Shown here: positions 1 to 64,000 of the stretch, one piece after another
Numbering within the stretch: position 1 is the first letter of the stretch
Layout of the letters: the number at the start of each line of letters is the position of its first letter
DNA from: an uncultured virus (IMG/VR IMGVR_UViG_2773857995_000001)
Lineage: Duplodnaviria > Heunggongvirae > Uroviricota > Caudoviricetes
Reading direction: 5' to 3' (one strand)
IMG/VR virus record: IMGVR_UViG_2773857995_000001
Coordinates: 1-64,000 of that record
DNA: 64,000 nt
Program-made: the position numbers and the translations under genes
The notes under the pieces: model-generated
Told to the model about the DNA's origin: nothing
What the model saw: only the letters and a program-made list of their open reading frames with translations
Databases searched by the model: none

Positions 1-20
1 TGTTTCCGTTTTGGAGCGGA

Positions 21-203
21 GTGTGAAACGAAGTGAGACCACGCAATATATCAGATAGTGTGACCCGTAAATGGAAAAGTGTGACCCGAGTGTGACCACG
101 CGGTGACAAAATTAATACGAATGTGTGACCGGAGTGTGATGCCAGTGTGACGTCACTGTGACGTTTTTATCTATAATATAGGCGAAAATTAATGCTAGTG
201 TGA
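21..203 (+). repeat. Phased direct-repeat array (A)GTGTGA(C)
   Basis: GTGTGA at 21, 58, 79, 90, 123, 134, 145, 198; variants at 33, 101, 156; mostly 11-bp spacing. Confidence 0.85.
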
Positions 204-205
204 TG

Positions 206-237
206 TAGACGTACGATTAAGTGCGTCTATTTTTTTT
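206..237 (+). terminator. Rho-independent terminator
   Basis: TAGACGTAC-GATTAA-GTGCGTCTA followed by a T run. Confidence 0.8.
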
Positions 238-309
238 GCCCAAAACGGTGTCCGTTTCGGAAAGTTATTACGCATCTATAAGCGAAGGGCGAAAAAATTT
301 CGATATTGA

Positions 310-348
310 TGTTGCAAAAATGACGATCCCTGTGGGGTTGTATAAGTG
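310..348 (+). promoter_or_regulatory. Candidate phage-specific promoter TGTTGCAAA-N14-TGGGGTT (copy 1)
   Basis: Same bipartite motif and spacing recurs at 11881-11910. Confidence 0.6.
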
Positions 349-389
349 AAAGTGAAAAAAAAATGATAAATGTTATTGGAGGGATGAGT

Positions 390-1235
390 ATGGGTGTGCC
401 TTCTCAGTTTGATTATAGTCAGCTAGATGGAAAAATATCTGCTTTCCTCAAAGAAAAAGAAGTTGTTATGAAAGAAATTGTTAACCGAGCATACACAGAA
501 CTTGGCCGGGAGCTAAGAGAAGCTCGAAGTGTACTTTCTAAGAATGGGTATGGATGCTTCAGGCAGTGGACAGAGTCGATTGGATTGAAAAAAGATGCTG
601 TAAATCGTTTAATACAACGTTACGAATTAATTGTCGCATCGTGCGACGAACAAGCGTCTCTTCTCGAAGACCTTCCCGTCTCACTAACGTACGAAATCGC
701 ACGCCCATCCGCAGAGTCAACCGAACCAAAACGCCAGGCCAAACAGGCGGTCCTAAATGGCGAAGTTAAAACGCTAAAGGAGTACCGGGAACTATTGGCG
801 GAGAAGGAGGCGGCTGAGGCAGCGCTCAAACAAGCCGAACGGGAAGCGGATATCCTGCGCGACAAACTCGAACGAGTTGAAGATGCCGAGCCTGAAATTC
901 GGACGGAATACGTCGAAGTTAAAACGCCCGATCCGGAACTGCTCGCTGAAAATGAACGATATAAAGAATTGTTCGGAGACATTTCGATGTATGAAGGGCG
1001 AACAACTCGCGTGACTAACGGAGACGCTATCACGTACACCGTATACGAGTTTTCCGAAGATGTGCGTAAGTTTGTGGAAAAGTACGGTCATTTGACGCAT
1101 TTCTCTCGGGAATTTAGCGAAATGATTGACGAAGGCAAAGAAGAATATAGGAAAGCGATTCATGCGATGCAGACGCTTATGAAGTCGATTCAAGGTGCCA
1201 TGGACGAAAAAGAAGCAATCATTATAAACGGATAA
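390..1235 (+). CDS. Phage protein, DUF3102-like N-terminus with coiled coil
   Basis: ORF; GGAGG at 378-382 favours ATG 390; ELGRELREAR..YGCFRQW motif. Confidence 0.6.
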   Translation: MGVPSQFDYSQLDGKISAFLKEKEVVMKEIVNRAYTELGRELREARSVLSKNGYGCFRQWTESIGLKKDAVNRLIQRYELIVASCDEQASLLEDLPVSLTYEIARPSAESTEPKRQAKQAVLNGEVKTLKEYRELLAEKEAAEAALKQAEREADILRDKLERVEDAEPEIRTEYVEVKTPDPELLAENERYKELFGDISMYEGRTTRVTNGDAITYTVYEFSEDVRKFVEKYGHLTHFSREFSEMIDEGKEEYRKAIHAMQTLMKSIQGAMDEKEAIIING

Positions 1236-1248
1236 AGGAGCGATTTAA

Positions 1249-1740
1249 ATGTTGACAATCAAAAACGTAAAAGACGGTGGAGTGGCTTATATTTTCGGAG
1301 CAGAATACGCAGGAGTTGCGAAGGCGATGTTTCCTCGATTCGCTGAGAAATTGTTGGGCGGCGAAGAAAATGTGGCATTGCCGGAACCAAAGAAACAACG
1401 CACACTGGCCGATGTCAAGAACGCCGTAGATAAATCGCAATCTGATACTCGTCTATGTCGTTCGTCAAAATTGACGGGAAAGGCGCTTCACCGAGAGATT
1501 TCACAAGTAATGTTTCGCGCAGAGACTTTATTCGGGCTTAGTAGAAGGAAGGTATGGGGCGAGCTGTACGAAAAGCTACGTCAAGAAACAGGCGTAGATC
1601 CTAAAAACGTCAAAAGAAGCACAACGAAAGGAATACAGGGAGGCCCTTCGAAACTAAGCACGTATTTAAAAGACGGTTACGGTCAGCGCTTAGTAGAAAT
1701 CGCCTATGAAATCTACGACAGATATGAGGCGAGATCATGA
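1249..1740 (+). CDS. Phage protein, antirepressor C-terminal-like
   Basis: ORF with AAGGAG SD; VWGELYEKLRQETGVD motif. Confidence 0.5.
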   Translation: MLTIKNVKDGGVAYIFGAEYAGVAKAMFPRFAEKLLGGEENVALPEPKKQRTLADVKNAVDKSQSDTRLCRSSKLTGKALHREISQVMFRAETLFGLSRRKVWGELYEKLRQETGVDPKNVKRSTTKGIQGGPSKLSTYLKDGYGQRLVEIAYEIYDRYEARS

Positions 1741-2171
1741 CAAACGAACATCAACGACTTGTCTCAGTCGAATCGCAGTCCGAATATAATCTGACGTCTG
1801 GCAAGTCCGAAACGCGTATCTTCGTTAAAATGTACGTCGATGCTGTTAAGAAAGGACTAATCGCGGACATCGGAGCCGATCGTTGGCAGACGTTATGCGT
1901 CCTCTCGTCGTTCATGAACGAAAAGGGCGAATGTTACCCGACGCAGGATCAGATCGCTAAGGCGCTGAATGTGCGAAGAGAGGCCGCAAACAAACGTATT
2001 AAGGCTCTTTGTGATTATCGTTGGCAAGGGCGTCCGCTAGTCGTAAAGCAGAAGACGAGAGACCCGAAAACGCAGCGATGGGAAAACACGCGATACACGA
2101 TCATGCCGATCAGCCAGCTTGCGATTTTTGACGGAAGTTCAGAGGAATTACCGGAGCCACGTGACGAGTAA
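1737..2171 (+). CDS. HTH replication initiator (replisome-organiser N-terminal domain)
   Basis: CYPTQDQIAKALNVRREAANKRIKAL winged HTH and NTRYTI motif. Confidence 0.75.
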   Translation: MTNEHQRLVSVESQSEYNLTSGKSETRIFVKMYVDAVKKGLIADIGADRWQTLCVLSSFMNEKGECYPTQDQIAKALNVRREAANKRIKALCDYRWQGRPLVVKQKTRDPKTQRWENTRYTIMPISQLAIFDGSSEELPEPRDE

Positions 2172-2384
2172 CCACACATGGCTGATCCATATATGGCTAG
2201 ACAGCACACTAACAAGAACCATCTTTTAACTAGAGCCATTAATAACTAGATAAATAATAGCGCTCATATACATTCGCGCGGATATTCTTAATAAAGATAC
2301 ATCGCGATAAATGAATATCTGCAAGAGTGAGCGAATGCGAACGATTGCTAGGTCTTATAAATAAACGGAAGGGATTGCGAAAGT

Positions 2385-2723
2385 ATGAACGATAGGACGA
2401 TTCTCAAGGGTATGATCGAAATTTATCAAAACGAATTTATGTGCGGATACGACGGACCTGATAAGGATGAGCTGCGTATTATCTTCTTAGAGCTAATCGT
2501 ACACGCTACGCAATATATTAACGACTTTAGGTACTGTAGTAACCCGAAATGCCCGTGCGGTCCGGAGTTTGGCATCGGAAAGCTCATGCGCAATCACGGG
2601 CAGAAAATAAATTCTGTACTATTCGGCGGTGAATTCGGACTAAGCGAAGTTCCGATGCGACCGATTCGCGACTTTCTCAATCAATTTAATAACGAAGGAG
2701 ATGACGAAACTCATGCCGATTGA
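2385..2723 (+). CDS. Hypothetical phage protein
   Basis: ORF with SD. Confidence 0.65.
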   Translation: MNDRTILKGMIEIYQNEFMCGYDGPDKDELRIIFLELIVHATQYINDFRYCSNPKCPCGPEFGIGKLMRNHGQKINSVLFGGEFGLSEVPMRPIRDFLNQFNNEGDDETHAD

Positions 2724-3042
2724 AATCCCGATTTCCCCCGACTACAAACTTACGTCAGACGAACGCAATATCATCGTCAATGAACGTTATTTCACGGACC
2801 CAACGAAAGCGCCGAACTGGCCGAAGCGGATCGCCGAAAATCCCGACTTAGATCCGTCACCAATCGCACGTTGGCGAGAGATCGCGTACTTACCATCCGT
2901 TGATCGCGCAATCGAGTTCGTCATGGATCGGCGGATAAAATTATCCGACGCCAAGACGCTGGAAGATCTCGCACGAATTATACGGGAATTTCGCGGGGAA
3001 TTAGCGGCTTTGCTGACGATCGAGGGTAATCGTAAGGGCTGA
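2701..3042 (+). CDS. Hypothetical phage protein
   Basis: ORF in operon context. Confidence 0.7.
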   Translation: MTKLMPIEIPISPDYKLTSDERNIIVNERYFTDPTKAPNWPKRIAENPDLDPSPIARWREIAYLPSVDRAIEFVMDRRIKLSDAKTLEDLARIIREFRGELAALLTIEGNRKG

Positions 3043-3071
3043 CGTTAAAACGACGGAGAGGAGGCGAAAAC

Positions 3072-3215
3072 GTGGCGGATGATACGAGACGAATCGCAGA
3101 TCTTACCGTTATAGAACGTGAGAAATTAGCTGGGATTGCGCGGGATAACACTAAGCGAGGTGAAAACGGTCTAACAGTCATCGAAAAAGATGACGAATGG
3201 AGAGACGGGGATTAA
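3072..3215 (+). CDS. Small hypothetical protein (47 aa)
   Basis: GGAGG SD then GTG; MADDTRRIADL...; below ORF-track cutoff. Confidence 0.6.
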   Translation: MADDTRRIADLTVIEREKLAGIARDNTKRGENGLTVIEKDDEWRDGD

Positions 3216-3238
3216 TAAAGCGGAATGGAGGCGTTAAA

Positions 3239-3601
3239 ATGACGGACGAAATCGCAGACCTACGTTCTGAGATCGACAGATTGACGAAGGAAAACGAAAT
3301 ATTAATCGGGGAACTTGCGGCAATTCGCGATTTAATGCCTAGCGAGTATGGTTTCGAAGAAGGAGTGCTCGAATATGCGGCAGCTTATCCGGAGGGCGTA
3401 AGAGACCTCGTAAAGCAAACGATCGAGCGGATGCAGGCTTCCGATGAATTCCACAAATATCTATACGAAGAATGCGACGAATACAACGTTAAACTTATTA
3501 AAATGCTCGCGGATTGCTTGCCAGCTTTGGACGAAAGTAAGACGGACTATACGGAATTATCTAAAGAGATCCGGGAGATATACGAGGCATTCTCAGTATA
3601 A
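3239..3601 (+). CDS. Hypothetical coiled-coil protein
   Basis: GGAGG SD before ATG 3239. Confidence 0.65.
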   Translation: MTDEIADLRSEIDRLTKENEILIGELAAIRDLMPSEYGFEEGVLEYAAAYPEGVRDLVKQTIERMQASDEFHKYLYEECDEYNVKLIKMLADCLPALDESKTDYTELSKEIREIYEAFSV

Positions 3602-3615
3602 GGAGGACGAACGAT

Positions 3616-4035
3616 ATGACTTCTAAATTAACGAAAGACCAACTCGAAGCGATCCGCCTAAGATACGAAAGATCATCTGGAGGGTATTGGATGGTTGAAG
3701 ACGGGTGTTACGTCTGCGATGTGTCCAATACAAGAAAAGTGAACGACGGAGAAGATTATGTAGGTAGTGTAGTTATCGCTGATTGCGTAAAGGGGGAAGA
3801 TGCAGAATTTATCGCTTTTGCTCACGATGAAGATATTCCTCGTCTTCTAAGTCACATCGAATACTTAGAGGAGCGATTAAAAAAGCTTAGTTTGAAATAT
3901 AGCGTCGCGAATGATCTATTAAGTGATTTACATGAATACCTAGAAGACACTATTTATTGTTATGATGCTATTTATTACGAGTTAAGTAGCTATTTGAATG
4001 CCGAAATGGGTGACGAAGATGACGACGACAGATAA
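3616..4035 (+). CDS. Hypothetical phage protein (Ead/Ea22-like DAEFIAFAH..IPRLL motif)
   Basis: AGGAGG SD; motif. Confidence 0.6.
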   Translation: MTSKLTKDQLEAIRLRYERSSGGYWMVEDGCYVCDVSNTRKVNDGEDYVGSVVIADCVKGEDAEFIAFAHDEDIPRLLSHIEYLEERLKKLSLKYSVANDLLSDLHEYLEDTIYCYDAIYYELSSYLNAEMGDEDDDDR

Positions 4036-4393
4036 ACCGGTATCCAAATGGAATACGCGCGACTTTCAGGCGTACTTAAAAGTGGAGCATGAGCGGCTGT
4101 ACGGTGTCCCTTACGTTCCGATGCGCGGATGGCAGGCCGAAGCGGGAATGCTCGGTCGTTGGGTCGGAACGAAGCGGAAGCCTGGCGAATACGGACCGGA
4201 AATAACGAAGCGATTCATCGATCTATGCTTTGCGCAATATAGGCCGACGGCAGATTGGCCGGGCGTCAGCTTCGGATTTATGCAGAAGTGGATGGGACGA
4301 AATTTGCAGCGGGCAGTGGCGGAAATCAGGGCCGAAGCAGCGGCGCAACAAAGGCGGGAGCAGCAAGCGGAAATCGGCGACGACTTTTATTAA
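4019..4393 (+). CDS. Putative replication accessory protein (initiator C-terminal/loader partner-like)
   Basis: ORF in replication cluster upstream of DnaC-like gene; function inferred. Confidence 0.5.
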   Translation: MTTTDKPVSKWNTRDFQAYLKVEHERLYGVPYVPMRGWQAEAGMLGRWVGTKRKPGEYGPEITKRFIDLCFAQYRPTADWPGVSFGFMQKWMGRNLQRAVAEIRAEAAAQQRREQQAEIGDDFY

Positions 4394-4409
4394 ACGGAGG
4401 GATTGCGAG

Positions 4410-5468
4410 ATGACTGAAACGAAAAAGTATGTGCGGATTTTGAAGGCGCCAAATAAATCTAGTTGGTATGCGAATAAAATCGGTCAGGTGTTTGAAGTTG
4501 ATCGCGAAGGATACACATATTTAATACGAAAAGGACCGCACCACCTGACGGCAATTCGAAAAGAAGACGCCGAACTCATCGTCACAGAAAAGCGGCCGGC
4601 CAAGGTTGGCGAGAAGGTTTTAATCCTCGACGATTTCAACGAACCAAGGTACATGCTTCACGATGAAGTTCCGGTTATTGATGGTGGCGATAAACACGGA
4701 GTTGCAGTGCGAAAGCTGGGAGAATGGCCGATATATTTAAACAACGAGCAATACGAAGTAATCGTAAATAACGAAGTTAAAAACGAGAAGGCTGACGAAA
4801 TGAAAATTGATTTGGACGCAATGGGATACGATGAGCTAATCGCACATGGAGAAGCTGTTTTGACGGCGATCCAGCTTCGTTCATATAACGAAGGATATAA
4901 ACAAGGAAAGTTCGATGCGGAAATGGATACGACATATATGCGGCCGCAGGAAAAGAGCGCACAAGAACGACGTGATGAAATCGTTGAGCAGGCGAAGGCG
5001 GATATCGCAAAATTGGCTCCAAACGGGGTGATTAAGCGCCCAATCGGTGAATGTGACGCTGAATTTATAGTCAACCGCAATAAGCGTACCGTTGTCGTAT
5101 TAATTAAAGGGAGGTATTCCGGCAGAGTCTACGTAAAAGGAATTGCCAAGGCCGCACCGGACGACTGCTTCAACGAGCATATCGGCAAAGCTATCGCTCT
5201 CCATCGTGCACTTGGTATCGAAGTACCTGACGAATATCTTAATGCACCTCAGCCGACTAAGGTTCGTGTGGGGGATGTTGTCGGTTATTTCGAATTTAAT
5301 GAGGTCGCGGATTATTACGGAAAAATTGTGGATGTAAGCGAAGATAGGGTTTTTTATAAGGATGGAGGATTCGATTATTTACCTACAGTAACGGAAGGGA
5401 TTGATGAATACGGAGAAGAGTCGTTCTTAAAAATCGTCGATGACAGCCGGACGGAGGTGGGCGGTTAA
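4410..5468 (+). CDS. Multidomain phage protein
   Basis: GGAGG SD before ATG 4410; GIAKAAPDDCFNEHIGKAIALHRA motif. Confidence 0.7.
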   Translation: MTETKKYVRILKAPNKSSWYANKIGQVFEVDREGYTYLIRKGPHHLTAIRKEDAELIVTEKRPAKVGEKVLILDDFNEPRYMLHDEVPVIDGGDKHGVAVRKLGEWPIYLNNEQYEVIVNNEVKNEKADEMKIDLDAMGYDELIAHGEAVLTAIQLRSYNEGYKQGKFDAEMDTTYMRPQEKSAQERRDEIVEQAKADIAKLAPNGVIKRPIGECDAEFIVNRNKRTVVVLIKGRYSGRVYVKGIAKAAPDDCFNEHIGKAIALHRALGIEVPDEYLNAPQPTKVRVGDVVGYFEFNEVADYYGKIVDVSEDRVFYKDGGFDYLPTVTEGIDEYGEESFLKIVDDSRTEVGG

Positions 5469-5605
5469 TGGAAGTACATGTGAAACTGAATGAACACGAG
5501 ATTATGCAGGCCTGTATCGAATATTTAGATAAACGGGGTTACGTTCTTAAAACATTTAGTCTGCGGGGTAATCACGTAACAGGCGATGTTGAACGTAAGA
5601 AATAA
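5468..5605 (+). CDS. Small hypothetical protein (45 aa)
   Basis: TAATG coupling; GGAGG SD. Confidence 0.55.
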   Translation: MEVHVKLNEHEIMQACIEYLDKRGYVLKTFSLRGNHVTGDVERKK

Positions 5606-5621
5606 CGAAAGGAGTGGGCGA

Positions 5622-5792
5622 ATGATTGACGTAAATAAGTGGAATAACCTCGGAAAATATTTGCGCGAAACTAATGGCGTTGAGTGCCCTTATTGCGGAA
5701 GCAAAGAGAGATTTCCGAAAGGCGAAGTACCTGAATACGTTTACTGCGAAGGGTGTTATCGAAAATACTTGTGCGAAGAGGTGGTCGAATGA
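5622..5792 (+). CDS. Small zinc-ribbon protein
   Basis: CPYC...CEGC; AAGGAG SD. Confidence 0.65.
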   Translation: MIDVNKWNNLGKYLRETNGVECPYCGSKERFPKGEVPEYVYCEGCYRKYLCEEVVE

Positions 5793-5992
5793 GCATCGGA
5801 CATTTGACGTTTGGAACGCCGGAATACGTTGAGGCTACGAAGTTGGCCGAACGACAAGGAAAAACGGACGAATTGATCGATAAAATCGAGGCTTTGACGG
5901 AAGAGCTTCATTCTAGCGACTATTACATTGGTTCTTATGAGCAACGCAGAAGAGTCAATTTAATAACGCATTTTCTTGCGGAATTGATCTAA
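5789..5992 (+). CDS. Hypothetical protein
   Basis: ATGA overlap; GAGGTG SD. Confidence 0.6.
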   Translation: MSIGHLTFGTPEYVEATKLAERQGKTDELIDKIEALTEELHSSDYYIGSYEQRRRVNLITHFLAELI

Positions 5993-6010
5993 CGAAAGGA
6001 GTGAACGCCA

Positions 6011-6778
6011 TTGACTAACGAAAGAAACTGCGTCCTGGCTAACGGATGCAAAGCGGCCGGCACGACCGCCTGTACCCGCCAATGCCCGCACTTCATCGCC
6101 CTACATGGCGCGTCTGGCAACGGCGGCCGGTCTGCGGCGGCAGGCTTATCGCGTGACTACCGGCTTACCACGCTCGCCAATTCGCCTACCCGTACGAGTC
6201 AGCCGGAGGTATATAAATCGATGGAGAACTACGTCAAGACGTTCGAGCGCCAATTTGAGCAAACGGAAGGCTATATCGAACCGGCTGACCGGATCAAGTC
6301 GTTGTATCTCTACAGCGCGAACTCCGGCACCGGCAAGACGACGACAGCGGCGGCGCTCCTTAACGAATGGCTGCGCGTCCATTATAGCGGATCTTTGCGG
6401 AGAGGTTTAACGCCGTTACAGCGACCGGCCTATTTCCTCGACGTGAACGAATGGCAGACGGAATTCAACCTCGCAACCATGACGAATGATGAGGACGGTC
6501 TGGCGGAATTCAAACGAAAGATGACGGTGGCGATGTCGGCTCCTTTTGCGGTGCTGGATGACGTAGGAGTACGGGATTGTACGCCGGCATTTCGCGGCTA
6601 TCTTCACGCAATAGTTAACGAAAGAGTAACGAACCAGTTGCCGACGATTTATACGAGCAACATCGCGATCGAACGGCTGCCGGATGTTTTCGGCGAGCAA
6701 CGTCTAACGGACCGTATTCGTGATCTGTGCCGCGTGATCGAGTTCGAAGGAGAATCGAAAAGGGGGCTGCGGAGATGA
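6011..6778 (+). CDS. DnaC/IstB-like AAA+ helicase loader
   Basis: N-terminal Cys cluster; Walker A NSGTGKT; Walker B VLDDVG; YTSN; GESKR. Confidence 0.9.
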   Translation: MTNERNCVLANGCKAAGTTACTRQCPHFIALHGASGNGGRSAAAGLSRDYRLTTLANSPTRTSQPEVYKSMENYVKTFERQFEQTEGYIEPADRIKSLYLYSANSGTGKTTTAAALLNEWLRVHYSGSLRRGLTPLQRPAYFLDVNEWQTEFNLATMTNDEDGLAEFKRKMTVAMSAPFAVLDDVGVRDCTPAFRGYLHAIVNERVTNQLPTIYTSNIAIERLPDVFGEQRLTDRIRDLCRVIEFEGESKRGLRR

Positions 6779-6987
6779 ACTTCTTCAGACGAAAGCGAGA
6801 GCAGTCGCTATGTTTCCATGAATGGAGAGTGCGGGATTTTTGTATAGAGTACGACTATAGTGGCGTACGTCCTGATCCTATCGAATTCTATGAAATCGGT
6901 TGTCAAAAGTGCGGAAAAAGTCGCCACATCGATCAATATCAATTTTCGCGAATGTGTAGTGCCGGTATGATTGTGAGGGATGCGTAA
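6775..6987 (+). CDS. Small Cys/His protein
   Basis: CFHEW...CQKCGK; ATGA overlap. Confidence 0.6.
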   Translation: MNFFRRKREQSLCFHEWRVRDFCIEYDYSGVRPDPIEFYEIGCQKCGKSRHIDQYQFSRMCSAGMIVRDA

Positions 6988-7488
6988 ATGAAAGCCGACA
7001 TCACTTTCGGAGACCTAGTCGCAGTTGACGGATACCCGGACCGTATTTTCTACGTTGATGCGCGGCGGAAAGTCGAAGAGGAGGACGATACCGGCGTCTC
7101 CAATTACGTCGAGTTCGATCTGACGGACGCAATCAATGGCGAATGGCTTGTCGCTGATTCGAGTGACTTGCGGTTGGTCTGCCGCAAACAGTACGCCGAA
7201 CGATTCCTTGACGATTTTGATTACGAAAATTATCCGGATCCGGAGGGAACGGCGTTTCATTTTGCGGAGTTACCAAATGAAGATCTTGTAACTAAGATTC
7301 GCGAAGGAATCGAAAAGGCGTGGGGTGAAATGACGAAAAAGCAAGCGAAAGAGAAAACGAAGAAAATCGATGAGCTGCTCGATGAGTTAAACGATTACAA
7401 GCGTCTGGAAGCAATGTACGGTGATGCGGAATATAAGGCGAAGCAGGACGAGGCAAAGGCGAAATTAAAGCGGGAGGTCGAGCTGTGA
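6988..7488 (+). CDS. Phage protein with C-terminal helical tail
   Basis: ORF; IDELLDELNDY motif. Confidence 0.65.
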   Translation: MKADITFGDLVAVDGYPDRIFYVDARRKVEEEDDTGVSNYVEFDLTDAINGEWLVADSSDLRLVCRKQYAERFLDDFDYENYPDPEGTAFHFAELPNEDLVTKIREGIEKAWGEMTKKQAKEKTKKIDELLDELNDYKRLEAMYGDAEYKAKQDEAKAKLKREVEL

Positions 7489-7937
7489 TGAGAGAGATTA
7501 AATTTCGAGGTAAACCGATTGAGGATTATGGTGATATTAAATGGTTTTATGGCGGCATCGACTTAAACCATGATGACAAATTAGCTTATATCAGTACGCC
7601 TTATAACGGTCATGTACCGGTAGAGTGGGAATCAATTGGGCAATACACCGGATTGAAGGACAGACAAGGCAATGAGATTTACGAGGGGGATATTATTCAT
7701 TGTGTTCACTGGTTCTTTGATGGAAACGAAATAGAAGAACACTTTACTGCTTCAGTCGGATTTCGGGATGGATCATTTACTTTGGAGAATATTAATAGCC
7801 GTTATTATTCAGATTATACAGCGGAAGAAAACGGGAAAGGTATTTGCTGGATCGGGGATATAAATTACTGCGAAGAAGATTATGAAGTCATCGGCGACGT
7901 ATACCGAAATCCTGATCTATTGGAGGCGGCGGAATAA
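7485..7937 (+). CDS. YopX-family protein
   Basis: MREIKFRG...GQYTGLKD..G.EIYEGDI...EVIGDVYRNPDLL. Confidence 0.9.
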   Translation: MMREIKFRGKPIEDYGDIKWFYGGIDLNHDDKLAYISTPYNGHVPVEWESIGQYTGLKDRQGNEIYEGDIIHCVHWFFDGNEIEEHFTASVGFRDGSFTLENINSRYYSDYTAEENGKGICWIGDINYCEEDYEVIGDVYRNPDLLEAAE

Positions 7938-8140
7938 TGTACCGTCTACTCTATCCGTTAAAGTGGACGTTTGCTGCGCTAGATTGGTCGTTTTATTACA
8001 TCGGTGTCGCTGCGGATTACATTTCGGGCATATTCGAAAGTGCAGCCGACAATTTCCGTATTCGTATCGAAATCGCGGAACAGCGGAAAAGAGGCGTGCG
8101 AGTGATTTACGTTAAGAGAGTGAGGAGGGATCGCGGATGA
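7937..8140 (+). CDS. Hypothetical protein
   Basis: TAATG coupling; SD. Confidence 0.6.
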   Translation: MYRLLYPLKWTFAALDWSFYYIGVAADYISGIFESAADNFRIRIEIAEQRKRGVRVIYVKRVRRDRG

Positions 8141-9501
8141 ACTACGGTGTTTTAATGCTATCGAAAGTGATCGAACAGAACGAACCGAACGCGCTGCTGC
8201 GCTTTAATATTACCGCCGAGGATCTGCCGACGGAAGGCGAACGCAAGGCACTCCGTTATATCACGGAATATGCGGAGAAACACGGAGGCCGGGCGCCAAC
8301 TGCCGAAATGGTGGCGAATGAGGTTCCGGACTTCCAGCCGGATTTTAATATCGAGGCCAGCTACGATTACCTTGCGGAGAAATTACGGAATCAAGCGGCT
8401 TTGCGTGCCTTTTCCGAAGTTGTTAACGGTAAAGGAGACGGCGAATCTGAATTTATGAAACGGTGGGAGAGCGCACAGAATAATCCAGAAGAATTTTTTA
8501 CGTGGTTGACGGAGCAGGCCGAAAGGTTTAAAATGAGAACAAACGTTCGAGATACAATCGGTATCGATATAAAGCGAGATATCGACAAATTCAAAGCCGA
8601 ATACGAAAACCGCAAGGCTGGCGAGTCTTTCCGGATCTGGCGCAGCAAGTTCGATTTTATCAACCGTGCTATGGGCGGCTATGTTTCATCGAACGTATAC
8701 GTCATTTATGGGAAATCCGGCCGGGGAAAATCGGCTATTGCGCTGGAGGAAGCGATTAATTGCGCGATGCAGGGGGCGAACGTATTAATATGGTCGATGG
8801 AGATGGGATGGTACGAAGTTCTCGTCAGGCTCTACGTTTCGATTTCGGCGAGCGTTGGCGTCGCAAAGGCTACTCTTGACGGCGTCGATATTGAGACCGG
8901 ATTTAATTCGCGCGATGTCCGCCAAGGTAAGCTATCCGACGAATTTGAAGCCGGCTTTATGGAGTTCCTCGATAAAATGAACGAACTGATTCCGGGTAAC
9001 ATCATTGTCCGCGCGGTAGACGACGAGGACTTTGACTCCCGAAAACTGCGCGACCTGAAGGCGGATATCCTCGAAACGAAAGCCGACGTCGTGCTACTCG
9101 ACCCTTTTTACTATCTCGATTACGAAAAGAACACGTCAAAGACAGCGGGCGGAGACGCGTCCAATACATCGATGAAGCTCCGTCGTCTGGCCGGACAAAC
9201 AAAAACGACCATCTTTGCGCTAACGCAGGCGGAGGAAGGCGATGGAAAAGACGCAGACTCCGAATTAAAGCTACCGCAGCGTAAAGACGTCAAGAAAACG
9301 AAAGCGTTGCTCGAAGATGCTGCGCTATTGATTGCGGTTGATACGAACGCAGAGGAAGGGCGGGGTCTTATCGGACTAAATAAAGGCCGGGATGGTGGCG
9401 AAGGAAAGAGCGCCGAGATTATATATCTGCCACAAGTCGGCGTGATTAAGCAGCTTGTCGAAGTCGTCGAAGAATCATCCGATGTGCCATTTAATTTCTA
9501 A
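8137..9501 (+). CDS. DnaB-like replicative helicase
   Basis: Walker A GKSGRGKS; SMEM; VLLDP; ALTQ; NKGRDG. Confidence 0.9.
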   Translation: MNYGVLMLSKVIEQNEPNALLRFNITAEDLPTEGERKALRYITEYAEKHGGRAPTAEMVANEVPDFQPDFNIEASYDYLAEKLRNQAALRAFSEVVNGKGDGESEFMKRWESAQNNPEEFFTWLTEQAERFKMRTNVRDTIGIDIKRDIDKFKAEYENRKAGESFRIWRSKFDFINRAMGGYVSSNVYVIYGKSGRGKSAIALEEAINCAMQGANVLIWSMEMGWYEVLVRLYVSISASVGVAKATLDGVDIETGFNSRDVRQGKLSDEFEAGFMEFLDKMNELIPGNIIVRAVDDEDFDSRKLRDLKADILETKADVVLLDPFYYLDYEKNTSKTAGGDASNTSMKLRRLAGQTKTTIFALTQAEEGDGKDADSELKLPQRKDVKKTKALLEDAALLIAVDTNAEEGRGLIGLNKGRDGGEGKSAEIIYLPQVGVIKQLVEVVEESSDVPFNF

Positions 9502-9635
9502 GACGATGGAATTTATCGGATAACATCGTCAACATTTACCGCGATTCTTTCGACAAATTCCGAAGGATTTTTTAAAAATTAGGACGTAATATATAGAACA
9601 ATCCGGATTTTTAGTTCGAAAGGAGTGAGACGAAA

Positions 9636-10649
9636 GTGCCGACATTGACGTTAAACGGCCGCCCGGTCGACGTCGACATACGTTATGAGCTCGAACAGTT
9701 CGAATGGTCGCGGCCGACCTGGACGGATGAGCGCTTGCTGGCCGCCAGCCCTTTCCGATATGACCGGACGCCGAGCTTTTACGTTTATCTCGAAGACACG
9801 GCGACCGCGAAGGCTGGATATTGGGGCGATAGCGGCTATTATGACGCAGAGTATGCGCGGGGTGGCTTCGTTAAGCTGCTCGCCTTCTTGCGAGAAGAAA
9901 CCGAGGAAGAAACGGTCGAATACCTGATCGATGCGTATGCGCCGGAATCAGAGGACGGTAAATTAACGCTCAGGCTTCCGAAGCTGAAGCTAGCCAAGAA
10001 TCGCGAACCGTTGAGCGAATCGATTCTCGACGGCGTGGCTGCGGGGCCTAACGATTATCTGAAACGGCGCGGGATTATGCCGGCTGTCCAACGTTTAATG
10101 GGCGTCGGTATGGCTGGTAGTGCGGTTGCGCTACCCTGGCGGTTGCCGAACGGGCGGCTCGCTAACGTAAAGTACCGATCGACGTGGGGTAAGGCGTTCT
10201 GGTACGTCAAAGGCGGCTGGCCGATACGGGATCTCGTTTACGGAATGAACGTCGTGTATGACCGGCGCCTGACACGCGTTGTCTTATGCGAAGCGGAGAT
10301 CGATGCGCAATCGTGGATGACGGCGGGAGTGCCGGCGATCGGGACCGGAGGGTCTTCGTTCAACCAACGGAAGGCGGATATTATCGTCCAGTCCCCGATC
10401 GAACACGTAACCATCGTGACGGATAACGATAAGGCTGGCGAGAAGTTGCGGGCGGAGGTCGAGCGTTATTTATACGGGAAAGTCGGACTGGCACACGGAT
10501 ATATTACGGAGGGAAAGGATGCGAATGAACTTTTGATTGCGAAGGGGAGAGCGGAATTGAAGGCGGTGTATGAGCGTGCGGAGGACGTTAAGAGCTGGCG
10601 TCTTAAGTTACCTAAACGGGTAAGTTTTTCGTTGACGGGCGACACTTAA
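9636..10649 (+). CDS. DNA primase (TOPRIM)
   Basis: LCEAEIDA and TDNDKAG TOPRIM motifs; follows helicase. Confidence 0.88.
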   Translation: MPTLTLNGRPVDVDIRYELEQFEWSRPTWTDERLLAASPFRYDRTPSFYVYLEDTATAKAGYWGDSGYYDAEYARGGFVKLLAFLREETEEETVEYLIDAYAPESEDGKLTLRLPKLKLAKNREPLSESILDGVAAGPNDYLKRRGIMPAVQRLMGVGMAGSAVALPWRLPNGRLANVKYRSTWGKAFWYVKGGWPIRDLVYGMNVVYDRRLTRVVLCEAEIDAQSWMTAGVPAIGTGGSSFNQRKADIIVQSPIEHVTIVTDNDKAGEKLRAEVERYLYGKVGLAHGYITEGKDANELLIAKGRAELKAVYERAEDVKSWRLKLPKRVSFSLTGDT

Positions 10650-10672
10650 TCCCGTCAACGACCGACTACCGG

Positions 10673-10708
10673 TTATTCTTCGACGTCCCATTCGTATAGG
10701 TTGTCCAT
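10673..10708 (-). pseudogene. Possible 3' remnant of an XRE-family gene (MDNLYEWDVEE*)
   Basis: Resembles the ...DDLYEW tail of Bacillus phage XRE proteins; no usable SD. Confidence 0.4.
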
Positions 10709-10742
10709 ACCTTCTTAAAAAGAATGTATATTCTGTTTTTTA

Positions 10743-11174
10743 TTATTTTTTTTCGATTAGGTAAGATAAAATTAACTTCTCAGGGATTCCGTATTGTTCA
10801 ATTGCTTCCTTTACGGTGACGCAACTATTAACGGATGAGAACAACAAATTAATTGCGAAAAAATTAGCTTCCAACTCGATTCGATCTGTTGAAAATAGAG
10901 TCTGCCTTTTTAAAAAAGGAGTGTTTGCGTCTGGATGAAAGATCGCATGACCTAATTCATGAGCGCAAGTAAACTCCTTACTTAGTTCATTGGCATTCTG
11001 ATTAATGTGAATGATCTTAACTCTAAAATGCTTACTGTAATACCCTAAGGCTTTTCCTAAGTCTTCATATACCACTTCAATTCCTAACTCTTTTGCAATT
11101 TTAAATGGATTGTTTGTTTCAAATTTCTTTGTTATTAATTTAATCTTTTTAGTAATTGACTCCACAAAAGGCAC
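10743..11174 (-). CDS. immA: ImmA/IrrE-family metalloprotease (anti-repressor)
   Basis: CAHELGH motif; ELEANFFA; directly downstream of XRE repressor. Confidence 0.9.
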   Translation of the reverse strand: MPFVESITKKIKLITKKFETNNPFKIAKELGIEVVYEDLGKALGYYSKHFRVKIIHINQNANELSKEFTCAHELGHAIFHPDANTPFLKRQTLFSTDRIELEANFFAINLLFSSVNSCVTVKEAIEQYGIPEKLILSYLIEKK

Positions 11175-11603
11175 CTACTTACGATATTTTTTAGGAGTGA
11201 ATTTTTGTTTTGAAATTCTTTTGGCAAGACGTAGGGAGTTTTCCAAGCTTGCAATTAACAGCTCTCTATCTTCGTCGTCCATATCGTCAAGAGTTTGGCC
11301 GTCAAATGCAGCATATCCGTTCTTGCCTTCTAACCCTTCTATAATTTTTTGTAGCTCTTTCTGTATATCTCTTTCATCTTTAGCAGTAAGTTCAGGCTCA
11401 AAGTTTTCTTTTTCTGTTCTGCCGAGAAGGTAATCAACTGAGACGTTAAAATAATCAGCTACTTTCTGTAGCTTATCAACTGCGGGTTTTTGGGTTTTCC
11501 ATTTATATAATGAATTCACCCCCATATCTACGCGTTTAGCTAACTCAGTTAATGATATTTTACGATCATCAGCAAGTTTTTTAACTCTGTCGAACGTTGT
11601 CAA
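11175..11603 (-). CDS. XRE-family immunity repressor (ImmR-like)
   Basis: HTH ending VADYFNVSVDYLLGR; C-terminal KKFTPKKYRK; TTG start after GGGTGA. Confidence 0.9.
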   Translation of the reverse strand: MTTFDRVKKLADDRKISLTELAKRVDMGVNSLYKWKTQKPAVDKLQKVADYFNVSVDYLLGRTEKENFEPELTAKDERDIQKELQKIIEGLEGKNGYAAFDGQTLDDMDDEDRELLIASLENSLRLAKRISKQKFTPKKYRK

Positions 11604-11633
11604 ATTAATCACCCTTAATAAGCTCAGGGACTT

Positions 11634-11816
11634 TTTTATCCAAATAGATAAAAGTGTGTTGACATTTATCTGAATGGATAATATACTATGTCCATAAGCT
11701 ACTTATTCAGCTTTTTAGGCACTACAAAATAAAAGCCGCAGATCACGTCCCCAAACGTAAAGGCTATAATTGTAGGCTTGTTTAGCTATGGTTTTATTTT
11801 ATCCGGTTGGATAGAA
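11634..11816. promoter_or_regulatory. Three palindromic operators T(T/A)TATC-like: TTATC-N6-GATA
   Basis: TTTTATCCAAATAGATAAAA (11634), TTTATCTGAATGGATAA (11665), TTTTATCCGGTTGGATAGAA (11797). Confidence 0.75.
11659..11687 (+). promoter_or_regulatory. SigA promoter (rightward, lytic)
   Basis: TTGACA-17-TATACT with an operator in the spacer. Confidence 0.85.
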
Positions 11817-11824
11817 ATTGTCAA
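11796..11824 (-). promoter_or_regulatory. SigA promoter (leftward, repressor)
   Basis: TTGACA-17-TAAAAT on minus strand with an operator in the spacer. Confidence 0.75.
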
Positions 11825-11880
11825 TAAAAAGCTGAATATTTAGCAAAAAATAAAGATAAGAAAAAAAAATAAGATGACAA

Positions 11881-11918
11881 TGTTGCAAATTCTATTAGTG
11901 TGATGGGGTTATAAAGTG
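11881..11918 (+). promoter_or_regulatory. Candidate phage-specific promoter TGTTGCAAA-N14-TGGGGTT (copy 2)
   Basis: Matches 310-339 in sequence and spacing. Confidence 0.6.
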
Positions 11919-11943
11919 TAAGCATAAAGGGGGAGAAATTTCA

Positions 11944-12471
11944 GTGAATACAAAAAAATTTAATAGGCTGCGACGAGCCGCTGAAAATGGTGCAATTCCG
12001 TATGTCGAATGGGAGTCTGGGAGGATCGCTCATCTCATTCGCGATATGACCGCATTTGAGCAACGGTGTTATGAAAAAATCGGGAAGGCACTAGAAATAT
12101 TCAGTGATAATGATCGAGATAAAAGAGCTCTCATACAAAGGATAATAAAACAAGAAAGAGCTTACTTCCTCAAAAATCATAATTTGAGAAACGATGTTGC
12201 TATCGAATCTGTTAACGAAGAAGAAACCGTTTGGGAGCCTGTAGACGTTTCGGCGAATGTCGTAGGCGAGGTTTTATTAAAAGAAAAGATCGCCCTGTTG
12301 GCGCAGGGCGATCCACGAAAAAAAACGATATTGGCAATTTGGAGCCGAGGATGTACAAACGATTCGGAAATTTCATCACTTTTGGCGAAGCGATTTGGAG
12401 GAAATCCCGAGTCTCACCGAATCTTCATCCAACGATTCCGATCACGCTGCCAATCCCAATTAACAGCGTAA
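11944..12471 (+). CDS. Putative atypical sigma factor/transcription activator
   Basis: First gene after the immunity switch; ECF-like size; C-terminal region-4-like HTH (TNDSEISSLLAKRFGG..ESHRIFIQRFR). Confidence 0.55.
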   Translation: MNTKKFNRLRRAAENGAIPYVEWESGRIAHLIRDMTAFEQRCYEKIGKALEIFSDNDRDKRALIQRIIKQERAYFLKNHNLRNDVAIESVNEEETVWEPVDVSANVVGEVLLKEKIALLAQGDPRKKTILAIWSRGCTNDSEISSLLAKRFGGNPESHRIFIQRFRSRCQSQLTA

Positions 12472-12613
12472 TTTTCTATACGTAACTAGCCCGGAAGGCA
12501 CTCGTTACACCATTATCATATCTAATCTGTTGGCAAAAGACAAGCGAACAGTATACGAACACACCTTCCGAACTAGTGCGGTTTCACCTAAATATTATGG
12601 AGGCGAACGTACT

Positions 12614-12766
12614 ATGAACATTCCCAAATTTATCGATTTTCAAACGTATCCAGCGCTAGATCAGCGCAAACTTACCGAAATTTTATATCAAGGCGCATGG
12701 CCGGTCGATGAAGATCCGGCGGACTACTACCGTCCACTTTCGATCCAGGTGGTGCGCGTCGGATGA
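12614..12766 (+). CDS. Small hypothetical protein
   Basis: GGAGG SD before ATG 12614. Confidence 0.55.
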   Translation: MNIPKFIDFQTYPALDQRKLTEILYQGAWPVDEDPADYYRPLSIQVVRVG

Positions 12767-13287
12767 AAGTAACGCTATCCCACCACGCAAAGAAACGAAT
12801 TACTAAACGATTTAAGATCGGCAACCAAACGCCGGAAGCATGGGCGTCGCAGATGTTATCTAATGCGATTTACTGCGGCATCGGTCCGGACAACAACGGA
12901 AATGATGCTCGGATGTATTCCCATCGTGGAGCAACGTTCATGCTTGCGGTAGATGCAGACGTTGTTAAAACCGTAATCCCACCGAATAAAGGATGCATCA
13001 ATCGAATTCGGCGTAAAGTGACGAATTTCATTACGGAAGAAATTACGAAAATGTCGCAACAAATTACGGAAGAGGTGGCTAGGATCGATAAGTTTCGCGA
13101 TGAACTCGAAGAAGAAATCGCACATTTAGAAGCCCGACTATCTCGCGCCCGGTCACTATCGACTAAATTGGCGCTACAAGCACGGATTAATGCGGTGCGT
13201 ATGCGTATGGACGAATTACCGACGGAATCGCACGAATTAAGACGCGAACTGACGCGTACAGCGAGAGGAGTCGCCGCCTATGTCTAA
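12763..13287 (+). CDS. Hypothetical protein (SHHAKKR N-terminus plus coiled coil)
   Basis: ORF; ATGA overlap. Confidence 0.65.
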   Translation: MKVTLSHHAKKRITKRFKIGNQTPEAWASQMLSNAIYCGIGPDNNGNDARMYSHRGATFMLAVDADVVKTVIPPNKGCINRIRRKVTNFITEEITKMSQQITEEVARIDKFRDELEEEIAHLEARLSRARSLSTKLALQARINAVRMRMDELPTESHELRRELTRTARGVAAYV

Positions 13288-13375
13288 CGCATGGTTAATC
13301 GAAATTGTTGGCGTCATTGCAGCGCTTGTAATTGGCGGACTTATTTACGAAGTTAATCGCGAAGAGAGCGAATGA
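13280..13375 (+). CDS. Small membrane peptide (31 aa)
   Basis: GAGGAG SD; one hydrophobic helix. Confidence 0.5.
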   Translation: MSNAWLIEIVGVIAALVIGGLIYEVNREESE

Positions 13376-13508
13376 GGGCGGCGAGTGTGCGGCCCAGCGC
13401 TCGGAGAATGTCGGGGTGTCCGTTAAGTAAGAGAGTCGCGTCGCTACTGCTTCGCGCTGGCGGCGTTTCGGGCGCAGATACCGGCATTTTGCGAGGGCGA
13501 AAAGCCTC
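13374..13508 (+). ncRNA. Structured 5' leader of the putative SSB gene
   Basis: Nested stems CGCTCG/CGAGGGCG, GAGAATGTCGG/CCGGCATTTT, GTGTCCG/CGGGCGC with G-U pairs. Confidence 0.5.
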
Positions 13509-13534
13509 AAAATTAAAACGTAGGGGGAAATCGA

Positions 13535-14314
13535 ATGAGTCAATTTCAAAAAGGCGCGGCGGCGCTCAACGCTTTAAACTCAACGAACGAAGGCGGAAGC
13601 GGAAACGGGATGGAATTTACGAGTTTTAAATCAGGCTCATCCTTTAAGGTTCGCGTACTCGGTACCGAAGACCTTATTCGTTTCTATAGCTACGGTATCT
13701 ACAAGAAAGTGAACTCGTTCGTTGCGCAGAATCCTAGCAAAATGAACGATAAAGGCTTTCCGGTTGCGGATTACACACCGTGGGATCTCGCTTGGAAGTA
13801 TTATCAGGATTTAAAGAGGGCGGCTGCGGATAAGGGCGACTCAAAAGCGGAAGAGAAGTACAAGGAAGAAGCCGCAAAGTATCGCGTCAAAGAACGTTAT
13901 GCTCTCGGATTCATCGACTTAGAAACCGGAAGTCCAATCATCATCGACCTTTCGAAAAAGCAAGCGCAGGCCGTTTACGCAGTTATCACGAAGTTCGAAA
14001 AGAAACTCGGAAAGGTTGCGTTTGAGCTTTCGAAAACAGGTTCCGGAACATCAACGACGGTCAGCCTTACGCCATTTATCGATATGGAGGAAGACCTGAC
14101 GGATAAGGAACGCGAGAACTTCAATAAATACGACGGCAAAGAATTCGATATGTCTTTGTTCGACGGACTCCTTTTCGAGGCTGACGAGAAGACGCAGATC
14201 GAAAACCTAGTCGCAGCAGGATTCGATATCAGCCTGATAGGAAAAAGCCTCGGTGCCGGATCGACTAACGAAAAAGATAGCGAAGAAATCGACGAAGAAA
14301 CTTTACCGTTTTAA
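13535..14314 (+). CDS. Putative phage single-stranded DNA-binding protein
   Basis: Acidic C-terminus EEIDEETLPF; KTGSGTSTTVSLTP motif; upstream of polA. Confidence 0.65.
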   Translation: MSQFQKGAAALNALNSTNEGGSGNGMEFTSFKSGSSFKVRVLGTEDLIRFYSYGIYKKVNSFVAQNPSKMNDKGFPVADYTPWDLAWKYYQDLKRAAADKGDSKAEEKYKEEAAKYRVKERYALGFIDLETGSPIIIDLSKKQAQAVYAVITKFEKKLGKVAFELSKTGSGTSTTVSLTPFIDMEEDLTDKERENFNKYDGKEFDMSLFDGLLFEADEKTQIENLVAAGFDISLIGKSLGAGSTNEKDSEEIDEETLPF

Positions 14315-14336
14315 TAAAACGAAGGAGGACGATTGA

Positions 14337-14492
14337 ATGTATCAATCTCGAATTGTTCTCGCGATAATATTTTTCGTTTTAGCAGGCGTACGAATCATCT
14401 CGGGTGATTTGGTTTTAGGAATTACTCAGGTAACATGTGGCGTTCTGCTTTTAGAAACGGCGAGACTAAACAAGTTATTGGAGGCGAAGTGA
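14337..14492 (+). CDS. Small membrane protein (51 aa)
   Basis: AAGGAGG SD; hydrophobic. Confidence 0.55.
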   Translation: MYQSRIVLAIIFFVLAGVRIISGDLVLGITQVTCGVLLLETARLNKLLEAK

Positions 14493-14923
14493 TGGCGTAT
14501 CAAACCGAAATTATCGGCAAATATTCCGAACTGATCGCCCGCGCAGCTTTAATGGCGAGCGGGTGGCAGGCGGTATCAACAGCGGAGACAGAAGAACCGT
14601 TCGATATCAGCGCAAGAGATCCGGGCACTGGCGAATGGAAGACGTTTCAGGTTAAGACGATTCGTGATCGCCGGGAAAAACGCGGCTACCTAACGGTGGA
14701 GGGGCGCAAAGGCGACGGCCAGCCATATACGCCTGAAGACGTCGACTTCTTCATCGGCGTGCTGATCGGTGAGGGCGAATTCCCTCGCGTTTGGATGTTC
14801 GATAATCGCGGCATTACCGACTATTGGGGGCCGTCGGATCGGGAAGGCAAGCGCTGGGTCGAAATGGATCTGAATTTCATGCGGGAAGATTTTGCGGAAA
14901 ATAACGAAGCGGAGGCGGTATGA
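14492..14923 (+). CDS. PD-(D/E)XK endonuclease-like protein
   Basis: SE...PFD...FQVKT motif; YTPEDVDFF. Confidence 0.7.
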   Translation: MAYQTEIIGKYSELIARAALMASGWQAVSTAETEEPFDISARDPGTGEWKTFQVKTIRDRREKRGYLTVEGRKGDGQPYTPEDVDFFIGVLIGEGEFPRVWMFDNRGITDYWGPSDREGKRWVEMDLNFMREDFAENNEAEAV

Positions 14924-15978
14924 TGGCGAAACTTACAGGCGTTAAGACTCTCGATATGGTAAACGGCGAAATTACGAAGGTTGCGTATAACGGTGCGGAA
15001 TATGTGAAGACGGATAGTCCCGTTCAGAAAGGCGATCTATTCTTATTAACGGAAGGACACGGTGTGATCGGCGGCGATACCGGAGCGTATTACCTAACCG
15101 ATAGGGATTGGGACGGAGATATCGTTATACCTACGAAATATGTAGGACTCGCTACAACCGTACAAAAGAAAGGGTACGGTATCGCTTTCCGCAAAGTCTC
15201 CGAAATCCAACCGTCATTAGAAGATCGCGTCAGCACGAACGAAAAGGATATCGCGGCATTAAAATCCGATGTTGCTGCGCTAAAAGGCGAAGCTGAACCG
15301 AAGTACGTGCGGATTGCTATAGGCGAGGCGAAGGCGGGCGATTTCGTTAAGTTTGACGAAGCTCCAAACGAATATCTAACCGCAGGGAAGTTTTACGGAA
15401 TTTATCGCGTGGATGATTGCGGAGATCCGCGCATCCATGATGACGAAGGAGACGATTTTGATACCTACGGAGAAGCATTCGAAGTCTACCGCAAAGTCAG
15501 TGCCGCAAGCGTAGAGGCCGAGCCGAAGCCTGAACGGTTGAAAGTCGGTGATTATGCGAAGGTTGATTACACCTTCAACAGTCAGTCTAAACGCGGTGAT
15601 ATCGTAAAAATTACCGAGGACGATAATTCGATAATTCCGTTCCTAACCGAACATTTAAACGGAGATAATGCAGGTTGGTTTGCCGAAGACCCACTCGTCC
15701 GCGCGACTGACGAAGAAGTTGCCGAAGCAAAACGAAAGCAGGCCGAAGAGGAAGAGCGTAAGAGATGGGCCGCAATCGGACGTGAGGTTGGCGAGTACAA
15801 GGTCGGTGATATTGTTCAGTATTTATATGATCGGGAAATTTGCGAGGTTGTGGATGTCAACGAGGACGGTCGCGTAGAAGTCGCTACTCAGAACCACGGA
15901 ATCTGCGTAGAAAATCAGTCAAGCATCGAGCTAGTCGCGCCAGTCGAAGCGCGTTTCGACCGAAAGGACGCCGAGTAA
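14920..15978 (+). CDS. Phage protein with repeated small beta (KVGD) domains
   Basis: ORF; repeats AKAGDFV, LKVGDYA, YKVGDIV. Confidence 0.7.
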   Translation: MMAKLTGVKTLDMVNGEITKVAYNGAEYVKTDSPVQKGDLFLLTEGHGVIGGDTGAYYLTDRDWDGDIVIPTKYVGLATTVQKKGYGIAFRKVSEIQPSLEDRVSTNEKDIAALKSDVAALKGEAEPKYVRIAIGEAKAGDFVKFDEAPNEYLTAGKFYGIYRVDDCGDPRIHDDEGDDFDTYGEAFEVYRKVSAASVEAEPKPERLKVGDYAKVDYTFNSQSKRGDIVKITEDDNSIIPFLTEHLNGDNAGWFAEDPLVRATDEEVAEAKRKQAEEEERKRWAAIGREVGEYKVGDIVQYLYDREICEVVDVNEDGRVEVATQNHGICVENQSSIELVAPVEARFDRKDAE

Positions 15979-16158
15979 GTGTCCGCAAAACCTGCCGCCA
16001 TCTGCGCCGCATGTAACCGGGTATTGAACGAAGGGCGATCCGCAACATATGACTCGCTCTTCGACCGGTACTTTTGCGACGACGCTTGCTGGTCGGATTG
16101 GTACGCGGATAATGAGGCGGAATACAGACGGAAATGGACGGAGGAGGTCGATTTATGA
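15979..16158 (+). CDS. Small zinc-finger (TRASH-like) protein
   Basis: CAAC...YFCDDAC; GTG start. Confidence 0.55.
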   Translation: MSAKPAAICAACNRVLNEGRSATYDSLFDRYFCDDACWSDWYADNEAEYRRKWTEEVDL

Positions 16159-16307
16159 GCAGGTCGGATAGGGCATTCGCTTATGTCTTCGGTATATATA
16201 ATTCTGCATTGTCCGTAATCGCTATATACAATTCGGAATGGCTATTCGCTGGATTATACGTATCTATGGCATTATTTTTCGGTGCCATAAATTTTATCTC
16301 GGAGTAG
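16155..16307 (+). CDS. Small membrane protein (50 aa)
   Basis: GGAGG SD; ATGA overlap. Confidence 0.5.
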   Translation: MSRSDRAFAYVFGIYNSALSVIAIYNSEWLFAGLYVSMALFFGAINFISE

Positions 16308-16340
16308 TCCGAATCTATCACGCGAGAAAGGAGGATGCGA

Positions 16341-18587
16341 ATGGAACTCGGCAATCTACGGTTGAATCTTAGCGCTTTGACGCCGAAAAATGACGAAGTT
16401 AAAAACGAAAAAGTTGCCGAAACAGCTAAGCGGAGGCAAAAGGCGAAAACGGCGGAACCGATCGAGGAGAGTTGGCGCCGGATATTCGCGAGCAAGCTAT
16501 CGGAGACTGACCGCCAACGATTAAACGAAGTCAAGGCGGAAATGGACGCGGGCAAGCTCGCCAGGAATCCGTCTGACTGCGTGAACAAGGCCGGAAATCC
16601 GAAAGCGTTCAGCAAAGCGGAAGCGATGCGGCTATGGAAGACGCTACAGGAACAGCGGCGCGAAGAAACCTTGCGGAAGATGGTCGAGAATACGCCGGAA
16701 AACTACTGGCTGATTACAGACGAAGCGCAGCTCAACGATTTCCTTGCGTTACTTGCTGACGAAGAAGAGATCGTATTCGACGTCGAGACGACGGGCACAG
16801 ACGTATGGAACGACTACATTGTCGGCCATGTATTGACGGCTATTAAAGCGGACATCCACGCGTATATCCCGACGAAGCATAAGACGGACCATCCGCAATT
16901 AGATAACGGCTTTGTCGTCGAAAAGCTGCGGCCGTTTTACGAAGATGAATCGATCGGAAAGCTCGCCCATAACGCAAAGTTCGATATTCACATGCTGGAC
17001 CGCGAAGGAATCACATTGCGGGGCCTTACGTGGGACACACAGGAAGCGATGCGGCTGCTTAACGAAAATGAACCGTCCTTTGCGCTGAAGAACCTCGTCA
17101 CGAAATATCTACGGATTAAATCGGACACATACGAAGACTTATTCGGAAAGATCGGATTCGATGAAGTGAGTGATCTAAGAATTGCGCTTGCTTATGCGGC
17201 AAAAGACGGTGATGTGACGAGGAAGCTCCGCGATTTCCAACGCGAACACCTGAAGAAGTTTCCGGATATCCTTCGCTACTATGAGACGGTAGAAGTTCCG
17301 TTAATCACCGTCGTACAGAAGCTCGAGTCAACCGGATTCGACATCGACCTAGATTTCGCGGAGGAATACGGTAAGGAGATCAAATCGGAAATCGATCGTT
17401 TGTATGCGGAGATTATCGACGAGTTGGGCGACATCAACATTAACTCGCCGGCGCAATTAAAGCCAGCGTTAGAAGAAGCGACCGGAGAAAAACTCGACTC
17501 AACCGACGCAAAGAAAGTTCTGAAACCTCTCGCTAGCAAACATCCGATCATTAAGAAGCTGCTCGAGTATAAGGAGAAGTTCAAACTGTACTCAACGTAC
17601 ATCAACGCTTTGCCGGAATTAATCGACAAGAGGACCGGCAAACTCTACACGAATTTCAATCAGAACGGTGCAAAGACCGGTCGGTTCTCATCAGGTGGAA
17701 CAGGCGTAAACCTACAGAACCAACCGAAAGAAGCCCGGAAGATGTTCGTAGCTCCTAAAGGATACGCGATATTAGGCGGAGACTGGAGTCAGCAAGAATA
17801 CCGATGCCTGGCGTACTTCTCGCAAGATCCGAAGCTAGTCGATAACTACTTGCAAGGTAACGATTTGTACGCGTCAATCGCTTCGGAGGTTTTCAATAAG
17901 CCGATCGAAGAATGCGGCGATGGATCAGTATACCGGAAACAGGCGAAGGTCATCATGCTTGCGGTTGCTTACGGGGGTGGCGCGAACATGCTCAAGGACG
18001 CTATCGGAATATCGAAGAAAGAGGCGCAGAAGTTCCTCGACAACTTCTTCGAAAGGTTTCCGGTGGTCAAAAAGTGGGTCGAATCGAATCAAGCCTTCGT
18101 TAAGAAGCACGGATATGTTTGGATGGATCGCGGCCAACGTAAGAGACGTCTGCCTGACGCGAAGGACCGTAACGCTAAAGGCCACTACTCGGCGGTTTAT
18201 ACGCAGTCAACAAACGCAAGAGTTCAGGGGTCAGCAGCGATCCAGACCAAAGCGACGATGATTGCGCTGCAAGAGTTATGTGACAGGAAAACGGCTGAAG
18301 GACGCGGAGAATGGCGGATATGGTGCGTGGTGCATGATGAAGCGCTGCTTTTAGTTCCGGACACCATCACGCGAGAAGACGTGAAAGACTTCGAGGATGT
18401 CATGCTGAACACGTACGTTTTCGGAAACATTCCGAACAAGACTGATATCGAGATCTGCCGCAGATGGGGAAACGGAATGAAAATCGACGAGTTCTTCACC
18501 GGAAAAGTATTGCGTGAAGAATACGGAAAAGAGTCGGATTATACACGCCAATTACAAGTTGTCAGTGAAGGCTGGCAAGGAAGCTGA
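16341..18587 (+). CDS. polA: Family A DNA polymerase with 3'-5' exonuclease
   Basis: DVETTG; HNAKFD; YAAKD; TGRFSS..NLQNQP; DWSQQEYR; RKQAKVIMLAVAYG; VHDE. Confidence 0.95.
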   Translation: MELGNLRLNLSALTPKNDEVKNEKVAETAKRRQKAKTAEPIEESWRRIFASKLSETDRQRLNEVKAEMDAGKLARNPSDCVNKAGNPKAFSKAEAMRLWKTLQEQRREETLRKMVENTPENYWLITDEAQLNDFLALLADEEEIVFDVETTGTDVWNDYIVGHVLTAIKADIHAYIPTKHKTDHPQLDNGFVVEKLRPFYEDESIGKLAHNAKFDIHMLDREGITLRGLTWDTQEAMRLLNENEPSFALKNLVTKYLRIKSDTYEDLFGKIGFDEVSDLRIALAYAAKDGDVTRKLRDFQREHLKKFPDILRYYETVEVPLITVVQKLESTGFDIDLDFAEEYGKEIKSEIDRLYAEIIDELGDININSPAQLKPALEEATGEKLDSTDAKKVLKPLASKHPIIKKLLEYKEKFKLYSTYINALPELIDKRTGKLYTNFNQNGAKTGRFSSGGTGVNLQNQPKEARKMFVAPKGYAILGGDWSQQEYRCLAYFSQDPKLVDNYLQGNDLYASIASEVFNKPIEECGDGSVYRKQAKVIMLAVAYGGGANMLKDAIGISKKEAQKFLDNFFERFPVVKKWVESNQAFVKKHGYVWMDRGQRKRRLPDAKDRNAKGHYSAVYTQSTNARVQGSAAIQTKATMIALQELCDRKTAEGRGEWRIWCVVHDEALLLVPDTITREDVKDFEDVMLNTYVFGNIPNKTDIEICRRWGNGMKIDEFFTGKVLREEYGKESDYTRQLQVVSEGWQGS

Positions 18588-18601
18588 AAGGGGACGATTA
18601 A

Positions 18602-19645
18602 TTGACGAACACAAACGGAAGATCAGCCGCAAATTCACTGCGGGCACACATAAAAGAACCGACCACATACGCGCAGCAGATTGCGGACGAATTGGTCGAA
18701 TATCTGAACGAATGGCACTCGCTGCCGGAGCCGTGGGATAACGCCTTGGACGCGCAGATTCATAGATGGTATACCAATGCTCCGAAAGTCTTTGCGAAGA
18801 AACCGTATTTCTCACCGTCTGCTGCTAACGCTTGTCCACGCGAGCTTTACCATAAAGCGATCGGATCTCCGAGAGACGAAACGAAACAGCCTCCGTATCA
18901 AGGACGGTGGACTCGAATAGGTACGGCGATCGGCGACGTAATCCAGCGCGACATTCTCTTTATGGAAAAACATTTCGAGAAGAAGACCGGCCGCCCCTGT
19001 CCGTTTAGCTTCGAAAAGAACGAAGACGGCACGCCAATGTTCGAGGATTTCGCGAAAAAGAATCATCCGGTCACACATCGTGGCTACTCGTTCAATCTGT
19101 ACGGAACTTGCGACGGCATCATGCGGTATGTAACGGAAGACGGCGAAGTGCTGCGCGTCGGCCTCGAGATAAAGTCGAAGCAGACTACCGCCGCAAAGAC
19201 GTCCCTACATTCGATGCGTCAGCCGGAGGAAAAGCACGTCAAGCAGTGCGTCGCCTACGGTCCGATGTACGGCGTCGACCTGTACGTTATTCTCTACGTG
19301 AACGCGTCTAAGAAATCGTGGGTGTATCCGGAAGGAGAGTTCGAAAAGTCTCCGGATATGCGGGCGTTCGGCATCGAAATTACGGAAGAAGACGTCGAGC
19401 AGCTATTCGATAGATTCGTAGAGATTCGCAAATCTGTCGAGGAGGGAACGCCTTTACCGTTGGATCTGGACGGCTGGACGTTTAACGGATACAAGACGGC
19501 TATTGCGAAGTCGCTGACGGACGAAGAACTGGCGGAGATTCGCGCAAAAGTGTCGCAAGTACGGAGATCGAACGTCTATGACTCTACGAAACGGCAGTAC
19601 GTTGAGGCGCTCGAATTTATCGAAAGAGTGCGGGCAGATGAGTAG
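18602..19645 (+). CDS. Cas4-like/PD-(D/E)XK exonuclease
   Basis: SPSAANACPRELY; GTCDG...LEIKSK; QCVAY. Confidence 0.7.
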   Translation: MTNTNGRSAANSLRAHIKEPTTYAQQIADELVEYLNEWHSLPEPWDNALDAQIHRWYTNAPKVFAKKPYFSPSAANACPRELYHKAIGSPRDETKQPPYQGRWTRIGTAIGDVIQRDILFMEKHFEKKTGRPCPFSFEKNEDGTPMFEDFAKKNHPVTHRGYSFNLYGTCDGIMRYVTEDGEVLRVGLEIKSKQTTAAKTSLHSMRQPEEKHVKQCVAYGPMYGVDLYVILYVNASKKSWVYPEGEFEKSPDMRAFGIEITEEDVEQLFDRFVEIRKSVEEGTPLPLDLDGWTFNGYKTAIAKSLTDEELAEIRAKVSQVRRSNVYDSTKRQYVEALEFIERVRADE

Positions 19646-20198
19646 CTCCAAGCCTATCCGGGTCCTCGCATTCGACACGTCGATGACCTGCCCCGGCGTC
19701 GCAATCATCGAGGTACGTAATCGAAAGCCTACGATCAAAGCGCTGTCGCACGTCAAGCCAAACCCTAGCCGGTCCCATGCGCATCGAGCCGAAGTTATCG
19801 AAGGGTGGGCGATGATGTTTCTCGATAAAAATTGTCCGCGCGATGGCTTCGACTATGTGGTGCGGGAGGACTTCGCAGGCAAAACGTCGACCTCGAACTA
19901 TCCGGTTCTGGCGGCGTGGAACGCGTGCGAACGAGCAACGTCGCGATTCGGGTTAACATTCGATAAGTTCCGGAAGCCTGGAAAACGTACACCAGACCTC
20001 GGAATACCCGCAACGACGGTTAAGTCTATGGTGGCTGGATCGGGCAAGGCGGAAAAAGACGAATTGCAGGCGGCGGTGCGTCGTATGACCGGATACAAGG
20101 GCGAGTTTGCAAACTTCGATGAAAGCGATGCGGCAGCGATTGGGCTTGCGTGGCTGATTCACGAAGGTTTGATAGATAAACCGAAGGAGGGCGAGTAG
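19638..20198 (+). CDS. RuvC-like Holliday junction resolvase
   Basis: LAFDTSMTCPG; VREDF; GSGKAEKDE; DESDAAAI. Confidence 0.85.
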   Translation: MSSSKPIRVLAFDTSMTCPGVAIIEVRNRKPTIKALSHVKPNPSRSHAHRAEVIEGWAMMFLDKNCPRDGFDYVVREDFAGKTSTSNYPVLAAWNACERATSRFGLTFDKFRKPGKRTPDLGIPATTVKSMVAGSGKAEKDELQAAVRRMTGYKGEFANFDESDAAAIGLAWLIHEGLIDKPKEGE

Positions 20199-20486
20199 AT
20201 GGACGTTTTAAAAATGTTTGGGGAAGTAGTTGAATCGAACGGGTTTAAGAAAGTTTTCGCGAAAATTGCGATTGAGCAGGCGCTGAATGACGCCGAAACG
20301 CAAGGGGCAGAAGCGTATCAATCATTACTGGAACAGTTAGACGAACAGGCTTCGTTTACAGTAGAGGAAAAAGCGGATTTCATTCGGAGATTAAACGCAG
20401 CTTGTACTAGGGCTGGAGAAGAAGTAATTCGAAATCTAAAGGCGCAGGCTTACGATGAGAAACAGGCTGAGGAGGTCAACAAGTAA
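20199..20486 (+). CDS. Hypothetical protein
   Basis: ORF with SD. Confidence 0.65.
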   Translation: MDVLKMFGEVVESNGFKKVFAKIAIEQALNDAETQGAEAYQSLLEQLDEQASFTVEEKADFIRRLNAACTRAGEEVIRNLKAQAYDEKQAEEVNK

Positions 20487-20851
20487 TGGATAAAGCGATG
20501 GAGTATATCGATAAGCTGGCGGCAAAGCTCGGAGTGGCTGCCGATCATGTATACGGAGTTCTCGTAAAGCAGGCATTCGCAACCGGTGTGACTGATTCGA
20601 TTATCGGGTTCGTTTTTCTAATGATCGCAGTTATTGCGGGAGTCATAATTACGAAGATGACTATAAAGATGTATGGGGAGCGGCATTGTAATTGGGATTA
20701 CGAATGGTTTTTCGTGGCTCTTACTTTCGGTCTGTCAGTGGTTCTTCCGGGAGGGTTCGGTATTTACGCGATCACCGAAGGAATCAAAGGACTAATCAAT
20801 CCGGAATACTACGCGATCAAAGAAATCCTCGACACGATCGGAGGGAAGTGA
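20486..20851 (+). CDS. Phage membrane protein
   Basis: Two TM helices; NPEYYAIKEIL. Confidence 0.75.
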   Translation: MDKAMEYIDKLAAKLGVAADHVYGVLVKQAFATGVTDSIIGFVFLMIAVIAGVIITKMTIKMYGERHCNWDYEWFFVALTFGLSVVLPGGFGIYAITEGIKGLINPEYYAIKEILDTIGGK

Positions 20852-20855
20852 TCGA

Positions 20856-21113
20856 ATGTTTAAGCAGCGACTTATCGAAGCGTTAGCGATCGTTGCAATA
20901 ATCATTCTGAGTGTCACGGGAGGAGTTATCGGGTATTTAGCCACTAATTTTCTGCTCGCGATTCCGGTTATTGGTGCGATTGTTTGGGTCGTTTTAAGTA
21001 TCGTAGCAGTTTTCATAGTAGCGCTAATTATCTGCGGCAGTGCTGTCCGTCTACACGACGCCTATCGCGAACACAAACGCGTTAAAAAGGACGCAGAGGA
21101 GGAAACTCGATGA
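20856..21113 (+). CDS. Membrane protein
   Basis: Two TM helices. Confidence 0.65.
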   Translation: MFKQRLIEALAIVAIIILSVTGGVIGYLATNFLLAIPVIGAIVWVVLSIVAVFIVALIICGSAVRLHDAYREHKRVKKDAEEETR

Positions 21114-21310
21114 CCTACGAATGCTACGGCGTACCGGCCGCACAGTTACGGCAGTCCTTGCGATGGCTTGACGAACAACTTATCGATGTTGATTACGCAA
21201 TCAGCCGACACGATACGAAGCTGAGCGAGTTGAAAAACGAGCGTGACCGGATTCTGGCGCGAAAAGACGAAATAGAGGCGGAATTAAAACGAAGGGAGTC
21301 GATCGAATGA
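21110..21310 (+). CDS. Coiled-coil hypothetical protein
   Basis: ATGA overlap; SD. Confidence 0.6.
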   Translation: MTYECYGVPAAQLRQSLRWLDEQLIDVDYAISRHDTKLSELKNERDRILARKDEIEAELKRRESIE

Positions 21311-21495
21311 CACGCGGAGAAATCGAAAGCAGAATAGCGGAGCTTGAGTCGGAAATTGATACGTACGAGAACGAGATCGAGTATCTCCGAGACGATATTC
21401 GGTACCTCGAAGATGCGATCGAGACGGTGGAGGACGAAATCGACGAACTACAGTACGAACTATCGAAATTAGAAGACGGAGATGATTCCGAATGA
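21307..21495 (+). CDS. Highly acidic coiled-coil protein
   Basis: ATGA overlap; E/D-rich heptads. Confidence 0.6.
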   Translation: MTRGEIESRIAELESEIDTYENEIEYLRDDIRYLEDAIETVEDEIDELQYELSKLEDGDDSE

Positions 21496-21641
21496 CATAC
21501 GTTGCGATAGCGTGCTTACTTTTCTTTATGTGGATTGGGTTAACGGTCGAAGCGAAAACCACGAGAGCTAAGCTCGCAAAGGTAGTCGTCCTAATTATGT
21601 ACGCAATTCCTATCGGAGTGTTGGTGGCGTCGCTATGCTAA
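21492..21641 (+). CDS. Small membrane protein (49 aa)
   Basis: ATGA overlap; two hydrophobic segments. Confidence 0.5.
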   Translation: MTYVAIACLLFFMWIGLTVEAKTTRAKLAKVVVLIMYAIPIGVLVASLC

Positions 21642-21997
21642 TCGCCTATTACTCGCTGGCCGGAAACGTCCGCCGATTCGTAGCCAAGACCGGCCTGCCT
21701 GCGGTCGAAATCAAGTCGGACTTGATGCTGACGGAGCCGTTCGTCTTGGTAACGGGGACTTACGGCTTCGGTCAGGTCGCTGGCACCGTTTGGGACTTCC
21801 TCGCGGACAATGGCGATTTAATGGCGGGCGTGGCTGCGTCAGGCAATCGTAACTGGGGCGATAACTTCGCCAAGGCTGCGGACTTGATTGCGGAAGAGTA
21901 CGGAGTGCCGATCGTCCACAAGTTCGAACTTGCGGGCACGGCGGAGGATGTCGCTAAAGTTCGCGAGTTTGTGAGCGAATATTTACGGAAAGGGTGA
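21635..21997 (+). CDS. nrdI: Class Ib RNR flavodoxin NrdI
   Basis: YYSLAGNVRRFV; TYGFGQV; ASGNRNWG; KFELAG. Confidence 0.95.
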   Translation: MLIAYYSLAGNVRRFVAKTGLPAVEIKSDLMLTEPFVLVTGTYGFGQVAGTVWDFLADNGDLMAGVAASGNRNWGDNFAKAADLIAEEYGVPIVHKFELAGTAEDVAKVREFVSEYLRKG

Positions 21998-22003
21998 GAG
22001 CTA

Positions 22004-24103
22004 TTGACGAATAAGCACGCGAAGTATATCGAACTTAATAACGAAATTATGATACGGAAGAACGGCGGCTTTCAATTCGAAAAGGATGCCGAAGCCGTCC
22101 GTAGTTATTTCATAGATTACGTGAATCAGAATACGGTATTTTTCCACGATCTGCGCGAAAAGCTCGATTATCTGATCGATAACGATTACTACGAGCGCGA
22201 AGTCTTCGAGCCGTATACGTTTGACGAGATCAAAGCGGTCTACAAGGCGGCTTATGCGCACAAATTCCGTTTCCCTTCGTTTATGAGTGCGTTTAAGTTC
22301 TACAACGACTATGCGCTCAAGACGAACGATAAGAAGAAGATCCTCGAACGCTATGAAGACCGCATCGCCATCTGTGCGCTGTTCTTCGCGAAAGGAGACG
22401 CAGCAAAGGCGATCGAGTTTGCGGAAATGATGATCCGTCAGGAATATCAACCGGCCACGCCAACGTTCTTGAATGCCGGTCGGAAGCGACGCGGAGAGTT
22501 AGTGTCGTGCTTCCTTCTCGAAGTTAACGATTCCTTAAACGATATTCAAATGGCGATCGGAACAGCGATGCAACTTTCGAAAATGGGCGGAGGCGTAAGT
22601 TTGAATTTATCGAAGTTGCGAGCGAAAGGTGAATCGATCAAAGGAATCGAGAACGTAACGAAGGGCGTCGTTGGAGTTATGAAACTCCTCGATAATGCCT
22701 TCCGCTATGCAGATCAGCAAGGCGCAAGAGCGGGGGCAGGAGCAGCATATTTGAACGTGTTCCATCGCGATATCAACGATTTCCTCGATACCAAAAAGAT
22801 TAACGCAGATGAAGACGTCCGGGTCAAGACGCTGTCGATCGGCGTTGTCATTCCGGATAAGTTCATCGAACTAGCTCGAGATGACCGGGACGCATATGTT
22901 TTCTATCCACATACGGTCTATAAGGAATACGGAAAACATCTTGACGAAATGGATATCGGAGAAATGTACGACAAACTCGTCGAGAATCCGAATGTCCGCA
23001 AAGATAAAATCAATCCGCGTCAGCTACTCGAAAAGCTCGCGATTCTGCGGTCCGAATCGGGATATCCGTACATCATGTTCGAAGATAACGTAAACGCTGC
23101 TCATGCGCTGAATCACATTTCGAAGGTTAAATTTTCGAATTTGTGTTCGGAGGTGCTTCAGGCATCGCAGGTATCCGAGTACTCCGACTACGGCGAAGAG
23201 GACGCAATCGGTCTCGACATCTCGTGCAATCTCGGCTCGCTGAACATTGCGAACGTCATGGCGAACAAGTCGATCGAGCAAACGGTTAAGCTCGCGGTCG
23301 ATTCGCTGACGGTCGTATCGGAATCAACGAATATCAAGAACGCGCCGGCAGTCGCGAAGGCTAACCGTCAGATGCGTTCGATCGGACTCGGAGCGATGAA
23401 CCTGCACGGATATCTTGCGCAGAATGGGATCGCTTATGAATCGGAAGAGGCTCGCGACTTCGCTAACGTATTCTTTGCGCTCGTTAATTATTGGTCGCTG
23501 GTGCGGTCGATGGAGCTTGCGAAGGAAACCGGAAGCACGTTCGAGGGATTCGAAGGATCAACGTATGCAGACGGCAGCTACTTCGATAAGTACGTCGCGG
23601 GAGACTTCCGTCCTAAAACGGAGAAAGTCGCGAAGCTGTTTGAAGGCGTTGAAATTCCGGAACGCATCGATTGGGTTCGCTTGGAGGTTAACGTTATGCT
23701 CCACGGACTCTACCATTCGTATAGACTCGCGATTGCACCGACGGGATCTATTTCGTATGTGCAGTCGGCTACGGCGTCAGTCATGCCGATTATGGAGCGT
23801 ATTGAGGAACGGACATACGGAAACTCCAAGACGTATTATCCGATGCCGGGGCTAAGTGCGAAGAATTGGTTCTTCTACAAGGAAGCGTACGACATGGATA
23901 TGTTTAAAGTCGTCGATATGATCGCGACAATTCAGCAGCATGTCGATCAAGGCATTTCATTTACGCTGTTCCTGAAGGATACGATGACGACACGCGATCT
24001 AAACCGAATTGACCTATACGCACATCACAAAGGGATCAAGACGCTGTATTATGCGCGGACTAAAGATACGGGGCAGGAAGGTTGCCTGTCATGCGTGGTT
24101 TAA
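22004..24103 (+). CDS. nrdE: Class Ib ribonucleotide reductase alpha subunit
   Basis: PATPTFLNAG; SCFLL; SNLCSE; APTGSIS; C-terminal CLSC. Confidence 0.97.
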   Translation: MTNKHAKYIELNNEIMIRKNGGFQFEKDAEAVRSYFIDYVNQNTVFFHDLREKLDYLIDNDYYEREVFEPYTFDEIKAVYKAAYAHKFRFPSFMSAFKFYNDYALKTNDKKKILERYEDRIAICALFFAKGDAAKAIEFAEMMIRQEYQPATPTFLNAGRKRRGELVSCFLLEVNDSLNDIQMAIGTAMQLSKMGGGVSLNLSKLRAKGESIKGIENVTKGVVGVMKLLDNAFRYADQQGARAGAGAAYLNVFHRDINDFLDTKKINADEDVRVKTLSIGVVIPDKFIELARDDRDAYVFYPHTVYKEYGKHLDEMDIGEMYDKLVENPNVRKDKINPRQLLEKLAILRSESGYPYIMFEDNVNAAHALNHISKVKFSNLCSEVLQASQVSEYSDYGEEDAIGLDISCNLGSLNIANVMANKSIEQTVKLAVDSLTVVSESTNIKNAPAVAKANRQMRSIGLGAMNLHGYLAQNGIAYESEEARDFANVFFALVNYWSLVRSMELAKETGSTFEGFEGSTYADGSYFDKYVAGDFRPKTEKVAKLFEGVEIPERIDWVRLEVNVMLHGLYHSYRLAIAPTGSISYVQSATASVMPIMERIEERTYGNSKTYYPMPGLSAKNWFFYKEAYDMDMFKVVDMIATIQQHVDQGISFTLFLKDTMTTRDLNRIDLYAHHKGIKTLYYARTKDTGQEGCLSCVV

Positions 24104-24134
24104 ATTATCAGATTGATAGGAGGTGGTATTGATA

Positions 24135-24467
24135 GTGAGCGAACCAACTAATTTCGTTAAGGTTTACTGCGATCTCATTTTGAAGAAAATCGCATCGAAC
24201 ATACTCTCTAATCAAAACAAGAAAACAAAAGCCTTAAATATAGCTATGAAAACAGCCGAAACAGGGCAACAAGTCAGAACAGCGAGGCATTGGCGAGCGG
24301 TGGGAGACATTGAATTTTACTACGAGGAAATCCAAAAAGGATTTCAGCAAATGAAGGATCTTGATGAATTAACCGGGTGGAGCGAGAACTTGCATCAAGA
24401 CAGGTTTAAGTTCATGCGAGATAAATATGAAGACATATTGAACGAATATTTAAGCAGACGCAGCTAG
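24135..24467 (+). CDS. Hypothetical protein between nrdE and nrdF (start uncertain, 24123-24135)
   Basis: ORF with GGAGG SD. Confidence 0.6.
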   Translation: MSEPTNFVKVYCDLILKKIASNILSNQNKKTKALNIAMKTAETGQQVRTARHWRAVGDIEFYYEEIQKGFQQMKDLDELTGWSENLHQDRFKFMRDKYEDILNEYLSRRS

Positions 24468-24505
24468 TAAATCCGAACAATAACAAAAAGAAGGAGGACG
24501 AATAA

Positions 24506-25474
24506 TTGACGCAATATACAGCGGCCAACTGGTCGCAACACGAAGATGGATTCACACAGATGTTTTACGAACAGAACGTTAAGCAGTTTTGGCTTCCGGA
24601 AGAGATTTCGCTGAATGGCGACCTTCTAACGTGGAAGTATCTCGGCGCTAACGAACAGGATACGTATATGAAAGTTCTCGCGGGTCTAACGCTACTCGAC
24701 ACGGAACAAGGAAACACGGGAATGCCGTTAATTGCCGCCCAGGTATCCGGTCATCAGCGCAAAGCCGTCCTGAACTTTATGGCGATGATGGAAAACGCAG
24801 TCCATGCGAAGTCGTATTCGAACATCTTCATGACGCTTGCGCCAACGGAGAAAATTACGGAACTGTTCGAATGGGTGAAGACGAATCGATACTTGCAGCG
24901 AAAAGCCGAAGTCATTGGTGGGCTATACAACGCGATTAAACCAGGCGATGACATTTCGCTTTACAAGGCGATGGTCGCTTCTGTCTATCTCGAAAGCTTC
25001 CTGTTCTATAGCGGCTTTTATTATCCGTTATATTTCTACGGTCAAGGAAAACTGATGAACAGCGGCGAGATCATTAATTTGATTATCCGCGACGAAGCGA
25101 TCCACGGCGTCTATGTCGGCTTACTCGCGCAGGAAATTTATAATCGTCAGTCTCCGGACGTACAGCTCGAACTACGCGACTTTGCTATCGAATTGCTTGC
25201 GAAACTCTACGAAAACGAGATCGCCTACACCGAGGATCTTTACGATCAAGTCGGACTGACTCACGACGTTAAAAAGTTCGTCCGATACAACGGAAACAAA
25301 GCGTTGATGAATCTCGGCTTCGATCCTTACTTTGCCGATGAAACACCGAACCCGATTGTAATGAACGGGTTAAGTACAAAAACAAAGTCCCACGACTTCT
25401 TCAGTCAAAAGGGAAATTCTTACAAAAAGGCTACAGTCGAGGCGCTCCAGGACAGCGATTTCTATTTCGAGTAA
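24506..25474 (+). CDS. nrdF: Class Ib ribonucleotide reductase beta subunit
   Basis: [37 protein letters not shown]. Confidence 0.97.
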
Positions 25475-25524
25475 GCGTCCATTAACGAAAATATATACGC
25501 AAATATTAACGAGGAGGTTTTCGA

Positions 25525-26079
25525 ATGAACGTAAATATTAAACGCCTGTCACCCGATGCACAAATTCCTCAATATGCTCATGCTTCCGACGCTTGCTTCG
25601 ACCTAGTAGCGGTAGAAGACGTCATTATCGAGCCGGGAAAAACCGCGCTAGTCAAAACGGGGCTAGCATTCGAGATTCCGGAAGGCTACGAAATGCAGAT
25701 TCGGCCGCGTTCGGGCATTACATTGAAGACGCCTTTACGCGTTCAGCTCGGTACAGTTGACGCGGGCTATCGGGGCGAGGTCGGAGTGGTTGTCGATAAT
25801 ATCTCGCCGTTAAATATGGAAGTTCCCTTCGACTATGGACCGATAATGGTTACCGGAGAGATTTATAGAATGAACGGAGAATTGCCGCAGTTTTCGTACA
25901 TTATCCGCAAAGGCGATCGTATCGCCCAAGCCGTAATTAAGCCGGTCGAGCAGGCGGCTTTTACGGAAGTTGATGCGCTCGGCGATAGCGATAGAGGTGC
26001 GGACGGTTTCGGGAGTAGCGGCGTCGGAAGTCCGCACCCGGAATATTTCGGAGGGCTGATGGGAAAGGAGCTGATATAA
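25525..26079 (+). CDS. dut: Trimeric dUTPase
   Basis: ACFDL; RPRSG; GTVDAGYRGE; RIAQ; RGADGFGSSG. Confidence 0.95.
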   Translation: MNVNIKRLSPDAQIPQYAHASDACFDLVAVEDVIIEPGKTALVKTGLAFEIPEGYEMQIRPRSGITLKTPLRVQLGTVDAGYRGEVGVVVDNISPLNMEVPFDYGPIMVTGEIYRMNGELPQFSYIIRKGDRIAQAVIKPVEQAAFTEVDALGDSDRGADGFGSSGVGSPHPEYFGGLMGKELI

Positions 26080-26306
26080 TGGCGCAAACATACGCCTGTT
26101 TCTTGAACGGAAAATTCTATGGCGCGGGCGACCTCGACTATATGAACGAGCTGTTTCGCGATTATGTTGTCACTCACGGGTTTTACGGAAAAGACGATTG
26201 TACCTTTCGGATCACTACGAAAGAGAAGGCGTGGGACATAGTTACGCAATCTATTAACGAACAATACCGAAGAGTTTTCGAAAGTCTAGCGAAGGAGGAC
26301 GAATAA
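26079..26306 (+). CDS. Hypothetical protein
   Basis: TAATG coupling; SD. Confidence 0.65.
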   Translation: MAQTYACFLNGKFYGAGDLDYMNELFRDYVVTHGFYGKDDCTFRITTKEKAWDIVTQSINEQYRRVFESLAKEDE

Positions 26307-27080
26307 ATGGCGGAAACTAAAATGAACGTACAACTAATCGCCCATACACTAGTTTCAGAGAAATTTGCGAAAATGTTCGCGCTTAACGAAACTGAGGACG
26401 CATTGACTGACGTTGGCGAATTATTTCGTGAGGGCGTAACTGACGGCCAAGCGGTCGCCCTAACCGCAATCAGAACGTGCTACAGCGCCAACAAGCCGTC
26501 TGAAATCGTCGCAAAGGAAGGCGCCAAGTATTTCGGCTCCAAAGCGTCAGATGGCGGCGCAGGCACCGACGCCGACCGCCTATTCCGAATGATCGTCCGT
26601 TCCGGTCACACGTCGACCCTCGAACACCTAACGTTCACCTTTGCGATTGAAGGCGTAAGCCGGGCGTTATTGGCGCAGCTTACGCGGCATCGCGTCGGTT
26701 TTAGTTTCAGCGTCCAGTCACAGCGGTACGTGCGGATGGGAAGCAATGATAAGATCGGCGGGTTTGATTACGTAATACCAGATAAAATCGATGATCCGGA
26801 AGCTGACGCCGTTTTTATCGCGGCAATGCAAGACGCACAGCGGAAATATGACGAATTGAGAGCGTTAGGAGTGCCTGCGGAAGATGCCCGCGCCGTCCTA
26901 CCGCAAGCAGCCGCAACTAATCTCGTAATGACTGTGAATCTACGGTCGTTACTCGAATTCTATTCGAAACGTAAGCCGGGCAAAGGTGCGCAAAAGGAGA
27001 TCGCTGACCTAGCGGAAGCCTTGCGTCAGGAAGTCGTTAATGTAGAGCCATGGACGAACCAATTCTTCGAGGAGGTGTAA
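26307..27080 (+). CDS. thyX: Flavin-dependent thymidylate synthase
   Basis: GHTSTLEH; QLTRHRVGFSFSVQSQRY; EDARAVLP; AQKEI. Confidence 0.95.
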   Translation: MAETKMNVQLIAHTLVSEKFAKMFALNETEDALTDVGELFREGVTDGQAVALTAIRTCYSANKPSEIVAKEGAKYFGSKASDGGAGTDADRLFRMIVRSGHTSTLEHLTFTFAIEGVSRALLAQLTRHRVGFSFSVQSQRYVRMGSNDKIGGFDYVIPDKIDDPEADAVFIAAMQDAQRKYDELRALGVPAEDARAVLPQAAATNLVMTVNLRSLLEFYSKRKPGKGAQKEIADLAEALRQEVVNVEPWTNQFFEEV

Positions 27081-27082
27081 GC

Positions 27083-27619
27083 ATCGGTATCCTAACGAAT
27101 TTCACGCTAACAGCGCAGCTATTCTCCGGACATTGTCCGGCAGAGCAGCCGCCAAAGCCGCCATGGCTTACGCCAGAGGAAGCGGCCATACAACGCAACG
27201 AAGAATTAACGAAAGAGATAACGAAAAAGGACGCGCAGATACAGGCGCTTGTGGACGAAATCAAGGCGCTGAAGAAAGCGAAGAAGCCGACCGCCACTAA
27301 AACGTCAGCATGGCGGACTTTCACCGCAACAGCTTATACGGCCTTTTGTGCGGAAGGCTGCACCGGCATCACCAAAACGGGAGTCGACGTCAGCCATTCG
27401 ATCTATTACGAAGGAGCGCGCGTCATAGCGGTTGATCCGTCTGTGATTGCGCTTGGCTCTACGGTTGAAGTCCGGCTCGCTGACGGATCGAGCTTTCGGG
27501 CAAAGGCGATTGACACGGGAAGCGCAATTAAAGGCGCACGGCTCGACCTATTGGTCGCGAATGAAGCCGACGCAGTACAGTTCGGCCGGCAGTCGGTAGA
27601 ATTGCGGGTGATCAAATGA
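27083..27619 (+). CDS. 3D-domain protein (cell-wall/lytic transglycosylase-like); proposed ATC start
   Basis: ATAYT..GITKTG..IAVDPSVIALGS..AIDTGSAIKGARLDL; GAGGAGG 7 nt before ATC. Confidence 0.8.
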   Translation: MGILTNFTLTAQLFSGHCPAEQPPKPPWLTPEEAAIQRNEELTKEITKKDAQIQALVDEIKALKKAKKPTATKTSAWRTFTATAYTAFCAEGCTGITKTGVDVSHSIYYEGARVIAVDPSVIALGSTVEVRLADGSSFRAKAIDTGSAIKGARLDLLVANEADAVQFGRQSVELRVIK

Positions 27620-27790
27620 AAATCGAATATGTTCCGGAATTAGACGCTTACCGCGTAGGGGCTTATCACAGCAGATAGAGAGGTTGCCGAGGAATTTCTA
27701 CGGATGGCGGAGGAACTCGCAAAAGCCGGGCATATGGCGCGAGATATACCGGAACCAAAATCGCGACCGGAGTGCGTAAAACGAAAATAA
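27616..27790 (+). pseudogene. Small gene apparently frameshifted at GGGG (27658-27661)
   Basis: MKIEYVPELDAYRVG stops early; +1 frame continues LITADREVAEEFLRMAEELAK... to TAA 27790. Confidence 0.4.
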
Positions 27791-27806
27791 ACGGGAGGTT
27801 GAACTA

Positions 27807-28262
27807 ATGAAACGGATTTTAGACGCATGCTGTGGAAGCCGTATGTTCTGGTTTAATAAGCAGCACGATGATGTTTGCTACATGGACATACGGCAACTAA
27901 GCGATACATTAAGCGATGGTAGAAAGTTAGAGGTGAGCCCTGATGTATTAGCCGACTTCCGAAACATGCCGTTTGAGGACAATTCGTTTTATCTAGTCGT
28001 TTTTGATCCTCCACACTTACTTAAAGCTGGCGAAGGTTCTTGGTTGGCCAAGAAGTACGGAAAGCTTGAAGAAAATTGGAAATATGATATTGCGCAAGGG
28101 TTTAGAGAATGTATGAGAGTGCTGAAACCAAACGGCACGCTTGTTTTCAAATGGAATGAAGATCAAATCAAATTAAGCGAGATTCTTAAAGCCATAGATT
28201 TTAAACCGCTATTCGGAAACCGGAGAAGTAAAACACATTGGCTTGTGTTTATGAAAGATTAA
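27807..28262 (+). CDS. Small SAM-dependent (amino-type DNA) methyltransferase
   Basis: ILDACCGSRMFW; VVFDPPH; RVLKPNG. Confidence 0.85.
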   Translation: MKRILDACCGSRMFWFNKQHDDVCYMDIRQLSDTLSDGRKLEVSPDVLADFRNMPFEDNSFYLVVFDPPHLLKAGEGSWLAKKYGKLEENWKYDIAQGFRECMRVLKPNGTLVFKWNEDQIKLSEILKAIDFKPLFGNRRSKTHWLVFMKD

Positions 28263-28278
28263 ATAGGAGGGCGATATT

Positions 28279-29244
28279 ATGACGAAAACTAACGAAAAAA
28301 TTCACGTATTGGCTGACGAATCACTTGGCGGAATCAAACGCGAATATGTAGAGGTCGATAGGAAGGCGAAGGTTGGCGATATGGTAGTACTTCCAGGCGA
28401 GGGCAATTCGGCAGAGCATGTTGTAGAAGTCCGAGGTTTTGAGGGCGACTATAAACTCGAAAGCGGGTTTTATATACGTCAGGATTTCGTAAATACTCTC
28501 GAACCGACCAACATCGTCCACATTGACGGACCTGACGGTACGGAGCGCTACGAAATGGTCGACCGCAAGGCGGAAGTAGGCGAGAAGATTGTCGTTGTAG
28601 ATGACGAGGATTCTTCGGAGGAGTTCGGAAATTTTCGAATTGGTGAAGTAGGTACGGTTGAAAGCTACGCAACGGATGACACTTACTTCGGTGAATACGC
28701 TAATGTGCGAGTGTCGGACGAAAGGGATATTCCACTATATTTACATGAGTATCGCGTCCTTGTCCCGTTAGAATCCTCCGAAGAACAACCGCAGCCGTCC
28801 GACCCGATCGACGTTATCGCTAACCTAGCGACGCGTGTTGCGGAATTGGAACGTGAGAATAAACGGATCAAGGAAGACCTCGGATGGGACGAAATGGGTC
28901 CGGGTAGAATCGCCAATCTACGGAATGACGTTTCGGATATTCGCCACGATATCGCTAAGCTGGAGGATAGAATCGTACACGATTATGCTACAAACGAGGA
29001 TGTGACCGATTTTCTATACGAAAAAGTTAAACGTCTACAAGACGAAATCGACACGCTGCACAAAGACAACCGGAGGCACGGCGAAGAATTAGCGAAAATT
29101 AAGGATCGTATTGACGATTTTCAAGACGCTGAAAATGACCGGATCTACAATCTTTACGCCATTACAAACGGTAAGAGGGATGAAAAGGTGTTCACAGCCG
29201 AAGAGGTTGCCGCACTTCTTAACGCAATGAGGGAACGCCGATGA
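28279..29244 (+). CDS. Phage protein with duplicated beta domain plus coiled coil
   Basis: YVEVDRKAKVGD and YEMVDRKAEVGE repeats. Confidence 0.7.
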   Translation: MTKTNEKIHVLADESLGGIKREYVEVDRKAKVGDMVVLPGEGNSAEHVVEVRGFEGDYKLESGFYIRQDFVNTLEPTNIVHIDGPDGTERYEMVDRKAEVGEKIVVVDDEDSSEEFGNFRIGEVGTVESYATDDTYFGEYANVRVSDERDIPLYLHEYRVLVPLESSEEQPQPSDPIDVIANLATRVAELERENKRIKEDLGWDEMGPGRIANLRNDVSDIRHDIAKLEDRIVHDYATNEDVTDFLYEKVKRLQDEIDTLHKDNRRHGEELAKIKDRIDDFQDAENDRIYNLYAITNGKRDEKVFTAEEVAALLNAMRERR

Positions 29245-29801
29245 AGATCGCCCTCACCGCACCACTTCGCGCAGGCAAGTCGCTGGCCGCAACGTATATC
29301 TCGCTTCACTACGATTTCCAAGCGTTCGCATTCGGCGACGAACTAAAGGACGCATTCCACCGAGCATTCCCTAACGTTCCGAGGAATCCGAAGCCACGCG
29401 CTCATTACCAAGAGTTCGGACAGTGGGCGAGGAAACAATTCGGAGAGGACGTTTGGATCGACGCTCTCATGCCGAAAATAGCCGCCTATCTCGAACGCCA
29501 TCCTTGCTCATGCGGCAATAACACGTCACTGAAGAATCGCGTAATCATAGACGATTGCCGGCAGCCTAACGAATATCAGCGTCTGAAGGACGAAGGTTTC
29601 GTATTTATCCGCATAACAGCACCGGTCGATCTCCGTATTGAACGCGCTAAAAAAGCCGGCGATGCTTTCGAGCTTGCCGACTTAGACCATCCGACTGAGC
29701 TTGCCGTCGATAGTTTCGAAGTTGATTACGAAGTTGAGAACGTAGGCGAGCCGGAAGAGTTATACGCAAAGCTGGACGAGATTATGGCGGAACTTATATA
29801 A
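29241..29801 (+). CDS. Deoxynucleotide monophosphate kinase-like
   Basis: P-loop APLRAGKS; IIDDCRQPNE; HPTE. Confidence 0.8.
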   Translation: MKIALTAPLRAGKSLAATYISLHYDFQAFAFGDELKDAFHRAFPNVPRNPKPRAHYQEFGQWARKQFGEDVWIDALMPKIAAYLERHPCSCGNNTSLKNRVIIDDCRQPNEYQRLKDEGFVFIRITAPVDLRIERAKKAGDAFELADLDHPTELAVDSFEVDYEVENVGEPEELYAKLDEIMAELI

Positions 29802-29813
29802 GGGGGACGACAT

Positions 29814-30896
29814 ATGGGCGACTTTAACTTAACGCCGCAACTGCCGGCAAATGGACTGACGGTACTCGAACTATTCTGCGGAGGAGGACTCGGCGCAATT
29901 GGATTTAAAGCGGCCGGCTACGATATTGTAAAGGCGCTGGACTTCGATAAGAATGCCGTCAAAGCCTACCGCCACAATTTCGGTGATTACGTAGAACAGG
30001 CGGACATTAACGAAATTGATATCGATAGCTTGCCGGACACAGACGTAATCTTCGGCGGTCCTCCGTGCCAAGACTTCTCGGTTGCGGGTAAAGGCGCGGG
30101 AGCAGATGGCGAACGCGGTAAATTAATCTTCCGTTACCTCGAAATTATTGAGCGCAAGCAACCGAAAGCCTTCGTATTCGAAAACGTGAAGGGGCTGATT
30201 ACGAAGCGACATCGCCCAACATTCGATGCCCTTATCGAAAGATTTAACGAAATAGGTTACGAGATTAGTTGGAAAGTGCTGAGCGCGTGGGATTACGGAG
30301 TAGCCCAGAAGCGAGAGCGAGTGTTCATCGTTGGAATACGAAAAGACCTCGGAATCACTTTCGAGTTTCCGAAGCCGTTAGAAGGCGATTATCAAACGAA
30401 GGTATTACGGGATGTTATCGGAGATCTGCCGGAGCCGGGAGTTCAGCTAAACGATAAGCAGATCGCATACTTAGACCGCAATCCGGCATCAGTTGCGAAA
30501 AATCGTCCGGTTACGATGGGAGAGCCTTCGCGAACTATTCCGGCAGTTATGGGCAAAGGAGTTCCTTACGGTTTGTTTTACGCTAACCACGATGAAAAAT
30601 CTTACTGGACGCCAAAAAGCGAATACACCTACGATCAAGCTAATCGCGTTCAATCGATGGATAAACCGTCGAATACAATTCCAGCGCATCACAACAACGG
30701 TCAGCCGATTCATCCGACCGAAGCACCACGACGTTTCACAGTCCGTGAATGTCTCCGAATCCAATCTGCGCCCGATACTTACGTCCTGCCAGACGATATC
30801 TCCTTATCGGCACAGTATCGGATTGTGGGAAACGGAATCGCTTCGCGTGTTGCGTGGTATGTAGGGCGAGCTCTTGCGGAACAGCTACTCGTCTAA
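29814..30896 (+). CDS. C5 cytosine DNA methyltransferase (orphan)
   Basis: ELFCGGG; GGPPCQDFS; FENVKG; QKRERVF; RECLRIQ; VGNG. Confidence 0.95.
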   Translation: MGDFNLTPQLPANGLTVLELFCGGGLGAIGFKAAGYDIVKALDFDKNAVKAYRHNFGDYVEQADINEIDIDSLPDTDVIFGGPPCQDFSVAGKGAGADGERGKLIFRYLEIIERKQPKAFVFENVKGLITKRHRPTFDALIERFNEIGYEISWKVLSAWDYGVAQKRERVFIVGIRKDLGITFEFPKPLEGDYQTKVLRDVIGDLPEPGVQLNDKQIAYLDRNPASVAKNRPVTMGEPSRTIPAVMGKGVPYGLFYANHDEKSYWTPKSEYTYDQANRVQSMDKPSNTIPAHHNNGQPIHPTEAPRRFTVRECLRIQSAPDTYVLPDDISLSAQYRIVGNGIASRVAWYVGRALAEQLLV

Positions 30897-31271
30897 CTGA
30901 AACGCGTATGTGTGCTTCGGATAGGCCAGGTACGGTTGTTTAGACGCCTCGCCATCCCCGATCAAATAATAGCGTTGCGGAAGCTTATCGACATCAATGC
31001 CGACCTTGCGTAAGAACGGCCTAGCCGACACGTTGCCGCGCTTATCGAACTTAAACGGCTTGACGTCCGGCTGATTAACGAGTTCGGGCTTTCCGACCAC
31101 AATGCGGTTTTCGTCCGCATCATAGGCTACCGTCAGATAAAACGGACCGTCCGCAGGTAATCCGATGATTCGCCGGGCACCAGCCGAAATAAACAAACGT
31201 CGATGCTTTTCGATTGTTATATACGCTTTGAGGTTGCGTTCAAAGTCGTTTGATATCCACGTAAGAGCCAT
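30885..31271 (-). CDS. Putative AbrB/MraZ-like swapped-hairpin protein
   Basis: AAGGAG SD; own promoter; ITIEKHRRLFIS and FKFDKRGNVS segments. Confidence 0.55.
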   Translation of the reverse strand: MALTWISNDFERNLKAYITIEKHRRLFISAGARRIIGLPADGPFYLTVAYDADENRIVVGKPELVNQPDVKPFKFDKRGNVSARPFLRKVGIDVDKLPQRYYLIGDGEASKQPYLAYPKHTYAFQLDE

Positions 31272-31302
31272 ATCGAATCTCCTTACGAAAGTATTTACGT
31301 TA

Positions 31303-31332
31303 AGTATAGACGGATTAGTTACCGATAGTCAA
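31303..31332 (-). promoter_or_regulatory. SigA promoter for 30885-31271
   Basis: TTGACT-18-TATACT on minus strand. Confidence 0.65.
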
Positions 31333-31373
31333 CAGTAGTGTGCGGATTGTTAACGAAAAAGGAGGCGGTTGTT

Positions 31374-31763
31374 ATCGGAAAAGTCAAAATCGATCTACAC
31401 CGAAAGGATCGCGAATTTGAAACGACATATGCGCTAGACAATGCGGAGGGCGTCAAAACGTTGCTCTCCGATTATCCGAAGTTCGTCAGCCGCAAACGAC
31501 TCGGAGAATACGAAGCTGCCGAAGTGCTGCTCGATCTGCACAACGCGATTGAGCTTGCGTATCTGACCGACAGGCAGCGCGAAGCTATCCGGCTTGTATA
31601 TTTCGAAGACCTGACGCAAGTGGAGGCAGGGAAACGGATGGGGATCGGGCAGGATGCCGTGTTTAAACATATCGATGCTGCTGCGGATAAGATCGCGGAT
31701 ATTTACTACTATTGGGCGGGACATGGCGAAGGATACTCGATGGGAGGACGAATTAATGGATAA
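31374..31763 (+). CDS. Sigma-70 region 4 HTH regulator; proposed ATC start
   Basis: LTDRQREAIRLVYFEDLTQVEAGKRMGIGQDAV; AAAGGAGG 8 nt before ATC. Confidence 0.8.
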   Translation: MGKVKIDLHRKDREFETTYALDNAEGVKTLLSDYPKFVSRKRLGEYEAAEVLLDLHNAIELAYLTDRQREAIRLVYFEDLTQVEAGKRMGIGQDAVFKHIDAAADKIADIYYYWAGHGEGYSMGGRING

Positions 31764-32244
31764 AGCACTATTGCACGAAATGATTACCGAATTATATCAA
31801 CGAACAAAGGCCGGAGAATTGGATCGTATTGAACGTATTAAGGAAATTAACGCACTTGTGGAAGCCTACCACGATTCAGTCGGCAAATCTCCGGACTCCG
31901 CCGCACTTGAACGTATGGCGAATCTTATTATCTACGAGGAGCTTTCGGACCCTCATCCGGATAAAATGGCTCGCGAAGAGTATCCGATTATGAGTGAAAC
32001 CCAACGGGAGGAACGTATTAAGTCGGAAGCGTCCGAAAAACTTGCCGAAGAGTACGGTGCAGATGGCCGAAATTATAAAGTTCCGACGCGAAGAAAACGT
32101 TCTTCTTATGAATCTAAGTTCGTTGACAAGGCGGCTAGATCGCGAAATAAAGAACGCCGAAAACGATATAACGATTTCGTAAAAGGAAAATCCGAAGGAC
32201 AATTTACGGTCAATATCGCAACCGGCGAAAAAATTATTCATTAA
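31756..32244 (+). CDS. Conserved phage protein
   Basis: GGAGG SD; EELSDPHPDKMAREEYPIMS. Confidence 0.7.
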   Translation: MDKALLHEMITELYQRTKAGELDRIERIKEINALVEAYHDSVGKSPDSAALERMANLIIYEELSDPHPDKMAREEYPIMSETQREERIKSEASEKLAEEYGADGRNYKVPTRRKRSSYESKFVDKAARSRNKERRKRYNDFVKGKSEGQFTVNIATGEKIIH

Positions 32245-32332
32245 TTGTTCCGTTTTAATCCGTTTTGCTGGCTATACGTTATGAGGGCGCCAAATCCGCG
32301 CTCTTTTATTTTGCGAAAAAGGAGACGATATT

Positions 32333-33133
32333 TTGAAAAGATTACGAGTAGTAAACGCAGAGACAGGCGAAGATCTATCGACAGACTACACGCTAAGGCA
32401 TCGGAACCAGGATGAAGCTTTCCGGGAACAGCAAAAGCAGACGACGGACAGACGCGACTTTTCCAACGCCAATATGTCTAATATTCACGAAGTATATGAC
32501 GCTCTCACAACGGCCCAGTGCGGGTATTTGATGTTGCTGCAATGCTACGTCGACTATAACGGTGTTCTCGTTAAATCTAGCCGCGATAAAACTCCGATGA
32601 CCACGGCGGATATGATGTCCGTTCTACAGCTCGTAAAAAAGCCGCGAACGTTTTACGATTTCTTGAGCGCGTGTACTAAGCACGATATTATTCGGGAGGA
32701 AAACGGCATATACTCGGTGAACGAGCGCTACCACTTCAAAGGTAACTTCGGTAGCCAGTACGTTGTCAAATTGTATACCGCGAAGATTAAGAAGGTATAC
32801 AGCGAAGTGAAGGCGACGGACATCGGCCTGATTTACCGGATGTTGCCGTTCATTCACTACGAAACAAACGCTTTATGCGCCAATCCTTTCGAAAAGAATC
32901 CGAAGCATATCCGTTGGTTCAACAAGAAAGAGCTTGCGGCGGCGATCGGAGTAACGCCGGATACGCTTGGCCGGCGGCTGAAGCAGATGAAATTCGATGG
33001 GGAGTTCGTTGTCGCGCGAATAAAGGTCGGCAGCGAACCTGAACGATATACGTTCAATCCTAACGTGTTTTATCGACAATCCAAGGCGCCTGATAAGACG
33101 CTGCTTGCGATGTTTAACGTTAAGAAGCCGTAA
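32333..33133 (+). CDS. RepL-like/plasmid-type replication protein with two HTHs
   Basis: VVNAETGE start; YSVNERY and YTFNPNVFY motifs; KKELAAAIGVTPDTLGRRL HTH. Confidence 0.55.
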   Translation: MKRLRVVNAETGEDLSTDYTLRHRNQDEAFREQQKQTTDRRDFSNANMSNIHEVYDALTTAQCGYLMLLQCYVDYNGVLVKSSRDKTPMTTADMMSVLQLVKKPRTFYDFLSACTKHDIIREENGIYSVNERYHFKGNFGSQYVVKLYTAKIKKVYSEVKATDIGLIYRMLPFIHYETNALCANPFEKNPKHIRWFNKKELAAAIGVTPDTLGRRLKQMKFDGEFVVARIKVGSEPERYTFNPNVFYRQSKAPDKTLLAMFNVKKP

Positions 33134-33140
33134 ATAAACG

Positions 33141-33170
33141 AAAAAAGGCGCCGTAATTGGCGCCTCTAAT
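33141..33170. terminator. Terminator between convergent genes
   Basis: AAAAAA-GGCGCC-GTAATT-GGCGCC; U-tract on minus strand. Confidence 0.7.
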
Positions 33171-33317
33171 TCGTCTTAAACCCATTCACAAAGCTTTCTC
33201 CGTCCTGTTCCGTATGAATAAGCTGCTGAGCGCTTTGGCTGATCCGCTGTGCGAGCGCCTGCTGCGCTTTTCCATTGGGTCGTTCTGCTTTTTGATTATT
33301 TGATCTAACGTATCCAT
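33166..33317 (-). pseudogene. Remnant of a small helical (WXG100-like) partner gene
   Basis: MDTLDQIIKKQ start, then a helical ...AQQALAQRISQSAQQLIHTEQDGESFVNGFKTN* in another frame. Confidence 0.35.
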
Positions 33318-33328
33318 TTACTCATCTA

Positions 33329-34756
33329 CTATAACTTTAACCAGTTTGCGAGCATCTTGTCTTTTGATTTGAAATCCTTTGCGATTTGCGCCAGATAGCC
33401 GCTGATTTCTTCTAAATCTGAAATCGTGTCTTGTAATGAAGCGATATATGCCGCTTCGGCATCGACATCGTAAAACAGCGGATTCCCTTTTTTATCGAAC
33501 GACTGCGCCAAATCATTCAGCGTATTGTTTACATCATCGAGCGTAAGCTGATCGTATAAGCCGTGACCGACCTGGCGATAGGTATCGTATTTCAAATCGC
33601 TTATCGCAGCGTCATGTTCCTGGTAGGCGTTTTCCGCTTCTCTTTTCATCGTACGCAGGTCGTTTATAATCGCATTTACTTTTTCCGCAAGCTGCTTAGC
33701 GACTTCGGGGGTGACTTTAATCGCGCCGCTCCCTGATGCCACTTCAGCCGGCAGCATTGCTTTTAAATTTTTATCGTAGACGAGTTCATCGCCGTCTATA
33801 TTCTTAATATTACCGTCTTCATCGAAGGTGAAGTTATTGCTGCCGACCCAGTGCGTATTAGGCATCCCCAAGATTGCTGTCTGAAAGAAGTACGCAGCGT
33901 TTTCGCCAATTTGATCAGTTACTTTGCCTCGCATTCTCATTTCGCGCATAGCATTCGATACAGCAGGATCTTTTGTATATATCGTCGTTCCATTGTGGCG
34001 GTCGTACTCATTCCACCAACCGGCTCCGATCATATCATCCGGATTTACGATCGACTTTACATACCGGTTGTATTCACCGTTATTGATTTCCTTTTGCTTT
34101 TCTTCGGAATGTAATTTAACGACGGAGGGATTGTTGAATGCGACGGCATAGATATCGTTGTTGACCGCACTGTATTCCGCTTCTGCACCTCCGAGTGAGT
34201 GTCCAGTCGTTGAAATGATCGTCGAGGTGCCTTTATATTTTTGTTTGATTTCTCTTATAAGATCGTCGGCTTGACCGATTTGGGACGGTTTTGTAATCAA
34301 TTTGTAGTTACCGGTGCTAAGCATAGCGTCTTGTGAGGGTGTGGAATTGTATTTTCCCAGTGTTTTGGATGTATCTTTCGCATCTTTTTCGATTATATAA
34401 TGCGTTTTCTTTTTTGGATCTTGCCCCATCACGATATTTCCACCGTCTGCTTTTACTAAGTCATCGATCGGGTCCTTTCCGGCGTCAGTACCGGCGAAGG
34501 CTACGACGACGTTTTTGGGGTTATCTGATTTAACCCACTTTCCGTTTTTCTCTTCGGCTTGTGACAGAACAACCGCATCAAGTCCGGTATCGTCATCCGA
34601 CTTAATTTTTTCAACATACCACCGAGAAGAACTACTCGTCGTTAAAGGTCTATTTTCTTTTAATGATTTTTTGATTTTGTCATAGTTATAAGAAAACCTA
34701 CTTAAATAATAATATTCTTTATCGCTAATGTTTGGAATATCGATATTCTTAGGCAT
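33329..34756 (-). CDS. Lipase-family putative toxin with C-terminal WXG/LXG-like helical domain
   Basis: VVAFAGT; TGHSLGGAEA; VAFN; DMIG; C-terminal SGAIKVTPEVAKQLA...IAKDFKSKDKMLA; GAGGTG SD before ATG 34756. Confidence 0.75.
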   Translation of the reverse strand: MPKNIDIPNISDKEYYYLSRFSYNYDKIKKSLKENRPLTTSSSSRWYVEKIKSDDDTGLDAVVLSQAEEKNGKWVKSDNPKNVVVAFAGTDAGKDPIDDLVKADGGNIVMGQDPKKKTHYIIEKDAKDTSKTLGKYNSTPSQDAMLSTGNYKLITKPSQIGQADDLIREIKQKYKGTSTIISTTGHSLGGAEAEYSAVNNDIYAVAFNNPSVVKLHSEEKQKEINNGEYNRYVKSIVNPDDMIGAGWWNEYDRHNGTTIYTKDPAVSNAMREMRMRGKVTDQIGENAAYFFQTAILGMPNTHWVGSNNFTFDEDGNIKNIDGDELVYDKNLKAMLPAEVASGSGAIKVTPEVAKQLAEKVNAIINDLRTMKREAENAYQEHDAAISDLKYDTYRQVGHGLYDQLTLDDVNNTLNDLAQSFDKKGNPLFYDVDAEAAYIASLQDTISDLEEISGYLAQIAKDFKSKDKMLANWLKL

Positions 34757-34806
34757 GTACAACACCTCAACTCTAATGTAAAATTGTTTTAGGAAAGGAT
34801 GAGTCT

Positions 34807-35127
34807 ATGAGAAAATACATAATTATCCTAATCTCCATCGTAATTATAACATTTGGAGGTATTTACATGAAGCACCAACACGATCAAAAAGTAGCAGAAA
34901 CCGAGTTGTTTAATCAGGCTAAAACTAAGATGAAAACTTTTTTAGAAAAAAACTATAAAGATATTAAAGAAATAAATTTTTCGGATTCATATGACATAGA
35001 CCCTATGGGCGGGATAACTGTAGAAGGATATATAAATGGGGATAAAAATAAAGAGTTTTTCGGTACTTATGATAAAACTAACGATGAGATAGGCATTTCT
35101 TCAGTGGACGCAGAAGAGAAGCCATAG
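34807..35127 (+). CDS. DUF1433-like membrane-anchored protein (putative immunity protein)
   Basis: N-terminal TM; FLEKNYKDIKEINF; DPMGGITVEGYING; divergent from lipase. Confidence 0.7.
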   Translation: MRKYIIILISIVIITFGGIYMKHQHDQKVAETELFNQAKTKMKTFLEKNYKDIKEINFSDSYDIDPMGGITVEGYINGDKNKEFFGTYDKTNDEIGISSVDAEEKP

Positions 35128-35148
35128 TGTCAAGATAAAGTTTGTAAA

Positions 35149-35188
35149 TAAAGAGCCCGACTCAATTTTGAGTAGGGCTTTTCGTTTT
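35149..35188. terminator. Bidirectional terminator
   Basis: AAAGAGCCCGACTCAATTTTGAGTAGGGCTTTTCGTTTT. Confidence 0.7.
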
Positions 35189-35360
35189 ATATGCTCTTTT
35201 TCATTCCGCATCTACGGCACTCGCGAAGAAATATCCCGTCCTTCACCGAACTTTTGAACAGTGTATAATCGCAGTTGTCGAAGCGTCCGTGATGAACGTC
35301 TGGATACTCTTTGTAGTCGTATACAATCGTCGTATCGTATCCTTTTGTTTCGTATTCCAT
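35187..35360 (-). CDS. Small zinc-ribbon-like protein (57 aa)
   Basis: GGAGG SD; MEYETKGYD...FDNC...ECRRCGMKKSI. Confidence 0.65.
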   Translation of the reverse strand: MEYETKGYDTTIVYDYKEYPDVHHGRFDNCDYTLFKSSVKDGIFLRECRRCGMKKSI

Positions 35361-35421
35361 TCGTCCTCAACCTCCGACTAATAGGATACGACATTAGCTC
35401 GGGGGATTCAACGCCGTAGAC

Positions 35422-35515
35422 AACGATTTTCCCACGAAATTAAAGCGTAGGAGCCGCCGGAATCTGTTGCGGGTATATTAGGTATCAGCGGCCGCTTAAC
35501 GCCTGATTTCGTGTG
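35422..35515. repeat. Long imperfect hairpin element, copy 1
   Basis: AACGATTTTC-CCACGAAATTA..GCGT...ACGC.TGATTTCGTG; related to 38436-38534. Confidence 0.6.
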
Positions 35516-35854
35516 TTATTCGATAACCTTAATCGCCTTAAATCCGCTGCCATTTTCGTATTGATCCTTTGTAAAAGTCACGCTTATTCGATCGCCTGGC
35601 TTTGCGTCTGTGGCTGCCGGATCGAAAGAGAAGCCGCCGTCATCCGCTGAAACCGCGTAATCTTTTCCTTCGACAATATATTCGCGCTCGATCGTTTCCT
35701 GGGCGTCTTTGGCTTCGGCTGCCATGTCGTCAGCCACGCGATAAGCAATATCGACATCTTCGTTCAGCTTTGCGGCGTAAAAGCCGAGAGCCGCGTTGCC
35801 TGCGATTGATAGGCCGAGGATGGCCGTTAAAAGTTTCGTTTTATTCATCGTCAT
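35516..35854 (-). CDS. Exported/membrane-anchored hypothetical protein
   Basis: N-terminal hydrophobic segment; GGAGG SD. Confidence 0.65.
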   Translation of the reverse strand: MTMNKTKLLTAILGLSIAGNAALGFYAAKLNEDVDIAYRVADDMAAEAKDAQETIEREYIVEGKDYAVSADDGGFSFDPAATDAKPGDRISVTFTKDQYENGSGFKAIKVIE

Positions 35855-35932
35855 GACCTCCGCAATATATGATTAGAATTCGTAAAAATTAGAATGTATG
35901 AGCCGCCAACCATCGGCGGCTTGTAACCGTCC

Positions 35933-36127
35933 TTATTCGCGTTCGGTGTCTTTATCCACGATTGTGTATCCTAGACATGTAAGTGCAAAATCAAAACCTA
36001 ATTTATATGCGTGATTTTCGTTCTTGAACTGCATATCAGGACTTTTGTAGAGATCGAGCATGTACTCGATTTCATCTGGTGCTAGCACTGGCGCATCGGG
36101 ACTTATCCGTTCAATATCAATTCTCAT
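35933..36127 (-). CDS. Hypothetical protein
   Basis: GAGGAGG SD; TAATG coupling. Confidence 0.65.
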   Translation of the reverse strand: MRIDIERISPDAPVLAPDEIEYMLDLYKSPDMQFKNENHAYKLGFDFALTCLGYTIVDKDTERE

Positions 36128-36288
36128 TATCGTTTCCTCCTCGATTTTAAAATTAAAAGTATAGCTAAAACGATCGCTGATCCGAGGCCGACGTAGTCCA
36201 GGACGGACAGCCGGCCGAAGTTCATATCCGCAATCCAGGCGAGCAAGACGACAACTAACAAAATTTCGGTGGTATCAATTCGTTTCAT
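36127..36288 (-). CDS. Small two-TM membrane protein (53 aa)
   Basis: MKRIDTTEILLVVVLLAW...LILKSRRKR; no clear SD. Confidence 0.55.
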   Translation of the reverse strand: MKRIDTTEILLVVVLLAWIADMNFGRLSVLDYVGLGSAIVLAILLILKSRRKR

Positions 36289-36291
36289 TCG

Positions 36292-36381
36292 TGTTATAAT
36301 TGATTGACAAGGGGCTTGCGCCCCTCGTAGCTTATGTTCGGCGACGGTTCTTCGTGGTGGGAGATCGTCGCTCTTTACTTT
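36292..36381 (+). ncRNA. Predicted antisense RNA (type I antitoxin candidate)
   Basis: Extended -10 TGtTATAAT at 36292-36300; hairpin AGGGGC/GCCCCT; terminator-like hairpin 36340-36372 plus TTTACTTT. Confidence 0.5.
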
Positions 36382-36490
36382 CGGCTTTGGACTGATCGTC
36401 CTTTCGCATCTTGCGGAGTTCAAGACCGAGCTTGATAATTCCGAGCCAAGATGCGGCGATTGCCGAAAGCTTCATGACTATGTCAATCAA
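36332..36490 (-). CDS. YonT-like small peptide (52 aa; TM helix plus basic tail), type I toxin candidate
   Basis: AAAGGAGGTGA SD; TTG start; MIDIVMKLSAIAASWLGIIKLGLELRKMRK...KNRRRT. Confidence 0.65.
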   Translation of the reverse strand: MIDIVMKLSAIAASWLGIIKLGLELRKMRKDDQSKAESKERRSPTTKNRRRT

Positions 36491-36517
36491 TTACGTTCAC
36501 CTCCTTTCGTTAATTCT

Positions 36518-36583
36518 ATTATAACGCATTACCGTTATAACGTCAATACGTTATTTACAAAAATATCGCTTTTACGATATAAT
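36518..36583. promoter_or_regulatory. Divergent SigA promoters
   Basis: Minus: TTGACG-17-TATAAT (36546-36518); plus: TTTACA-18-TATAAT (36554-36583). Confidence 0.7.
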
Positions 36584-36603
36584 TATCGCAGGAGGTGCCG
36601 GCA

Positions 36604-36822
36604 ATGATCGTTAAAATAAAGCTAGCCGAGCTACTTGATCGGAAGGATATGTCGCAAAAGGAACTCGCTGAACTAACCGGAATACGTCCGTCTGCAATCA
36701 GCGAACTATGTCGCGGAATTAAGGAACGAGTACAACTCGACCACCTTAGCCGGATTGCGACCGCGTTGAACATAACGGACATACGGGAGCTTATCGACCT
36801 AGACGAAGACGCTGACGAATGA
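36604..36822 (+). CDS. XRE/Cro HTH regulator
   Basis: MSQKELAELTGIRPSAISELCRG; GGAGG SD. Confidence 0.9.
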   Translation: MIVKIKLAELLDRKDMSQKELAELTGIRPSAISELCRGIKERVQLDHLSRIATALNITDIRELIDLDEDADE

Positions 36823-37371
36823 TTGGCGTCTATTTCTTCGTGTTATTATCGTATATTTATACGTTTATATGAATAATAATACGATAGATATGACGGTGGG
36901 AGGTCGGGTGATTATCGTCTTATTCTCAATTAGAATAACGTAATTGATAATGAACACGATCTTATTCGCACAAATCGGCCAAAAACACGACTTTATTCGC
37001 ACAACCGAAAATGGGGTTCGCGCTTACAGCCGCAAGGGATACAGCGATTTTGAGTCCGGAATTACTTCTTAGTCTTCTGAATTCGAAGACTAGCGGGAAC
37101 TACGTTTCACTCCGTCCCGCAGAAACGCAATCATGTATATTGTATAAATAATTGTATCGCGATAAAGGTCTTAATAATATCCGCGGACACGGAGGAGCGT
37201 AAGCGACGGAGTGGCCGCTATGTTTTAAAACAAACGGAAAGGAGTCCGTAAAACTAGCGAAAATAATTACGCTATCTTATCGATAACTACGCATATTTTA
37301 CGTCCGTAGTTGTCTATACGTAATAGAAGGACGTAAAGCTACGTAAACTTAACGGAAAGGAGGGCGGAGAA

Positions 37372-37761
37372 TTGGCTCGGAAACTTAGCGAAAAACAGAT
37401 CGCTGCCATAACGATTTTAGCACAGCCGAAAAGAGGCGGAATGACTTACGATCAGATTGCCGAAGAAGTAGGCGTAAGTAGGCAGACGTTATATGAATGG
37501 CGGCAGAATGATTCGTTTAATGACGAACTAAAGCGTCAGATTATGCGGAACACTCTCGATCGTTTACCGGAAGTAATGGACTCCATACCGGATCATATCA
37601 TTAACGACGGAAATGCTGCGATGTTTAGAACGCTGTTGCAGGCGCATAGTATGCTTACGGATAATGTAGTCGTAGAGAATAAGAACGGCAGCGATACGGA
37701 TATAGACGAGATGAAGGCGCAGATAGAGCGTATGAGAGCGTTGCGTAAGGATGCCGAATAG
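37372..37761 (+). CDS. Putative terminase small subunit (phBC6A51-type HTH)
   Basis: LSEKQIAAI...TYDQIAEEVGVSRQTLYEWRQNDSF. Confidence 0.7.
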   Translation: MARKLSEKQIAAITILAQPKRGGMTYDQIAEEVGVSRQTLYEWRQNDSFNDELKRQIMRNTLDRLPEVMDSIPDHIINDGNAAMFRTLLQAHSMLTDNVVVENKNGSDTDIDEMKAQIERMRALRKDAE

Positions 37762-37932
37762 TAGGCGCAGTATATAGGAAACGAATAGGATACGGAGGGT
37801 TTACGAGGGGTGACGGCGGATATTATTCTGTAAGCTGAAACCTCCTTGCGCGCGACCCTCCGATCACTTTGACGAAAGCCCATCCGTTTATGCAATATCT
37901 TATACATATCGCGCTGATCCTACCGAACATAA

Positions 37933-38121
37933 GAACGTTGATATGACGCGGTTTATACGCTGCATAAATAAAACGAAATACATAACGAAATACAACAACG
38001 AATGAACGTTGATATGACAACGATTGCGATGAACGTCAGTGTAACAGAATCCGATAGTGTTACACTCGATATACAAACGAATGAATACCGGATACACAAC
38101 GAAGGAGGGGGCCGGGGAGGG
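37933..38121. repeat. Repeat-rich region after terS (candidate packaging-site region)
   Basis: GAACGTTGATATGAC twice (37933, 38004); AACGAAATAC tandem; palindrome 38038-38066; G-rich tract 38103-38121. Confidence 0.5.
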
Positions 38122-38200
38122 AAAAACAAAATCCGCGGCTCCAGGCGCATCTTAAACGCGCATATCAAAAATTCACTTTGACTTTGCGGAGGTGCAGCCG

Positions 38201-38425
38201 ATGCCACTAACGATAAACACTGTCGAACATAACTCGAATCCTTGGTCGCATAAAACGCTCGAACAACGCCTAATCGAATCGGGCGCGTATGACCTTCGCA
38301 AGTATCGGAAAATCATCGATCTAGGAAACGGTTATAGTCGCGTCGAACCGTTGTGGACAGACGAAAGGCAGCCGCGATATGGAGATAGCGAAGAGGTCAC
38401 GGAGAAGAGGCGTAGGCTACGATAA
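38201..38425 (+). CDS. Hypothetical protein
   Basis: GGAGGTG SD before ATG 38201. Confidence 0.55.
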   Translation: MPLTINTVEHNSNPWSHKTLEQRLIESGAYDLRKYRKIIDLGNGYSRVEPLWTDERQPRYGDSEEVTEKRRRLR

Positions 38426-38435
38426 ACGATAGCAT

Positions 38436-38534
38436 AACGATTTTCGCACGCAAATTACACGAAATTAGGCGTCTTAGCCTTCGCCGAGGGTATTCGGTAG
38501 GGTAACGGTTAGGAACGCTAATTTCGTGTGATTT
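38436..38534. repeat. Long imperfect hairpin element, copy 2
   Basis: AAATTACACGAAATTAG-GCGT...ACGC-TAATTTCGTGTGATTT. Confidence 0.65.
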
Positions 38535-38588
38535 TATACGTACCGGGCGCGTACCTCCTTACATGGGGCATTGAAAACCGCGCGAAAT

Positions 38589-38943
38589 AAGAGGCGAGCG
38601 TTCGGAGCGCTTAACCTGACAAGAGCAACAGAAACGGCCTCGCGGAAGGATTATAACCGGTCTTACCTTCCGAAAAACCACGTCGCCCAGCCTTGAGGCG
38701 GCGGGTGTTAATATTCAGTACGTTCATTTCTTTGCAGAATGAGCACGTATCAGGAGTGACGGGGTGGCCGTCCCTACTGTACGTTCCGCAGTCCGGACAC
38801 GCTGGTCTTGCGGATACAAGGATTGAAAGCAGCATTCTCTGGCACCTTCTTACCGGCGGTTTACCGGATTCGCGGGTCCGGTAGAAGTCCGTCTTCCCAA
38901 ACTACACTCGCATATATTTTGGGAAGGCAGACCTCGCCTCTTT
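38589..38943 (+). ncRNA. Candidate ~350-nt multi-stem structured RNA
   Basis: Closing helix AAGAGGCGAG/CTCGCCTCTT enclosing about eight hairpins; G-U pairs mostly favour the + strand. Confidence 0.6.
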
Positions 38944-39100
38944 CGCCCTCATATTTTCTAAAATATTTACCATTCGCGCTTTTAAATCTTTCGAAAATAG
39001 CGAACAGATGGTATAATATTCCCTGAGAGGGTATATACTAGCACAAGCTGTATTCAAATCAGGAGGTGCTGGGTATATGAGAAAAGAGGGGGAGAAAGAT

Positions 39101-39241
39101 ATGAACGCATTAGCTTCAAAGAATTCCTTCAAGCCTTTGGATAAAAAGAAAAAAGCGTTATTAAAGAAATTCGTCGGTAGCTCATCATCAAAATTAGATT
39201 TGAACAAGGTCAGAGATTCCTGGAAATATGATAAAGATTGA
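39101..39241 (+). CDS. Small basic protein, putative antitoxin (46 aa; 54 aa from ATG 39077)
   Basis: GGGGAG SD; overlaps PIN start; TGgTATAAT promoter at 39009-39017. Confidence 0.6.
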   Translation: MNALASKNSFKPLDKKKKALLKKFVGSSSSKLDLNKVRDSWKYDKD

Positions 39242-39797
39242 TTTTAATCGGAATTTTCGAGGGTTTTCCAATAAAGAGAAAATCTTGTTAGACACAGGCA
39301 TTATACTCGCTCTGGCAAATGAGTATGATGCTTGGCACAACACAGTCAATAACCTCTTTGAAACTCACATTTTATCTGATGAAGACGATGAAAACAGTAA
39401 AGCGATTTTTCTTTTTGTTAATCCATTAATTATTAACGAGGTAACCCATCTAGCAGGTCGTCCTCTTGAATCTTACCGAAGAAAGAAACCCAAGGAAGAC
39501 TTTTCGAACATCAACCCTGAAAAAGTGGTCGATGAAACTATCAGCAACATAGAAGAGTTAATAGATAGTGAGGTTTTTCTAGTAATTGACGGAAATAGAG
39601 AGGCGGTTATGGAGCAGTTCAAGCTCTACAAAGACTTAGGATCAGCTGACGCCGCGAACGTTGCGATAGCAAATCAGCATGGCCTAAACTTTTTAACCGT
39701 AGATAGTAGACTAGCAGAAAACATATATCATAAAAGAAATCAGTTAACGAATATTCATAAGGTATACACTACATCAGGTAAGCACAGAACTTATTAA
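39228..39797 (+). CDS. PIN-domain (VapC-like) ribonuclease
   Basis: ILLDTGII; IINEV; GSADAANVAIA; FLTVDSRL. Confidence 0.85.
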   Translation: MIKIDFNRNFRGFSNKEKILLDTGIILALANEYDAWHNTVNNLFETHILSDEDDENSKAIFLFVNPLIINEVTHLAGRPLESYRRKKPKEDFSNINPEKVVDETISNIEELIDSEVFLVIDGNREAVMEQFKLYKDLGSADAANVAIANQHGLNFLTVDSRLAENIYHKRNQLTNIHKVYTTSGKHRTY

Positions 39798-39814
39798 GTC
39801 CAACGCAATCAGAA

Positions 39815-39846
39815 CGAGGGCGATCCGAATATGGGTCGCTCTTTTT
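39815..39846 (+). terminator. Rho-independent terminator
   Basis: GAGGGCGATCC-GAATAT-GGGTCGCTCTTTTT. Confidence 0.8.
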
Positions 39847-39926
39847 GTGCTTGCGTTTTTTAGCGCAACAGAAAAGCGGCTTGCAAGATGCATGTCGCTT
39901 TATTAACGAAAAAGGAGACGATGTGA

Positions 39927-40259
39927 ATGGCGGTATCAAAGCGCGAATCAATCGGAGAAATCAACGTAAAAGTAAACGTGGAGGTATCCGAAGCCATAAC
40001 CGGACTCAAGGCGGTTCAACGCGAAGCAAAGGCGGCGACTAAGGCGCTGGCTGAATTGCGGGAGGAACAGGTGGAGATTAGCGTTGAAGAGGCGGCGCGT
40101 ACTCTCGAAAAAGCTCTCGGAAATACTAAGGTGGATGTGTCTCAGTTAGCAGAAGCGCTTCGAATACTCACTCCTAGCGAAGTTTATCGCGTTAGTGCGC
40201 AAGAAGCCGGGGAATCTTTGCGGAAACTTTTCGATGAAATCAATAGAGGCGAGCGTTGA
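39927..40259 (+). CDS. Hypothetical phage protein
   Basis: AAAGGAG SD. Confidence 0.65.
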   Translation: MAVSKRESIGEINVKVNVEVSEAITGLKAVQREAKAATKALAELREEQVEISVEEAARTLEKALGNTKVDVSQLAEALRILTPSEVYRVSAQEAGESLRKLFDEINRGER

Positions 40260-40540
40260 TGGAATTCGTAGTCATGATCGTGGATACACCGGATCAGGCG
40301 CGGATTATCGAAAGCGTATTTAAGGATCTCGACAATGATCGAATGCATTTCCGAGCCTTAGCAGTAGGGCAGGCAGCGGTCGGATGGCAGTTTAAAGGAT
40401 CGCGGCCAACCACGGTTATCCTTGCGTATAGTGAACTTAAAACGGATCAGGAGAAGAAATGGGAGCGGGAGGTCGTCGGAAACCTCGGATATGCAGACGA
40501 ACATCCTACGAGGCAGACGAAATGGGTTTCGCTTCTGTAA
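40256..40540 (+). CDS. Hypothetical phage protein
   Basis: Overlap-coupled ORF. Confidence 0.6.
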   Translation: MMEFVVMIVDTPDQARIIESVFKDLDNDRMHFRALAVGQAAVGWQFKGSRPTTVILAYSELKTDQEKKWEREVVGNLGYADEHPTRQTKWVSLL

Positions 40541-40559
40541 ACGAAAAAGCACCGAAGTC

Positions 40560-41114
40560 TTAAACCTCGATGCTTTCGTAAGCTTCCGATATCTCATCGG
40601 CCGTAATTCCGATATATCTCAACGTCTCACGCTCGCTTGAATGGTTGAGTATCGACATAATGCGCGTGATATCAACGCCATTCTCATATAGGCGGTATCC
40701 GAACGTCTTACGAAGCGAGTGCGTGCCGATGCCGCCGATCTTTTCGTAAATTCCGGCCCGTTTCGATGCGTCGTTTAAGATACGATAAGCCTGAACGCGG
40801 GTGATCGGCTTGCCTCCTCCTTGCCGGCTGGCAAAAACGTAATCGTCATCTGCTACGTCGTTGCTTATATATTCTTTAATTTCGCGTTTAACTGACGGAC
40901 TGAATGTAATCACACGTAATTTCTTGCGCTTTTTTTCTCGTATGTGTAACAAATCTTGGCCGCGGAGATCCCCGACTTTAAGCGTCAATAAATCGCTGAT
41001 ACGCAAGCCAAAAGCGGTGCCGAGTGTCAATAAAAGACGATTGCGGCCGTCCAGTGCGTTCTTCATTTTATTAAAATCGCGTTTTGACTTAATCGGGAAT
41101 ACTTCGTTTGCCAT
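40560..41114 (-). CDS. Minimal tyrosine recombinase (catalytic domain only)
   Basis: GLRISDLL; EKK; HSLRK; LNHSS; LRYIG catalytic residues; own promoter TTGACT-17-TAATAT (41185-41157). Confidence 0.9.
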   Translation of the reverse strand: MANEVFPIKSKRDFNKMKNALDGRNRLLLTLGTAFGLRISDLLTLKVGDLRGQDLLHIREKKRKKLRVITFSPSVKREIKEYISNDVADDDYVFASRQGGGKPITRVQAYRILNDASKRAGIYEKIGGIGTHSLRKTFGYRLYENGVDITRIMSILNHSSERETLRYIGITADEISEAYESIEV

Positions 41115-41212
41115 TTCGTTCACTCTCCGTAACATAAAAATGATTTTGTTACACTCATATTAACGAAAAATATAACGAAAGTCAATACGAAAAATGAAAG
41201 GAGGTAATGTAG

Positions 41213-41488
41213 TTGGTTTATGTTTTGATCTACTTACTCCTCGGAATGTTATACGCCGGTATGACGTTCAAAAGCACTCTTGGTGCGATTGTAATTCTAG
41301 GATTGAGCGGTGCCGATCGATTAAAGATCGCGAAGGGATCGGAAAACGTGTCAGATGAATTAAAGACATCGGCTCTTGCGTGTATTGTACTAGCGGTTCT
41401 CTACTCGATGTTTAAGGTCCCTTTCTATCCGTTCTTAGTTTTCTTCGACCTACTCGTAAGATCCGCGGCTAAGAAACATTCGAAATAA
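41213..41488 (+). CDS. Membrane protein
   Basis: AAAGGAGGT SD; hydrophobic helices. Confidence 0.65.
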   Translation: MVYVLIYLLLGMLYAGMTFKSTLGAIVILGLSGADRLKIAKGSENVSDELKTSALACIVLAVLYSMFKVPFYPFLVFFDLLVRSAAKKHSK

Positions 41489-41507
41489 GTGAAAGGAGGC
41501 GGTCTTT

Positions 41508-43259
41508 ATCGCATGGGTTGATGGTCGTTGGCTGAAGCGGGATGAACGCGAAGAACTCATCAACGTATTAACCGAATACCTGGACGCTCTCGACGAAACT
41601 TACGGCGATGACATTCCTGCGTCAGAGATCGCCGACTATTACGAAAAAGCGACCGAACTAGAACGTCTTAAACGGATTCATCGATGCGAAGGTAATCTAC
41701 TCGAATTCTCTATCGAATACTTCTCGGACGCACGCAACCCGGACAATGAGGGGAATTGGGAGGGATTCGATGTTACTTGCGTAGAGGAGGCTCCGGAGTT
41801 TCATCGTGAGATTACCGCCATAATGAATCGAGTTTCCAATGTTGAGACGAATGCGAAAGTCGCAGTCGCGGCGCCACGTTCGCACGCCAAGTCGACGTAT
41901 CTTTCGAAAGCCTTTCCGGTTCATGAGATTGCATATAGGCGACGGAAATACGCGATTATTATCTCGGAAACTCCAGATGTAGCGACGAAGAATATGGAAT
42001 GGATTCGAAATCAATTGAAATTCAATAAAAAATTTCGGGAGGATTTCGGGCCATTACTTTCTCCGAAAGATCAATCCAATATCATCGATAATTCAAGTGC
42101 ATTTATCGCTTGGTATCCTGATGGAGATAGTCGTAAACAGTTATCCTTGGTCGAGGCTGCTTCAACCGGCCAGGCATTGCGGGGACGTAACTGGAACGGT
42201 AGTCGTCCAGATTTAATAGTGCTAGATGACTTGGAAGATGCAAGACCTGGGGGAAATGCCAGCACGCCAGAACAACGTGCTAAATTAAAAGACTGGTTTT
42301 CTCAAACGGTTATTCCGTTAGGTGACCCAAAAGGTAAGAAAACAGCGTTTGTTTACATGGGAACCACGGTACACCAAGATTCAAACTTAATGAATGTGCT
42401 GCATAATAACCCCGACTTTGAATCAAGGATATTCCGTGCAATAATTTCACACCCAACACGATCGGATCTTTGGGAAGAATGTCGTTTAATTTATACCAAC
42501 AGAGAAAACAAAAAACGAAAAAAAGAGGCGGAAGAATTTTATAAGAAACACGAAAAAGAAATGTTAGAAGGGTCTAAAGTCCTTTGGGTTGAGGCGCAGC
42601 CGTTATTCAAGTTGATGAAATGGAAATGGACGTACGGATCTAAAGCGTTCAATACCGAGTACATGAACAACCCGATCGACGAGGAATCGATGATCTTTAA
42701 TCCGGAAAAATTCACGTATCACAACGGAAATATCGACTATATGAAGTATGACGTTTCTCTCGCGGTAGACTTCGCGATGGGGAAAGAACGCGGAGACTAT
42801 TCCGCAATTGCGATCGTCGCTGCCGATAAGGTTAGCGGCTCTATTTATGTTATAGACACGTTCGGCCAACGATTAAAGCCGGACGAATTCCTGAAGGTCA
42901 TCGTCGAAAAGGTCGTCAAGTATCAGCCGACCATAATCGCGGCAGAAGCACAGGCGGCGCAAGAATTCTTCGTCGATGAGCTGAAAAAACAGCTTACACA
43001 CGCTGGCTATCCGGCAGACACTCGTGTCAAGAAAGTAAAACACCGCAGCCGAAAAGAGCTACGTATCGAGGCGATGTTGCCTTCGATCGAAAACGGGACA
43101 ATCCAATTCGATCGGAAACACGCGCTTTTGCTTGAACAATTCGAGCAGTACGGTACGGGCGCCCACGATGACGTTATCGATGCGTTAGAGATGGCGGTTT
43201 CGGCCATTGTGAAGTCGCGTAGAAGAAAAGGCGGCAACGTTGGAAATTACCGTTACTGA
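41508..43259 (+). CDS. terL: Terminase large subunit (583 aa from proposed ATC start)
   Basis: APRSHAKST; LRG; IVLDDLED; VDFA; HDDVIDAL; frame open 105 codons upstream of ATG 41823 back to SD-ATC. Confidence 0.9.
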   Translation: MAWVDGRWLKRDEREELINVLTEYLDALDETYGDDIPASEIADYYEKATELERLKRIHRCEGNLLEFSIEYFSDARNPDNEGNWEGFDVTCVEEAPEFHREITAIMNRVSNVETNAKVAVAAPRSHAKSTYLSKAFPVHEIAYRRRKYAIIISETPDVATKNMEWIRNQLKFNKKFREDFGPLLSPKDQSNIIDNSSAFIAWYPDGDSRKQLSLVEAASTGQALRGRNWNGSRPDLIVLDDLEDARPGGNASTPEQRAKLKDWFSQTVIPLGDPKGKKTAFVYMGTTVHQDSNLMNVLHNNPDFESRIFRAIISHPTRSDLWEECRLIYTNRENKKRKKEAEEFYKKHEKEMLEGSKVLWVEAQPLFKLMKWKWTYGSKAFNTEYMNNPIDEESMIFNPEKFTYHNGNIDYMKYDVSLAVDFAMGKERGDYSAIAIVAADKVSGSIYVIDTFGQRLKPDEFLKVIVEKVVKYQPTIIAAEAQAAQEFFVDELKKQLTHAGYPADTRVKKVKHRSRKELRIEAMLPSIENGTIQFDRKHALLLEQFEQYGTGAHDDVIDALEMAVSAIVKSRRRKGGNVGNYRY

Positions 43260-43274
43260 AAGGAGGAGTTTTAA

Positions 43275-44810
43275 ATCGTAGTCATTGACCGAAATTTTAT
43301 AAACCCGTTTCAATTTGTCGTTCCGATGGAAGAAGCGATCGGATCGAAAGAATTTCAGCGCATTTGTGACGAAATCGAGCTCTACCGACGCTATGAAGGC
43401 GATCTAAACGTCTGGACCGACTACGTAAAGCCGAAAGAAATCGATTATGAACCGACGCAGATAACGATGAACTACCCCCGGAAGCTTATCGACTCGACTG
43501 CGGCCTGGCAATTCGAGAAGGAACCGAAAGTAACCGTTCCGCCGGATGTTCTCGATGATCCTGCGGATATGATTAAGCCGGGATATACGCCAAGTCCTCT
43601 CCAAGAGGAAGAAAACAGCCGGGCGAAGGCGAAAGAACGCCTGCTGACGTGGGTATGGGAAGAAAATCGGATGCACGAAAAGCTACTTTCTGCGGCAAAG
43701 GATCGGGCGATTAGTCGAACCGGCGTTTATGCTCGTCTGCATTACGATACACGTCGCGGAGAAATTAAAATTCTATGGCATCCTTCGACTGAAGTTATCG
43801 CAGTTCATAACGAATGGGATGTCGACCAACTTGACGAAGTCCATTTCGTTGCGTGGTTGGACGAAGAACAGACGAAGCTTTGGAAACTTTCGTATTATCT
43901 CGTCTGGAAAGGCGATGAAGATACCGGAAACTACGACTGTGAGATCGAAGAAGCGATCTACGATGACGGGCTCAGTCTTGTCGAGAAACGAGTCGAAAGA
44001 AAATCGATGGGGCTCGACTTTATTCCGGTCGTACACATTCCAACGGAGAAACTTTCGGGGCAGACAAGCGGCTTCAGCGAACTTGAAAAGCTTGTCGAGA
44101 CGGCCGACGAGCTTGACCGGAAGCTATCCGACTACTCGGACGCATTGCGGTTCGAAATGTTCGCGATCACTCTGCTAACAAACGTCGAGTACGATCCGAA
44201 AAATCCGTTTAAGATTGCGCCGGGCGCCATATGGGACCTTGGCGAAACGAATAAAGAAATCGGAGAGCCTGACGCAAAGAAACTCGAGAGCGGGTTTAAA
44301 TTTAAAGAGGCGATCGAGGCGTATCTTGATCGTCTACAGAAGCGGCTTCACGAAATAAGCGAGGTTCCGATGGTTAACACTGCGGACATGAACACGGGCG
44401 GCATAAACGATATGGCGCTCAAATTGCTGTACAGTTCGATTATTTCTAAAACCCAGCGAGCATGGATCGTTTGGCAATCGCGATTACAGACGTTGAATGA
44501 GTATATTCTGCGGTACATGAAAGCCCGACAAGATCATCCTCGCTTTAAATATGAGAAAGAATGGCTTGCACAAGTTGATGACAATTACGGAAGCAAAATC
44601 GTATTCGGACTTCCGTTGCCGGAAGATCAAAAGGCTCTCGTCGAACAGTTAGGCGAAGAAATCGCCAACGAAATGGAATCGATTAAGGGCGCAATCGTCC
44701 GGAGCGGCAAGGATAATCCGGAAGCCAAATTTATGGAGATTTTACAAGAACGAAATCTGAAAAAACAGGCCGAAGATCCTTATAACGCAGCACAAGAATC
44801 AAACGAATAA
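43275..44810 (+). CDS. Portal protein (SPP1 gp6-like); proposed ATC start
   Basis: Follows terL; NYPRKLIDS motif; AAAGGAGG 8 nt before ATC 43275. Confidence 0.85.
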   Translation: MVVIDRNFINPFQFVVPMEEAIGSKEFQRICDEIELYRRYEGDLNVWTDYVKPKEIDYEPTQITMNYPRKLIDSTAAWQFEKEPKVTVPPDVLDDPADMIKPGYTPSPLQEEENSRAKAKERLLTWVWEENRMHEKLLSAAKDRAISRTGVYARLHYDTRRGEIKILWHPSTEVIAVHNEWDVDQLDEVHFVAWLDEEQTKLWKLSYYLVWKGDEDTGNYDCEIEEAIYDDGLSLVEKRVERKSMGLDFIPVVHIPTEKLSGQTSGFSELEKLVETADELDRKLSDYSDALRFEMFAITLLTNVEYDPKNPFKIAPGAIWDLGETNKEIGEPDAKKLESGFKFKEAIEAYLDRLQKRLHEISEVPMVNTADMNTGGINDMALKLLYSSIISKTQRAWIVWQSRLQTLNEYILRYMKARQDHPRFKYEKEWLAQVDDNYGSKIVFGLPLPEDQKALVEQLGEEIANEMESIKGAIVRSGKDNPEAKFMEILQERNLKKQAEDPYNAAQESNE

Positions 44811-44903
44811 CAACGCTCTTGACCTACGGTATTGTCGGTAAACTGCCGGTTGTTGTTATTCGTAATCTACAGTCTACTCGGACTTTAAACGTGGAGGTAC
44901 GAT

Positions 44904-45629
44904 ATGCCAAAATTTTTACCTTTAAACCTACAGTTTTTTGCGGAACAAACAGAACCGGAAGATCCTAATGCTCAACCTACGGCTGGGGAGCCGGAACCAA
45001 AACCGACAGAGCAACCGAAGACACCGGAAAAGACGTTCACACAGGCTGAACTCGACGAAATTCTTAACAAGCGTCTTGAGCGCGAGAAAAAGAAGCAAGC
45101 CGAACTCGAAGAAAAAGCGAAACGGCTTGAAGAGTTAGAAAAGGCTGAAGAGGAACGCAAAAAAGCGGAAATGTCCGAAACTGAACGACTTCGAGCCGAA
45201 AAAGAAGAAGCGGATAAAAAGGCGGAAGAAGCAGCAGAGGCGGCTAAAAAAGCGAAGGAAACGGCCAATCAGCGAATCATCAATACGGAGCTTCGCGCAA
45301 TCGCTCGATCTCTTAACGCAAACGATCCGAACCAAGTCCTCGCGCTACTCGATAAATCTGCGGTCGAAATTGACGAAGATGGCAACGTAAAAGGAGCCGA
45401 AGAAGTGGTCGCTGCTTTTAAAGAGTCAAGTCCGTGGATGTTTAAGCAGCCGATCGGGGCCGATGCGTCTGGAGGAAGTAACCCGGCCAAAACCAACATT
45501 CAAACGGAGATTGTCGCGAAAGAGAAAGAATTGGACGAAACGAAAAAATTAGCGCTTAAAAATCCGCGTTATCTCGGAAAAGTAACGAAGCTCTACAACG
45601 AACTTCGAGAGCTAAAAAACAAACGGTAA
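44904..45629 (+). CDS. Capsid scaffolding protein
   Basis: LNLQFFAE; KTFTQAELDEIL..RLERE; coiled coil. Confidence 0.9.
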   Translation: MPKFLPLNLQFFAEQTEPEDPNAQPTAGEPEPKPTEQPKTPEKTFTQAELDEILNKRLEREKKKQAELEEKAKRLEELEKAEEERKKAEMSETERLRAEKEEADKKAEEAAEAAKKAKETANQRIINTELRAIARSLNANDPNQVLALLDKSAVEIDEDGNVKGAEEVVAAFKESSPWMFKQPIGADASGGSNPAKTNIQTEIVAKEKELDETKKLALKNPRYLGKVTKLYNELRELKNKR

Positions 45630-45632
45630 TTC

Positions 45633-45656
45633 AGTCGCCTTTATGGCGGCTTTTTT
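45633..45656 (+). terminator. Rho-independent terminator/attenuator
   Basis: AGTCGCC-TTTAT-GGCGGCTTTTTT. Confidence 0.75.
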
Positions 45657-45687
45657 AATTACAAAAAAATCTTAGGGGGATTTATTC

Positions 45688-46812
45688 ATGGCAGTTGCAC
45701 AAACGTATGATTTCCAGCAACAAGTTCGTGATATGCAAGCGAACGTAGACTTAATTCTTACGAAGGCTCCGGTTCTTTTCGGTTTGATTGGAACAGGTGA
45801 ATCCCTAACGCAAACCAAATTCGAATGGCAGAACGATTACCTGAACAGCGACACAGCAATTGCTAAAGATGCCGCAGCGGCCGACGCAACCGAGATCCAA
45901 CTAGACGCAGGCGACGCCCGCAAATTTACAGAGAACGCACTTGTACAAAACGGTCTCGAAGTATTGCGAGTAACAAAAGTCGACGAAGCTGCCGACAAAA
46001 TTACGGTCCAACGTGGATATGACGCGACTACTCCAGAAGCCATCGAAGCAAACGGTGAGCTGAAGGTTATCTCTCGTCCTCGTCCAGAAGGTGAGTCCGT
46101 GCTTAGAAAGAACGAAATCAATGACCGTATTGTATCGTTCAACTACTCTCAAATTTTCACGCGTTACGCTTCCGTTTCTCGTACGCAACAACAAGTTAAT
46201 ACTTACGGAGTTGCTGACGAGCTTGACTACCAGGTTAACTTGCGTTTACAAGAGATGGTTCGCGAAATTAACAACTCTCTAATCTATGGACGTAAATACC
46301 AAGGGTCTGATCTGCAACCTCGTACATCAGGTGGATTATTTGCGTTTGCTCAAGAGCAAGGATCTGCTTCAAAAGATTTCGGAGGTAAGGAAATCACAGC
46401 AAAAGGCTTGAACGATGCTATCGAAGAAACTTTCAAACGCGGCGGACGTGTGAACACAATTCTTTGTGCGCCGAACGTTTCTCGTCAGATCACTAAACTT
46501 GCGGGCGATACTATCCGTACAACTCGCGGAGAGGGCCAAGTCGGTTATCAGATCATGTCCTTCATGAGTGATCTTCCTGGCGGCGCAGTTTCTCAAGTCG
46601 TTGTCGATCAAAACATGCCTAAAGATCGTGCAGTGTTGCTTGATCTTGACAATATCAAAGCGCGCTACCTGACTTCTATTTACGACCAAGATGCTACAGA
46701 ACCGGGCGCTGACTACTTCGCGCGTGTAATCCGTGGTGAACTTGGTTTCGAAATCAAAAACGCAAAAGAGTCAGTAGCAATCCTTTCCGGAATCTCTAAA
46801 ACTGTTTCCTAA
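45688..46812 (+). CDS. Major capsid protein (DUF5309/SU10-like)
   Basis: After scaffold; FEWQND; NYSQIFTR; RTSGGL. Confidence 0.85.
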   Translation: MAVAQTYDFQQQVRDMQANVDLILTKAPVLFGLIGTGESLTQTKFEWQNDYLNSDTAIAKDAAAADATEIQLDAGDARKFTENALVQNGLEVLRVTKVDEAADKITVQRGYDATTPEAIEANGELKVISRPRPEGESVLRKNEINDRIVSFNYSQIFTRYASVSRTQQQVNTYGVADELDYQVNLRLQEMVREINNSLIYGRKYQGSDLQPRTSGGLFAFAQEQGSASKDFGGKEITAKGLNDAIEETFKRGGRVNTILCAPNVSRQITKLAGDTIRTTRGEGQVGYQIMSFMSDLPGGAVSQVVVDQNMPKDRAVLLDLDNIKARYLTSIYDQDATEPGADYFARVIRGELGFEIKNAKESVAILSGISKTVS

Positions 46813-46817
46813 TTAAC

Positions 46818-46844
46818 GGGGCCTTTCGAGGCCCTTTTTATTTT
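46818..46844 (+). terminator. Rho-independent terminator
   Basis: GGGGCCT-TTCG-AGGCCCTTTTT. Confidence 0.85.
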
Positions 46845-46863
46845 GAAAGGGGTGAGGCCGTAA

Positions 46864-47283
46864 ATGGCTTTAAGTAATGAAGACGTACAACGATTGAACC
46901 TTATTTCACCGGCTGCAAACGATTTGAAACTCGGTGATATTATCCAAAGTTTGCTCGCGGCATCCGGAGGTCCTGCCGAAATTCCAGACGGATCTATCAC
47001 AACCGAAAAACTAGCGGATGGCGCGGTCCTTAACGCTAAGATCGGCGACGGCTCCGTACAAAACCGGAACATTGGAACCGGAAGCGTTCAAGAAAACAAT
47101 CTCGGCGCTAAGTCGGTTACTATGGCGAAACTAGGCGACGACGTAACCGCAGCATTAGACGCAAAACTAACCGCATCCAAAGCGGCTACACAAGCGAACA
47201 GCACAGCTACAGACGTTGCCGGCATTGTTGCCGACTTTAACGCATTACTTGCGAAACTTAAAACGGCGAAGTTGATGGCGTAA
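46864..47283 (+). CDS. Head fibre/decoration protein with decapeptide repeats
   Basis: DGSITTEKLA/DGAVLNAKIG/DGSVQNRNIG repeats; DFNALLAKLK C-terminus. Confidence 0.75.
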   Translation: MALSNEDVQRLNLISPAANDLKLGDIIQSLLAASGGPAEIPDGSITTEKLADGAVLNAKIGDGSVQNRNIGTGSVQENNLGAKSVTMAKLGDDVTAALDAKLTASKAATQANSTATDVAGIVADFNALLAKLKTAKLMA

Positions 47284-47474
47284 TGGCGGAATATAAGACG
47301 TTACCAAACTACGAATTTAGCAGAGAAGGTCTATACATCGTCTTTAACGGATACGGCGTTTATAAAACGAATGTTGAAAAGGAGATCGAAGCGCTCGATA
47401 AATGCGCACCGTTCATTCAGCGTGTGGATAAACCGGCGGCCAAGCCGAAAGCAGCGGCTAAACCGAAAAAATAA
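47283..47474 (+). CDS. Small head-associated protein
   Basis: TAATG coupling; basic tail. Confidence 0.65.
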   Translation: MAEYKTLPNYEFSREGLYIVFNGYGVYKTNVEKEIEALDKCAPFIQRVDKPAAKPKAAAKPKK

Positions 47475-47488
47475 CGGAGGTGATTCAT

Positions 47489-47827
47489 GTGGCGGTTGAA
47501 GATCGACTAAGAACGCGTTTATCACGAGTGCCGGGCGTCACAGCGGATGACATCGCCGCATGGACTGCCGAAGCTGTTAAGGAAAGCGGCCTGAATCCGG
47601 AAGAACACGAAAATGCCGTGCTGTTTTGCGCACTCGGAATCGCCTATGAAACGATTGCGTCGGAAGCAGCTCGGTTTTTTAGTTTCGGAGATGGTGAGGA
47701 AACGATCGACAAGACGAATATCTTTGCGAATTACTCGCAGCTTGCGAAAGACGCGAAGAAAGATTTCCGTAAGCAACTCCGATTACTGACGAGTCAAAGC
47801 TTCGCACCAAGGGCGGATGGGCGATGA
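47489..47827 (+). CDS. Head-tail adaptor (putative)
   Basis: Synteny; GGAGG SD before GTG. Confidence 0.6.
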   Translation: MAVEDRLRTRLSRVPGVTADDIAAWTAEAVKESGLNPEEHENAVLFCALGIAYETIASEAARFFSFGDGEETIDKTNIFANYSQLAKDAKKDFRKQLRLLTSQSFAPRADGR

Positions 47828-48633
47828 GTAAGCAGGCGGAACTAGAACGACAGCTTAAAAAGGTGTCGATGGAATATCGAAAGTTTAACGCAGAGCAACA
47901 GGAGTTTGCGATTAAGGAGATCGGCCGGATTCGGTTAGAAATTATCGACATGCTCTCGGAGTACAGCGGCAGCGACGGAACTATTAAGAAGCAGCGTTTG
48001 AACAAACTACTTCGTGAGCTTGAGTCGATAGAAAAACTCGTACGGGATACCGGCATGGATGCGCTAAGCAAAGTTATCTCGGAGACGGCATCATTTACGA
48101 ACGACGGGATCAAAAAATCGCTATCGGACGTTGTTGGTGCCGCAGCGATCTCCGGAGTTGCTTTCGATAAGATCAACAAAAACGTGCTGCGATACATGAT
48201 CAACCGTCTAGGGGCCGATGATCTCGTTTTATCCGATCGTGTTTGGAACTTTGCCGGTGATCAGCGCGCCGAGCTCACAAAGGTTATTCGGTCCGGAATT
48301 ATCCGGGGAGATTCGGTTAATACGATCAGCGCAAACGTGCGGAAAGTCTACGACAATGATGCGTGGAAGATACGACGTTTAGTTGTGACGGAAGGGAATA
48401 CGGCGCATCGCGTCGCTACGGCCTATTCTGCGCAACAAAGCCAAGTCGTTAAGGCGGTTCGGGTTCATCGCGGGAAGGCAAACCGTCCGGACCACCGATG
48501 TACGCAGCTCGAACTCGAAGACCGTTACGGAATGGGACCCGGCCTATACAAACCGACCGATTCCGAAATCTACATGATGCACATTAATTGCACCGGGTAC
48601 CTGACGTATGAAATCGATCCGAAATACCTTTAG
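47824..48633 (+). CDS. Minor capsid protein (Mu gpF/SPP1 gp7-like)
   Basis: LSDRVW; RRLVVTEGN; HINCTG. Confidence 0.7.
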   Translation: MSKQAELERQLKKVSMEYRKFNAEQQEFAIKEIGRIRLEIIDMLSEYSGSDGTIKKQRLNKLLRELESIEKLVRDTGMDALSKVISETASFTNDGIKKSLSDVVGAAAISGVAFDKINKNVLRYMINRLGADDLVLSDRVWNFAGDQRAELTKVIRSGIIRGDSVNTISANVRKVYDNDAWKIRRLVVTEGNTAHRVATAYSAQQSQVVKAVRVHRGKANRPDHRCTQLELEDRYGMGPGLYKPTDSEIYMMHINCTGYLTYEIDPKYL

Positions 48634-48648
48634 AAAGGCGGTGGCTGC

Positions 48649-49038
48649 GTGATTGATTCGTATGATATTGCATTTATGAAACAAGCGCGTGAAGATATGG
48701 TCGGCGGTCGGATGCATGAGATTGCGGTAATTTATGAGGCGGGATTCACCAACGATCCGATTACTGACGAGAAGAAACCGGTATATGACGAGATAAAGAT
48801 CCCGTCCGTAGTTACCGAAATCAGTTCGGAGGTCAAGATCGATCGACAACTTCTGGATAGTATCGATGTAGAGGGCGGAGACATCTGGTTTTCTATTGCT
48901 ATCGACCTGATCGCGGATATTTACGAAAATATCAAACGCGTTATCTATGACGGAAAAAATTACGAGGTCCTTTCGAAAGACAAGAAAGGAATCGGCGAAC
49001 GGAATCATGCGGAGTTCGTTGGGAGGCGGATAACGTGA
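48649..49038 (+). CDS. Head closure protein (putative)
   Basis: Synteny; beta-rich. Confidence 0.55.
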   Translation: MIDSYDIAFMKQAREDMVGGRMHEIAVIYEAGFTNDPITDEKKPVYDEIKIPSVVTEISSEVKIDRQLLDSIDVEGGDIWFSIAIDLIADIYENIKRVIYDGKNYEVLSKDKKGIGERNHAEFVGRRIT

Positions 49039-49391
49039 GGAACGGAAGGGTTCGTATTGATATAGAGGGTGTTAACCGAGTAGTTCGCGCCTTGGAATAC
49101 GAAGGTCTTGTCCGCGATATCAGTAACACGACCGAGGCATACACACGAAAGATGGCGAATGAATCTGCGGGTTATGCTCCGGTTAAGACCGGTAAGCTGC
49201 GCAATTCTATCGCCGCAAGTCCGGAAGAAATCGACCAAACGACGTGGGAGTATGGTTCAGACGTAGATTATGCGAAGATTCAAGAATATACGAACAAAAC
49301 GCACAAAGCGTTCATTAGAAAAACCGTTTGGAACAACGAGCTGCCATATACGGAGAAAATAAACAGTCTTGTCCGTCAGTTAGGGCGGTGA
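49035..49391 (+). CDS. HK97 gp10-like tail completion protein
   Basis: APVKTGKLRNSI; VDYAKIQEY. Confidence 0.85.
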   Translation: MRNGRVRIDIEGVNRVVRALEYEGLVRDISNTTEAYTRKMANESAGYAPVKTGKLRNSIAASPEEIDQTTWEYGSDVDYAKIQEYTNKTHKAFIRKTVWNNELPYTEKINSLVRQLGR

Positions 49392-49828
49392 TTATTACGA
49401 AACAGATCGATTTACAATATTCGATTAAGCAACACCTCGCGGAAAAGACCGGATATAAAGTCGTCTGGATTTATGATGGCGTTACATTGCCGGAAACGAA
49501 ACCGTTTATCACGATCGAGCAAATGCAAAATAACACGTCGATGCTTGCGAAATTACGTGAGACAGTCCGTACAATCTACCACTTTCAAGTCGGAGTTTAC
49601 GCTAATTCAGCGACAGAACGAGCGGACGTTCAGGAGACAGTTCGAAAGATTTTTCTGTTCGATCAGTTCAAGTTAATAGATGCGGATGACCCGAGTTCTT
49701 TACTCGGGCTTTTTTGCGTGGATATGACGGCCGAGACGCCTATATCGGCCGAGGATTTATCGGACAAAACGAGCTACCATCGGGTCTTCTTTGATATCGA
49801 AGTGGGCGCGACGTACCAGGCTTATTAA
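49388..49828 (+). CDS. Tail terminator (putative; start GTG 49388 or ATT 49394)
   Basis: Synteny; PFITIE motif. Confidence 0.6.
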   Translation: MIITKQIDLQYSIKQHLAEKTGYKVVWIYDGVTLPETKPFITIEQMQNNTSMLAKLRETVRTIYHFQVGVYANSATERADVQETVRKIFLFDQFKLIDADDPSSLLGLFCVDMTAETPISAEDLSDKTSYHRVFFDIEVGATYQAY

Positions 49829-49845
49829 ACAAAGGGGGAGTTAAT

Positions 49846-50316
49846 TTGGCAGTAGAATATCGCGGCGAAGAAATTATATTCGCGGTCGTCATTGATGACG
49901 GTACCGGCGAAAAACTTGTGAGGCCGTTTAACCAAACGAGCGGATCAACGAACACTGAAGCAGATTCTATCGATCTTGATACAAAGGATAAGACTGGAAG
50001 TGACTACGGAAAAGTCACTCAATCCGTATCTTTCGAAGGCGTCATCACTGAAGGCGATCCATTTGTTAAGGCGATGAAAAAGAAAATCCGAAATAAAGAA
50101 TTCGTAAAAATTTACGAAATTGATACTCGTACAAAAGAAGCGGAAGTCGGGATGTACATGATTTCTTCTTTCGAGCGCGAGTTTAGTAATGGAGACTTCG
50201 CGACTTACTCACTTGAGGGATCGCTAAACGGTGAAATTACCGAACAGACACTGACGGAGATTCCGACGGGTGCGCCTAGCTCGGACACAAGCAACCCAAC
50301 GCCTACCACTCCCTAA
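49846..50316 (+). CDS. Major tail protein (TP901-1/SPP1 gp17.1-like)
   Basis: QTSGS..EADSIDLDTKD; ends in CCC TAA. Confidence 0.85.
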   Translation: MAVEYRGEEIIFAVVIDDGTGEKLVRPFNQTSGSTNTEADSIDLDTKDKTGSDYGKVTQSVSFEGVITEGDPFVKAMKKKIRNKEFVKIYEIDTRTKEAEVGMYMISSFEREFSNGDFATYSLEGSLNGEITEQTLTEIPTGAPSSDTSNPTPTTP

Positions 50317-50566
50317 TGCGCCCCAAAATCTATCATACACAGCTACGGCAGATAGCGTAACGGTGAAATGGGACTCGGTAGATGGGGCGACATCATACAA
50401 AGTTTATAGAGGAGAGGCCAAAAACTTAGATGCTGAAGTAACTGGACCGCCTCATACATTGACCGGCATCGCGGCGGATACGCAGCTCACGGTTAACGTA
50501 ACCGCAGTTAATGCTGCCGGAGAATCGCCAATGAGCGAGATCGTTACTCGCACCACAGCATCCTAA
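50312..50566 (+). CDS. FN3 extension of the major tail protein via +1 frameshift
   Basis: PNAPQNL..VTVKWDSVDGATSYKVY..VTAVNAAGES in the +1 frame at CCC-TAA. Confidence 0.85.
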   Translation, partial: PNAPQNLSYTATADSVTVKWDSVDGATSYKVYRGEAKNLDAEVTGPPHTLTGIAADTQLTVNVTAVNAAGESPMSEIVTRTTAS

Positions 50567-50578
50567 TTAAACAAATTC

Positions 50579-50603
50579 GGGGCGCCTTTCGGGCGTCCTT
50601 TTT
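50579..50603 (+). terminator. Rho-independent terminator
   Basis: GGGGCGCCT-TTC-GGGCGTCCTTTTT. Confidence 0.85.
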
Positions 50604-50622
50604 CAATAGGAGGAATCGGAAT

Positions 50623-50988
50623 ATGGCACGTTTTGAAATCGAAGGAAACGAATACGAACTAAAGCTAACATACGCAAGTGTTGAATACTTAAACGGACTA
50701 TACAAAGGCGGCTCATTCGAATTGATCGGAAAAGCGTTGATGGGTGATCTCGAAGCCTTCCCGAATATCATTCACGCTGGACTGTTCCATACCGGAAAGA
50801 ACTTCTCGATTAAAAAGGTTCGTGCGGCTATTGAAGCGGCTATCTCCGAAGAAAAGCTCGATATGGACGAAATTATGAAACTTTCAAACGAGGTTGTTTC
50901 TAAAAGTTTTTTCTACAAGAAGACGGTCGAGAAACTTCTGAAGAAAGATCCACAAGCATCGGAAATGCTAGCGGACTTTCTGAAATAG
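50623..50988 (+). CDS. Tail assembly chaperone (gpG-like)
   Basis: Between major tail protein and tape measure; slippery T TTT TTC at 50907-50913. Confidence 0.8.
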   Translation: MARFEIEGNEYELKLTYASVEYLNGLYKGGSFELIGKALMGDLEAFPNIIHAGLFHTGKNFSIKKVRAAIEAAISEEKLDMDEIMKLSNEVVSKSFFYKKTVEKLLKKDPQASEMLADFLK

Positions 50989-51290
50989 AAGAAGTCTTCC
51001 ACGCCGGCTGGCGTTTTCTTGGGAAGTCTCCGGATGAAATTCGAAAGCTAACTCCCCGTGAATTCTACGTTTTGTTAGACGCAGAACAGGAGCGGAAGTA
51101 TGACCGTTTCGAAGAGCATGCGCTAACCGCAATGATGATCGGAAAAGTCAACAACGCGCGGAAACGCATTAAACTCAGCGACCTATTCAAACGCCCGGAA
51201 AAAGCGGACGTATCAACGCAAAAAGCCGAGAATCTGTACGAGAAGCAGCAGAAAGCCAGCGAATGGTTGTCGCAGTTTGAAATCAAATAA
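50910..51290 (+). CDS. Tail chaperone gpGT-like extension via -1 frameshift
   Basis: -1 frame open from slippery site to TAA 51290; LGKSPDEIRKLTPREF. Confidence 0.75.
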   Translation, partial: FLQEDGRETSEERSTSIGNASGLSEIEEVFHAGWRFLGKSPDEIRKLTPREFYVLLDAEQERKYDRFEEHALTAMMIGKVNNARKRIKLSDLFKRPEKADVSTQKAENLYEKQQKASEWLSQFEIK

Positions 51291-51305
51291 GAAAGGAGGG
51301 GCTAA

Positions 51306-54300
51306 ATGGCGGACCATACTATTAACGTCCGAATAGGCGCTACGATTACGGATCTAACGCGGGAACTTAACCAAGCGCAAAGCAGGCTCGAAGACTTCGG
51401 TTCTCGGCTGTCGAGCATGGGGCAGAATATCGCGATGGGCTTCGGAGCTATAGCGGCTGGAGTCGGTGGCGGACTGGGAATGGCGGTCAATAAGGCTATG
51501 GACTTCGAGCAGCAAATGTCTAACGTTAAGGCAGTTTCTGGCGCAACCGGTGACGAGATGAAGAAACTTACGGACTTAGCGGTAGAACTCGGGGCTAAGA
51601 CGAAGTACAGCTCGTTAGAAGCCGGTCAGGGTATCGAGGAACTCATGAAGGCCGGTGTGTCTACTGCGGATATCTTAAACGGCGGATTAGCGGGCGCATT
51701 AGACTTGGCAACAGCCGGCGAGCTCGACCTTTCCGAAGCGGCTGAAATCGCATCGACTGCGCTTAATGCGTTTAGAAACGACAATCTGTCCGTTACTGAT
51801 GCGGCGAATATGCTCGCGGGTGCAGCTAACGCATCGGCGACCGACGTGCACGAATTGAAATATGGGCTTTCGATGGTTTCGGCTGTTGCTTCAGGGGTCG
51901 GCCTGTCATTTAAAGATACATCGACGGCTCTTGCTATATTCGCGCAGAACGGCCTTAAAGGATCAGATGCCGGTACGTCTCTCAAAACAATGCTGTTGAA
52001 TTTAACTCCGGCATCAGAAGCAGCTTATGGGCAGATGTTAGACCTCGGCTTAATCACAAAAGACGGATCTAGTATTTTCTATGATGCGAAAGGAAATTTG
52101 AAATCCTTTGCAGAAATAGCGCAGATTTTACAGGATAAATTAAAAGGACTAACAAAAGAGCAACAACAAGCAGCTTTGAAAACAATGTTCGGTACAGATG
52201 CGATCCGTGCAGCGAACATCATGATGAAAGAAGGCGCAAAAGGCGCTAATGCTATGTGGAAGTCGATGTCGAAAGTTACGGCTGCGGAAGTAGCTGCGGA
52301 GAAAATGAATAACTTAAAAGGCCAGATAGAAGAGCTTAGCGGTTCTTTTGAAACAGCACAGATTTCTATAGGAAATGCATTGCTTCCGGTGCTTTCTAAG
52401 TTAGTTAAATTTGTTCAAAAAGTCGTAGATGGGTTCAATAATCTATCTCCTGAGATGCAGAAATTTATTACGTATGTAGGAGCAACTGTAGCTGTCTTAG
52501 CCGGTTTTACTATGGCTGGCGGTTTATTGCTCATGTTCATCGGCTCCGTAGCATCCGGACTTGGCGCCCTAAGTACCGGTCTAGGTCTACTCGCAAACAA
52601 ATTTAACATGACCAAAAAAGCACTTTTGTTAGCGATGTTCCAGTTCGGCCTAATCTCCGCAGCAGCTATTGCGCTCGGAGTTGCGCTCGTGTACGCATAC
52701 AAACACAGCGATGTCATACGCGAGAAAATCACGGCGTTAGGCGAAGCAATCAGCGGGAAAGTGTCGCCGATGGTCGATAAACTTACGAAGTTATTCAAAG
52801 GCCTCGCGGAAACGCTGACCGGAGACTTTACGCAAGGATCGATCGCTCTTCACAATCTTCTGCCGCCTTCTGTTGCGAATGTTGTCGTCAAAGGAGTCGC
52901 GATCATCCGAGGTGCATTCGAGGATCTGAAGAAGACGATCACCGACGCATTTAACGGAGATTTTTCAGGATTAGCGGAATTCATTCCGAATATCATCGGA
53001 ATCATAATCGGCGGTATTCCGGGATTAATGGTCGCAGGATCGAAATACTTGCCGGCGATCGCGAAAGGTATCGAGCAGAATATGCCGAAGATTCTCGAAA
53101 CAGCGACTAAAGCCGTTAACTCTTTCGTCAACATGATCGTAAAGAATCTCCCTATTCTCCTACAAGCGGGTATTCAGATTATCCAAGGTTTGCTAGACGG
53201 ATTTACTCAATCACTACCTAGTATTCTAGCGGCCGTAACGCAGCTTATCGATTCGCTTGTCCAGACGATCGTCACTTTATTACCCGCGTTGATCGGTGCC
53301 GGCATTTTGATCTTGACTTCGCTAATCGAAGGAATAGTCGAGGCGCTGCCGCAAATCATCCAGGCGGCGACAACAATGCTGACGACGCTGATTAATACGA
53401 TCGTAACGCTTATGCCGATGATTATCCAGGCCGGAATACAAATTTTAAATGCGTTAATTTCTGGGATTATCCAGGTTCTTCCACAACTGATCGAAGCGGC
53501 GTTACAGTTAATTCTCGCACTTGCAAACGCGATCCTTGAAAATTTACCAACGATCATTAACGCAGGGATTCAAATTTTAACTAGTTTGATTGACGGCATC
53601 ATTCAAATTCTTCCGCAGCTCATCGAAATGGCGATTTATCTAGTCGTTACTGTAGCGCAAGCGTTAATCGAAAATCTACCGAAAATCATTGACGCCGGGA
53701 TTCAGTTATTGCTTGCTCTTATTGACGGGATTCTCCAAAACCTACCGCAATTAATTGAGGCAGCGATAGAGCTCATCTTTGCTATTGCGCAGGCTTTGAT
53801 AGAACATCTTCCTGAAATACTGGATGCCGGGATGCAGATCCTCATGGCGGTAGTTGATGGGATCATGCAAATGCTGCCGGAATTATTTTCAGTGGGTATG
53901 GAAATTGTCGGTGAAATTGCCGGCGCAATTATAGATAACAGCGGCCAAATTTTTGATGTAGGCGCTGATATAGTCAACGGTTTATGGGAAGGTATAGATT
54001 CGATGAAAGGGTGGCTCAATACCCAAATAGGCGGATTTGTAGACAGCGTTACGGACTCCTTTAAATCCTTCTTCGGAATTCACTCGCCGTCACGTCTATT
54101 CCGTGATGAAATCGGTAAATTCCTTCCGATGGGGCTTGCGTTAGGTATCGGGCGCAATATTGGCGTTGTCAAAGCGGCTGCAAACGAAATGGCAAATGCT
54201 GCGCTAATCAATCCGCAATCTTACGCTGTCAATCCGAGCATGGCGCTTGCCGGAGGAACACTCGGAACGGTTAAATACGCGGTTGAGTCCGGAAACGGAG

Positions 54301-54443
54301 TAGATCCGAAACAACAGCAGCCGATTGTTATCGAATCTGTATTCGTGGTTGATAGCGAAGAGCTTGGCCGTATGACAGAAAGCGCAGTCAGCGCTGAACA
54401 AGGCAAGAAAATAACGATCACAAACTATATGCGAGGTGAATGA
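51306..54443 (+). CDS. Tape measure protein (TP901 family core)
   Basis: DFEQQMSNVKAVSGAT; GSDAGTSLKTML; amphipathic repeats; GIHSPSR. Confidence 0.95.
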   Translation: MADHTINVRIGATITDLTRELNQAQSRLEDFGSRLSSMGQNIAMGFGAIAAGVGGGLGMAVNKAMDFEQQMSNVKAVSGATGDEMKKLTDLAVELGAKTKYSSLEAGQGIEELMKAGVSTADILNGGLAGALDLATAGELDLSEAAEIASTALNAFRNDNLSVTDAANMLAGAANASATDVHELKYGLSMVSAVASGVGLSFKDTSTALAIFAQNGLKGSDAGTSLKTMLLNLTPASEAAYGQMLDLGLITKDGSSIFYDAKGNLKSFAEIAQILQDKLKGLTKEQQQAALKTMFGTDAIRAANIMMKEGAKGANAMWKSMSKVTAAEVAAEKMNNLKGQIEELSGSFETAQISIGNALLPVLSKLVKFVQKVVDGFNNLSPEMQKFITYVGATVAVLAGFTMAGGLLLMFIGSVASGLGALSTGLGLLANKFNMTKKALLLAMFQFGLISAAAIALGVALVYAYKHSDVIREKITALGEAISGKVSPMVDKLTKLFKGLAETLTGDFTQGSIALHNLLPPSVANVVVKGVAIIRGAFEDLKKTITDAFNGDFSGLAEFIPNIIGIIIGGIPGLMVAGSKYLPAIAKGIEQNMPKILETATKAVNSFVNMIVKNLPILLQAGIQIIQGLLDGFTQSLPSILAAVTQLIDSLVQTIVTLLPALIGAGILILTSLIEGIVEALPQIIQAATTMLTTLINTIVTLMPMIIQAGIQILNALISGIIQVLPQLIEAALQLILALANAILENLPTIINAGIQILTSLIDGIIQILPQLIEMAIYLVVTVAQALIENLPKIIDAGIQLLLALIDGILQNLPQLIEAAIELIFAIAQALIEHLPEILDAGMQILMAVVDGIMQMLPELFSVGMEIVGEIAGAIIDNSGQIFDVGADIVNGLWEGIDSMKGWLNTQIGGFVDSVTDSFKSFFGIHSPSRLFRDEIGKFLPMGLALGIGRNIGVVKAAANEMANAALINPQSYAVNPSMALAGGTLGTVKYAVESGNGVDPKQQQPIVIESVFVVDSEELGRMTESAVSAEQGKKITITNYMRGE

Positions 54444-55258
54444 GGTTGAGTACGACTATCACGACGTTAACCGGAGCCGTTTATGACTTAGACGAAATCG
54501 GCATCACAACCCGTGAATTTAATCCGTCTTCTCCTTCACCTCGTCATTCAACGGAGCAAGTCGACGGATTAAACGGGCTTGTTGATTGCGGAACAACATA
54601 CGATGCCAGGACGATAAAGTGTTCGTTCTATTTAAAGGCCGCGGATATTCCGGATTATTACTTAATGCGCGACGAAGTATTTAAACTGTTTGAAACGCGG
54701 CAGCCGTTCTATATTACGGAATCGTATAATCCAGGTAAACGCTGGCTCGTCAAAACAAACGCATCATATTCGATCGATCAACAACGAATATACGGTATGT
54801 TCGATATCGAGCTTATTGCGTTCAGTCCGTTCGCAGAATCGATCGGAACCACGCTTAATCCGTTCACTTTCGATTCGGACTTATGGCAGATCGGCGAAGG
54901 GCTAATCGATGAGACTCCGGCATATAAGCACAAAACAACCTCGTTTAAAATTTTCAATGCAGGAACCGAGACGATTAACCCTCGCCAGTTTCCGTTAGTT
55001 ATCGTGTATAAAGGTGCGTCTAAAAACCTGACGATCACTAACAAGACGACAGGCGACGTTTGGAAATATACCGGATCAACAGCGTCAGGAGATACGATCA
55101 TTCTTAACGGAGTACGAGCAACGAAAAACAACGTTAGCATATTCGGCGCTACTAATCGAAAGCTACTTACGATAGCGCCCGGTTGGAACGACTTTAAATT
55201 ATCGGGTACGAGCGGAAGTTTCGAAATCTCATTCGACTTTCGCTTTTACTATTTATAG
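54440..55258 (+). CDS. Distal tail protein (Dit)
   Basis: After tape measure; PFAESIG; APGWNDF; FDFRFYYL. Confidence 0.85.
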   Translation: MRLSTTITTLTGAVYDLDEIGITTREFNPSSPSPRHSTEQVDGLNGLVDCGTTYDARTIKCSFYLKAADIPDYYLMRDEVFKLFETRQPFYITESYNPGKRWLVKTNASYSIDQQRIYGMFDIELIAFSPFAESIGTTLNPFTFDSDLWQIGEGLIDETPAYKHKTTSFKIFNAGTETINPRQFPLVIVYKGASKNLTITNKTTGDVWKYTGSTASGDTIILNGVRATKNNVSIFGATNRKLLTIAPGWNDFKLSGTSGSFEISFDFRFYYL

Positions 55259-55269
55259 GTGGTGGTTGC

Positions 55270-56619
55270 GTGAAAGATTTATTTATACGAAGCCTTTCCG
55301 GACAGTTCGAAATGCTAACGGATTTTAGTACGACTCGTAAGAACGCGATCAACAACCAAAAGACTATCGACGTATCTGGCGTGTTGACTGACCGAAATCA
55401 GCACGCTTTTCCTTTAGTACAGAACGAGAATTTTCTGATCTACGACGAGGAAGAATACGTCATTATAAACTCGTCAATCAAGCCCTTCGGAAACAAATTA
55501 AAAGCGACCGCGACGGCAATTCATCGGATGTTTGTCGATCTGGATAACATGTACATTTATGACGTAATCAAAGGAGAAAAGGCGCTTTCTATTGACGACA
55601 TGCTTAAATTTGCGCTCGCGGGCTCCGGATATTCTTATCAAGTCGATACAACAGGCCTAGCGAAGTCTGTAACCGTAGAGAACTTCGGAGATTCGAGGTC
55701 CCTTGCGTTACTGAACTCTATCGCGGAGAAGTTCGGAATTGAATACGAATGCGTCAATAAAACGATCTATATTGCGAAAGAGATCGCCAGGCATACCGAC
55801 AATCAGCTTAGATATGCGTTCAATATTAAAGAGCCGTCAAAAGACATCGATACAAGTTCGCTCAAGACGTACATTCGAGGATTCGGTAAAAACGTCACAG
55901 CGGAGTATAAAAGCCCGTTAGCGGAAGTCTTCGGTGTTCGGCACGCAGATCCGGTTCGCGATGACCGGTACACCGATAAAGAGAGCTTACTTTCGCGATT
56001 AAAGTCCGAACTCCACGATCGCATCGACATATCGATCACGCTCACCTACGTCGAGCTACAGTCGTTAGGAATTCAAGACATCCGAAAAGGGGATTACGTT
56101 TGGTGTATCATCGAACCGTTCGAAATAGACGTACAGATTCGCGTCGTTCAAGTCGAGGATTACTCGGACCCCTCTAAATCTCCGAAATATACACTCGGGT
56201 CTATTACGAGAAAATCGACGGACATCGTCTCCGACTTTAAACGAACGCAAAGGACCGTTTCAAAGATCGTCGACTCTAATACCGGAAAGATTCGCGAAAG
56301 CTCAATTAAGATCGGCAGCAAAACGACTTTCGATCCGGGATACGATCCAACGAAGCTTAACATTCCTCAGTACGGACTTGCCTCGGCGAATTCGGACGGG
56401 TTGATGAGCTCGTCTGACTACGTAAAGCTCGCGAATATTCTTGTCGGACCCGACGGGAAAGTTATTGTCGATTTGGCGTCGGAGATCACTAACGGCTTGA
56501 TGAGTTCTGCCGATTTTATAAAACTGAAGCGGATTATTATGCCGGCAACAGGCAACGTCGATATGCAGTCGATATTGGATCGAATTGCTGCGCTCGAGGC
56601 GAAAGTAGGAGGACAATGA
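55270..56619 (+). CDS. Tail tip protein (Tal/prophage endopeptidase-like)
   Basis: TYIRGFGK; duplicated GLMSS.D..KL repeats near C-terminus. Confidence 0.8.
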   Translation: MKDLFIRSLSGQFEMLTDFSTTRKNAINNQKTIDVSGVLTDRNQHAFPLVQNENFLIYDEEEYVIINSSIKPFGNKLKATATAIHRMFVDLDNMYIYDVIKGEKALSIDDMLKFALAGSGYSYQVDTTGLAKSVTVENFGDSRSLALLNSIAEKFGIEYECVNKTIYIAKEIARHTDNQLRYAFNIKEPSKDIDTSSLKTYIRGFGKNVTAEYKSPLAEVFGVRHADPVRDDRYTDKESLLSRLKSELHDRIDISITLTYVELQSLGIQDIRKGDYVWCIIEPFEIDVQIRVVQVEDYSDPSKSPKYTLGSITRKSTDIVSDFKRTQRTVSKIVDSNTGKIRESSIKIGSKTTFDPGYDPTKLNIPQYGLASANSDGLMSSSDYVKLANILVGPDGKVIVDLASEITNGLMSSADFIKLKRIIMPATGNVDMQSILDRIAALEAKVGGQ

Positions 56620-56634
56620 TAAAGGAGGAGACGA

Positions 56635-59199
56635 ATGGCGAAATATCCGTACAGAAAAGCCGGTAGTGCGTGGGATCGCATTTTCCGGAACAACTACAAT
56701 CAGAACATGGAAGATATTGAATCGGATATAAGAAGCGCAAATTATGATTTAGATGCGCATAAAAAAGCTCGAACCGCCCACACGTCGGATCAAATCGACC
56801 ACGGCGGTTTTTCTTTGCGAACTTATATAGACGGTCTGTACAATCGATTGCGCAACTTAATTTTAAACGCAGACGGGACCAACGTTAAAGAAGTAGTCGA
56901 TGCGCGGGTCGGTGCTGATGGCGAAGTATTTCCGTTGCTTAAAGAACGGTTAGACACGGAATACGTTAAGCTTTTGCAGAAAATCAAACGGACGGTAAAC
57001 GTTGATGATTTCGGAGCAGATCCGACAGGCGTCAACGACAGTACAGAAGCGTTCCAAAAAGCGCTCGGAACCGGTAAAGTCCGGTTGGTTCTATCCGCCG
57101 GAACTTATCTCGTAAAAGGCGTCAAACTTCCGTCCTGGACGTATATGGTCGGCCAGGGAATCGGAGTTACTACGCTAAAACTTCACGAGGATACGCCGGC
57201 CAGCGAATGGGTCGTAACCAACGCGGATCATACGAACGGAAACCGAAATATCATGGTCGAAGGAATGTCGCTAGACTGGAACCCGGATCGACAAGGCGGT
57301 CTTGGACCGACCGGCGGGCTACATTCGAGCTGCCTAACCTTAGCGAATGTTAAGTTCGGGATCGTGCGCGAAGTAGAAGGCATCAATCCAGCCCTTCACT
57401 GCTTCGATGCGTCTGCGCCTACCTACAATATTTCGGACTCTGACTATACGAAAAACGGTTGTCGGTATATCTGGTTCGATCGATGCGTCGGATCTGGATA
57501 TGGTGATGACGGAGTGACTACGCACTACAGCGAGTACATTTTCATCACAAACTGCGTCATGACGAATCCGAGCGGAAAGGCGCATGCGACGGGGTCCTCA
57601 AACTCGAACGGTATCGAAGTCGATGACGGATCTAAAAACGTTTGGGTCATCGATTGTTTTACGTCCGGCAATGTTCGCGGTTACGAGGTGAAGGCGCACA
57701 CTGAATGGCCGGCGCCGTCAAACGTTCATATTCGCGGTTGTGAATCCTACCGTGACGTCCGCGCGTTTGACCTTCGGCATATCGGCCATCACTTAGCAAC
57801 TGAGCCGTGGAGCGAAACGGCACGAGACGTAACACTAGTCGATTGTACGGCACGCGAGCCGATATTCAACGATCTATATGCCGGACTTGAACCGAAAGCG
57901 CTCGTCGTTTCGGCTTATCAGCGTGTCATGATTTCGAATTTCCGTGCGATTGGAGACCCGACTTACGACTATAAAGGAACGTCAGCGATCGCATTCCAGT
58001 ACAAGAGTCGGAAAATAAACGTTAACGGGTTGCAAATGTACGGTTTCGCTAAAGCCGGTTCCGATATTCACGTTACCGGAGGAGATCAACGAACGGATGA
58101 CGTCTTTATTTCGAACTTTGCGATTCATGATTCGGCCCCTACCGCTATCAGTTTGGGCGGCGGCGTATATCAGGTTACATTAATGAATGGTATCGCTCAC
58201 ACAAGCGGCGGAACTGCCGGAATCACGTCTCCGAATAACCAGGCGAATATCATTGCGGTACGTGCCTACGGATACACAGATGCGGCCGTTATTGGAGGCG
58301 AGCGCTATTCATCCGTACCAAACAACATTAAGAGCGGATTTCGCGCAGCTTCGTCTTCTGGATCGCCTATATCAAATACAAGCGCAATTATTGCGTCTAC
58401 TGGCAACGGAAAAACGAAAGGTGACGCAAACGCGCTCATCGCAACTCGTACCGGATCAACAACGGAAGGATCGCGTTCTGTCGTAATGGGATCGAATAAT
58501 TCCCACGTTAAAGGGTCCGGCTTAGTTTCGGCATTGGTCCTCGGTTCCGTAAACGTCATCAACGACAAGAGCTATACGACTGTTTGGGGATTCGGAAGCG
58601 AGCCGTCTACAGCGAATAAACGAGTCGAAATTAACGCCCAGGCGGGATCGGTTCGGGGGATTGGAGCCGTCGAAAGCGTATCCGATCTAAAGGACCTTGC
58701 GGAGTATTTCGAATCGAAAGACGGTAGTAAAATCGAGTCCGGATATCTTGTAACGCTTGATGGCGACAAAATCCGAAAAGCGCAAAAAGGCGAAAGGATA
58801 CTCGGGGTTATCTCGGAGACGGCCGGCGTTATTATGGGTGGAGCAGCGTTCTATTGGAACGACCGGTACCTCCGAAATGATTTCGGCGGACTTATTTACG
58901 AAACAGTTACCGTAGATGGCGAGAAATACGTGGTTCCAAAGGAAAATCCGAACTATGATCCAGATCTCGAATATGTTCCACGCGAAGAACGTGATGAATG
59001 GCATATCGTAGGGCTGATCGGGCAAGTTTTCGTCCGTGTAGACGAAACGGTTCGGGTCGGGGACTATATCGTTCCAAACGACGGAACCGGCACGAAATCG
59101 GAAGACGGATCGGGTCTTTTTGTGATGCGGATGCACAAGGAATATGATGCGGATAAAGGATACGGGGTCGCCCTAGTCTTTATTCATCCGCAAATGTAG
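56635..59199 (+). CDS. Tailspike: beta-helix domain plus peptidase G2 autocleaving chaperone (phi29 gp12-like)
   Basis: EVVDAR; VNVDDFGADPTG..DSTEAFQKA; DLAEYFES; VGLIGQVFVR. Confidence 0.85.
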   Translation: MAKYPYRKAGSAWDRIFRNNYNQNMEDIESDIRSANYDLDAHKKARTAHTSDQIDHGGFSLRTYIDGLYNRLRNLILNADGTNVKEVVDARVGADGEVFPLLKERLDTEYVKLLQKIKRTVNVDDFGADPTGVNDSTEAFQKALGTGKVRLVLSAGTYLVKGVKLPSWTYMVGQGIGVTTLKLHEDTPASEWVVTNADHTNGNRNIMVEGMSLDWNPDRQGGLGPTGGLHSSCLTLANVKFGIVREVEGINPALHCFDASAPTYNISDSDYTKNGCRYIWFDRCVGSGYGDDGVTTHYSEYIFITNCVMTNPSGKAHATGSSNSNGIEVDDGSKNVWVIDCFTSGNVRGYEVKAHTEWPAPSNVHIRGCESYRDVRAFDLRHIGHHLATEPWSETARDVTLVDCTAREPIFNDLYAGLEPKALVVSAYQRVMISNFRAIGDPTYDYKGTSAIAFQYKSRKINVNGLQMYGFAKAGSDIHVTGGDQRTDDVFISNFAIHDSAPTAISLGGGVYQVTLMNGIAHTSGGTAGITSPNNQANIIAVRAYGYTDAAVIGGERYSSVPNNIKSGFRAASSSGSPISNTSAIIASTGNGKTKGDANALIATRTGSTTEGSRSVVMGSNNSHVKGSGLVSALVLGSVNVINDKSYTTVWGFGSEPSTANKRVEINAQAGSVRGIGAVESVSDLKDLAEYFESKDGSKIESGYLVTLDGDKIRKAQKGERILGVISETAGVIMGGAAFYWNDRYLRNDFGGLIYETVTVDGEKYVVPKENPNYDPDLEYVPREERDEWHIVGLIGQVFVRVDETVRVGDYIVPNDGTGTKSEDGSGLFVMRMHKEYDADKGYGVALVFIHPQM

Positions 59200-59211
59200 A
59201 GGAGGGGCCGG

Positions 59212-60579
59212 ATGATATATAAAGATTCAAGCGTTCAATTCGATGTGAACTCGCAGATAAAGCGGATTATATCGGTGAACATTCAATACAGCACGCAAGA
59301 CATCGGAACGGCAAAAATAACGTTCAAGCTGACGAAGGACGGCGAACCGTTGCCGATCTCAAACGCAACACACGGCAAGCTATTCATGCGGATGGCGGAC
59401 GGTAGCGAGTTTTACGTTAATACGGAAGTCGGGGACGCTTTTGAGGGCGTCCTTTTTTACGTCCTGACCAGCGATCAAATTAAGCACGCTGGAACCGTAA
59501 CGGCAGAGCTTTACGTTAGTTATGACAACGGACAGAGTCTAAGCGTTCATAAATTTTCGTTTGAGATCGATAAGGCGCTCGTCGATGCCAATATCGCTCC
59601 ACTTGCGGAATACTATATCGAAGATTTCGAAGATCTGAAGGCGGATATCAACAAAACTACGGATGAGATCAACCAAACGCTCAACGAAATAAAAGCGAAG
59701 TTTGACGAATTCGAGAATATCGAAACGAAGGCCGGCGCCCAAGCGAAGGCGGATGCAGCGGAAGCGAACGCGAAAGCTTATACGGACCTACACGCAGCTA
59801 AAACGGACAATCCGCATAAGGTCACGAAATCCCAGGTCGGCTTGGCTAACGTTGATAACGTAAAGCAGGCGGCGAAGACGGATTTCGATACGCATGTCGC
59901 GGATAATGTACGGCATATTACGGCTGACGAGCGAACGAAGTGGAACGGAAGTCAGTTATTTAAAGTAACCAATGACGTCGGAGGCGTTTATACATCAATA
60001 ACGGATTCTGACGATTTTTATACGAAGATTATCCAAAGCGGGAGACGGTTCGGTACTTTTTATTCTACGGGCAAAGCAACAAACGCGGCTTCTACTAACT
60101 CTACAAGAGGCGTTTTTCATATGACGTCGACCGATAGTAATGGGAAGCCTTCGTACGGTTACGTTATTGCGATCGACTGGCAAAATAACATGTTTACGAA
60201 TTATTTAGACCCGAATTTAGGATGGCAAGGGTGGCGTCGTGTTTTAACTTCGTCTGACCTATCGCCGGCCTGGAATAACGTGACGCTCATAAACGGAGCT
60301 AAACAGGATTCGGTGTATCCGTTGAAATTTTCCGTTAGCAACAACGTTCTATGGTTGCGCGGATCTTTCGGTACATTACCGGCTATCGGAACATCTGTCG
60401 CGAAATTTACGAATAAGCCGACGCAGACAGTCGATTTTGTCGTACCGACGATCGGTTCCTATGGAACAGCCCGGTTTGCGCTTACGACTGACGGTGATTT
60501 AAGGTATGACGGTATGCTGGCGAACGATAGCGCAAGTGTGTCGCGAGTCTCATTTAACATCGGAATTCCACTATGGTAA
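59212..60579 (+). CDS. BppU-family baseplate/receptor-binding protein
   Basis: STQDIGTAKITF; NPHKVTKSQVGLANVDN; HITADERTKWN. Confidence 0.8.
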   Translation: MIYKDSSVQFDVNSQIKRIISVNIQYSTQDIGTAKITFKLTKDGEPLPISNATHGKLFMRMADGSEFYVNTEVGDAFEGVLFYVLTSDQIKHAGTVTAELYVSYDNGQSLSVHKFSFEIDKALVDANIAPLAEYYIEDFEDLKADINKTTDEINQTLNEIKAKFDEFENIETKAGAQAKADAAEANAKAYTDLHAAKTDNPHKVTKSQVGLANVDNVKQAAKTDFDTHVADNVRHITADERTKWNGSQLFKVTNDVGGVYTSITDSDDFYTKIIQSGRRFGTFYSTGKATNAASTNSTRGVFHMTSTDSNGKPSYGYVIAIDWQNNMFTNYLDPNLGWQGWRRVLTSSDLSPAWNNVTLINGAKQDSVYPLKFSVSNNVLWLRGSFGTLPAIGTSVAKFTNKPTQTVDFVVPTIGSYGTARFALTTDGDLRYDGMLANDSASVSRVSFNIGIPLW

Positions 60580-60593
60580 CGGAGGCGATGAAT

Positions 60594-60878
60594 ATGCACG
60601 TTCTTTTCTACGATGAGAATTTCAAATATGACGGCGAGGCCGATATCGAAATAAATACTGAGGAAGGCGAGGAGCTGCCGCCAAATTGTACAACAGCTTT
60701 AATTCCTGCGGGACTTTACGATCCAAAGTATGATCCGAAAAAAGGCGTTTGGGTTGAGTCGGCGACACAAGACTATATCGACAGTGTGAAGCCGCCTGCA
60801 CCGAAACCAAGCGAAATCGAAGTCCTGTCTCAGCAGGTCGCGGATCTATACTATCTAATTGCGATGGGAGGAGCGTAA
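60594..60878 (+). CDS. Tail fibre-associated small protein
   Basis: LPPNCT...YDPKYD...WVE; GGAGG SD. Confidence 0.7.
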   Translation: MHVLFYDENFKYDGEADIEINTEEGEELPPNCTTALIPAGLYDPKYDPKKGVWVESATQDYIDSVKPPAPKPSEIEVLSQQVADLYYLIAMGGA

Positions 60879-60879
60879 T

Positions 60880-61101
60880 ATGATAGATTGGTTCACGTAT
60901 ATCAAAGGGTTTTATGAAAAGGGTCGATGGACGAAAAAACAAGTTTATGATGTCGTTGCCGTCGGCCGCATCACGCCGGAACAATACGAAGAAATTACCG
61001 GGGAACCGTACGATCCCAATACGCCTCCCAGCGAAGACCCTTCTGGGGAAACTAGCGAATCTACTGGGACTAACGAAGAAGTGAGCGGACAGGAGGCGTA
61101 G
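60880..61101 (+). CDS. XkdX-family protein
   Basis: WFTYIKGFY..VAVGRITPEQYEEITGEPY. Confidence 0.85.
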   Translation: MIDWFTYIKGFYEKGRWTKKQVYDVVAVGRITPEQYEEITGEPYDPNTPPSEDPSGETSESTGTNEEVSGQEA

Positions 61102-61104
61102 TCA

Positions 61105-61311
61105 TTGGGCGGAGAATTAGACGTAATCAAATATTTCCTAACACAAGGGCCGTTCGCGGTCCTTTTTACGTGGCTGCTGATTTACGTCATGAAATCGAAC
61201 CGTGAACGTGAGTCGCGGCTACAAGATCTACTCGATAAATTCAGCGATAAATACGACGTCATTATCGACAAGCTCGATAGGCTCGAGGAAAAGTTTCGCG
61301 GAAGAGATTAA
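61105..61311 (+). CDS. bhlA: BhlA/UviB-family holin-like protein
   Basis: FLTQGPFAVLFTWLLIYVMKSNRERESRLQ. Confidence 0.85.
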   Translation: MGGELDVIKYFLTQGPFAVLFTWLLIYVMKSNRERESRLQDLLDKFSDKYDVIIDKLDRLEEKFRGRD

Positions 61312-61315
61312 CGCA

Positions 61316-61346
61316 GCCCGTTCGGTGAGAGTCCGGCGGGCTTTTT
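61316..61346 (+). terminator. Terminator between holin and endolysin genes
   Basis: GCCCGTTCGG...CCGGCGGGCTTTTT. Confidence 0.7.
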
Positions 61347-61380
61347 ATATACGGAAAAATAACGAAAGGGAGACGATTGC

Positions 61381-62322
61381 ATGGCGATCACAGTAAAGAA
61401 AAATCTCGTTCCATCCAGTAAGTATTCGGTTAAATGTCCGTATTCAATGGATGCGAAGTACATCACGTTCCACAATACGGCAAACGACGCATCAGCAGCG
61501 AATGAGATTGCGTACATGATTCGGAACAACAACGAAGTATCGTATCACTTCGCGGTAGACGATAAGGAAGTCGTTCAGGGACTTCCGACTAACCGTAACG
61601 CCTGGCATTGCGGAGACGGTAACGGTGTTAATTCCGGAAACCGTACGTCTATTGGCGTCGAGGTCTGCTATTCGAAATCAGGCGGCGCTAAGTATAAAGC
61701 GGCTGAAAAGCTGGCGATTAAATTCATTGCGCAACTATTGAAGGAGCGCGGTTGGGGCGTTGATCGCGTCAAAAAACACCAGGACTGGAACGGAAAATAC
61801 TGTCCGCACCGTGTACTCGATGAGGGACGTTGGGACGAAGTAAAAGCGGCCATCGCTGCGGAACTTAAAGCGCTCGGAGGAAAGTCGTCTAGCCCTGCAA
61901 AACCAGCGTCTAAGCCATCCGGAAAGACTTATACCGTCAAGAAAGGCGACACGCTTTCGGAAATCGCGGTTAAAACAGGCGTCAGCGTGGCGAAACTTCA
62001 GTCCTATAACGGCATTAAAAATCCGAATAAAATCACGGTTGGCCAAGTGCTGAAGCTTACGGGAAGCGGCGGTTCCAAGTCGTCATCAAGCGGTAAGAAA
62101 TACGTTTACCTTCCGGCATCTGCCGATTCATGGCGCATCTATCCGACAAACAAAGCGCCAGTCAAAGGGAACGAGATAAACTATTTGCGTCCGAAAAAAT
62201 TTGGCGGCCTTAAATACGAGATCCTTGCGAATCCACAAACGGACGTCTATACGATCAAAACGGATCAGTTCGGAAAAGTGAATATCTACGCGGCGAAATC
62301 AACCGGCGCAACTGTAAAATAA
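61381..62322 (+). CDS. cwlA: N-acetylmuramoyl-L-alanine amidase endolysin with LysM (CwlA-like)
   Basis: [29 protein letters not shown]; Lys[14 protein letters not shown]. Confidence 0.9.
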
Positions 62323-62342
62323 TCGAAAAGGGAGACGATATT

Positions 62343-62573
62343 ATGAACGTAAAGACAACTGAAAAAATTAGCGCAGGCACAATCGCTCGGTTCGTGCTAC
62401 TTGCGCTTGCACTTGTTAACCAGACGCTTACGATGACGGGTCACAGTCCGATTCCGGTCGATGAAGACGGCGTACAGCAATTTATTTCGCTCGCATTTAC
62501 CGGAGCAACTTCGTTATGGGCGTACTGGAAAAATAACGATGTGACGAAGAAAGCGCGGACTAAAGGAGAATAG
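62343..62573 (+). CDS. SPP1-family holin
   Basis: GTIARFVLLALALVNQ; WAYWKNNDVTKKA. Confidence 0.9.
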   Translation: MNVKTTEKISAGTIARFVLLALALVNQTLTMTGHSPIPVDEDGVQQFISLAFTGATSLWAYWKNNDVTKKARTKGE

Positions 62574-62828
62574 TTAGCGGAACAATTTCGGAGAGGACGT
62601 TTGAGACGTTTTCTCCGATCATTTTTCATTGCATTTTCCATATGCAAAAACCTGTCATACTTTTGCCACCTAAGGATGATTAAAAAATTTACGATAGGAA
62701 ATCCTAAAAAAGAAAACGTAGCGTGCAGAAAAACTTGTTTTCGTTATGCCAATATTTTATAATCGTAATATACATTGACTATTCGCTGAATGTATAGTGC
62801 GGTTACCATCTCAAAAAGGGTGATCGAA

Positions 62829-63023
62829 ATGAGCGAAAGTGGGGATGATAAAATGGGCGTAGCAAAACCAATCAAGCCTATGCGTATTGAATTCGAAACT
62901 GAAAAGCAAGCAGAAGAGTTTGAAAAATGGGCTTACTCTAAAGAAACGTCTAGGAGCGAAAGTGCTATCCGTGTTCGGGAGGCGCTAGCAGCTTATAGAA
63001 AAATGAAAAAACGATCTAGGTGA
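62829..63023 (+). CDS. Small protein, putative antitoxin (start 62829 or 62853)
   Basis: Immediately upstream of GNAT gene; SD sites before both ATGs. Confidence 0.6.
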   Translation: MSESGDDKMGVAKPIKPMRIEFETEKQAEEFEKWAYSKETSRSESAIRVREALAAYRKMKKRSR

Positions 63024-63030
63024 TTGAAGA

Positions 63031-63555
63031 GTGGCTCAGCTGGTTGAACTGTTTGACGAGGTTCTTTCCCCAGAGCATCGATCAAAAGTAGATAATTTCA
63101 AATGCGAATCGGAGAAAGATGTAGAAATCTTTTTAAAAAAGGATTCTTGGGAGTTACAGGAGTATAACATGACCCTTACCCGACTGTTCTTCAATAAAGA
63201 TGGAGATCTCGTTGGGTATTTTACTTTGTTCAATGAATCTGTACCAAAAGTGGGCAAAGATAAATTAATAAAAGAGAATTGGAAATTGCCTAATTCAGAA
63301 AAAAGTTATCCTGCTGTCAGATTACATTATCTCGGAGTAGATGAGAGGTACCAAAAGCAAGGAATAGGATATACGATATTAATATCGGCTATCGATGTTT
63401 GCACAAAAATTTCTAAACTATCTGGTTGCACATTCGTCTCTGTACAGGCTTTGAACAGTGCGGTGGAGTTTTATGAAAAATACCATTTCAAACGGGTTGC
63501 AACAGAAAAGAAGTATGTTAATATGTTACTTAAATTAGAAGATGCTGAAGAATAA
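63031..63555 (+). CDS. GNAT acetyltransferase (TacT/AtaT-like toxin)
   Basis: NFKCE..VEIFLK; VGYFTL; PAVRLHYLGVDERYQKQGIG; AVEFYEKYHF. Confidence 0.85.
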   Translation: MAQLVELFDEVLSPEHRSKVDNFKCESEKDVEIFLKKDSWELQEYNMTLTRLFFNKDGDLVGYFTLFNESVPKVGKDKLIKENWKLPNSEKSYPAVRLHYLGVDERYQKQGIGYTILISAIDVCTKISKLSGCTFVSVQALNSAVEFYEKYHFKRVATEKKYVNMLLKLEDAEE

Positions 63556-63576
63556 ATCACATAACCCAATCAGACG

Positions 63577-63607
63577 AAGACTGCCGAAACCGATCGGCGG
63601 TCTTTTT
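63577..63607 (+). terminator. Rho-independent terminator
   Basis: AAGACTGCCGA-AACCGA-TCGGCGGTCTTTTT. Confidence 0.85.
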
Positions 63608-63754
63608 GTGGTTGCGAAACGCGAAGGAACGACTAAGTAAGCGGAACTTTTTGCGGGCGCCTGCGTATAAAAGCGTAGGTGCTCGTGGTACATAAATGAG
63701 CTTGCGGGAGACGCTGCCGATCGAGTATAATTTTACCTATGAGGAGGGGAACAA

Positions 63755-64000
63755 TTGAAAGAAACGCCTTTTTACAAAACGAATTGGTTCATTATACTTA
63801 TGATAATCGTTCTTTTTCCGGTCGGCTTAATTCTAATGTGGACTAATAGAAAATGGACGTTTATTACTCGGATCATTGTAAGCTGCATAGTTGTCGTATT
63901 AGCGATAGTCGGATATTATACGCAGAGCCCGCAGTCAGAAAAAGTATCAGCCCAGGTTGATGCGGAAAACAAGATTACAAAACCTGTGAAGAAAACAAAA
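63755..64000 (+). CDS. Membrane protein (partial, runs off the window)
   Basis: GAGGAGG SD; TTG start; KTNWFIILMIIVLFPVGLILMW. Confidence 0.7.
   Translation, partial: MKETPFYKTNWFIILMIIVLFPVGLILMWTNRKWTFITRIIVSCIVVVLAIVGYYTQSPQSEKVSAQVDAENKITKPVKKTK

Follow-up and report, generated by a model that had tools for sequence, protein, structure and literature searches.

Where does translation of a gene begin when a very strong ribosome-binding site is followed at optimal distance by an in-frame ATC? This question is raised by a 64,000-nucleotide stretch of viral DNA (hereafter the window), which comes from a temperate Bacillus siphophage of the 268TH007 type. A preliminary description had noted four genes in which a strong Shine-Dalgarno sequence (SD) leads into ATC, namely the large terminase subunit gene (terL), the portal gene, a sigma-like gene, and a 3D-domain gene, and every coordinate was verified in the sequence. 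As judged by comparison with relatives, TerL, portal, and two other genes almost certainly initiate at ATC behind very strong SDs. The features concerned are the following.

27083..27619 (+): 3D-domain cell-wall protein (Pfam 3D), 178 codons, start ATC, arranged as GAGGAGG-7 nt-ATC 27083.
31374..31763 (+): sigma-70 region-4 protein (PHROG 3512), 129 codons, start ATC, U at −1.
41492..41507 (+): terL ribosome-binding site, AAAGGAGG extended by CGGT, then the spacer CTTT with its last U at −1; −16.5 kcal/mol.
41508..43259 (+): terL, 583 codons, start ATC GCA TGG; PHROG 38, Pfam Terminase_6C, TIGR01630.
43257..43274 (+): terL stop TGA and portal SD sharing an A (TGAAAGGAGG), followed by a spacer whose last three letters are an in-frame TAA.
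43275..44810 (+): SPP1-type portal, 511 codons, start ATC.

Anti-SD duplex energies at the four ATCs range from −13.1 to −16.5 kcal/mol with an SD spacing of 7–8 nt, compared to +0.7 to −4.0 kcal/mol at the starts proposed by the ORF caller (41823, 43326, 31338, 31347, and 27050), which bears out the earlier remark that these lack comparable SDs. The four ATC sites behind RRGGAGG exceed chance. The window contains 37 RRGGAGG sites, and 20 codons located 7–9 nt behind them open frames of at least 100 codons; ATC accounts for four of these 20, exactly at the terL, portal, sigma-like, and 3D sites. In a set of 34 related genomes or loci, ATC followed a strong SD lacking a canonical start 59 times vs. 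8.5 expected from codon usage, as compared to 13 vs. 8.3 for ATT, 14 vs. 5.4 for ATA, and 6 vs. 3.6 for CTG, although these counts are not independent given the relatedness of the genomes, and some opposite-strand ATT and ATA calls are likely spurious. A promoter scan of the window yielded 8 sites vs. 6.7 expected.

The evidence is most extensive for terL. The product is identified by PHROG 38 (E 9e-97), PF17289, and TIGR01630, and combines an N-terminal ATPase with an RNase H-like nuclease domain, as in terminase large subunits; a PDB sequence search returned 0 hits, while a fold search matched solved terminases with Z of 15–21. Its start is organized as AAAGGAGG-8 nt-ATC 41508, in a reading frame that opens merely 5 codons farther upstream and has its first ATG at 41823, 105 codons downstream. 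Across 104 non-redundant orthologues (including one misaligned row), the aligned codon is ATC in 62, ATG in 20, TTG in 16, GTG in 2, ATT in 2, and ATA in 1. A near-cognate start is thus found in 65/104, from Bacillaceae, Paenibacillaceae, and metagenomes, and the alignment proposed in the preliminary description does place ATG, TTG, or GTG at the very same codon in the other 38 of the 104. Two loci at contig edges (L010 and L028), in which an in-frame ATG directly precedes the ATC, were left out of this count. The same description had made its proposal depend on the 105-codon extension being conserved at the protein level, and this is the case: 11 residues upstream of ATG 41823 are invariant in an alignment of 20 sequences. 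The structural model reaches pLDDT 79–96 over residues 1–100 and places residue 106 within a helix, and the P74-26 ATPase aligns from model residue 61 onwards (Z 16.7, rmsd 3.4, 227 aligned; fold search). With an extension that is conserved, confidently folded, and in overlap with solved ATPase domains, terL cannot have its main start at ATG 41823.

An ATC start is also well supported for the portal and sigma-like genes, and moderately for the 3D gene. The portal is preceded by AAAGGAGG-8 nt-ATC 43275, and an in-frame TAA immediately 5′ of this ATC means that the frame cannot begin earlier; the 17 residues upstream of ATG 43326 are conserved (DRNFINP), and a related portal (locus L013) carries ATG at the codon aligned with the ATC of the window. 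Relatives of the sigma-like gene, whose position suggests a late regulator, have ATC or ATG/TTG at the aligned codon, and the upstream GTG 31338 is unconserved. The ATC of the 3D gene sits 2 nt past the thyA stop (27078–27080), and ATC is present in 11 of 13 family members, with a rival, SD-less NTG located 11 codons upstream in 8/9 close contexts. One further near-cognate start had been suggested, for the tail terminator.

49388..49828 (+): tail terminator, candidate starts GTG 49388 (GTGA overlap), ATT 49394, and ACG 49397.

The suggested ATT 49394 is present in the sequence, but better starts lie close by. GTG 49388 forms a GTGA overlap with the stop of the preceding gene, with an ATGA counterpart in 268TH007, and ACG 49397 has the stronger SD (−12.8 vs. 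−8.0 for the ATT) and aligns with the ATG of relatives.

These observations make it very improbable that the canonical starts are the real ones, whether as downstream ATGs, SD-less upstream codons, or an out-of-frame AUG in GCAUGG combined with a frameshift, or that the ATCs reflect errors or prophage decay. Depositors and RefSeq do give canonical starts, the NTG upstream of the 3D gene speaks for this reading, and an out-of-frame ATG is present at +5 in 41/62 ATC terL genes. The annotated canonical starts, however, lack SDs and vary between records, NTG is missing at +5 from several ATC terL genes (L142, L246, and L182), and both the conserved, structural TerL extension and the closed portal frame speak against such starts. 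Moreover, infectious, plaque-purified 268TH007, sequenced at over 1,000x, carries the terL and portal ATCs. For terL, portal, and the sigma-like gene, the canonical-start reading can be regarded as refuted for the most part. AUCG as a four-base start was also rejected, as reading the sequence in this way gives the wrong frame and a stop within a few codons.

The distribution of near-cognate starts across gene classes is uneven: they were found in 53/86 terL, 18/79 portals, and 0/166 high-copy head and tail genes, and also occur in replication and nuclease genes of relatives. Two further features of the window have canonical starts.

37372..37761 (+): probable terminase small subunit (terS; HTH_Tnp_1_2 / phBC6A51 type), canonical TTG behind a strong SD.
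44904..46812 (+): scaffold and major capsid genes, ATG starts, high-copy contrast group.

The terS assignment is backed by an HTH_Tnp_1_2 protein that carries this annotation in KLEB27-1; two of three near-cognate terS calls were artefacts of the calling rule, with ATG at the next codon. The idea of a phage-wide translational layer is supported in part: ATC starts concern 4 of the 77 called genes of the window, and terS starts at TTG. Among the 38 canonical terL starts, 16 are TTG, compared to 16% genome-wide (p = 9e-5), and the SD is −12 or stronger at all 62 ATC terL sites but weaker at 6 of the 20 ATG sites.

Taken together, we consider it rather probable that these are true AUC initiation sites representing a selected throttle, set gene by gene, on proteins needed in small amounts or harmful in excess: a packaging ATPase-nuclease, a portal, a transcription regulator, and a cell-wall enzyme. 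As the comparisons show, the ATC defines the N-terminus, and established knowledge suggests that a very strong SD would hold the 30S subunit and allow host fMet-tRNA to decode AUC despite a mismatch at the third position, for an output of roughly 1–10% of AUG. At terL, the surrounding context (U(−1) pairing with tRNA A37, a spacer of 8 nt, and a second codon that ends in A) may offset the weak codon so that output is low but not abolished; the covariation of these features is observed, and this mechanism would explain it. TTG, or ATG with a weaker SD, would be an alternative solution to the same need. ATC may be preferred over ATT because the +4 base is G, such that ATT would give rise to an out-of-frame TTG in competition with it, and because the genome favours CpG. 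The preliminary description had already proposed low output of packaging proteins, and comparative data support selection for it. Precedents for this reading exist (PMC13009471, 10.1101/063800, PMC10018350, as far as their accessible text goes), whereas the accessible part of PMC5499595 indicates that genes with non-AUG starts can be highly expressed, which counts against it.

The terL context differs between near-cognate and canonical starts. U(−1) is found in 54/65 near-cognate vs. 7/38 canonical terL (independent pairs 8.9:0.2, p 0.004), a GCA second codon in 44/65 vs. 3/38 (pairs 12.3:0.4, p 0.001), and a spacer of at least 8 nt in 57/65 vs. 22/38 (pairs 6.4:0, p 0.03). This co-variation of the terL ATC with U(−1), GCA, and a longer spacer is new here, and fits decoding by initiator tRNA in compensating surroundings, i.e., tuned low output. 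Outside of terL, U(−1) occurs at 32% of other ATC starts vs. a 29% background, and is absent at the portal and 3D starts of the window. SD strength did not covary with ATC at terL in independent pairs (p 0.63), and many of the 38 canonical-start orthologues carry equally strong SDs. Two other candidate features were discarded: a decoy mini-ORF at the +5 out-of-frame AUG (Met-Gly-stop; 36/65 vs. 13/38, independent pairs p 0.73), and CGCG avoidance as the sole cause of GCA, since GCG follows internal ATC in 274/788 cases vs. 44% overall, too mild an effect for 4/65.

Tolerated drift would offer another account, in which a very strong SD leaves the start codon nearly free and selection only maintains some protein. 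ATG or TTG would slide to ATC either because mutation favours CpG or because the SD extension serves as a quasi-palindromic template (GCGAT to ATCGC). The start-codon state at terL changes at least 16 times on the tree (FastTree only), and such frequent switching favours drift, as do a window CpG odds of 1.66 and the use of ATC in 66% of window cases of Ile before G. In addition, the SD extension matches ATCGC as its reverse complement, and occurs in canonical-start orthologues too (in-silico hairpin −4.19 vs. −4.39, p 0.59). Yet ATC is kept through clades of 16–28 rows and brings U(−1), GCA, and spacer changes along, it makes up 62/65 near-cognate terL starts vs. 54% of internal Ile+G codons in the same genes, and U(−1) persists without a palindromic partner (19/25). 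The absence of near-cognate starts from high-copy genes shows only that drift would be unaffordable there. Overall, we regard drift as an unlikely explanation.

Slightly less likely still is a hairpin or translational coupling as the main throttle, with AUC mimicking the anti-SD and folding onto the SD extension, or with ribosomes terminating on terL and thyA starting portal and 3D, respectively. At the terL site, GCGGU can pair with AUCGC in a weak tetraloop hairpin (−4.5 kcal/mol), the local hairpin is more stable with ATC (−4.4) than with ATT (−2.9), ATA (−1.9), or ATG (−2.5), and the motif GRT-4nt-ATC occurs in 31/62 vs. 4/35. This motif is non-significant in independent pairs (6.1:0.9, p 0.125), so the hairpin was rejected as a selected trait; folding from −30 to +30 is similar for ATC (−9.0), ATG (−8.5), and TTG (−8.5), and the window portal site scarcely folds (−0.1). 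As for coupling, the portal SD directly adjoins the stop of terL, and the 3D ATC closely follows that of thyA. Portal, 3D, and tail terminator have an upstream stop inside or beside their initiation sites, but this is not so for the sigma-like gene or for terL of 268TH007, in which the preceding gene is on the opposite strand.

A switch gated by initiation factor IF3 would make packaging and late genes depend on how active IF3 is in the host, and would jointly de-repress them once IF3 runs short or a phage product blocks it. IF3 rejects AUU, AUC, and AUA, and infC itself starts at AUU or AUC (PMC5499595, accessible text). Host-type infC has ATT (three times) or ATC (once) at the aligned codon behind GGAGG in 4/5 loci parsed, the efficiency of the ccpN AUA changes with medium (PMC13009471, in the text available), and near-cognate starts are denser in these phages (40/760) than in host DNA (2/245). 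A coordinated response, as raised in the preliminary description, is nevertheless not supported so far. The start states of terL and portal are independent (9/42 vs. 7/25, p = 0.57), and in at least 16 terL exchanges the IF3-accepted TTG and ATG freely substitute. The ATC-start products are TerL, portal, sigma region-4, and 3D proteins, i.e., none is an autoregulated IF3. A phage tRNA reading AUC as a start was not found: the window has no tRNA, and no Met or Ile tRNA was called in loci L001–L284. Translation-factor families were likewise absent among 75 (Pfam), 48 (NCBIfam), and 30 (PHROGs) window proteins, many proteins being without a family. AUC starts are by default discriminated by IF3, and from its known behaviour their expression would be expected to rise when IF3 is scarce, but we view the switch, in which the phage would use this as a signal, as unlikely. 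The same low probability applies to its broadest form, in which a Bacillales phage family would have repeatedly evolved a composite signal (extended SD, 8-nt spacer, and U-AUC-GCA, with AUC mimicking the anti-SD and folding over the SD) through which the fidelity of host initiation would control packaging motor, portal, and late regulator, and assembly would be released only when host state or an unrecognised phage protein lowers IF3 discrimination.

Near-cognate initiation itself is a known mechanism (infC; S. aureus ccpN and cvfC1). In the accessible text of PMC13009471, Staphylococcus aureus infC, cvfC1, ccpN, and citZ have AUU or AUA starts behind extended SD motifs, and thus share with the phage a Firmicute ribosome, a very strong extended SD, and a conserved AUH codon overlooked by annotation. 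An AUH first codon without a usable canonical start (terL, portal, and sigma-like gene), a strong SD, and cross-taxon conservation are all found in the phage; at the 3D gene, an SD-less rival start is present. The S. aureus starts, measured at ~10% of AUG, differ in that they involve four chromosomal genes and AUU/AUA codons, and the same accessible text contains no word beginning with “AUC”, whereas in the phage AUC dominates, essential morphogenesis genes are affected, TTG/ATG flips are repeated, and U(−1) and GCA covary. E. coli pcnB starts at AUU, and infC autoregulates via AUU/AUC (PMC5499595, available portion). The phage genes share this codon class, and the SD-spacer-ATT/ATC layout of host-type infC, but differ in that their products are not IF3, no autoregulatory loop is involved, and the start is unfixed across orthologues. 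Quadruplet pairing of U(−1) with initiator tRNA A37 comes from E. coli reporter libraries (PMC10018350, also citing Esposito 2003, in its accessible part). There, too, a U immediately before the start codon aids initiation; in phage terL, it is enriched exactly when the codon is weak. The phage case differs in being a natural evolutionary covariation at one gene, from which the mechanism would follow indirectly, and it lends evolutionary support to the A37 pairing.

In lambda and other tailed phages, terminase subunits are lowly expressed through poor initiation signals, so that the packaging motor is likewise kept scarce at the translation step, but with canonical codons, combined with a weak RBS or with coupling. 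In the SPP1 annotation, genes 2 and 6 both start at ATG, that of gene 2 behind a weak SD (−4.6). Close counterparts are Bacillus phages 268TH007, 268TH002, and phi18-2 (PMC9476937, accessible text), a group with 84% identical terL and a gene order matching the window. Both 268TH007 and phi18-2 have ATC at terL and portal, as in the window, but are annotated with canonical starts, leaving terL 105 and portal 64 codons short in 268TH007, and terL 25 codons long and portal 14 short in phi18-2. Among the accessible main texts searched, none was found to describe an ATC/AUC start for a phage terminase or portal.

More broadly, GenBank and RefSeq misplace the starts of terminases, portals, nucleases, and polymerases in this phage group, with errors reaching 112 codons, and such records would spoil cloning, structure prediction, and clustering. 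The 62 of 104 orthologues and at least 16 switches show a single essential gene with AUC starts in an extensive natural series. Why near-cognate starts exist at all, as a simple throttle or for IF3-linked control, is a long-standing question that such a series brings within direct reach of tests in B. subtilis, as a phage that forms plaques is available. The ATC habit is common to, or was re-acquired by, many related phages, in which it is missed by gene finders and probably serves to keep the corresponding proteins scarce.

The four ATC codons proposed in the preliminary description as starts of terL (41508), portal (43275), a sigma-like gene with a sigma-70 region 4 (31374) and the 3D gene (27083) were all found at these positions in the window. 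Against a 13-nt anti-SD motif, computed duplex energies were -16.5, -15.6, -13.1, and -15.5, respectively, vs. +0.7 to -4.0 at the ATG/GTG starts of the ORF caller, which indeed lack a comparable ribosome-binding site (SD). Around the 37 RRGGAGG sites in the window, 20 codons located 7–9 nt downstream open frames of at least 100 codons, and the four that are ATC are exactly the terL, portal, sigma-like, and 3D sites. ATC starts 4 of the 77 called window genes, and terS starts with TTG. Across 34 related genomes or loci, a strong SD without a canonical start (ATG, TTG, or GTG) preceded 258 open frames; ATC followed that SD in 59 of them vs. 8.5 expected, in sequences that are related and not independent. 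Two short frames near terS were also observed:

36914-36943, + strand: 9-codon ORF with an ATC start behind GGGAGGTCGGGTGATT, upstream of terS, possibly a leader peptide
37820-38005, + strand: 61-codon ORF with an ATA start and an SD, just past terS, conserved in four close genomes

For terL, tblastn returned 236 loci, of which 38 were removed (24 with an unaligned N-terminus, 8 lacking upstream sequence, 6 truncated); clustering the other 198 at 95% identity left 104. At the position of 41508, these have ATC in 62, ATG in 20, TTG in 16, GTG in 2, ATT in 2, and ATA in 1; in one misaligned row, ATG lies one codon upstream. The suggested alignment check thus places canonical codons (20, 16, and 2 of 104) at the same codon as the terL ATC. 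ATC remained in 18 of 37 sequences when clustering at 70% identity, and the near-cognate state (ATC, ATT, ATA, or CTG) changed 20 times, counted without direction, on a 103-row FastTree phylogeny, with 16 changes forced by well-supported branches. Two of the dropped rows (L010 and L028) have an in-frame ATG immediately 5′ of the ATC, at a contig edge. The 105-codon extension, whose lack of conservation in protein had been named as a refuting result, includes 11 invariant residues (W8 to E101) across 20 aligned sequences. It was modeled with a pLDDT of 79–96, with residue 106 (ATG 41823) inside a helix, and in a fold search the P74-26 ATPase domain aligned from model residue 61 (Z 16.7, rmsd 3.4, 227 aligned) and the Sf6 terminase ATPase domain from residue 99. 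Since the extension is conserved, confidently modeled, and overlaps solved ATPase domains, ATG 41823 cannot yield the whole enzyme.

The portal frame opens at its ATC, directly preceded by an in-frame TAA, and orthologues starting at ATG (loci L013, L119, and L261) conserve the 17 residues at its N-terminus. Near-cognate starts occurred in 8 of 34 and 10 of 45 members of two portal families, and the Halcyone portal starts at CTG, 42 codons before its annotated start. CTG, ATA, ATT, or ATC starts in relatives include a portal (L003:3742). In the sigma-like gene, ATC or ATG/TTG always sits at the same codon, differing even within one 87%-identical pair, and a GTG upstream is not conserved. The 3D start is moderately supported: 11 of 13 family members have ATC, but 8 of 9 close contexts also show an SD-less NTG 11 codons before it, the TG of which we read as part of a thyA Trp codon. 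The tail-terminator start is ambiguous, and the previously suggested ATT 49394 is not favored: GTG 49388 shares bases with the stop of the gene before it, much like the ATGA overlap in phage 268TH007, and ACG 49397 has a better SD than ATT and aligns with the ATG of relatives.

Besides the position of the starts, the comparisons show a bias by gene class. Near-cognate starts were found at 53/86 terL, 18/79 portal, and 3/69 terS genes (two of these three being artefacts), and at 0/166 scaffold, capsid, major tail, and decoration genes, 160 of which use ATG (3 of these 6 family labels rest on position or sequence, without a library hit). Elsewhere in relatives, they occur in endonuclease, RNR, methyltransferase, and DnaC-like genes, and in the following:

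DNA polymerase: genomes G014, G016
RuvC-like resolvase: genomes G010, G015, G016, W03
Cas4-like exonuclease: genomes G010, G015, G017, W03

Orthologues of these genes carry canonical codons at the matching position. The DNA polymerase of G001 and G015 is ~943 residues long vs. ~750 in relatives, possibly through an intein or other insertion. In relatives, A follows CTG in 9/13 starts and G follows ATC in 31/42. Under one rule, near-cognate starts were called in 40/760 phage genes vs. 2/245 genes from two host-type chromosomes, of which 400 kb was covered (ATC 29 vs. 0), a contrast that is indicative only because the phages are related and were picked by terL. Canonical terL starts also lean weak, with TTG at 16/38 vs. 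16% genome-wide; weak SDs were found at 6/20 ATG vs. 0/62 ATC terL sites.

Sequence context covaried with the terL codon in phylogenetically independent pairs. Near-cognate starts more often had a U directly before the codon, U(-1) (54/65 vs. 7/38 canonical; pairs 8.9:0.2, median p 0.004), GCA as second codon (44/65 vs. 3/38; 12.3:0.4, p 0.001), and a spacer of at least 8 (57/65 vs. 22/38; 6.4:0, p 0.03). SD strength, a hairpin motif, and a decoy mini-ORF showed no significant association in these pairs; the latter, an out-of-frame ATG GGT TGA (Met-Gly-stop) at 41513-41521 (+), 5 nt past the window ATC, is common in relatives. U(-1) persists without a palindromic partner (19/25 vs. 29% background). 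In E. coli, its pairing with initiator tRNA A37 favors initiation (PMC10018350), so the simplest reading is that it makes up for a weak codon. U(-1) reaches only 32% at ATC starts outside terL, which counts against generality. In the endonuclease family, GCA follows 3/3 ATC starts and GCG 11/12 canonical ones. ATC itself makes up 62/65 near-cognate terL starts vs. 825/1,519 Ile codons before G in the interior of those genes. The CpG preference of the genome (odds 1.66) bears on this choice; also, given the G at +4, we infer that an ATT start would bring an out-of-frame TTG to ideal spacing. A hairpin between AUC and the SD extension (GCGRU/AUCGC, about -4.4 kcal/mol) can also form; since canonical-start orthologues have equal potential for it (p 0.59), it may be a by-product, or an origin route via templated mutation.

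The record, a single virus contig of 64,555 bases and 47% GC, carries modules for head, tail, and lysis besides replication genes and an ImmA/ImmR-like pair. Over its full 583 residues, the terL product shares 84% identity with its counterparts in B. subtilis phages 268TH007, 268TH002, and phi18-2, the first two being temperate, plaque-purified three times, and sequenced at >1,000x (PMC9476937). Genome-wide, CpG is in strong excess (odds 1.66), TpG is depleted (0.75), and avoidance among tetramers is strongest for TGCA, CGCG, and GGCC. The terS gene lies 3.7 kb 5′ of terL (window 37372-41507), and this gap probably holds the genome end, since 268TH007 starts 1,752 bases before terL, with 310-bp terminal repeats. 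Other features include:

29814-30896: C5 methyltransferase gene
33329-34756, - strand: Lipase_3/SA1320-like gene, divergent from the next and with it resembling an antibacterial effector-immunity cassette
34807-35127, + strand: DUF1433/DUF1310 gene
39077-39797, + strand: small ORF, then a weak PIN-domain match and a terminator-like repeat, reminiscent of an inserted moron with a toxin-antitoxin or defence role
40560-41114, - strand: short tyrosine recombinase (184 aa, catalytic domain only) directly upstream of terL, retained by many relatives
63031-64000, + strand: right end, with a GNAT acetyltransferase and one more ORF; probably a moron or flanking host DNA

Public annotations miss the ATC sites in 268TH007 and phi18-2, and are 112 and 44 codons short in NZ_CP133652 and NZ_CP062261. 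The finding is real and its mechanism already known. In B. subtilis, AUC has been engineered as a weak start (PMC10303841). The literature searched, of partial coverage, did not yield a description of conserved AUC starts in the terminase or portal genes of phages, and the passages describing start-codon choice in the Halcyone group do not mention such starts (PMC6070908).

Mechanistically, the strong SD would fix the ribosome at AUC, which host fMet-tRNA would read despite a mismatch at the third base, yielding a small fraction of the output from AUG. Such starts yield 1-2% of AUG output in E. coli (10.1101/063800), and AUU/AUA behind extended SDs ~10% in S. aureus (PMC13009471). The coordinated IF3 gate envisaged earlier is not supported: terL and portal start states are independent of each other, canonical codons substitute freely, and searches of the window found no tRNA and no translation-factor family among its proteins. 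By alignment, infC of Paenibacillus (L289) has an apparent ATC start behind GGAGG with U at -1, and that of three other Bacillales (L285, L287, and L288) has ATT. Because IF3 rejects codons of this class (PMC5499595) and host-type infC genes share the layout of the phage sites (ATT three times, ATC once; 4/5 loci parsed), IF3 sensitivity is likely by default. Low output from these starts, together with a purpose for it, is what we consider the probable reading.

Follow-up and report, generated by a model that had tools for sequence, protein, structure and literature searches.

The interval between terS and terL that a preliminary description, made from the letters alone, had read as one structured RNA of about 350 nt consists of two elements that were joined, and comparison of homologues indicates that its left half is a real and apparently undescribed family of pseudoknotted phage RNAs, outside Rfam 15. 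We call this RNA motif X; this label, the names alpha to delta for its forms, M1 and P1-P4 were coined in this analysis. It was found in the window, that is, the whole stretch of DNA analyzed (64,000 nt of a 64.5-kb provirus record related to the Bacillus phages phi18-2 and 268TH007). With a probability of about 0.35, and by analogy, motif X may be a small stable RNA that is cut from a late leader and serves as a decoy against host RNA-binding defence proteins. The rest of the described interval would be an unrelated minus-strand mini-gene cassette, inserted behind motif X.

Two elements behind terS

The features of this part of the window are listed below.

37372-37761: terS, one flank of the interval
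38452-38534, plus strand: long hairpin M1, upstream of motif X; regular-expression match in 19 of 25 related loci
38543-38672, plus strand: motif X, long (alpha) form, a pseudoknotted non-coding RNA recognized by covariation and homologues
38589-38942, plus strand: 10-bp closing helix of the proposed 350-nt RNA, lineage-specific
38677-38706, plus strand: GC-rich hairpin 3' of motif X, in the window's phage family only
38611-38835, minus strand: zinc-ribbon-like mini-gene (CxxC...CxxC); conserved part 38835-38719, 39 codons
38836-38950, minus strand: structured 5' leader of the mini-gene, with a Shine-Dalgarno (SD) sequence at 38843-38851 and a hairpin at 38862-38883
38882-38889, minus strand: conserved anti-SD-like sequence GACUUCUA of the leader, able to pair with the SD
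38884-38935, minus strand: long hairpin of the leader; loop inverted in L033, hairpin deleted in L006
39077-39797, plus strand: 54-aa ORF and PIN-domain ORF (Pfam PIN, E 4e-5)
39802-39857, plus strand: terminator-like hairpin, abutting position 38713 in relatives without the cassette
40560-41135, minus strand: 191-aa tyrosine recombinase gene, preceding terL

In 25 related loci, the interval from terS to the recombinase gene is occupied by small ORFs and non-coding modules in shuffled order. Relatives break the stretch at 38713/38714: L027, L040 and L053 follow the window as far as 38713 and resume at 39802, and L074, L084 and L473 have the right half with the left half absent. The two halves of the proposed single unit therefore travel apart, one being motif X and the other a separately mobile cassette. 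The conserved RNA also has other boundaries than those first drawn, as it runs from 38543 to 38672 and starts 46 nt further upstream.

All hairpin stems that had been listed were found, at or within 1-2 nt of their positions, and the perfect 10-bp helix said to close the block (38589-98/38933-42) is present in the sequence. Its occurrence is near chance (p ~0.04): of 1000 dinucleotide shuffles, 3.6% contained a perfect helix of at least 10 bp spanning at least 100 nt, as did 12 of 303 real 420-nt segments of the provirus. The helix is missing or broken in L027, L040, L053, L101 and L137, all without the right half, and in L074 and L084, both without the left half. It is confined to the lineage having both halves, with 8-10 bp kept in L006 and L033, and no compensatory change was seen in it among the homologous loci compared. 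Folding of the block against shuffles gave z values of -2.69 on the plus and -3.52 on the minus strand; since both strands fold better than shuffles, folding energy does not single out the plus strand. One plus-strand RNA of 350 nt, closed by this helix and tied to packaging or to the PIN nuclease, could draw on the pairs kept in L006 and L033 and on the helix being predicted with a probability of up to 0.98 in a read-through transcript, in which it would compete with P2 of motif X. However, with halves that move separately, a right half made up of coding sequence and leader on the opposite strand, and a helix of this chance level that does not covary, this model is largely refuted and we reject it as hardly tenable. 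A packaging role is unlikely because motif X occurs in only 3 of the 25 related loci, which represent the phi18-2-like family, and nowhere in the whole 268TH007 record. The suggested link with the adjacent PIN nuclease is likewise unlikely, motif X being found without PIN in L003, L027, L053, L065, L104 and L129.

Comparison of homologues assigns 38835-38719 to a protein-coding gene on the minus strand, with conserved SD, start, frame and third-position bias. Codon periodicity of an overlapping ORF had been named beforehand as evidence against an RNA, and this is the pattern seen at 38719-38835, where the three codon positions have 19/18/5 invariant columns of 26. Three lineages keep the SD and the start, and the four cysteines are invariant among homologues, which end after 38-39 codons; the frame of the window extends to 74 aa across motif X. 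An intact copy is present in L473, and three database homologues of 38-40 aa include one hypothetical protein in B. subtilis. The mini-protein reached the cut-off of no family in Pfam or NCBIfam, a single-sequence search returned no match and INPHARED phages no clear one; matches from the Atlas are leads only. Two of the hairpins listed as RNA stems, TACGT/ACGTA and TCCGCA/TGCGGA, retain only 1-2 pairs in L074 and L084, and for GACGG/CCGTC each of the five homologues retains 4-5 of 5 pairs.

The leader folds better on the minus strand in five of six homologues (-65.8 vs -39.1 kcal/mol in L074), the exception being L033, where it is a perfect inverted repeat. Two competing TACCGG copies had been taken for a possible RNA switch; a better fit would be a switch in the leader of the minus-strand ORF, in which anti-SD/SD pairing would lock translation of the mini-gene. 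The B. subtilis type I toxin-antitoxin systems reviewed in PMC8464778 (txpA/RatA, bsrG/SR4, yonT/SR6) share with the cassette a small ORF and a structured leader; as in those systems, the cassette leader may hide the SD, and a transcript of the opposite strand would overlap the ORF. Unlike the membrane peptides of type I systems, the cassette peptide is of the four-cysteine zinc-ribbon type. The 54-aa ORF and the PIN ORF, present in 2 of 25 loci, came in with the mini-gene cassette in the window's lineage and probably form a toxin-antitoxin pair.

Architecture and covariation of motif X

The single copy of motif X in the window is composed of the following elements, all on the plus strand.

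38543-38546, plus strand: 5' pseudoknot strand CCGG, pairing with 38657-38660 in the P4 loop
38547-38583, plus strand: P1, stem 38547-51/38579-83, inner stem 38553-56/38565-68
38584-38590, plus strand: A-rich linker GAAAUAA, with AAUAA kept in every form found
38591-38641, plus strand: P2 with insert, stem 38591-95/38637-41
38643-38672, plus strand: P4 hairpin, loop N-UUAU-N(2-8)-GG-UCUU-N

The alpha order is thus 5' pseudoknot strand, P1 hairpin, AAAUAA linker, P2 with insert, and P4 hairpin with conserved loop. Motif X ranges from 70 to 155 nt, the minimal gamma and delta forms measuring 72-85 nt, and all forms follow a common layout of 5' CC strand, P1, AAUAA, an optional P2, and P4 with an N-UUAU-Nn-GG-UCUU-N loop. 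The fixed core consists of P1, AAUAA, the loop of the last hairpin (P4) and the 5' CC strand that pairs into this loop. The conserved letters, among them the P4 loop motif, doubled as search anchors and AATAA was part of most search patterns, so their invariance arises partly by selection. Comparison of the forms shows the P1 and P2 inserts to be exchangeable and, at the level of sequence, motif X to be a conserved pseudoknotted RNA module.

The window copy is without ~20 nt at 38611/38612, a deletion common to L006, L027 and L040. In full-length copies (L033, L137, SPbeta) these ~20 nt complete a 6-bp inner helix and, probably, an inner pseudoknot as well. The inner P1 stem has two broken pairs in the window, with an intact core, and when this copy is predicted alone, by a fold model without pseudoknots, P1 and P2 are not favoured (probability 0.02-0.05). 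The P1 loop contains ACCUCCUUA, which is a Shine-Dalgarno sequence when read on the minus strand and is followed in most SPbeta-type copies by ATG and an ORF of 9-19 codons. Window-type copies have no start codon after it, and a conserved minus-strand gene at this site was rejected for want of a conserved start codon.

Covariation was found in the stems of motif X and in its pseudoknot, and is lacking in the 10-bp closing helix. In 18 alpha sequences, 97.5% of cells pair, P1 is 100% paired, and two-sided changes occur in 14 of 30 pairs (P1 3/5, P2 3/5, inner helix 5/6, P4 3/7). This level was reached in 0 of 500 shuffles, a count that is not a probability as the 18 rows represent about three lineages only, and slid controls never exceeded 5 such pairs. 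Without guidance, RNAalifold predicts P1 with its inner stem, P4 and four of the five P2 pairs, and favours an alternative hairpin over the proposed inner helix. For the pseudoknot, the 5' strand was picked blind to the loop, and 2 of 83 sequences (L099, L224), having no CC in the first 12 nt, were dropped. In the 16 distinct combinations of 5' strand and loop, positions 3-4 pair in 22 of 32 cells compared with 13.3 after shuffling, and the third position forms a Watson-Crick pair in 14 of 16 compared with 5.6 (p ~5e-5, relatedness ignored). Some copies, such as L224 and L364, retain just two pseudoknot pairs.

A model built from alpha copies only detects 14 beta copies (E 2e-9 to 9e-4) and, weakly, three gamma copies (E 0.07-0.8), and gave no match on 6 decoy loci. 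Mixed-form MAFFT alignments were misaligned and were left out of the counts. The structural descriptor passed 79 distinct sequences, of which one was judged chance; L293 and L204, which had passed simple filters, were likewise dropped as chance. Wobble pairs lend the plus strand modest support (G-U at 8 column pairs vs A-C at 5), and a stronger argument is that all copies examined share their sense with tRNAs, ROOL, DUF3800-VIII and late genes.

Rfam 15 gave no match at gathering on the window, and the seven matches obtained over 37700-39200 at E up to 10 are all far below cut-off, leaving no credible match over motif X; nor did the beta, gamma and delta copies give a match on the motif. The window holds no tRNA or tmRNA gene by ARAGORN and Rfam, in agreement with the preliminary description. 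Of the undescribed plus-strand phage RNA proposed there, the structured RNA itself is upheld for motif X by covariation and the Rfam result, and its size and unity are not.

Phage range, late leaders and module arrays

BLAST matched 29 INPHARED records, and in 25 of them, all SPbeta-like, it linked 38552-38670 to the intergenic region between yonN and yonK; the remaining four match the upstream hairpin only. A pattern scan returned 46 stretches, with 27 true homologues by inspection. Anchoring on the last hairpin uncovered the shorter beta form, upstream in SPbeta, where beta and alpha copies form a divergent tandem, and in the same slot of phi18-2-like phages. Looser scans revealed the gamma and delta forms in the Brochothrix phages A9, BL3 and BtpYZU01/02 and in prophage-like records. 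In the viral set (112, 80, 25, 64 and 91 stretches) the gain was limited to Brochothrix-type copies and a single further copy of SPbeta type, which for the 91 stretches holds among the 80 of 91 matches listed. Model R2 was scored on subsets of the looser-scan loci, and P2-less (delta) copies score just 16-20 bits with it, so that such forms can be missed. Other stretches from these scans, with no P4/P1 or a low score, were judged chance. A possible divergent second copy lies in A9 (L224:1122-1225, minus strand; 22.6 bits).

Matches turned up in 9 of 91 genomes sampled at family level and, in samples of 151 genomes each, in one at order level (model R1), two at class level and four at phylum level. 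The six genomes with strong matches are of prophage type: G001 and G043 directly, G022 and G023 via an upstream HU-like gene, and G026 and G047 by the tandem beta-alpha layout. The weak matches inspected (E 0.003-0.04), L498 not among them, lie in or overlap ORFs. A metagenome scan yielded 28 matches, none above 25 bits with model R2, with which known gamma copies reach 44-53. All clear copies examined are in phages and in late sense, and the known range is Bacillus and Brochothrix phages, within what was searched.

The carriers differ, comprising 130-kb SPbeta-like, 65-kb phi18-2-like, 127-kb A9 and 35-41-kb Brochothrix phages, and no neighbouring protein gene common to these four groups was seen. 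This distribution shows small structured RNAs being exchanged as late-leader modules between unrelated Bacillales phages. An RNA acting in trans with a job internal to the phage, on a phage late protein, the ribosome or an island RNA such as ROOL, would suit retention in the 25 SPbeta-like INPHARED records, occurrence only in phages in what was searched, and the presence of ROOL alongside in A9. We think it unlikely, as 22 of the 25 loci in the window's family lack motif X, as does 268TH007, and the carrier groups have no neighbouring protein gene in common.

The comparison of loci shows motif X, as judged from their sequences, to sit in islands of non-coding RNA heading phage late operons. 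In SPbeta, Forrest 2017 (PMC5467207) notes, in a passing phrase, 'an unannotated non-coding RNA' downstream of the YonO late start. The beta and alpha copies lie at +280 and +445 nt from that published start, on the same strand; the start was placed in G043, where the primers given in the same work flank the coordinate. The SPbeta pac site, as located in the Kohm 2021 preprint (10.1101/2021.11.22.469490), is between yonR and yonP, away from motif X. RNA-seq contigs from four of four RNA runs cover the SPbeta-type alpha copy, contigs giving neither strand, ends nor level. In one run, two contigs fit the extents of beta and alpha (1735-1859 and 1900-2061); they were not counted as evidence, as this run holds two phage variants and the contig breaks may be graph forks. 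A sigma-70 promoter scan found none upstream of motif X.

The SPbeta-like intervals contain DUF3800-VIII above the Rfam cut-off in five loci and a sub-threshold skipping-rope match, in the yonN-yonK interval (L002:3520-3585; L011, L021); the annotation of the SPbeta stretch includes no DUF3800 gene. In the A9 island, ROOL and tRNAs lie alongside motif X.

In the window, motif X starts 8 nt 3' of the M1 hairpin, a possible processing site. The GC-rich hairpin at 38677-38706 occurs in 3 of 25 loci, each time with motif X, which is also found without it. The array itself (37830-40560) lies between terS and a tyrosine recombinase of catalytic-domain size, and the phi18-2 and 268TH007 records start at the equivalent of ~37835-37850, likely the packaging start. 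A shuffled array beside a 191-aa tyrosine recombinase would accommodate stems that act as DNA, for instance as single-strand sites for this enzyme in an integron-like cassette array; but the pseudoknot covaries, motif X has the same sense as tRNAs and ROOL, and it occurs in Brochothrix phages with no recombinase annotated nearby, which makes such a role very improbable.

Other members of these arrays deserve description. tRNA-like RNAs that keep acceptor, D and T arms, and have the anticodon region swapped for variable inserts of tens to >100 nt, occur in L062, L063, L064, L067, L076 and L080 (also L070, L083, L488, L348-L350 and L224), in 6 of 25 loci by regular expression, with no Rfam gathering match in 10 loci scanned; they are candidate decoys or synthetase substrates. 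A second common module, a CCGGU loop, AAAUA linker and complementary ACCGG, has no Rfam match and is possibly a pseudoknotted RNA. It is present in 6 of 25 loci, and is found in L062, L067, L070, L076, L080, L083, L003 and L129 and in the SPbeta-like L013, L031 and L043. A tRNA-Trp-like element with an atypical D arm, not caught by Rfam at gathering, occurs in 7 of 25 loci (L063, L065, L067, L073, L075, L076, L080). In the array of a related prophage, directly behind the mini-gene, a full 5S rRNA copy (L473:1631-1745; Rfam 101 bits) suggests capture of host RNA genes into the array; 38383-38399 of the window is a 17-nt match to this copy. Elsewhere in the window, a strong SD followed by ATC, 315 nt 5' of the listed terL ATG and in phase (41508-41823), is a putative start, and a lipase-like 478-aa ORF on the minus strand opposite a DUF1433 ORF (33329-35127) looks like an accessory toxin-immunity pair that would act between bacteria.

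Proposed function and related systems

Motif X is near tRNAs in A9, BL3, BtpYZU01/02 and L258. In the Brochothrix phages, a transcription regulator lies on its 5' side and terS on its 3' side. In eight of nine loci it begins 5-6 nt behind a tRNA-like RNA whose anticodon arm has been replaced, in the ninth 3 nt behind it, and a tRNA follows at most ~10 nt after the last copy. Small ribozymes typically have a small invariant core in freely covarying helices and a pseudoknot from the 5' end, features that motif X shares. It might therefore be a self-cleaving ribozyme of a new class, cutting at or just 5' of the CC strand, placed as that strand is behind the tRNA-like 3' end and, in its last copy, ahead of a tRNA. 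Such a ribozyme would trim the upstream tRNA-like RNA or segment the late leader, as proposed for theta ribozymes and phage tRNAs. We regard this as rather unlikely. No Rfam ribozyme matched even at E 10, Bacillus copies have no tRNA upstream, and L224 and L364 keep only two pseudoknot pairs. In the HDV-like layout, two pseudoknots are nested, and P3 and L3 separate P2 from the 3' strand of P1; motif X has a helix of 2-5 bp at the P1 position and, where P3/L3 would lie, only ~5-10 loop nt and no helix. Theta ribozymes (Kienbeck 2024, PMC10879173) resemble motif X as small pseudoknotted RNAs just 3' of a phage tRNA or tRNA-like element, but they have a catalytic C first in J4/2, whereas the last junction of motif X is UCUUN and begins with U. 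The same source gives a gap to the tRNA of 0-1 nt in 77% of cases, compared with 3-6 nt in the nine Brochothrix-type loci, and no such placement holds in Bacillus copies. In a broader version, a new ribozyme class with a 70-nt core and swappable inserts, placed behind tRNA-like RNAs, would cut the late leader into an island of decoys, among them tRNA mimics with replaced anticodons, RNAs of the DUF3800 type and even a captured 5S rRNA; this version is unlikely as a whole.

RNase J1 is a 5'-to-3' exonuclease, and motif X might instead be a cis-acting stability element whose pseudoknot buries the processed 5' end and blocks this enzyme, shielding a downstream tRNA or late mRNA. The bases at the very 5' end do pair with a loop further downstream, in most copies after a single-stranded U-rich stretch, and motif X is always followed by tRNAs or late genes of its own sense. 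However, a roadblock has no need for large conserved alpha and beta inserts or tandem copies, and in L027, L040 and L053 a terminator-like hairpin at most ~45 nt downstream leaves little to protect; we consider this role quite unlikely.

Under the preferred decoy reading, motif X would be part of the late transcript, and host processing of whichever RNA flanks it, be it a tRNA-like RNA, a tRNA or a long hairpin, would release it as a compact RNA with its 5' end tucked into the pseudoknot. Late in infection, this RNA would act in trans as a decoy or inhibitor occupying a host RNA-binding defence protein, such as an RNA-gated toxin or nuclease, in a mode like that of pseudo-ToxI of phage PhiTE. 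The proposal is drawn from analogy with pseudo-ToxI and from the RNA neighbours of motif X, the latter being an argument by association with RNAs that have no assigned function themselves. Patchy presence (3/25) and divergent tandem copies fit an accessory counter-defence element, and a riboswitch is disfavoured by the absence of a consistent downstream gene or expression platform in the loci seen. Several points weaken the decoy reading: a mimic should have a host counterpart, and none was found in the genome samples (no cognate copy beside a host toxin or defence gene in 91, 151, 151 and 151 genomes, with patchy loci and strict filters); and the window copy is without the inner helix, has two inner-P1 pairs broken and does not favour P1/P2 when folded alone.

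As reported in Blower 2012 (PMC3475682), pseudo-ToxI is a non-coding RNA that neutralizes an RNA-gated abortive-infection toxin by mimicry, being a tandem repeat that resembles a known host antitoxin. Motif X, in contrast, has no repeat array and no host counterpart that we could find; it occurs once in the window and no more than twice, as divergent copies, in SPbeta and in Brochothrix prophages.

Beyond the phrase in Forrest 2017, the literature searched held no description of motif X, which earlier B. subtilis sRNA catalogues and the alignments of Weinberg 2017 may list. Six exact motif strings were absent from seven supplement files of Fremin 2023 (PMC10690425), files 1 and 2 lying outside this search. 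With motif X, the 'unannotated non-coding RNA' heading the SPbeta late operon acquires, for part of its length, a defined fold and boundaries, and the function of motif X is testable at once as the host is the most tractable Gram-positive one. Either outcome, ribozyme or RNA anti-defence, would be notable if true, and motif X bears on why phages have tRNA islands with orphan RNAs.

Among known phage RNAs, phi29 pRNA is a Bacillus phage non-coding RNA of a size similar to motif X. Unlike this packaging RNA, motif X is dispensable in the window's phage family, as judged from 3 of 25 loci, and no Rfam match links the two. The DUF3800-associated, skipping-rope, drum and FuFi-1 RNAs (Weinberg 2017, PMC5737381) are, like motif X, small, highly conserved orphan RNAs of Bacillota. 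That study ties DUF3800-I and skipping-rope RNAs to proteins and reports no self-cleavage for them; motif X matches none of the corresponding models and was found with no associated protein domain. ROOL (RF03087) and GOLLD, as characterized in Kretsch 2024 and Weinberg 2017 (PMC5737381), resemble motif X in being phage or prophage RNAs next to tRNAs, pseudoknotted and with no assigned function. They are considerably larger (~580 and ~800 nt vs 70-155 nt) and no covariance-model match connects them, the ROOL match in A9 being at a different place from motif X. With its covarying pseudoknot, a minimal member of ~70 nt would be far easier to dissect than ROOL or GOLLD.
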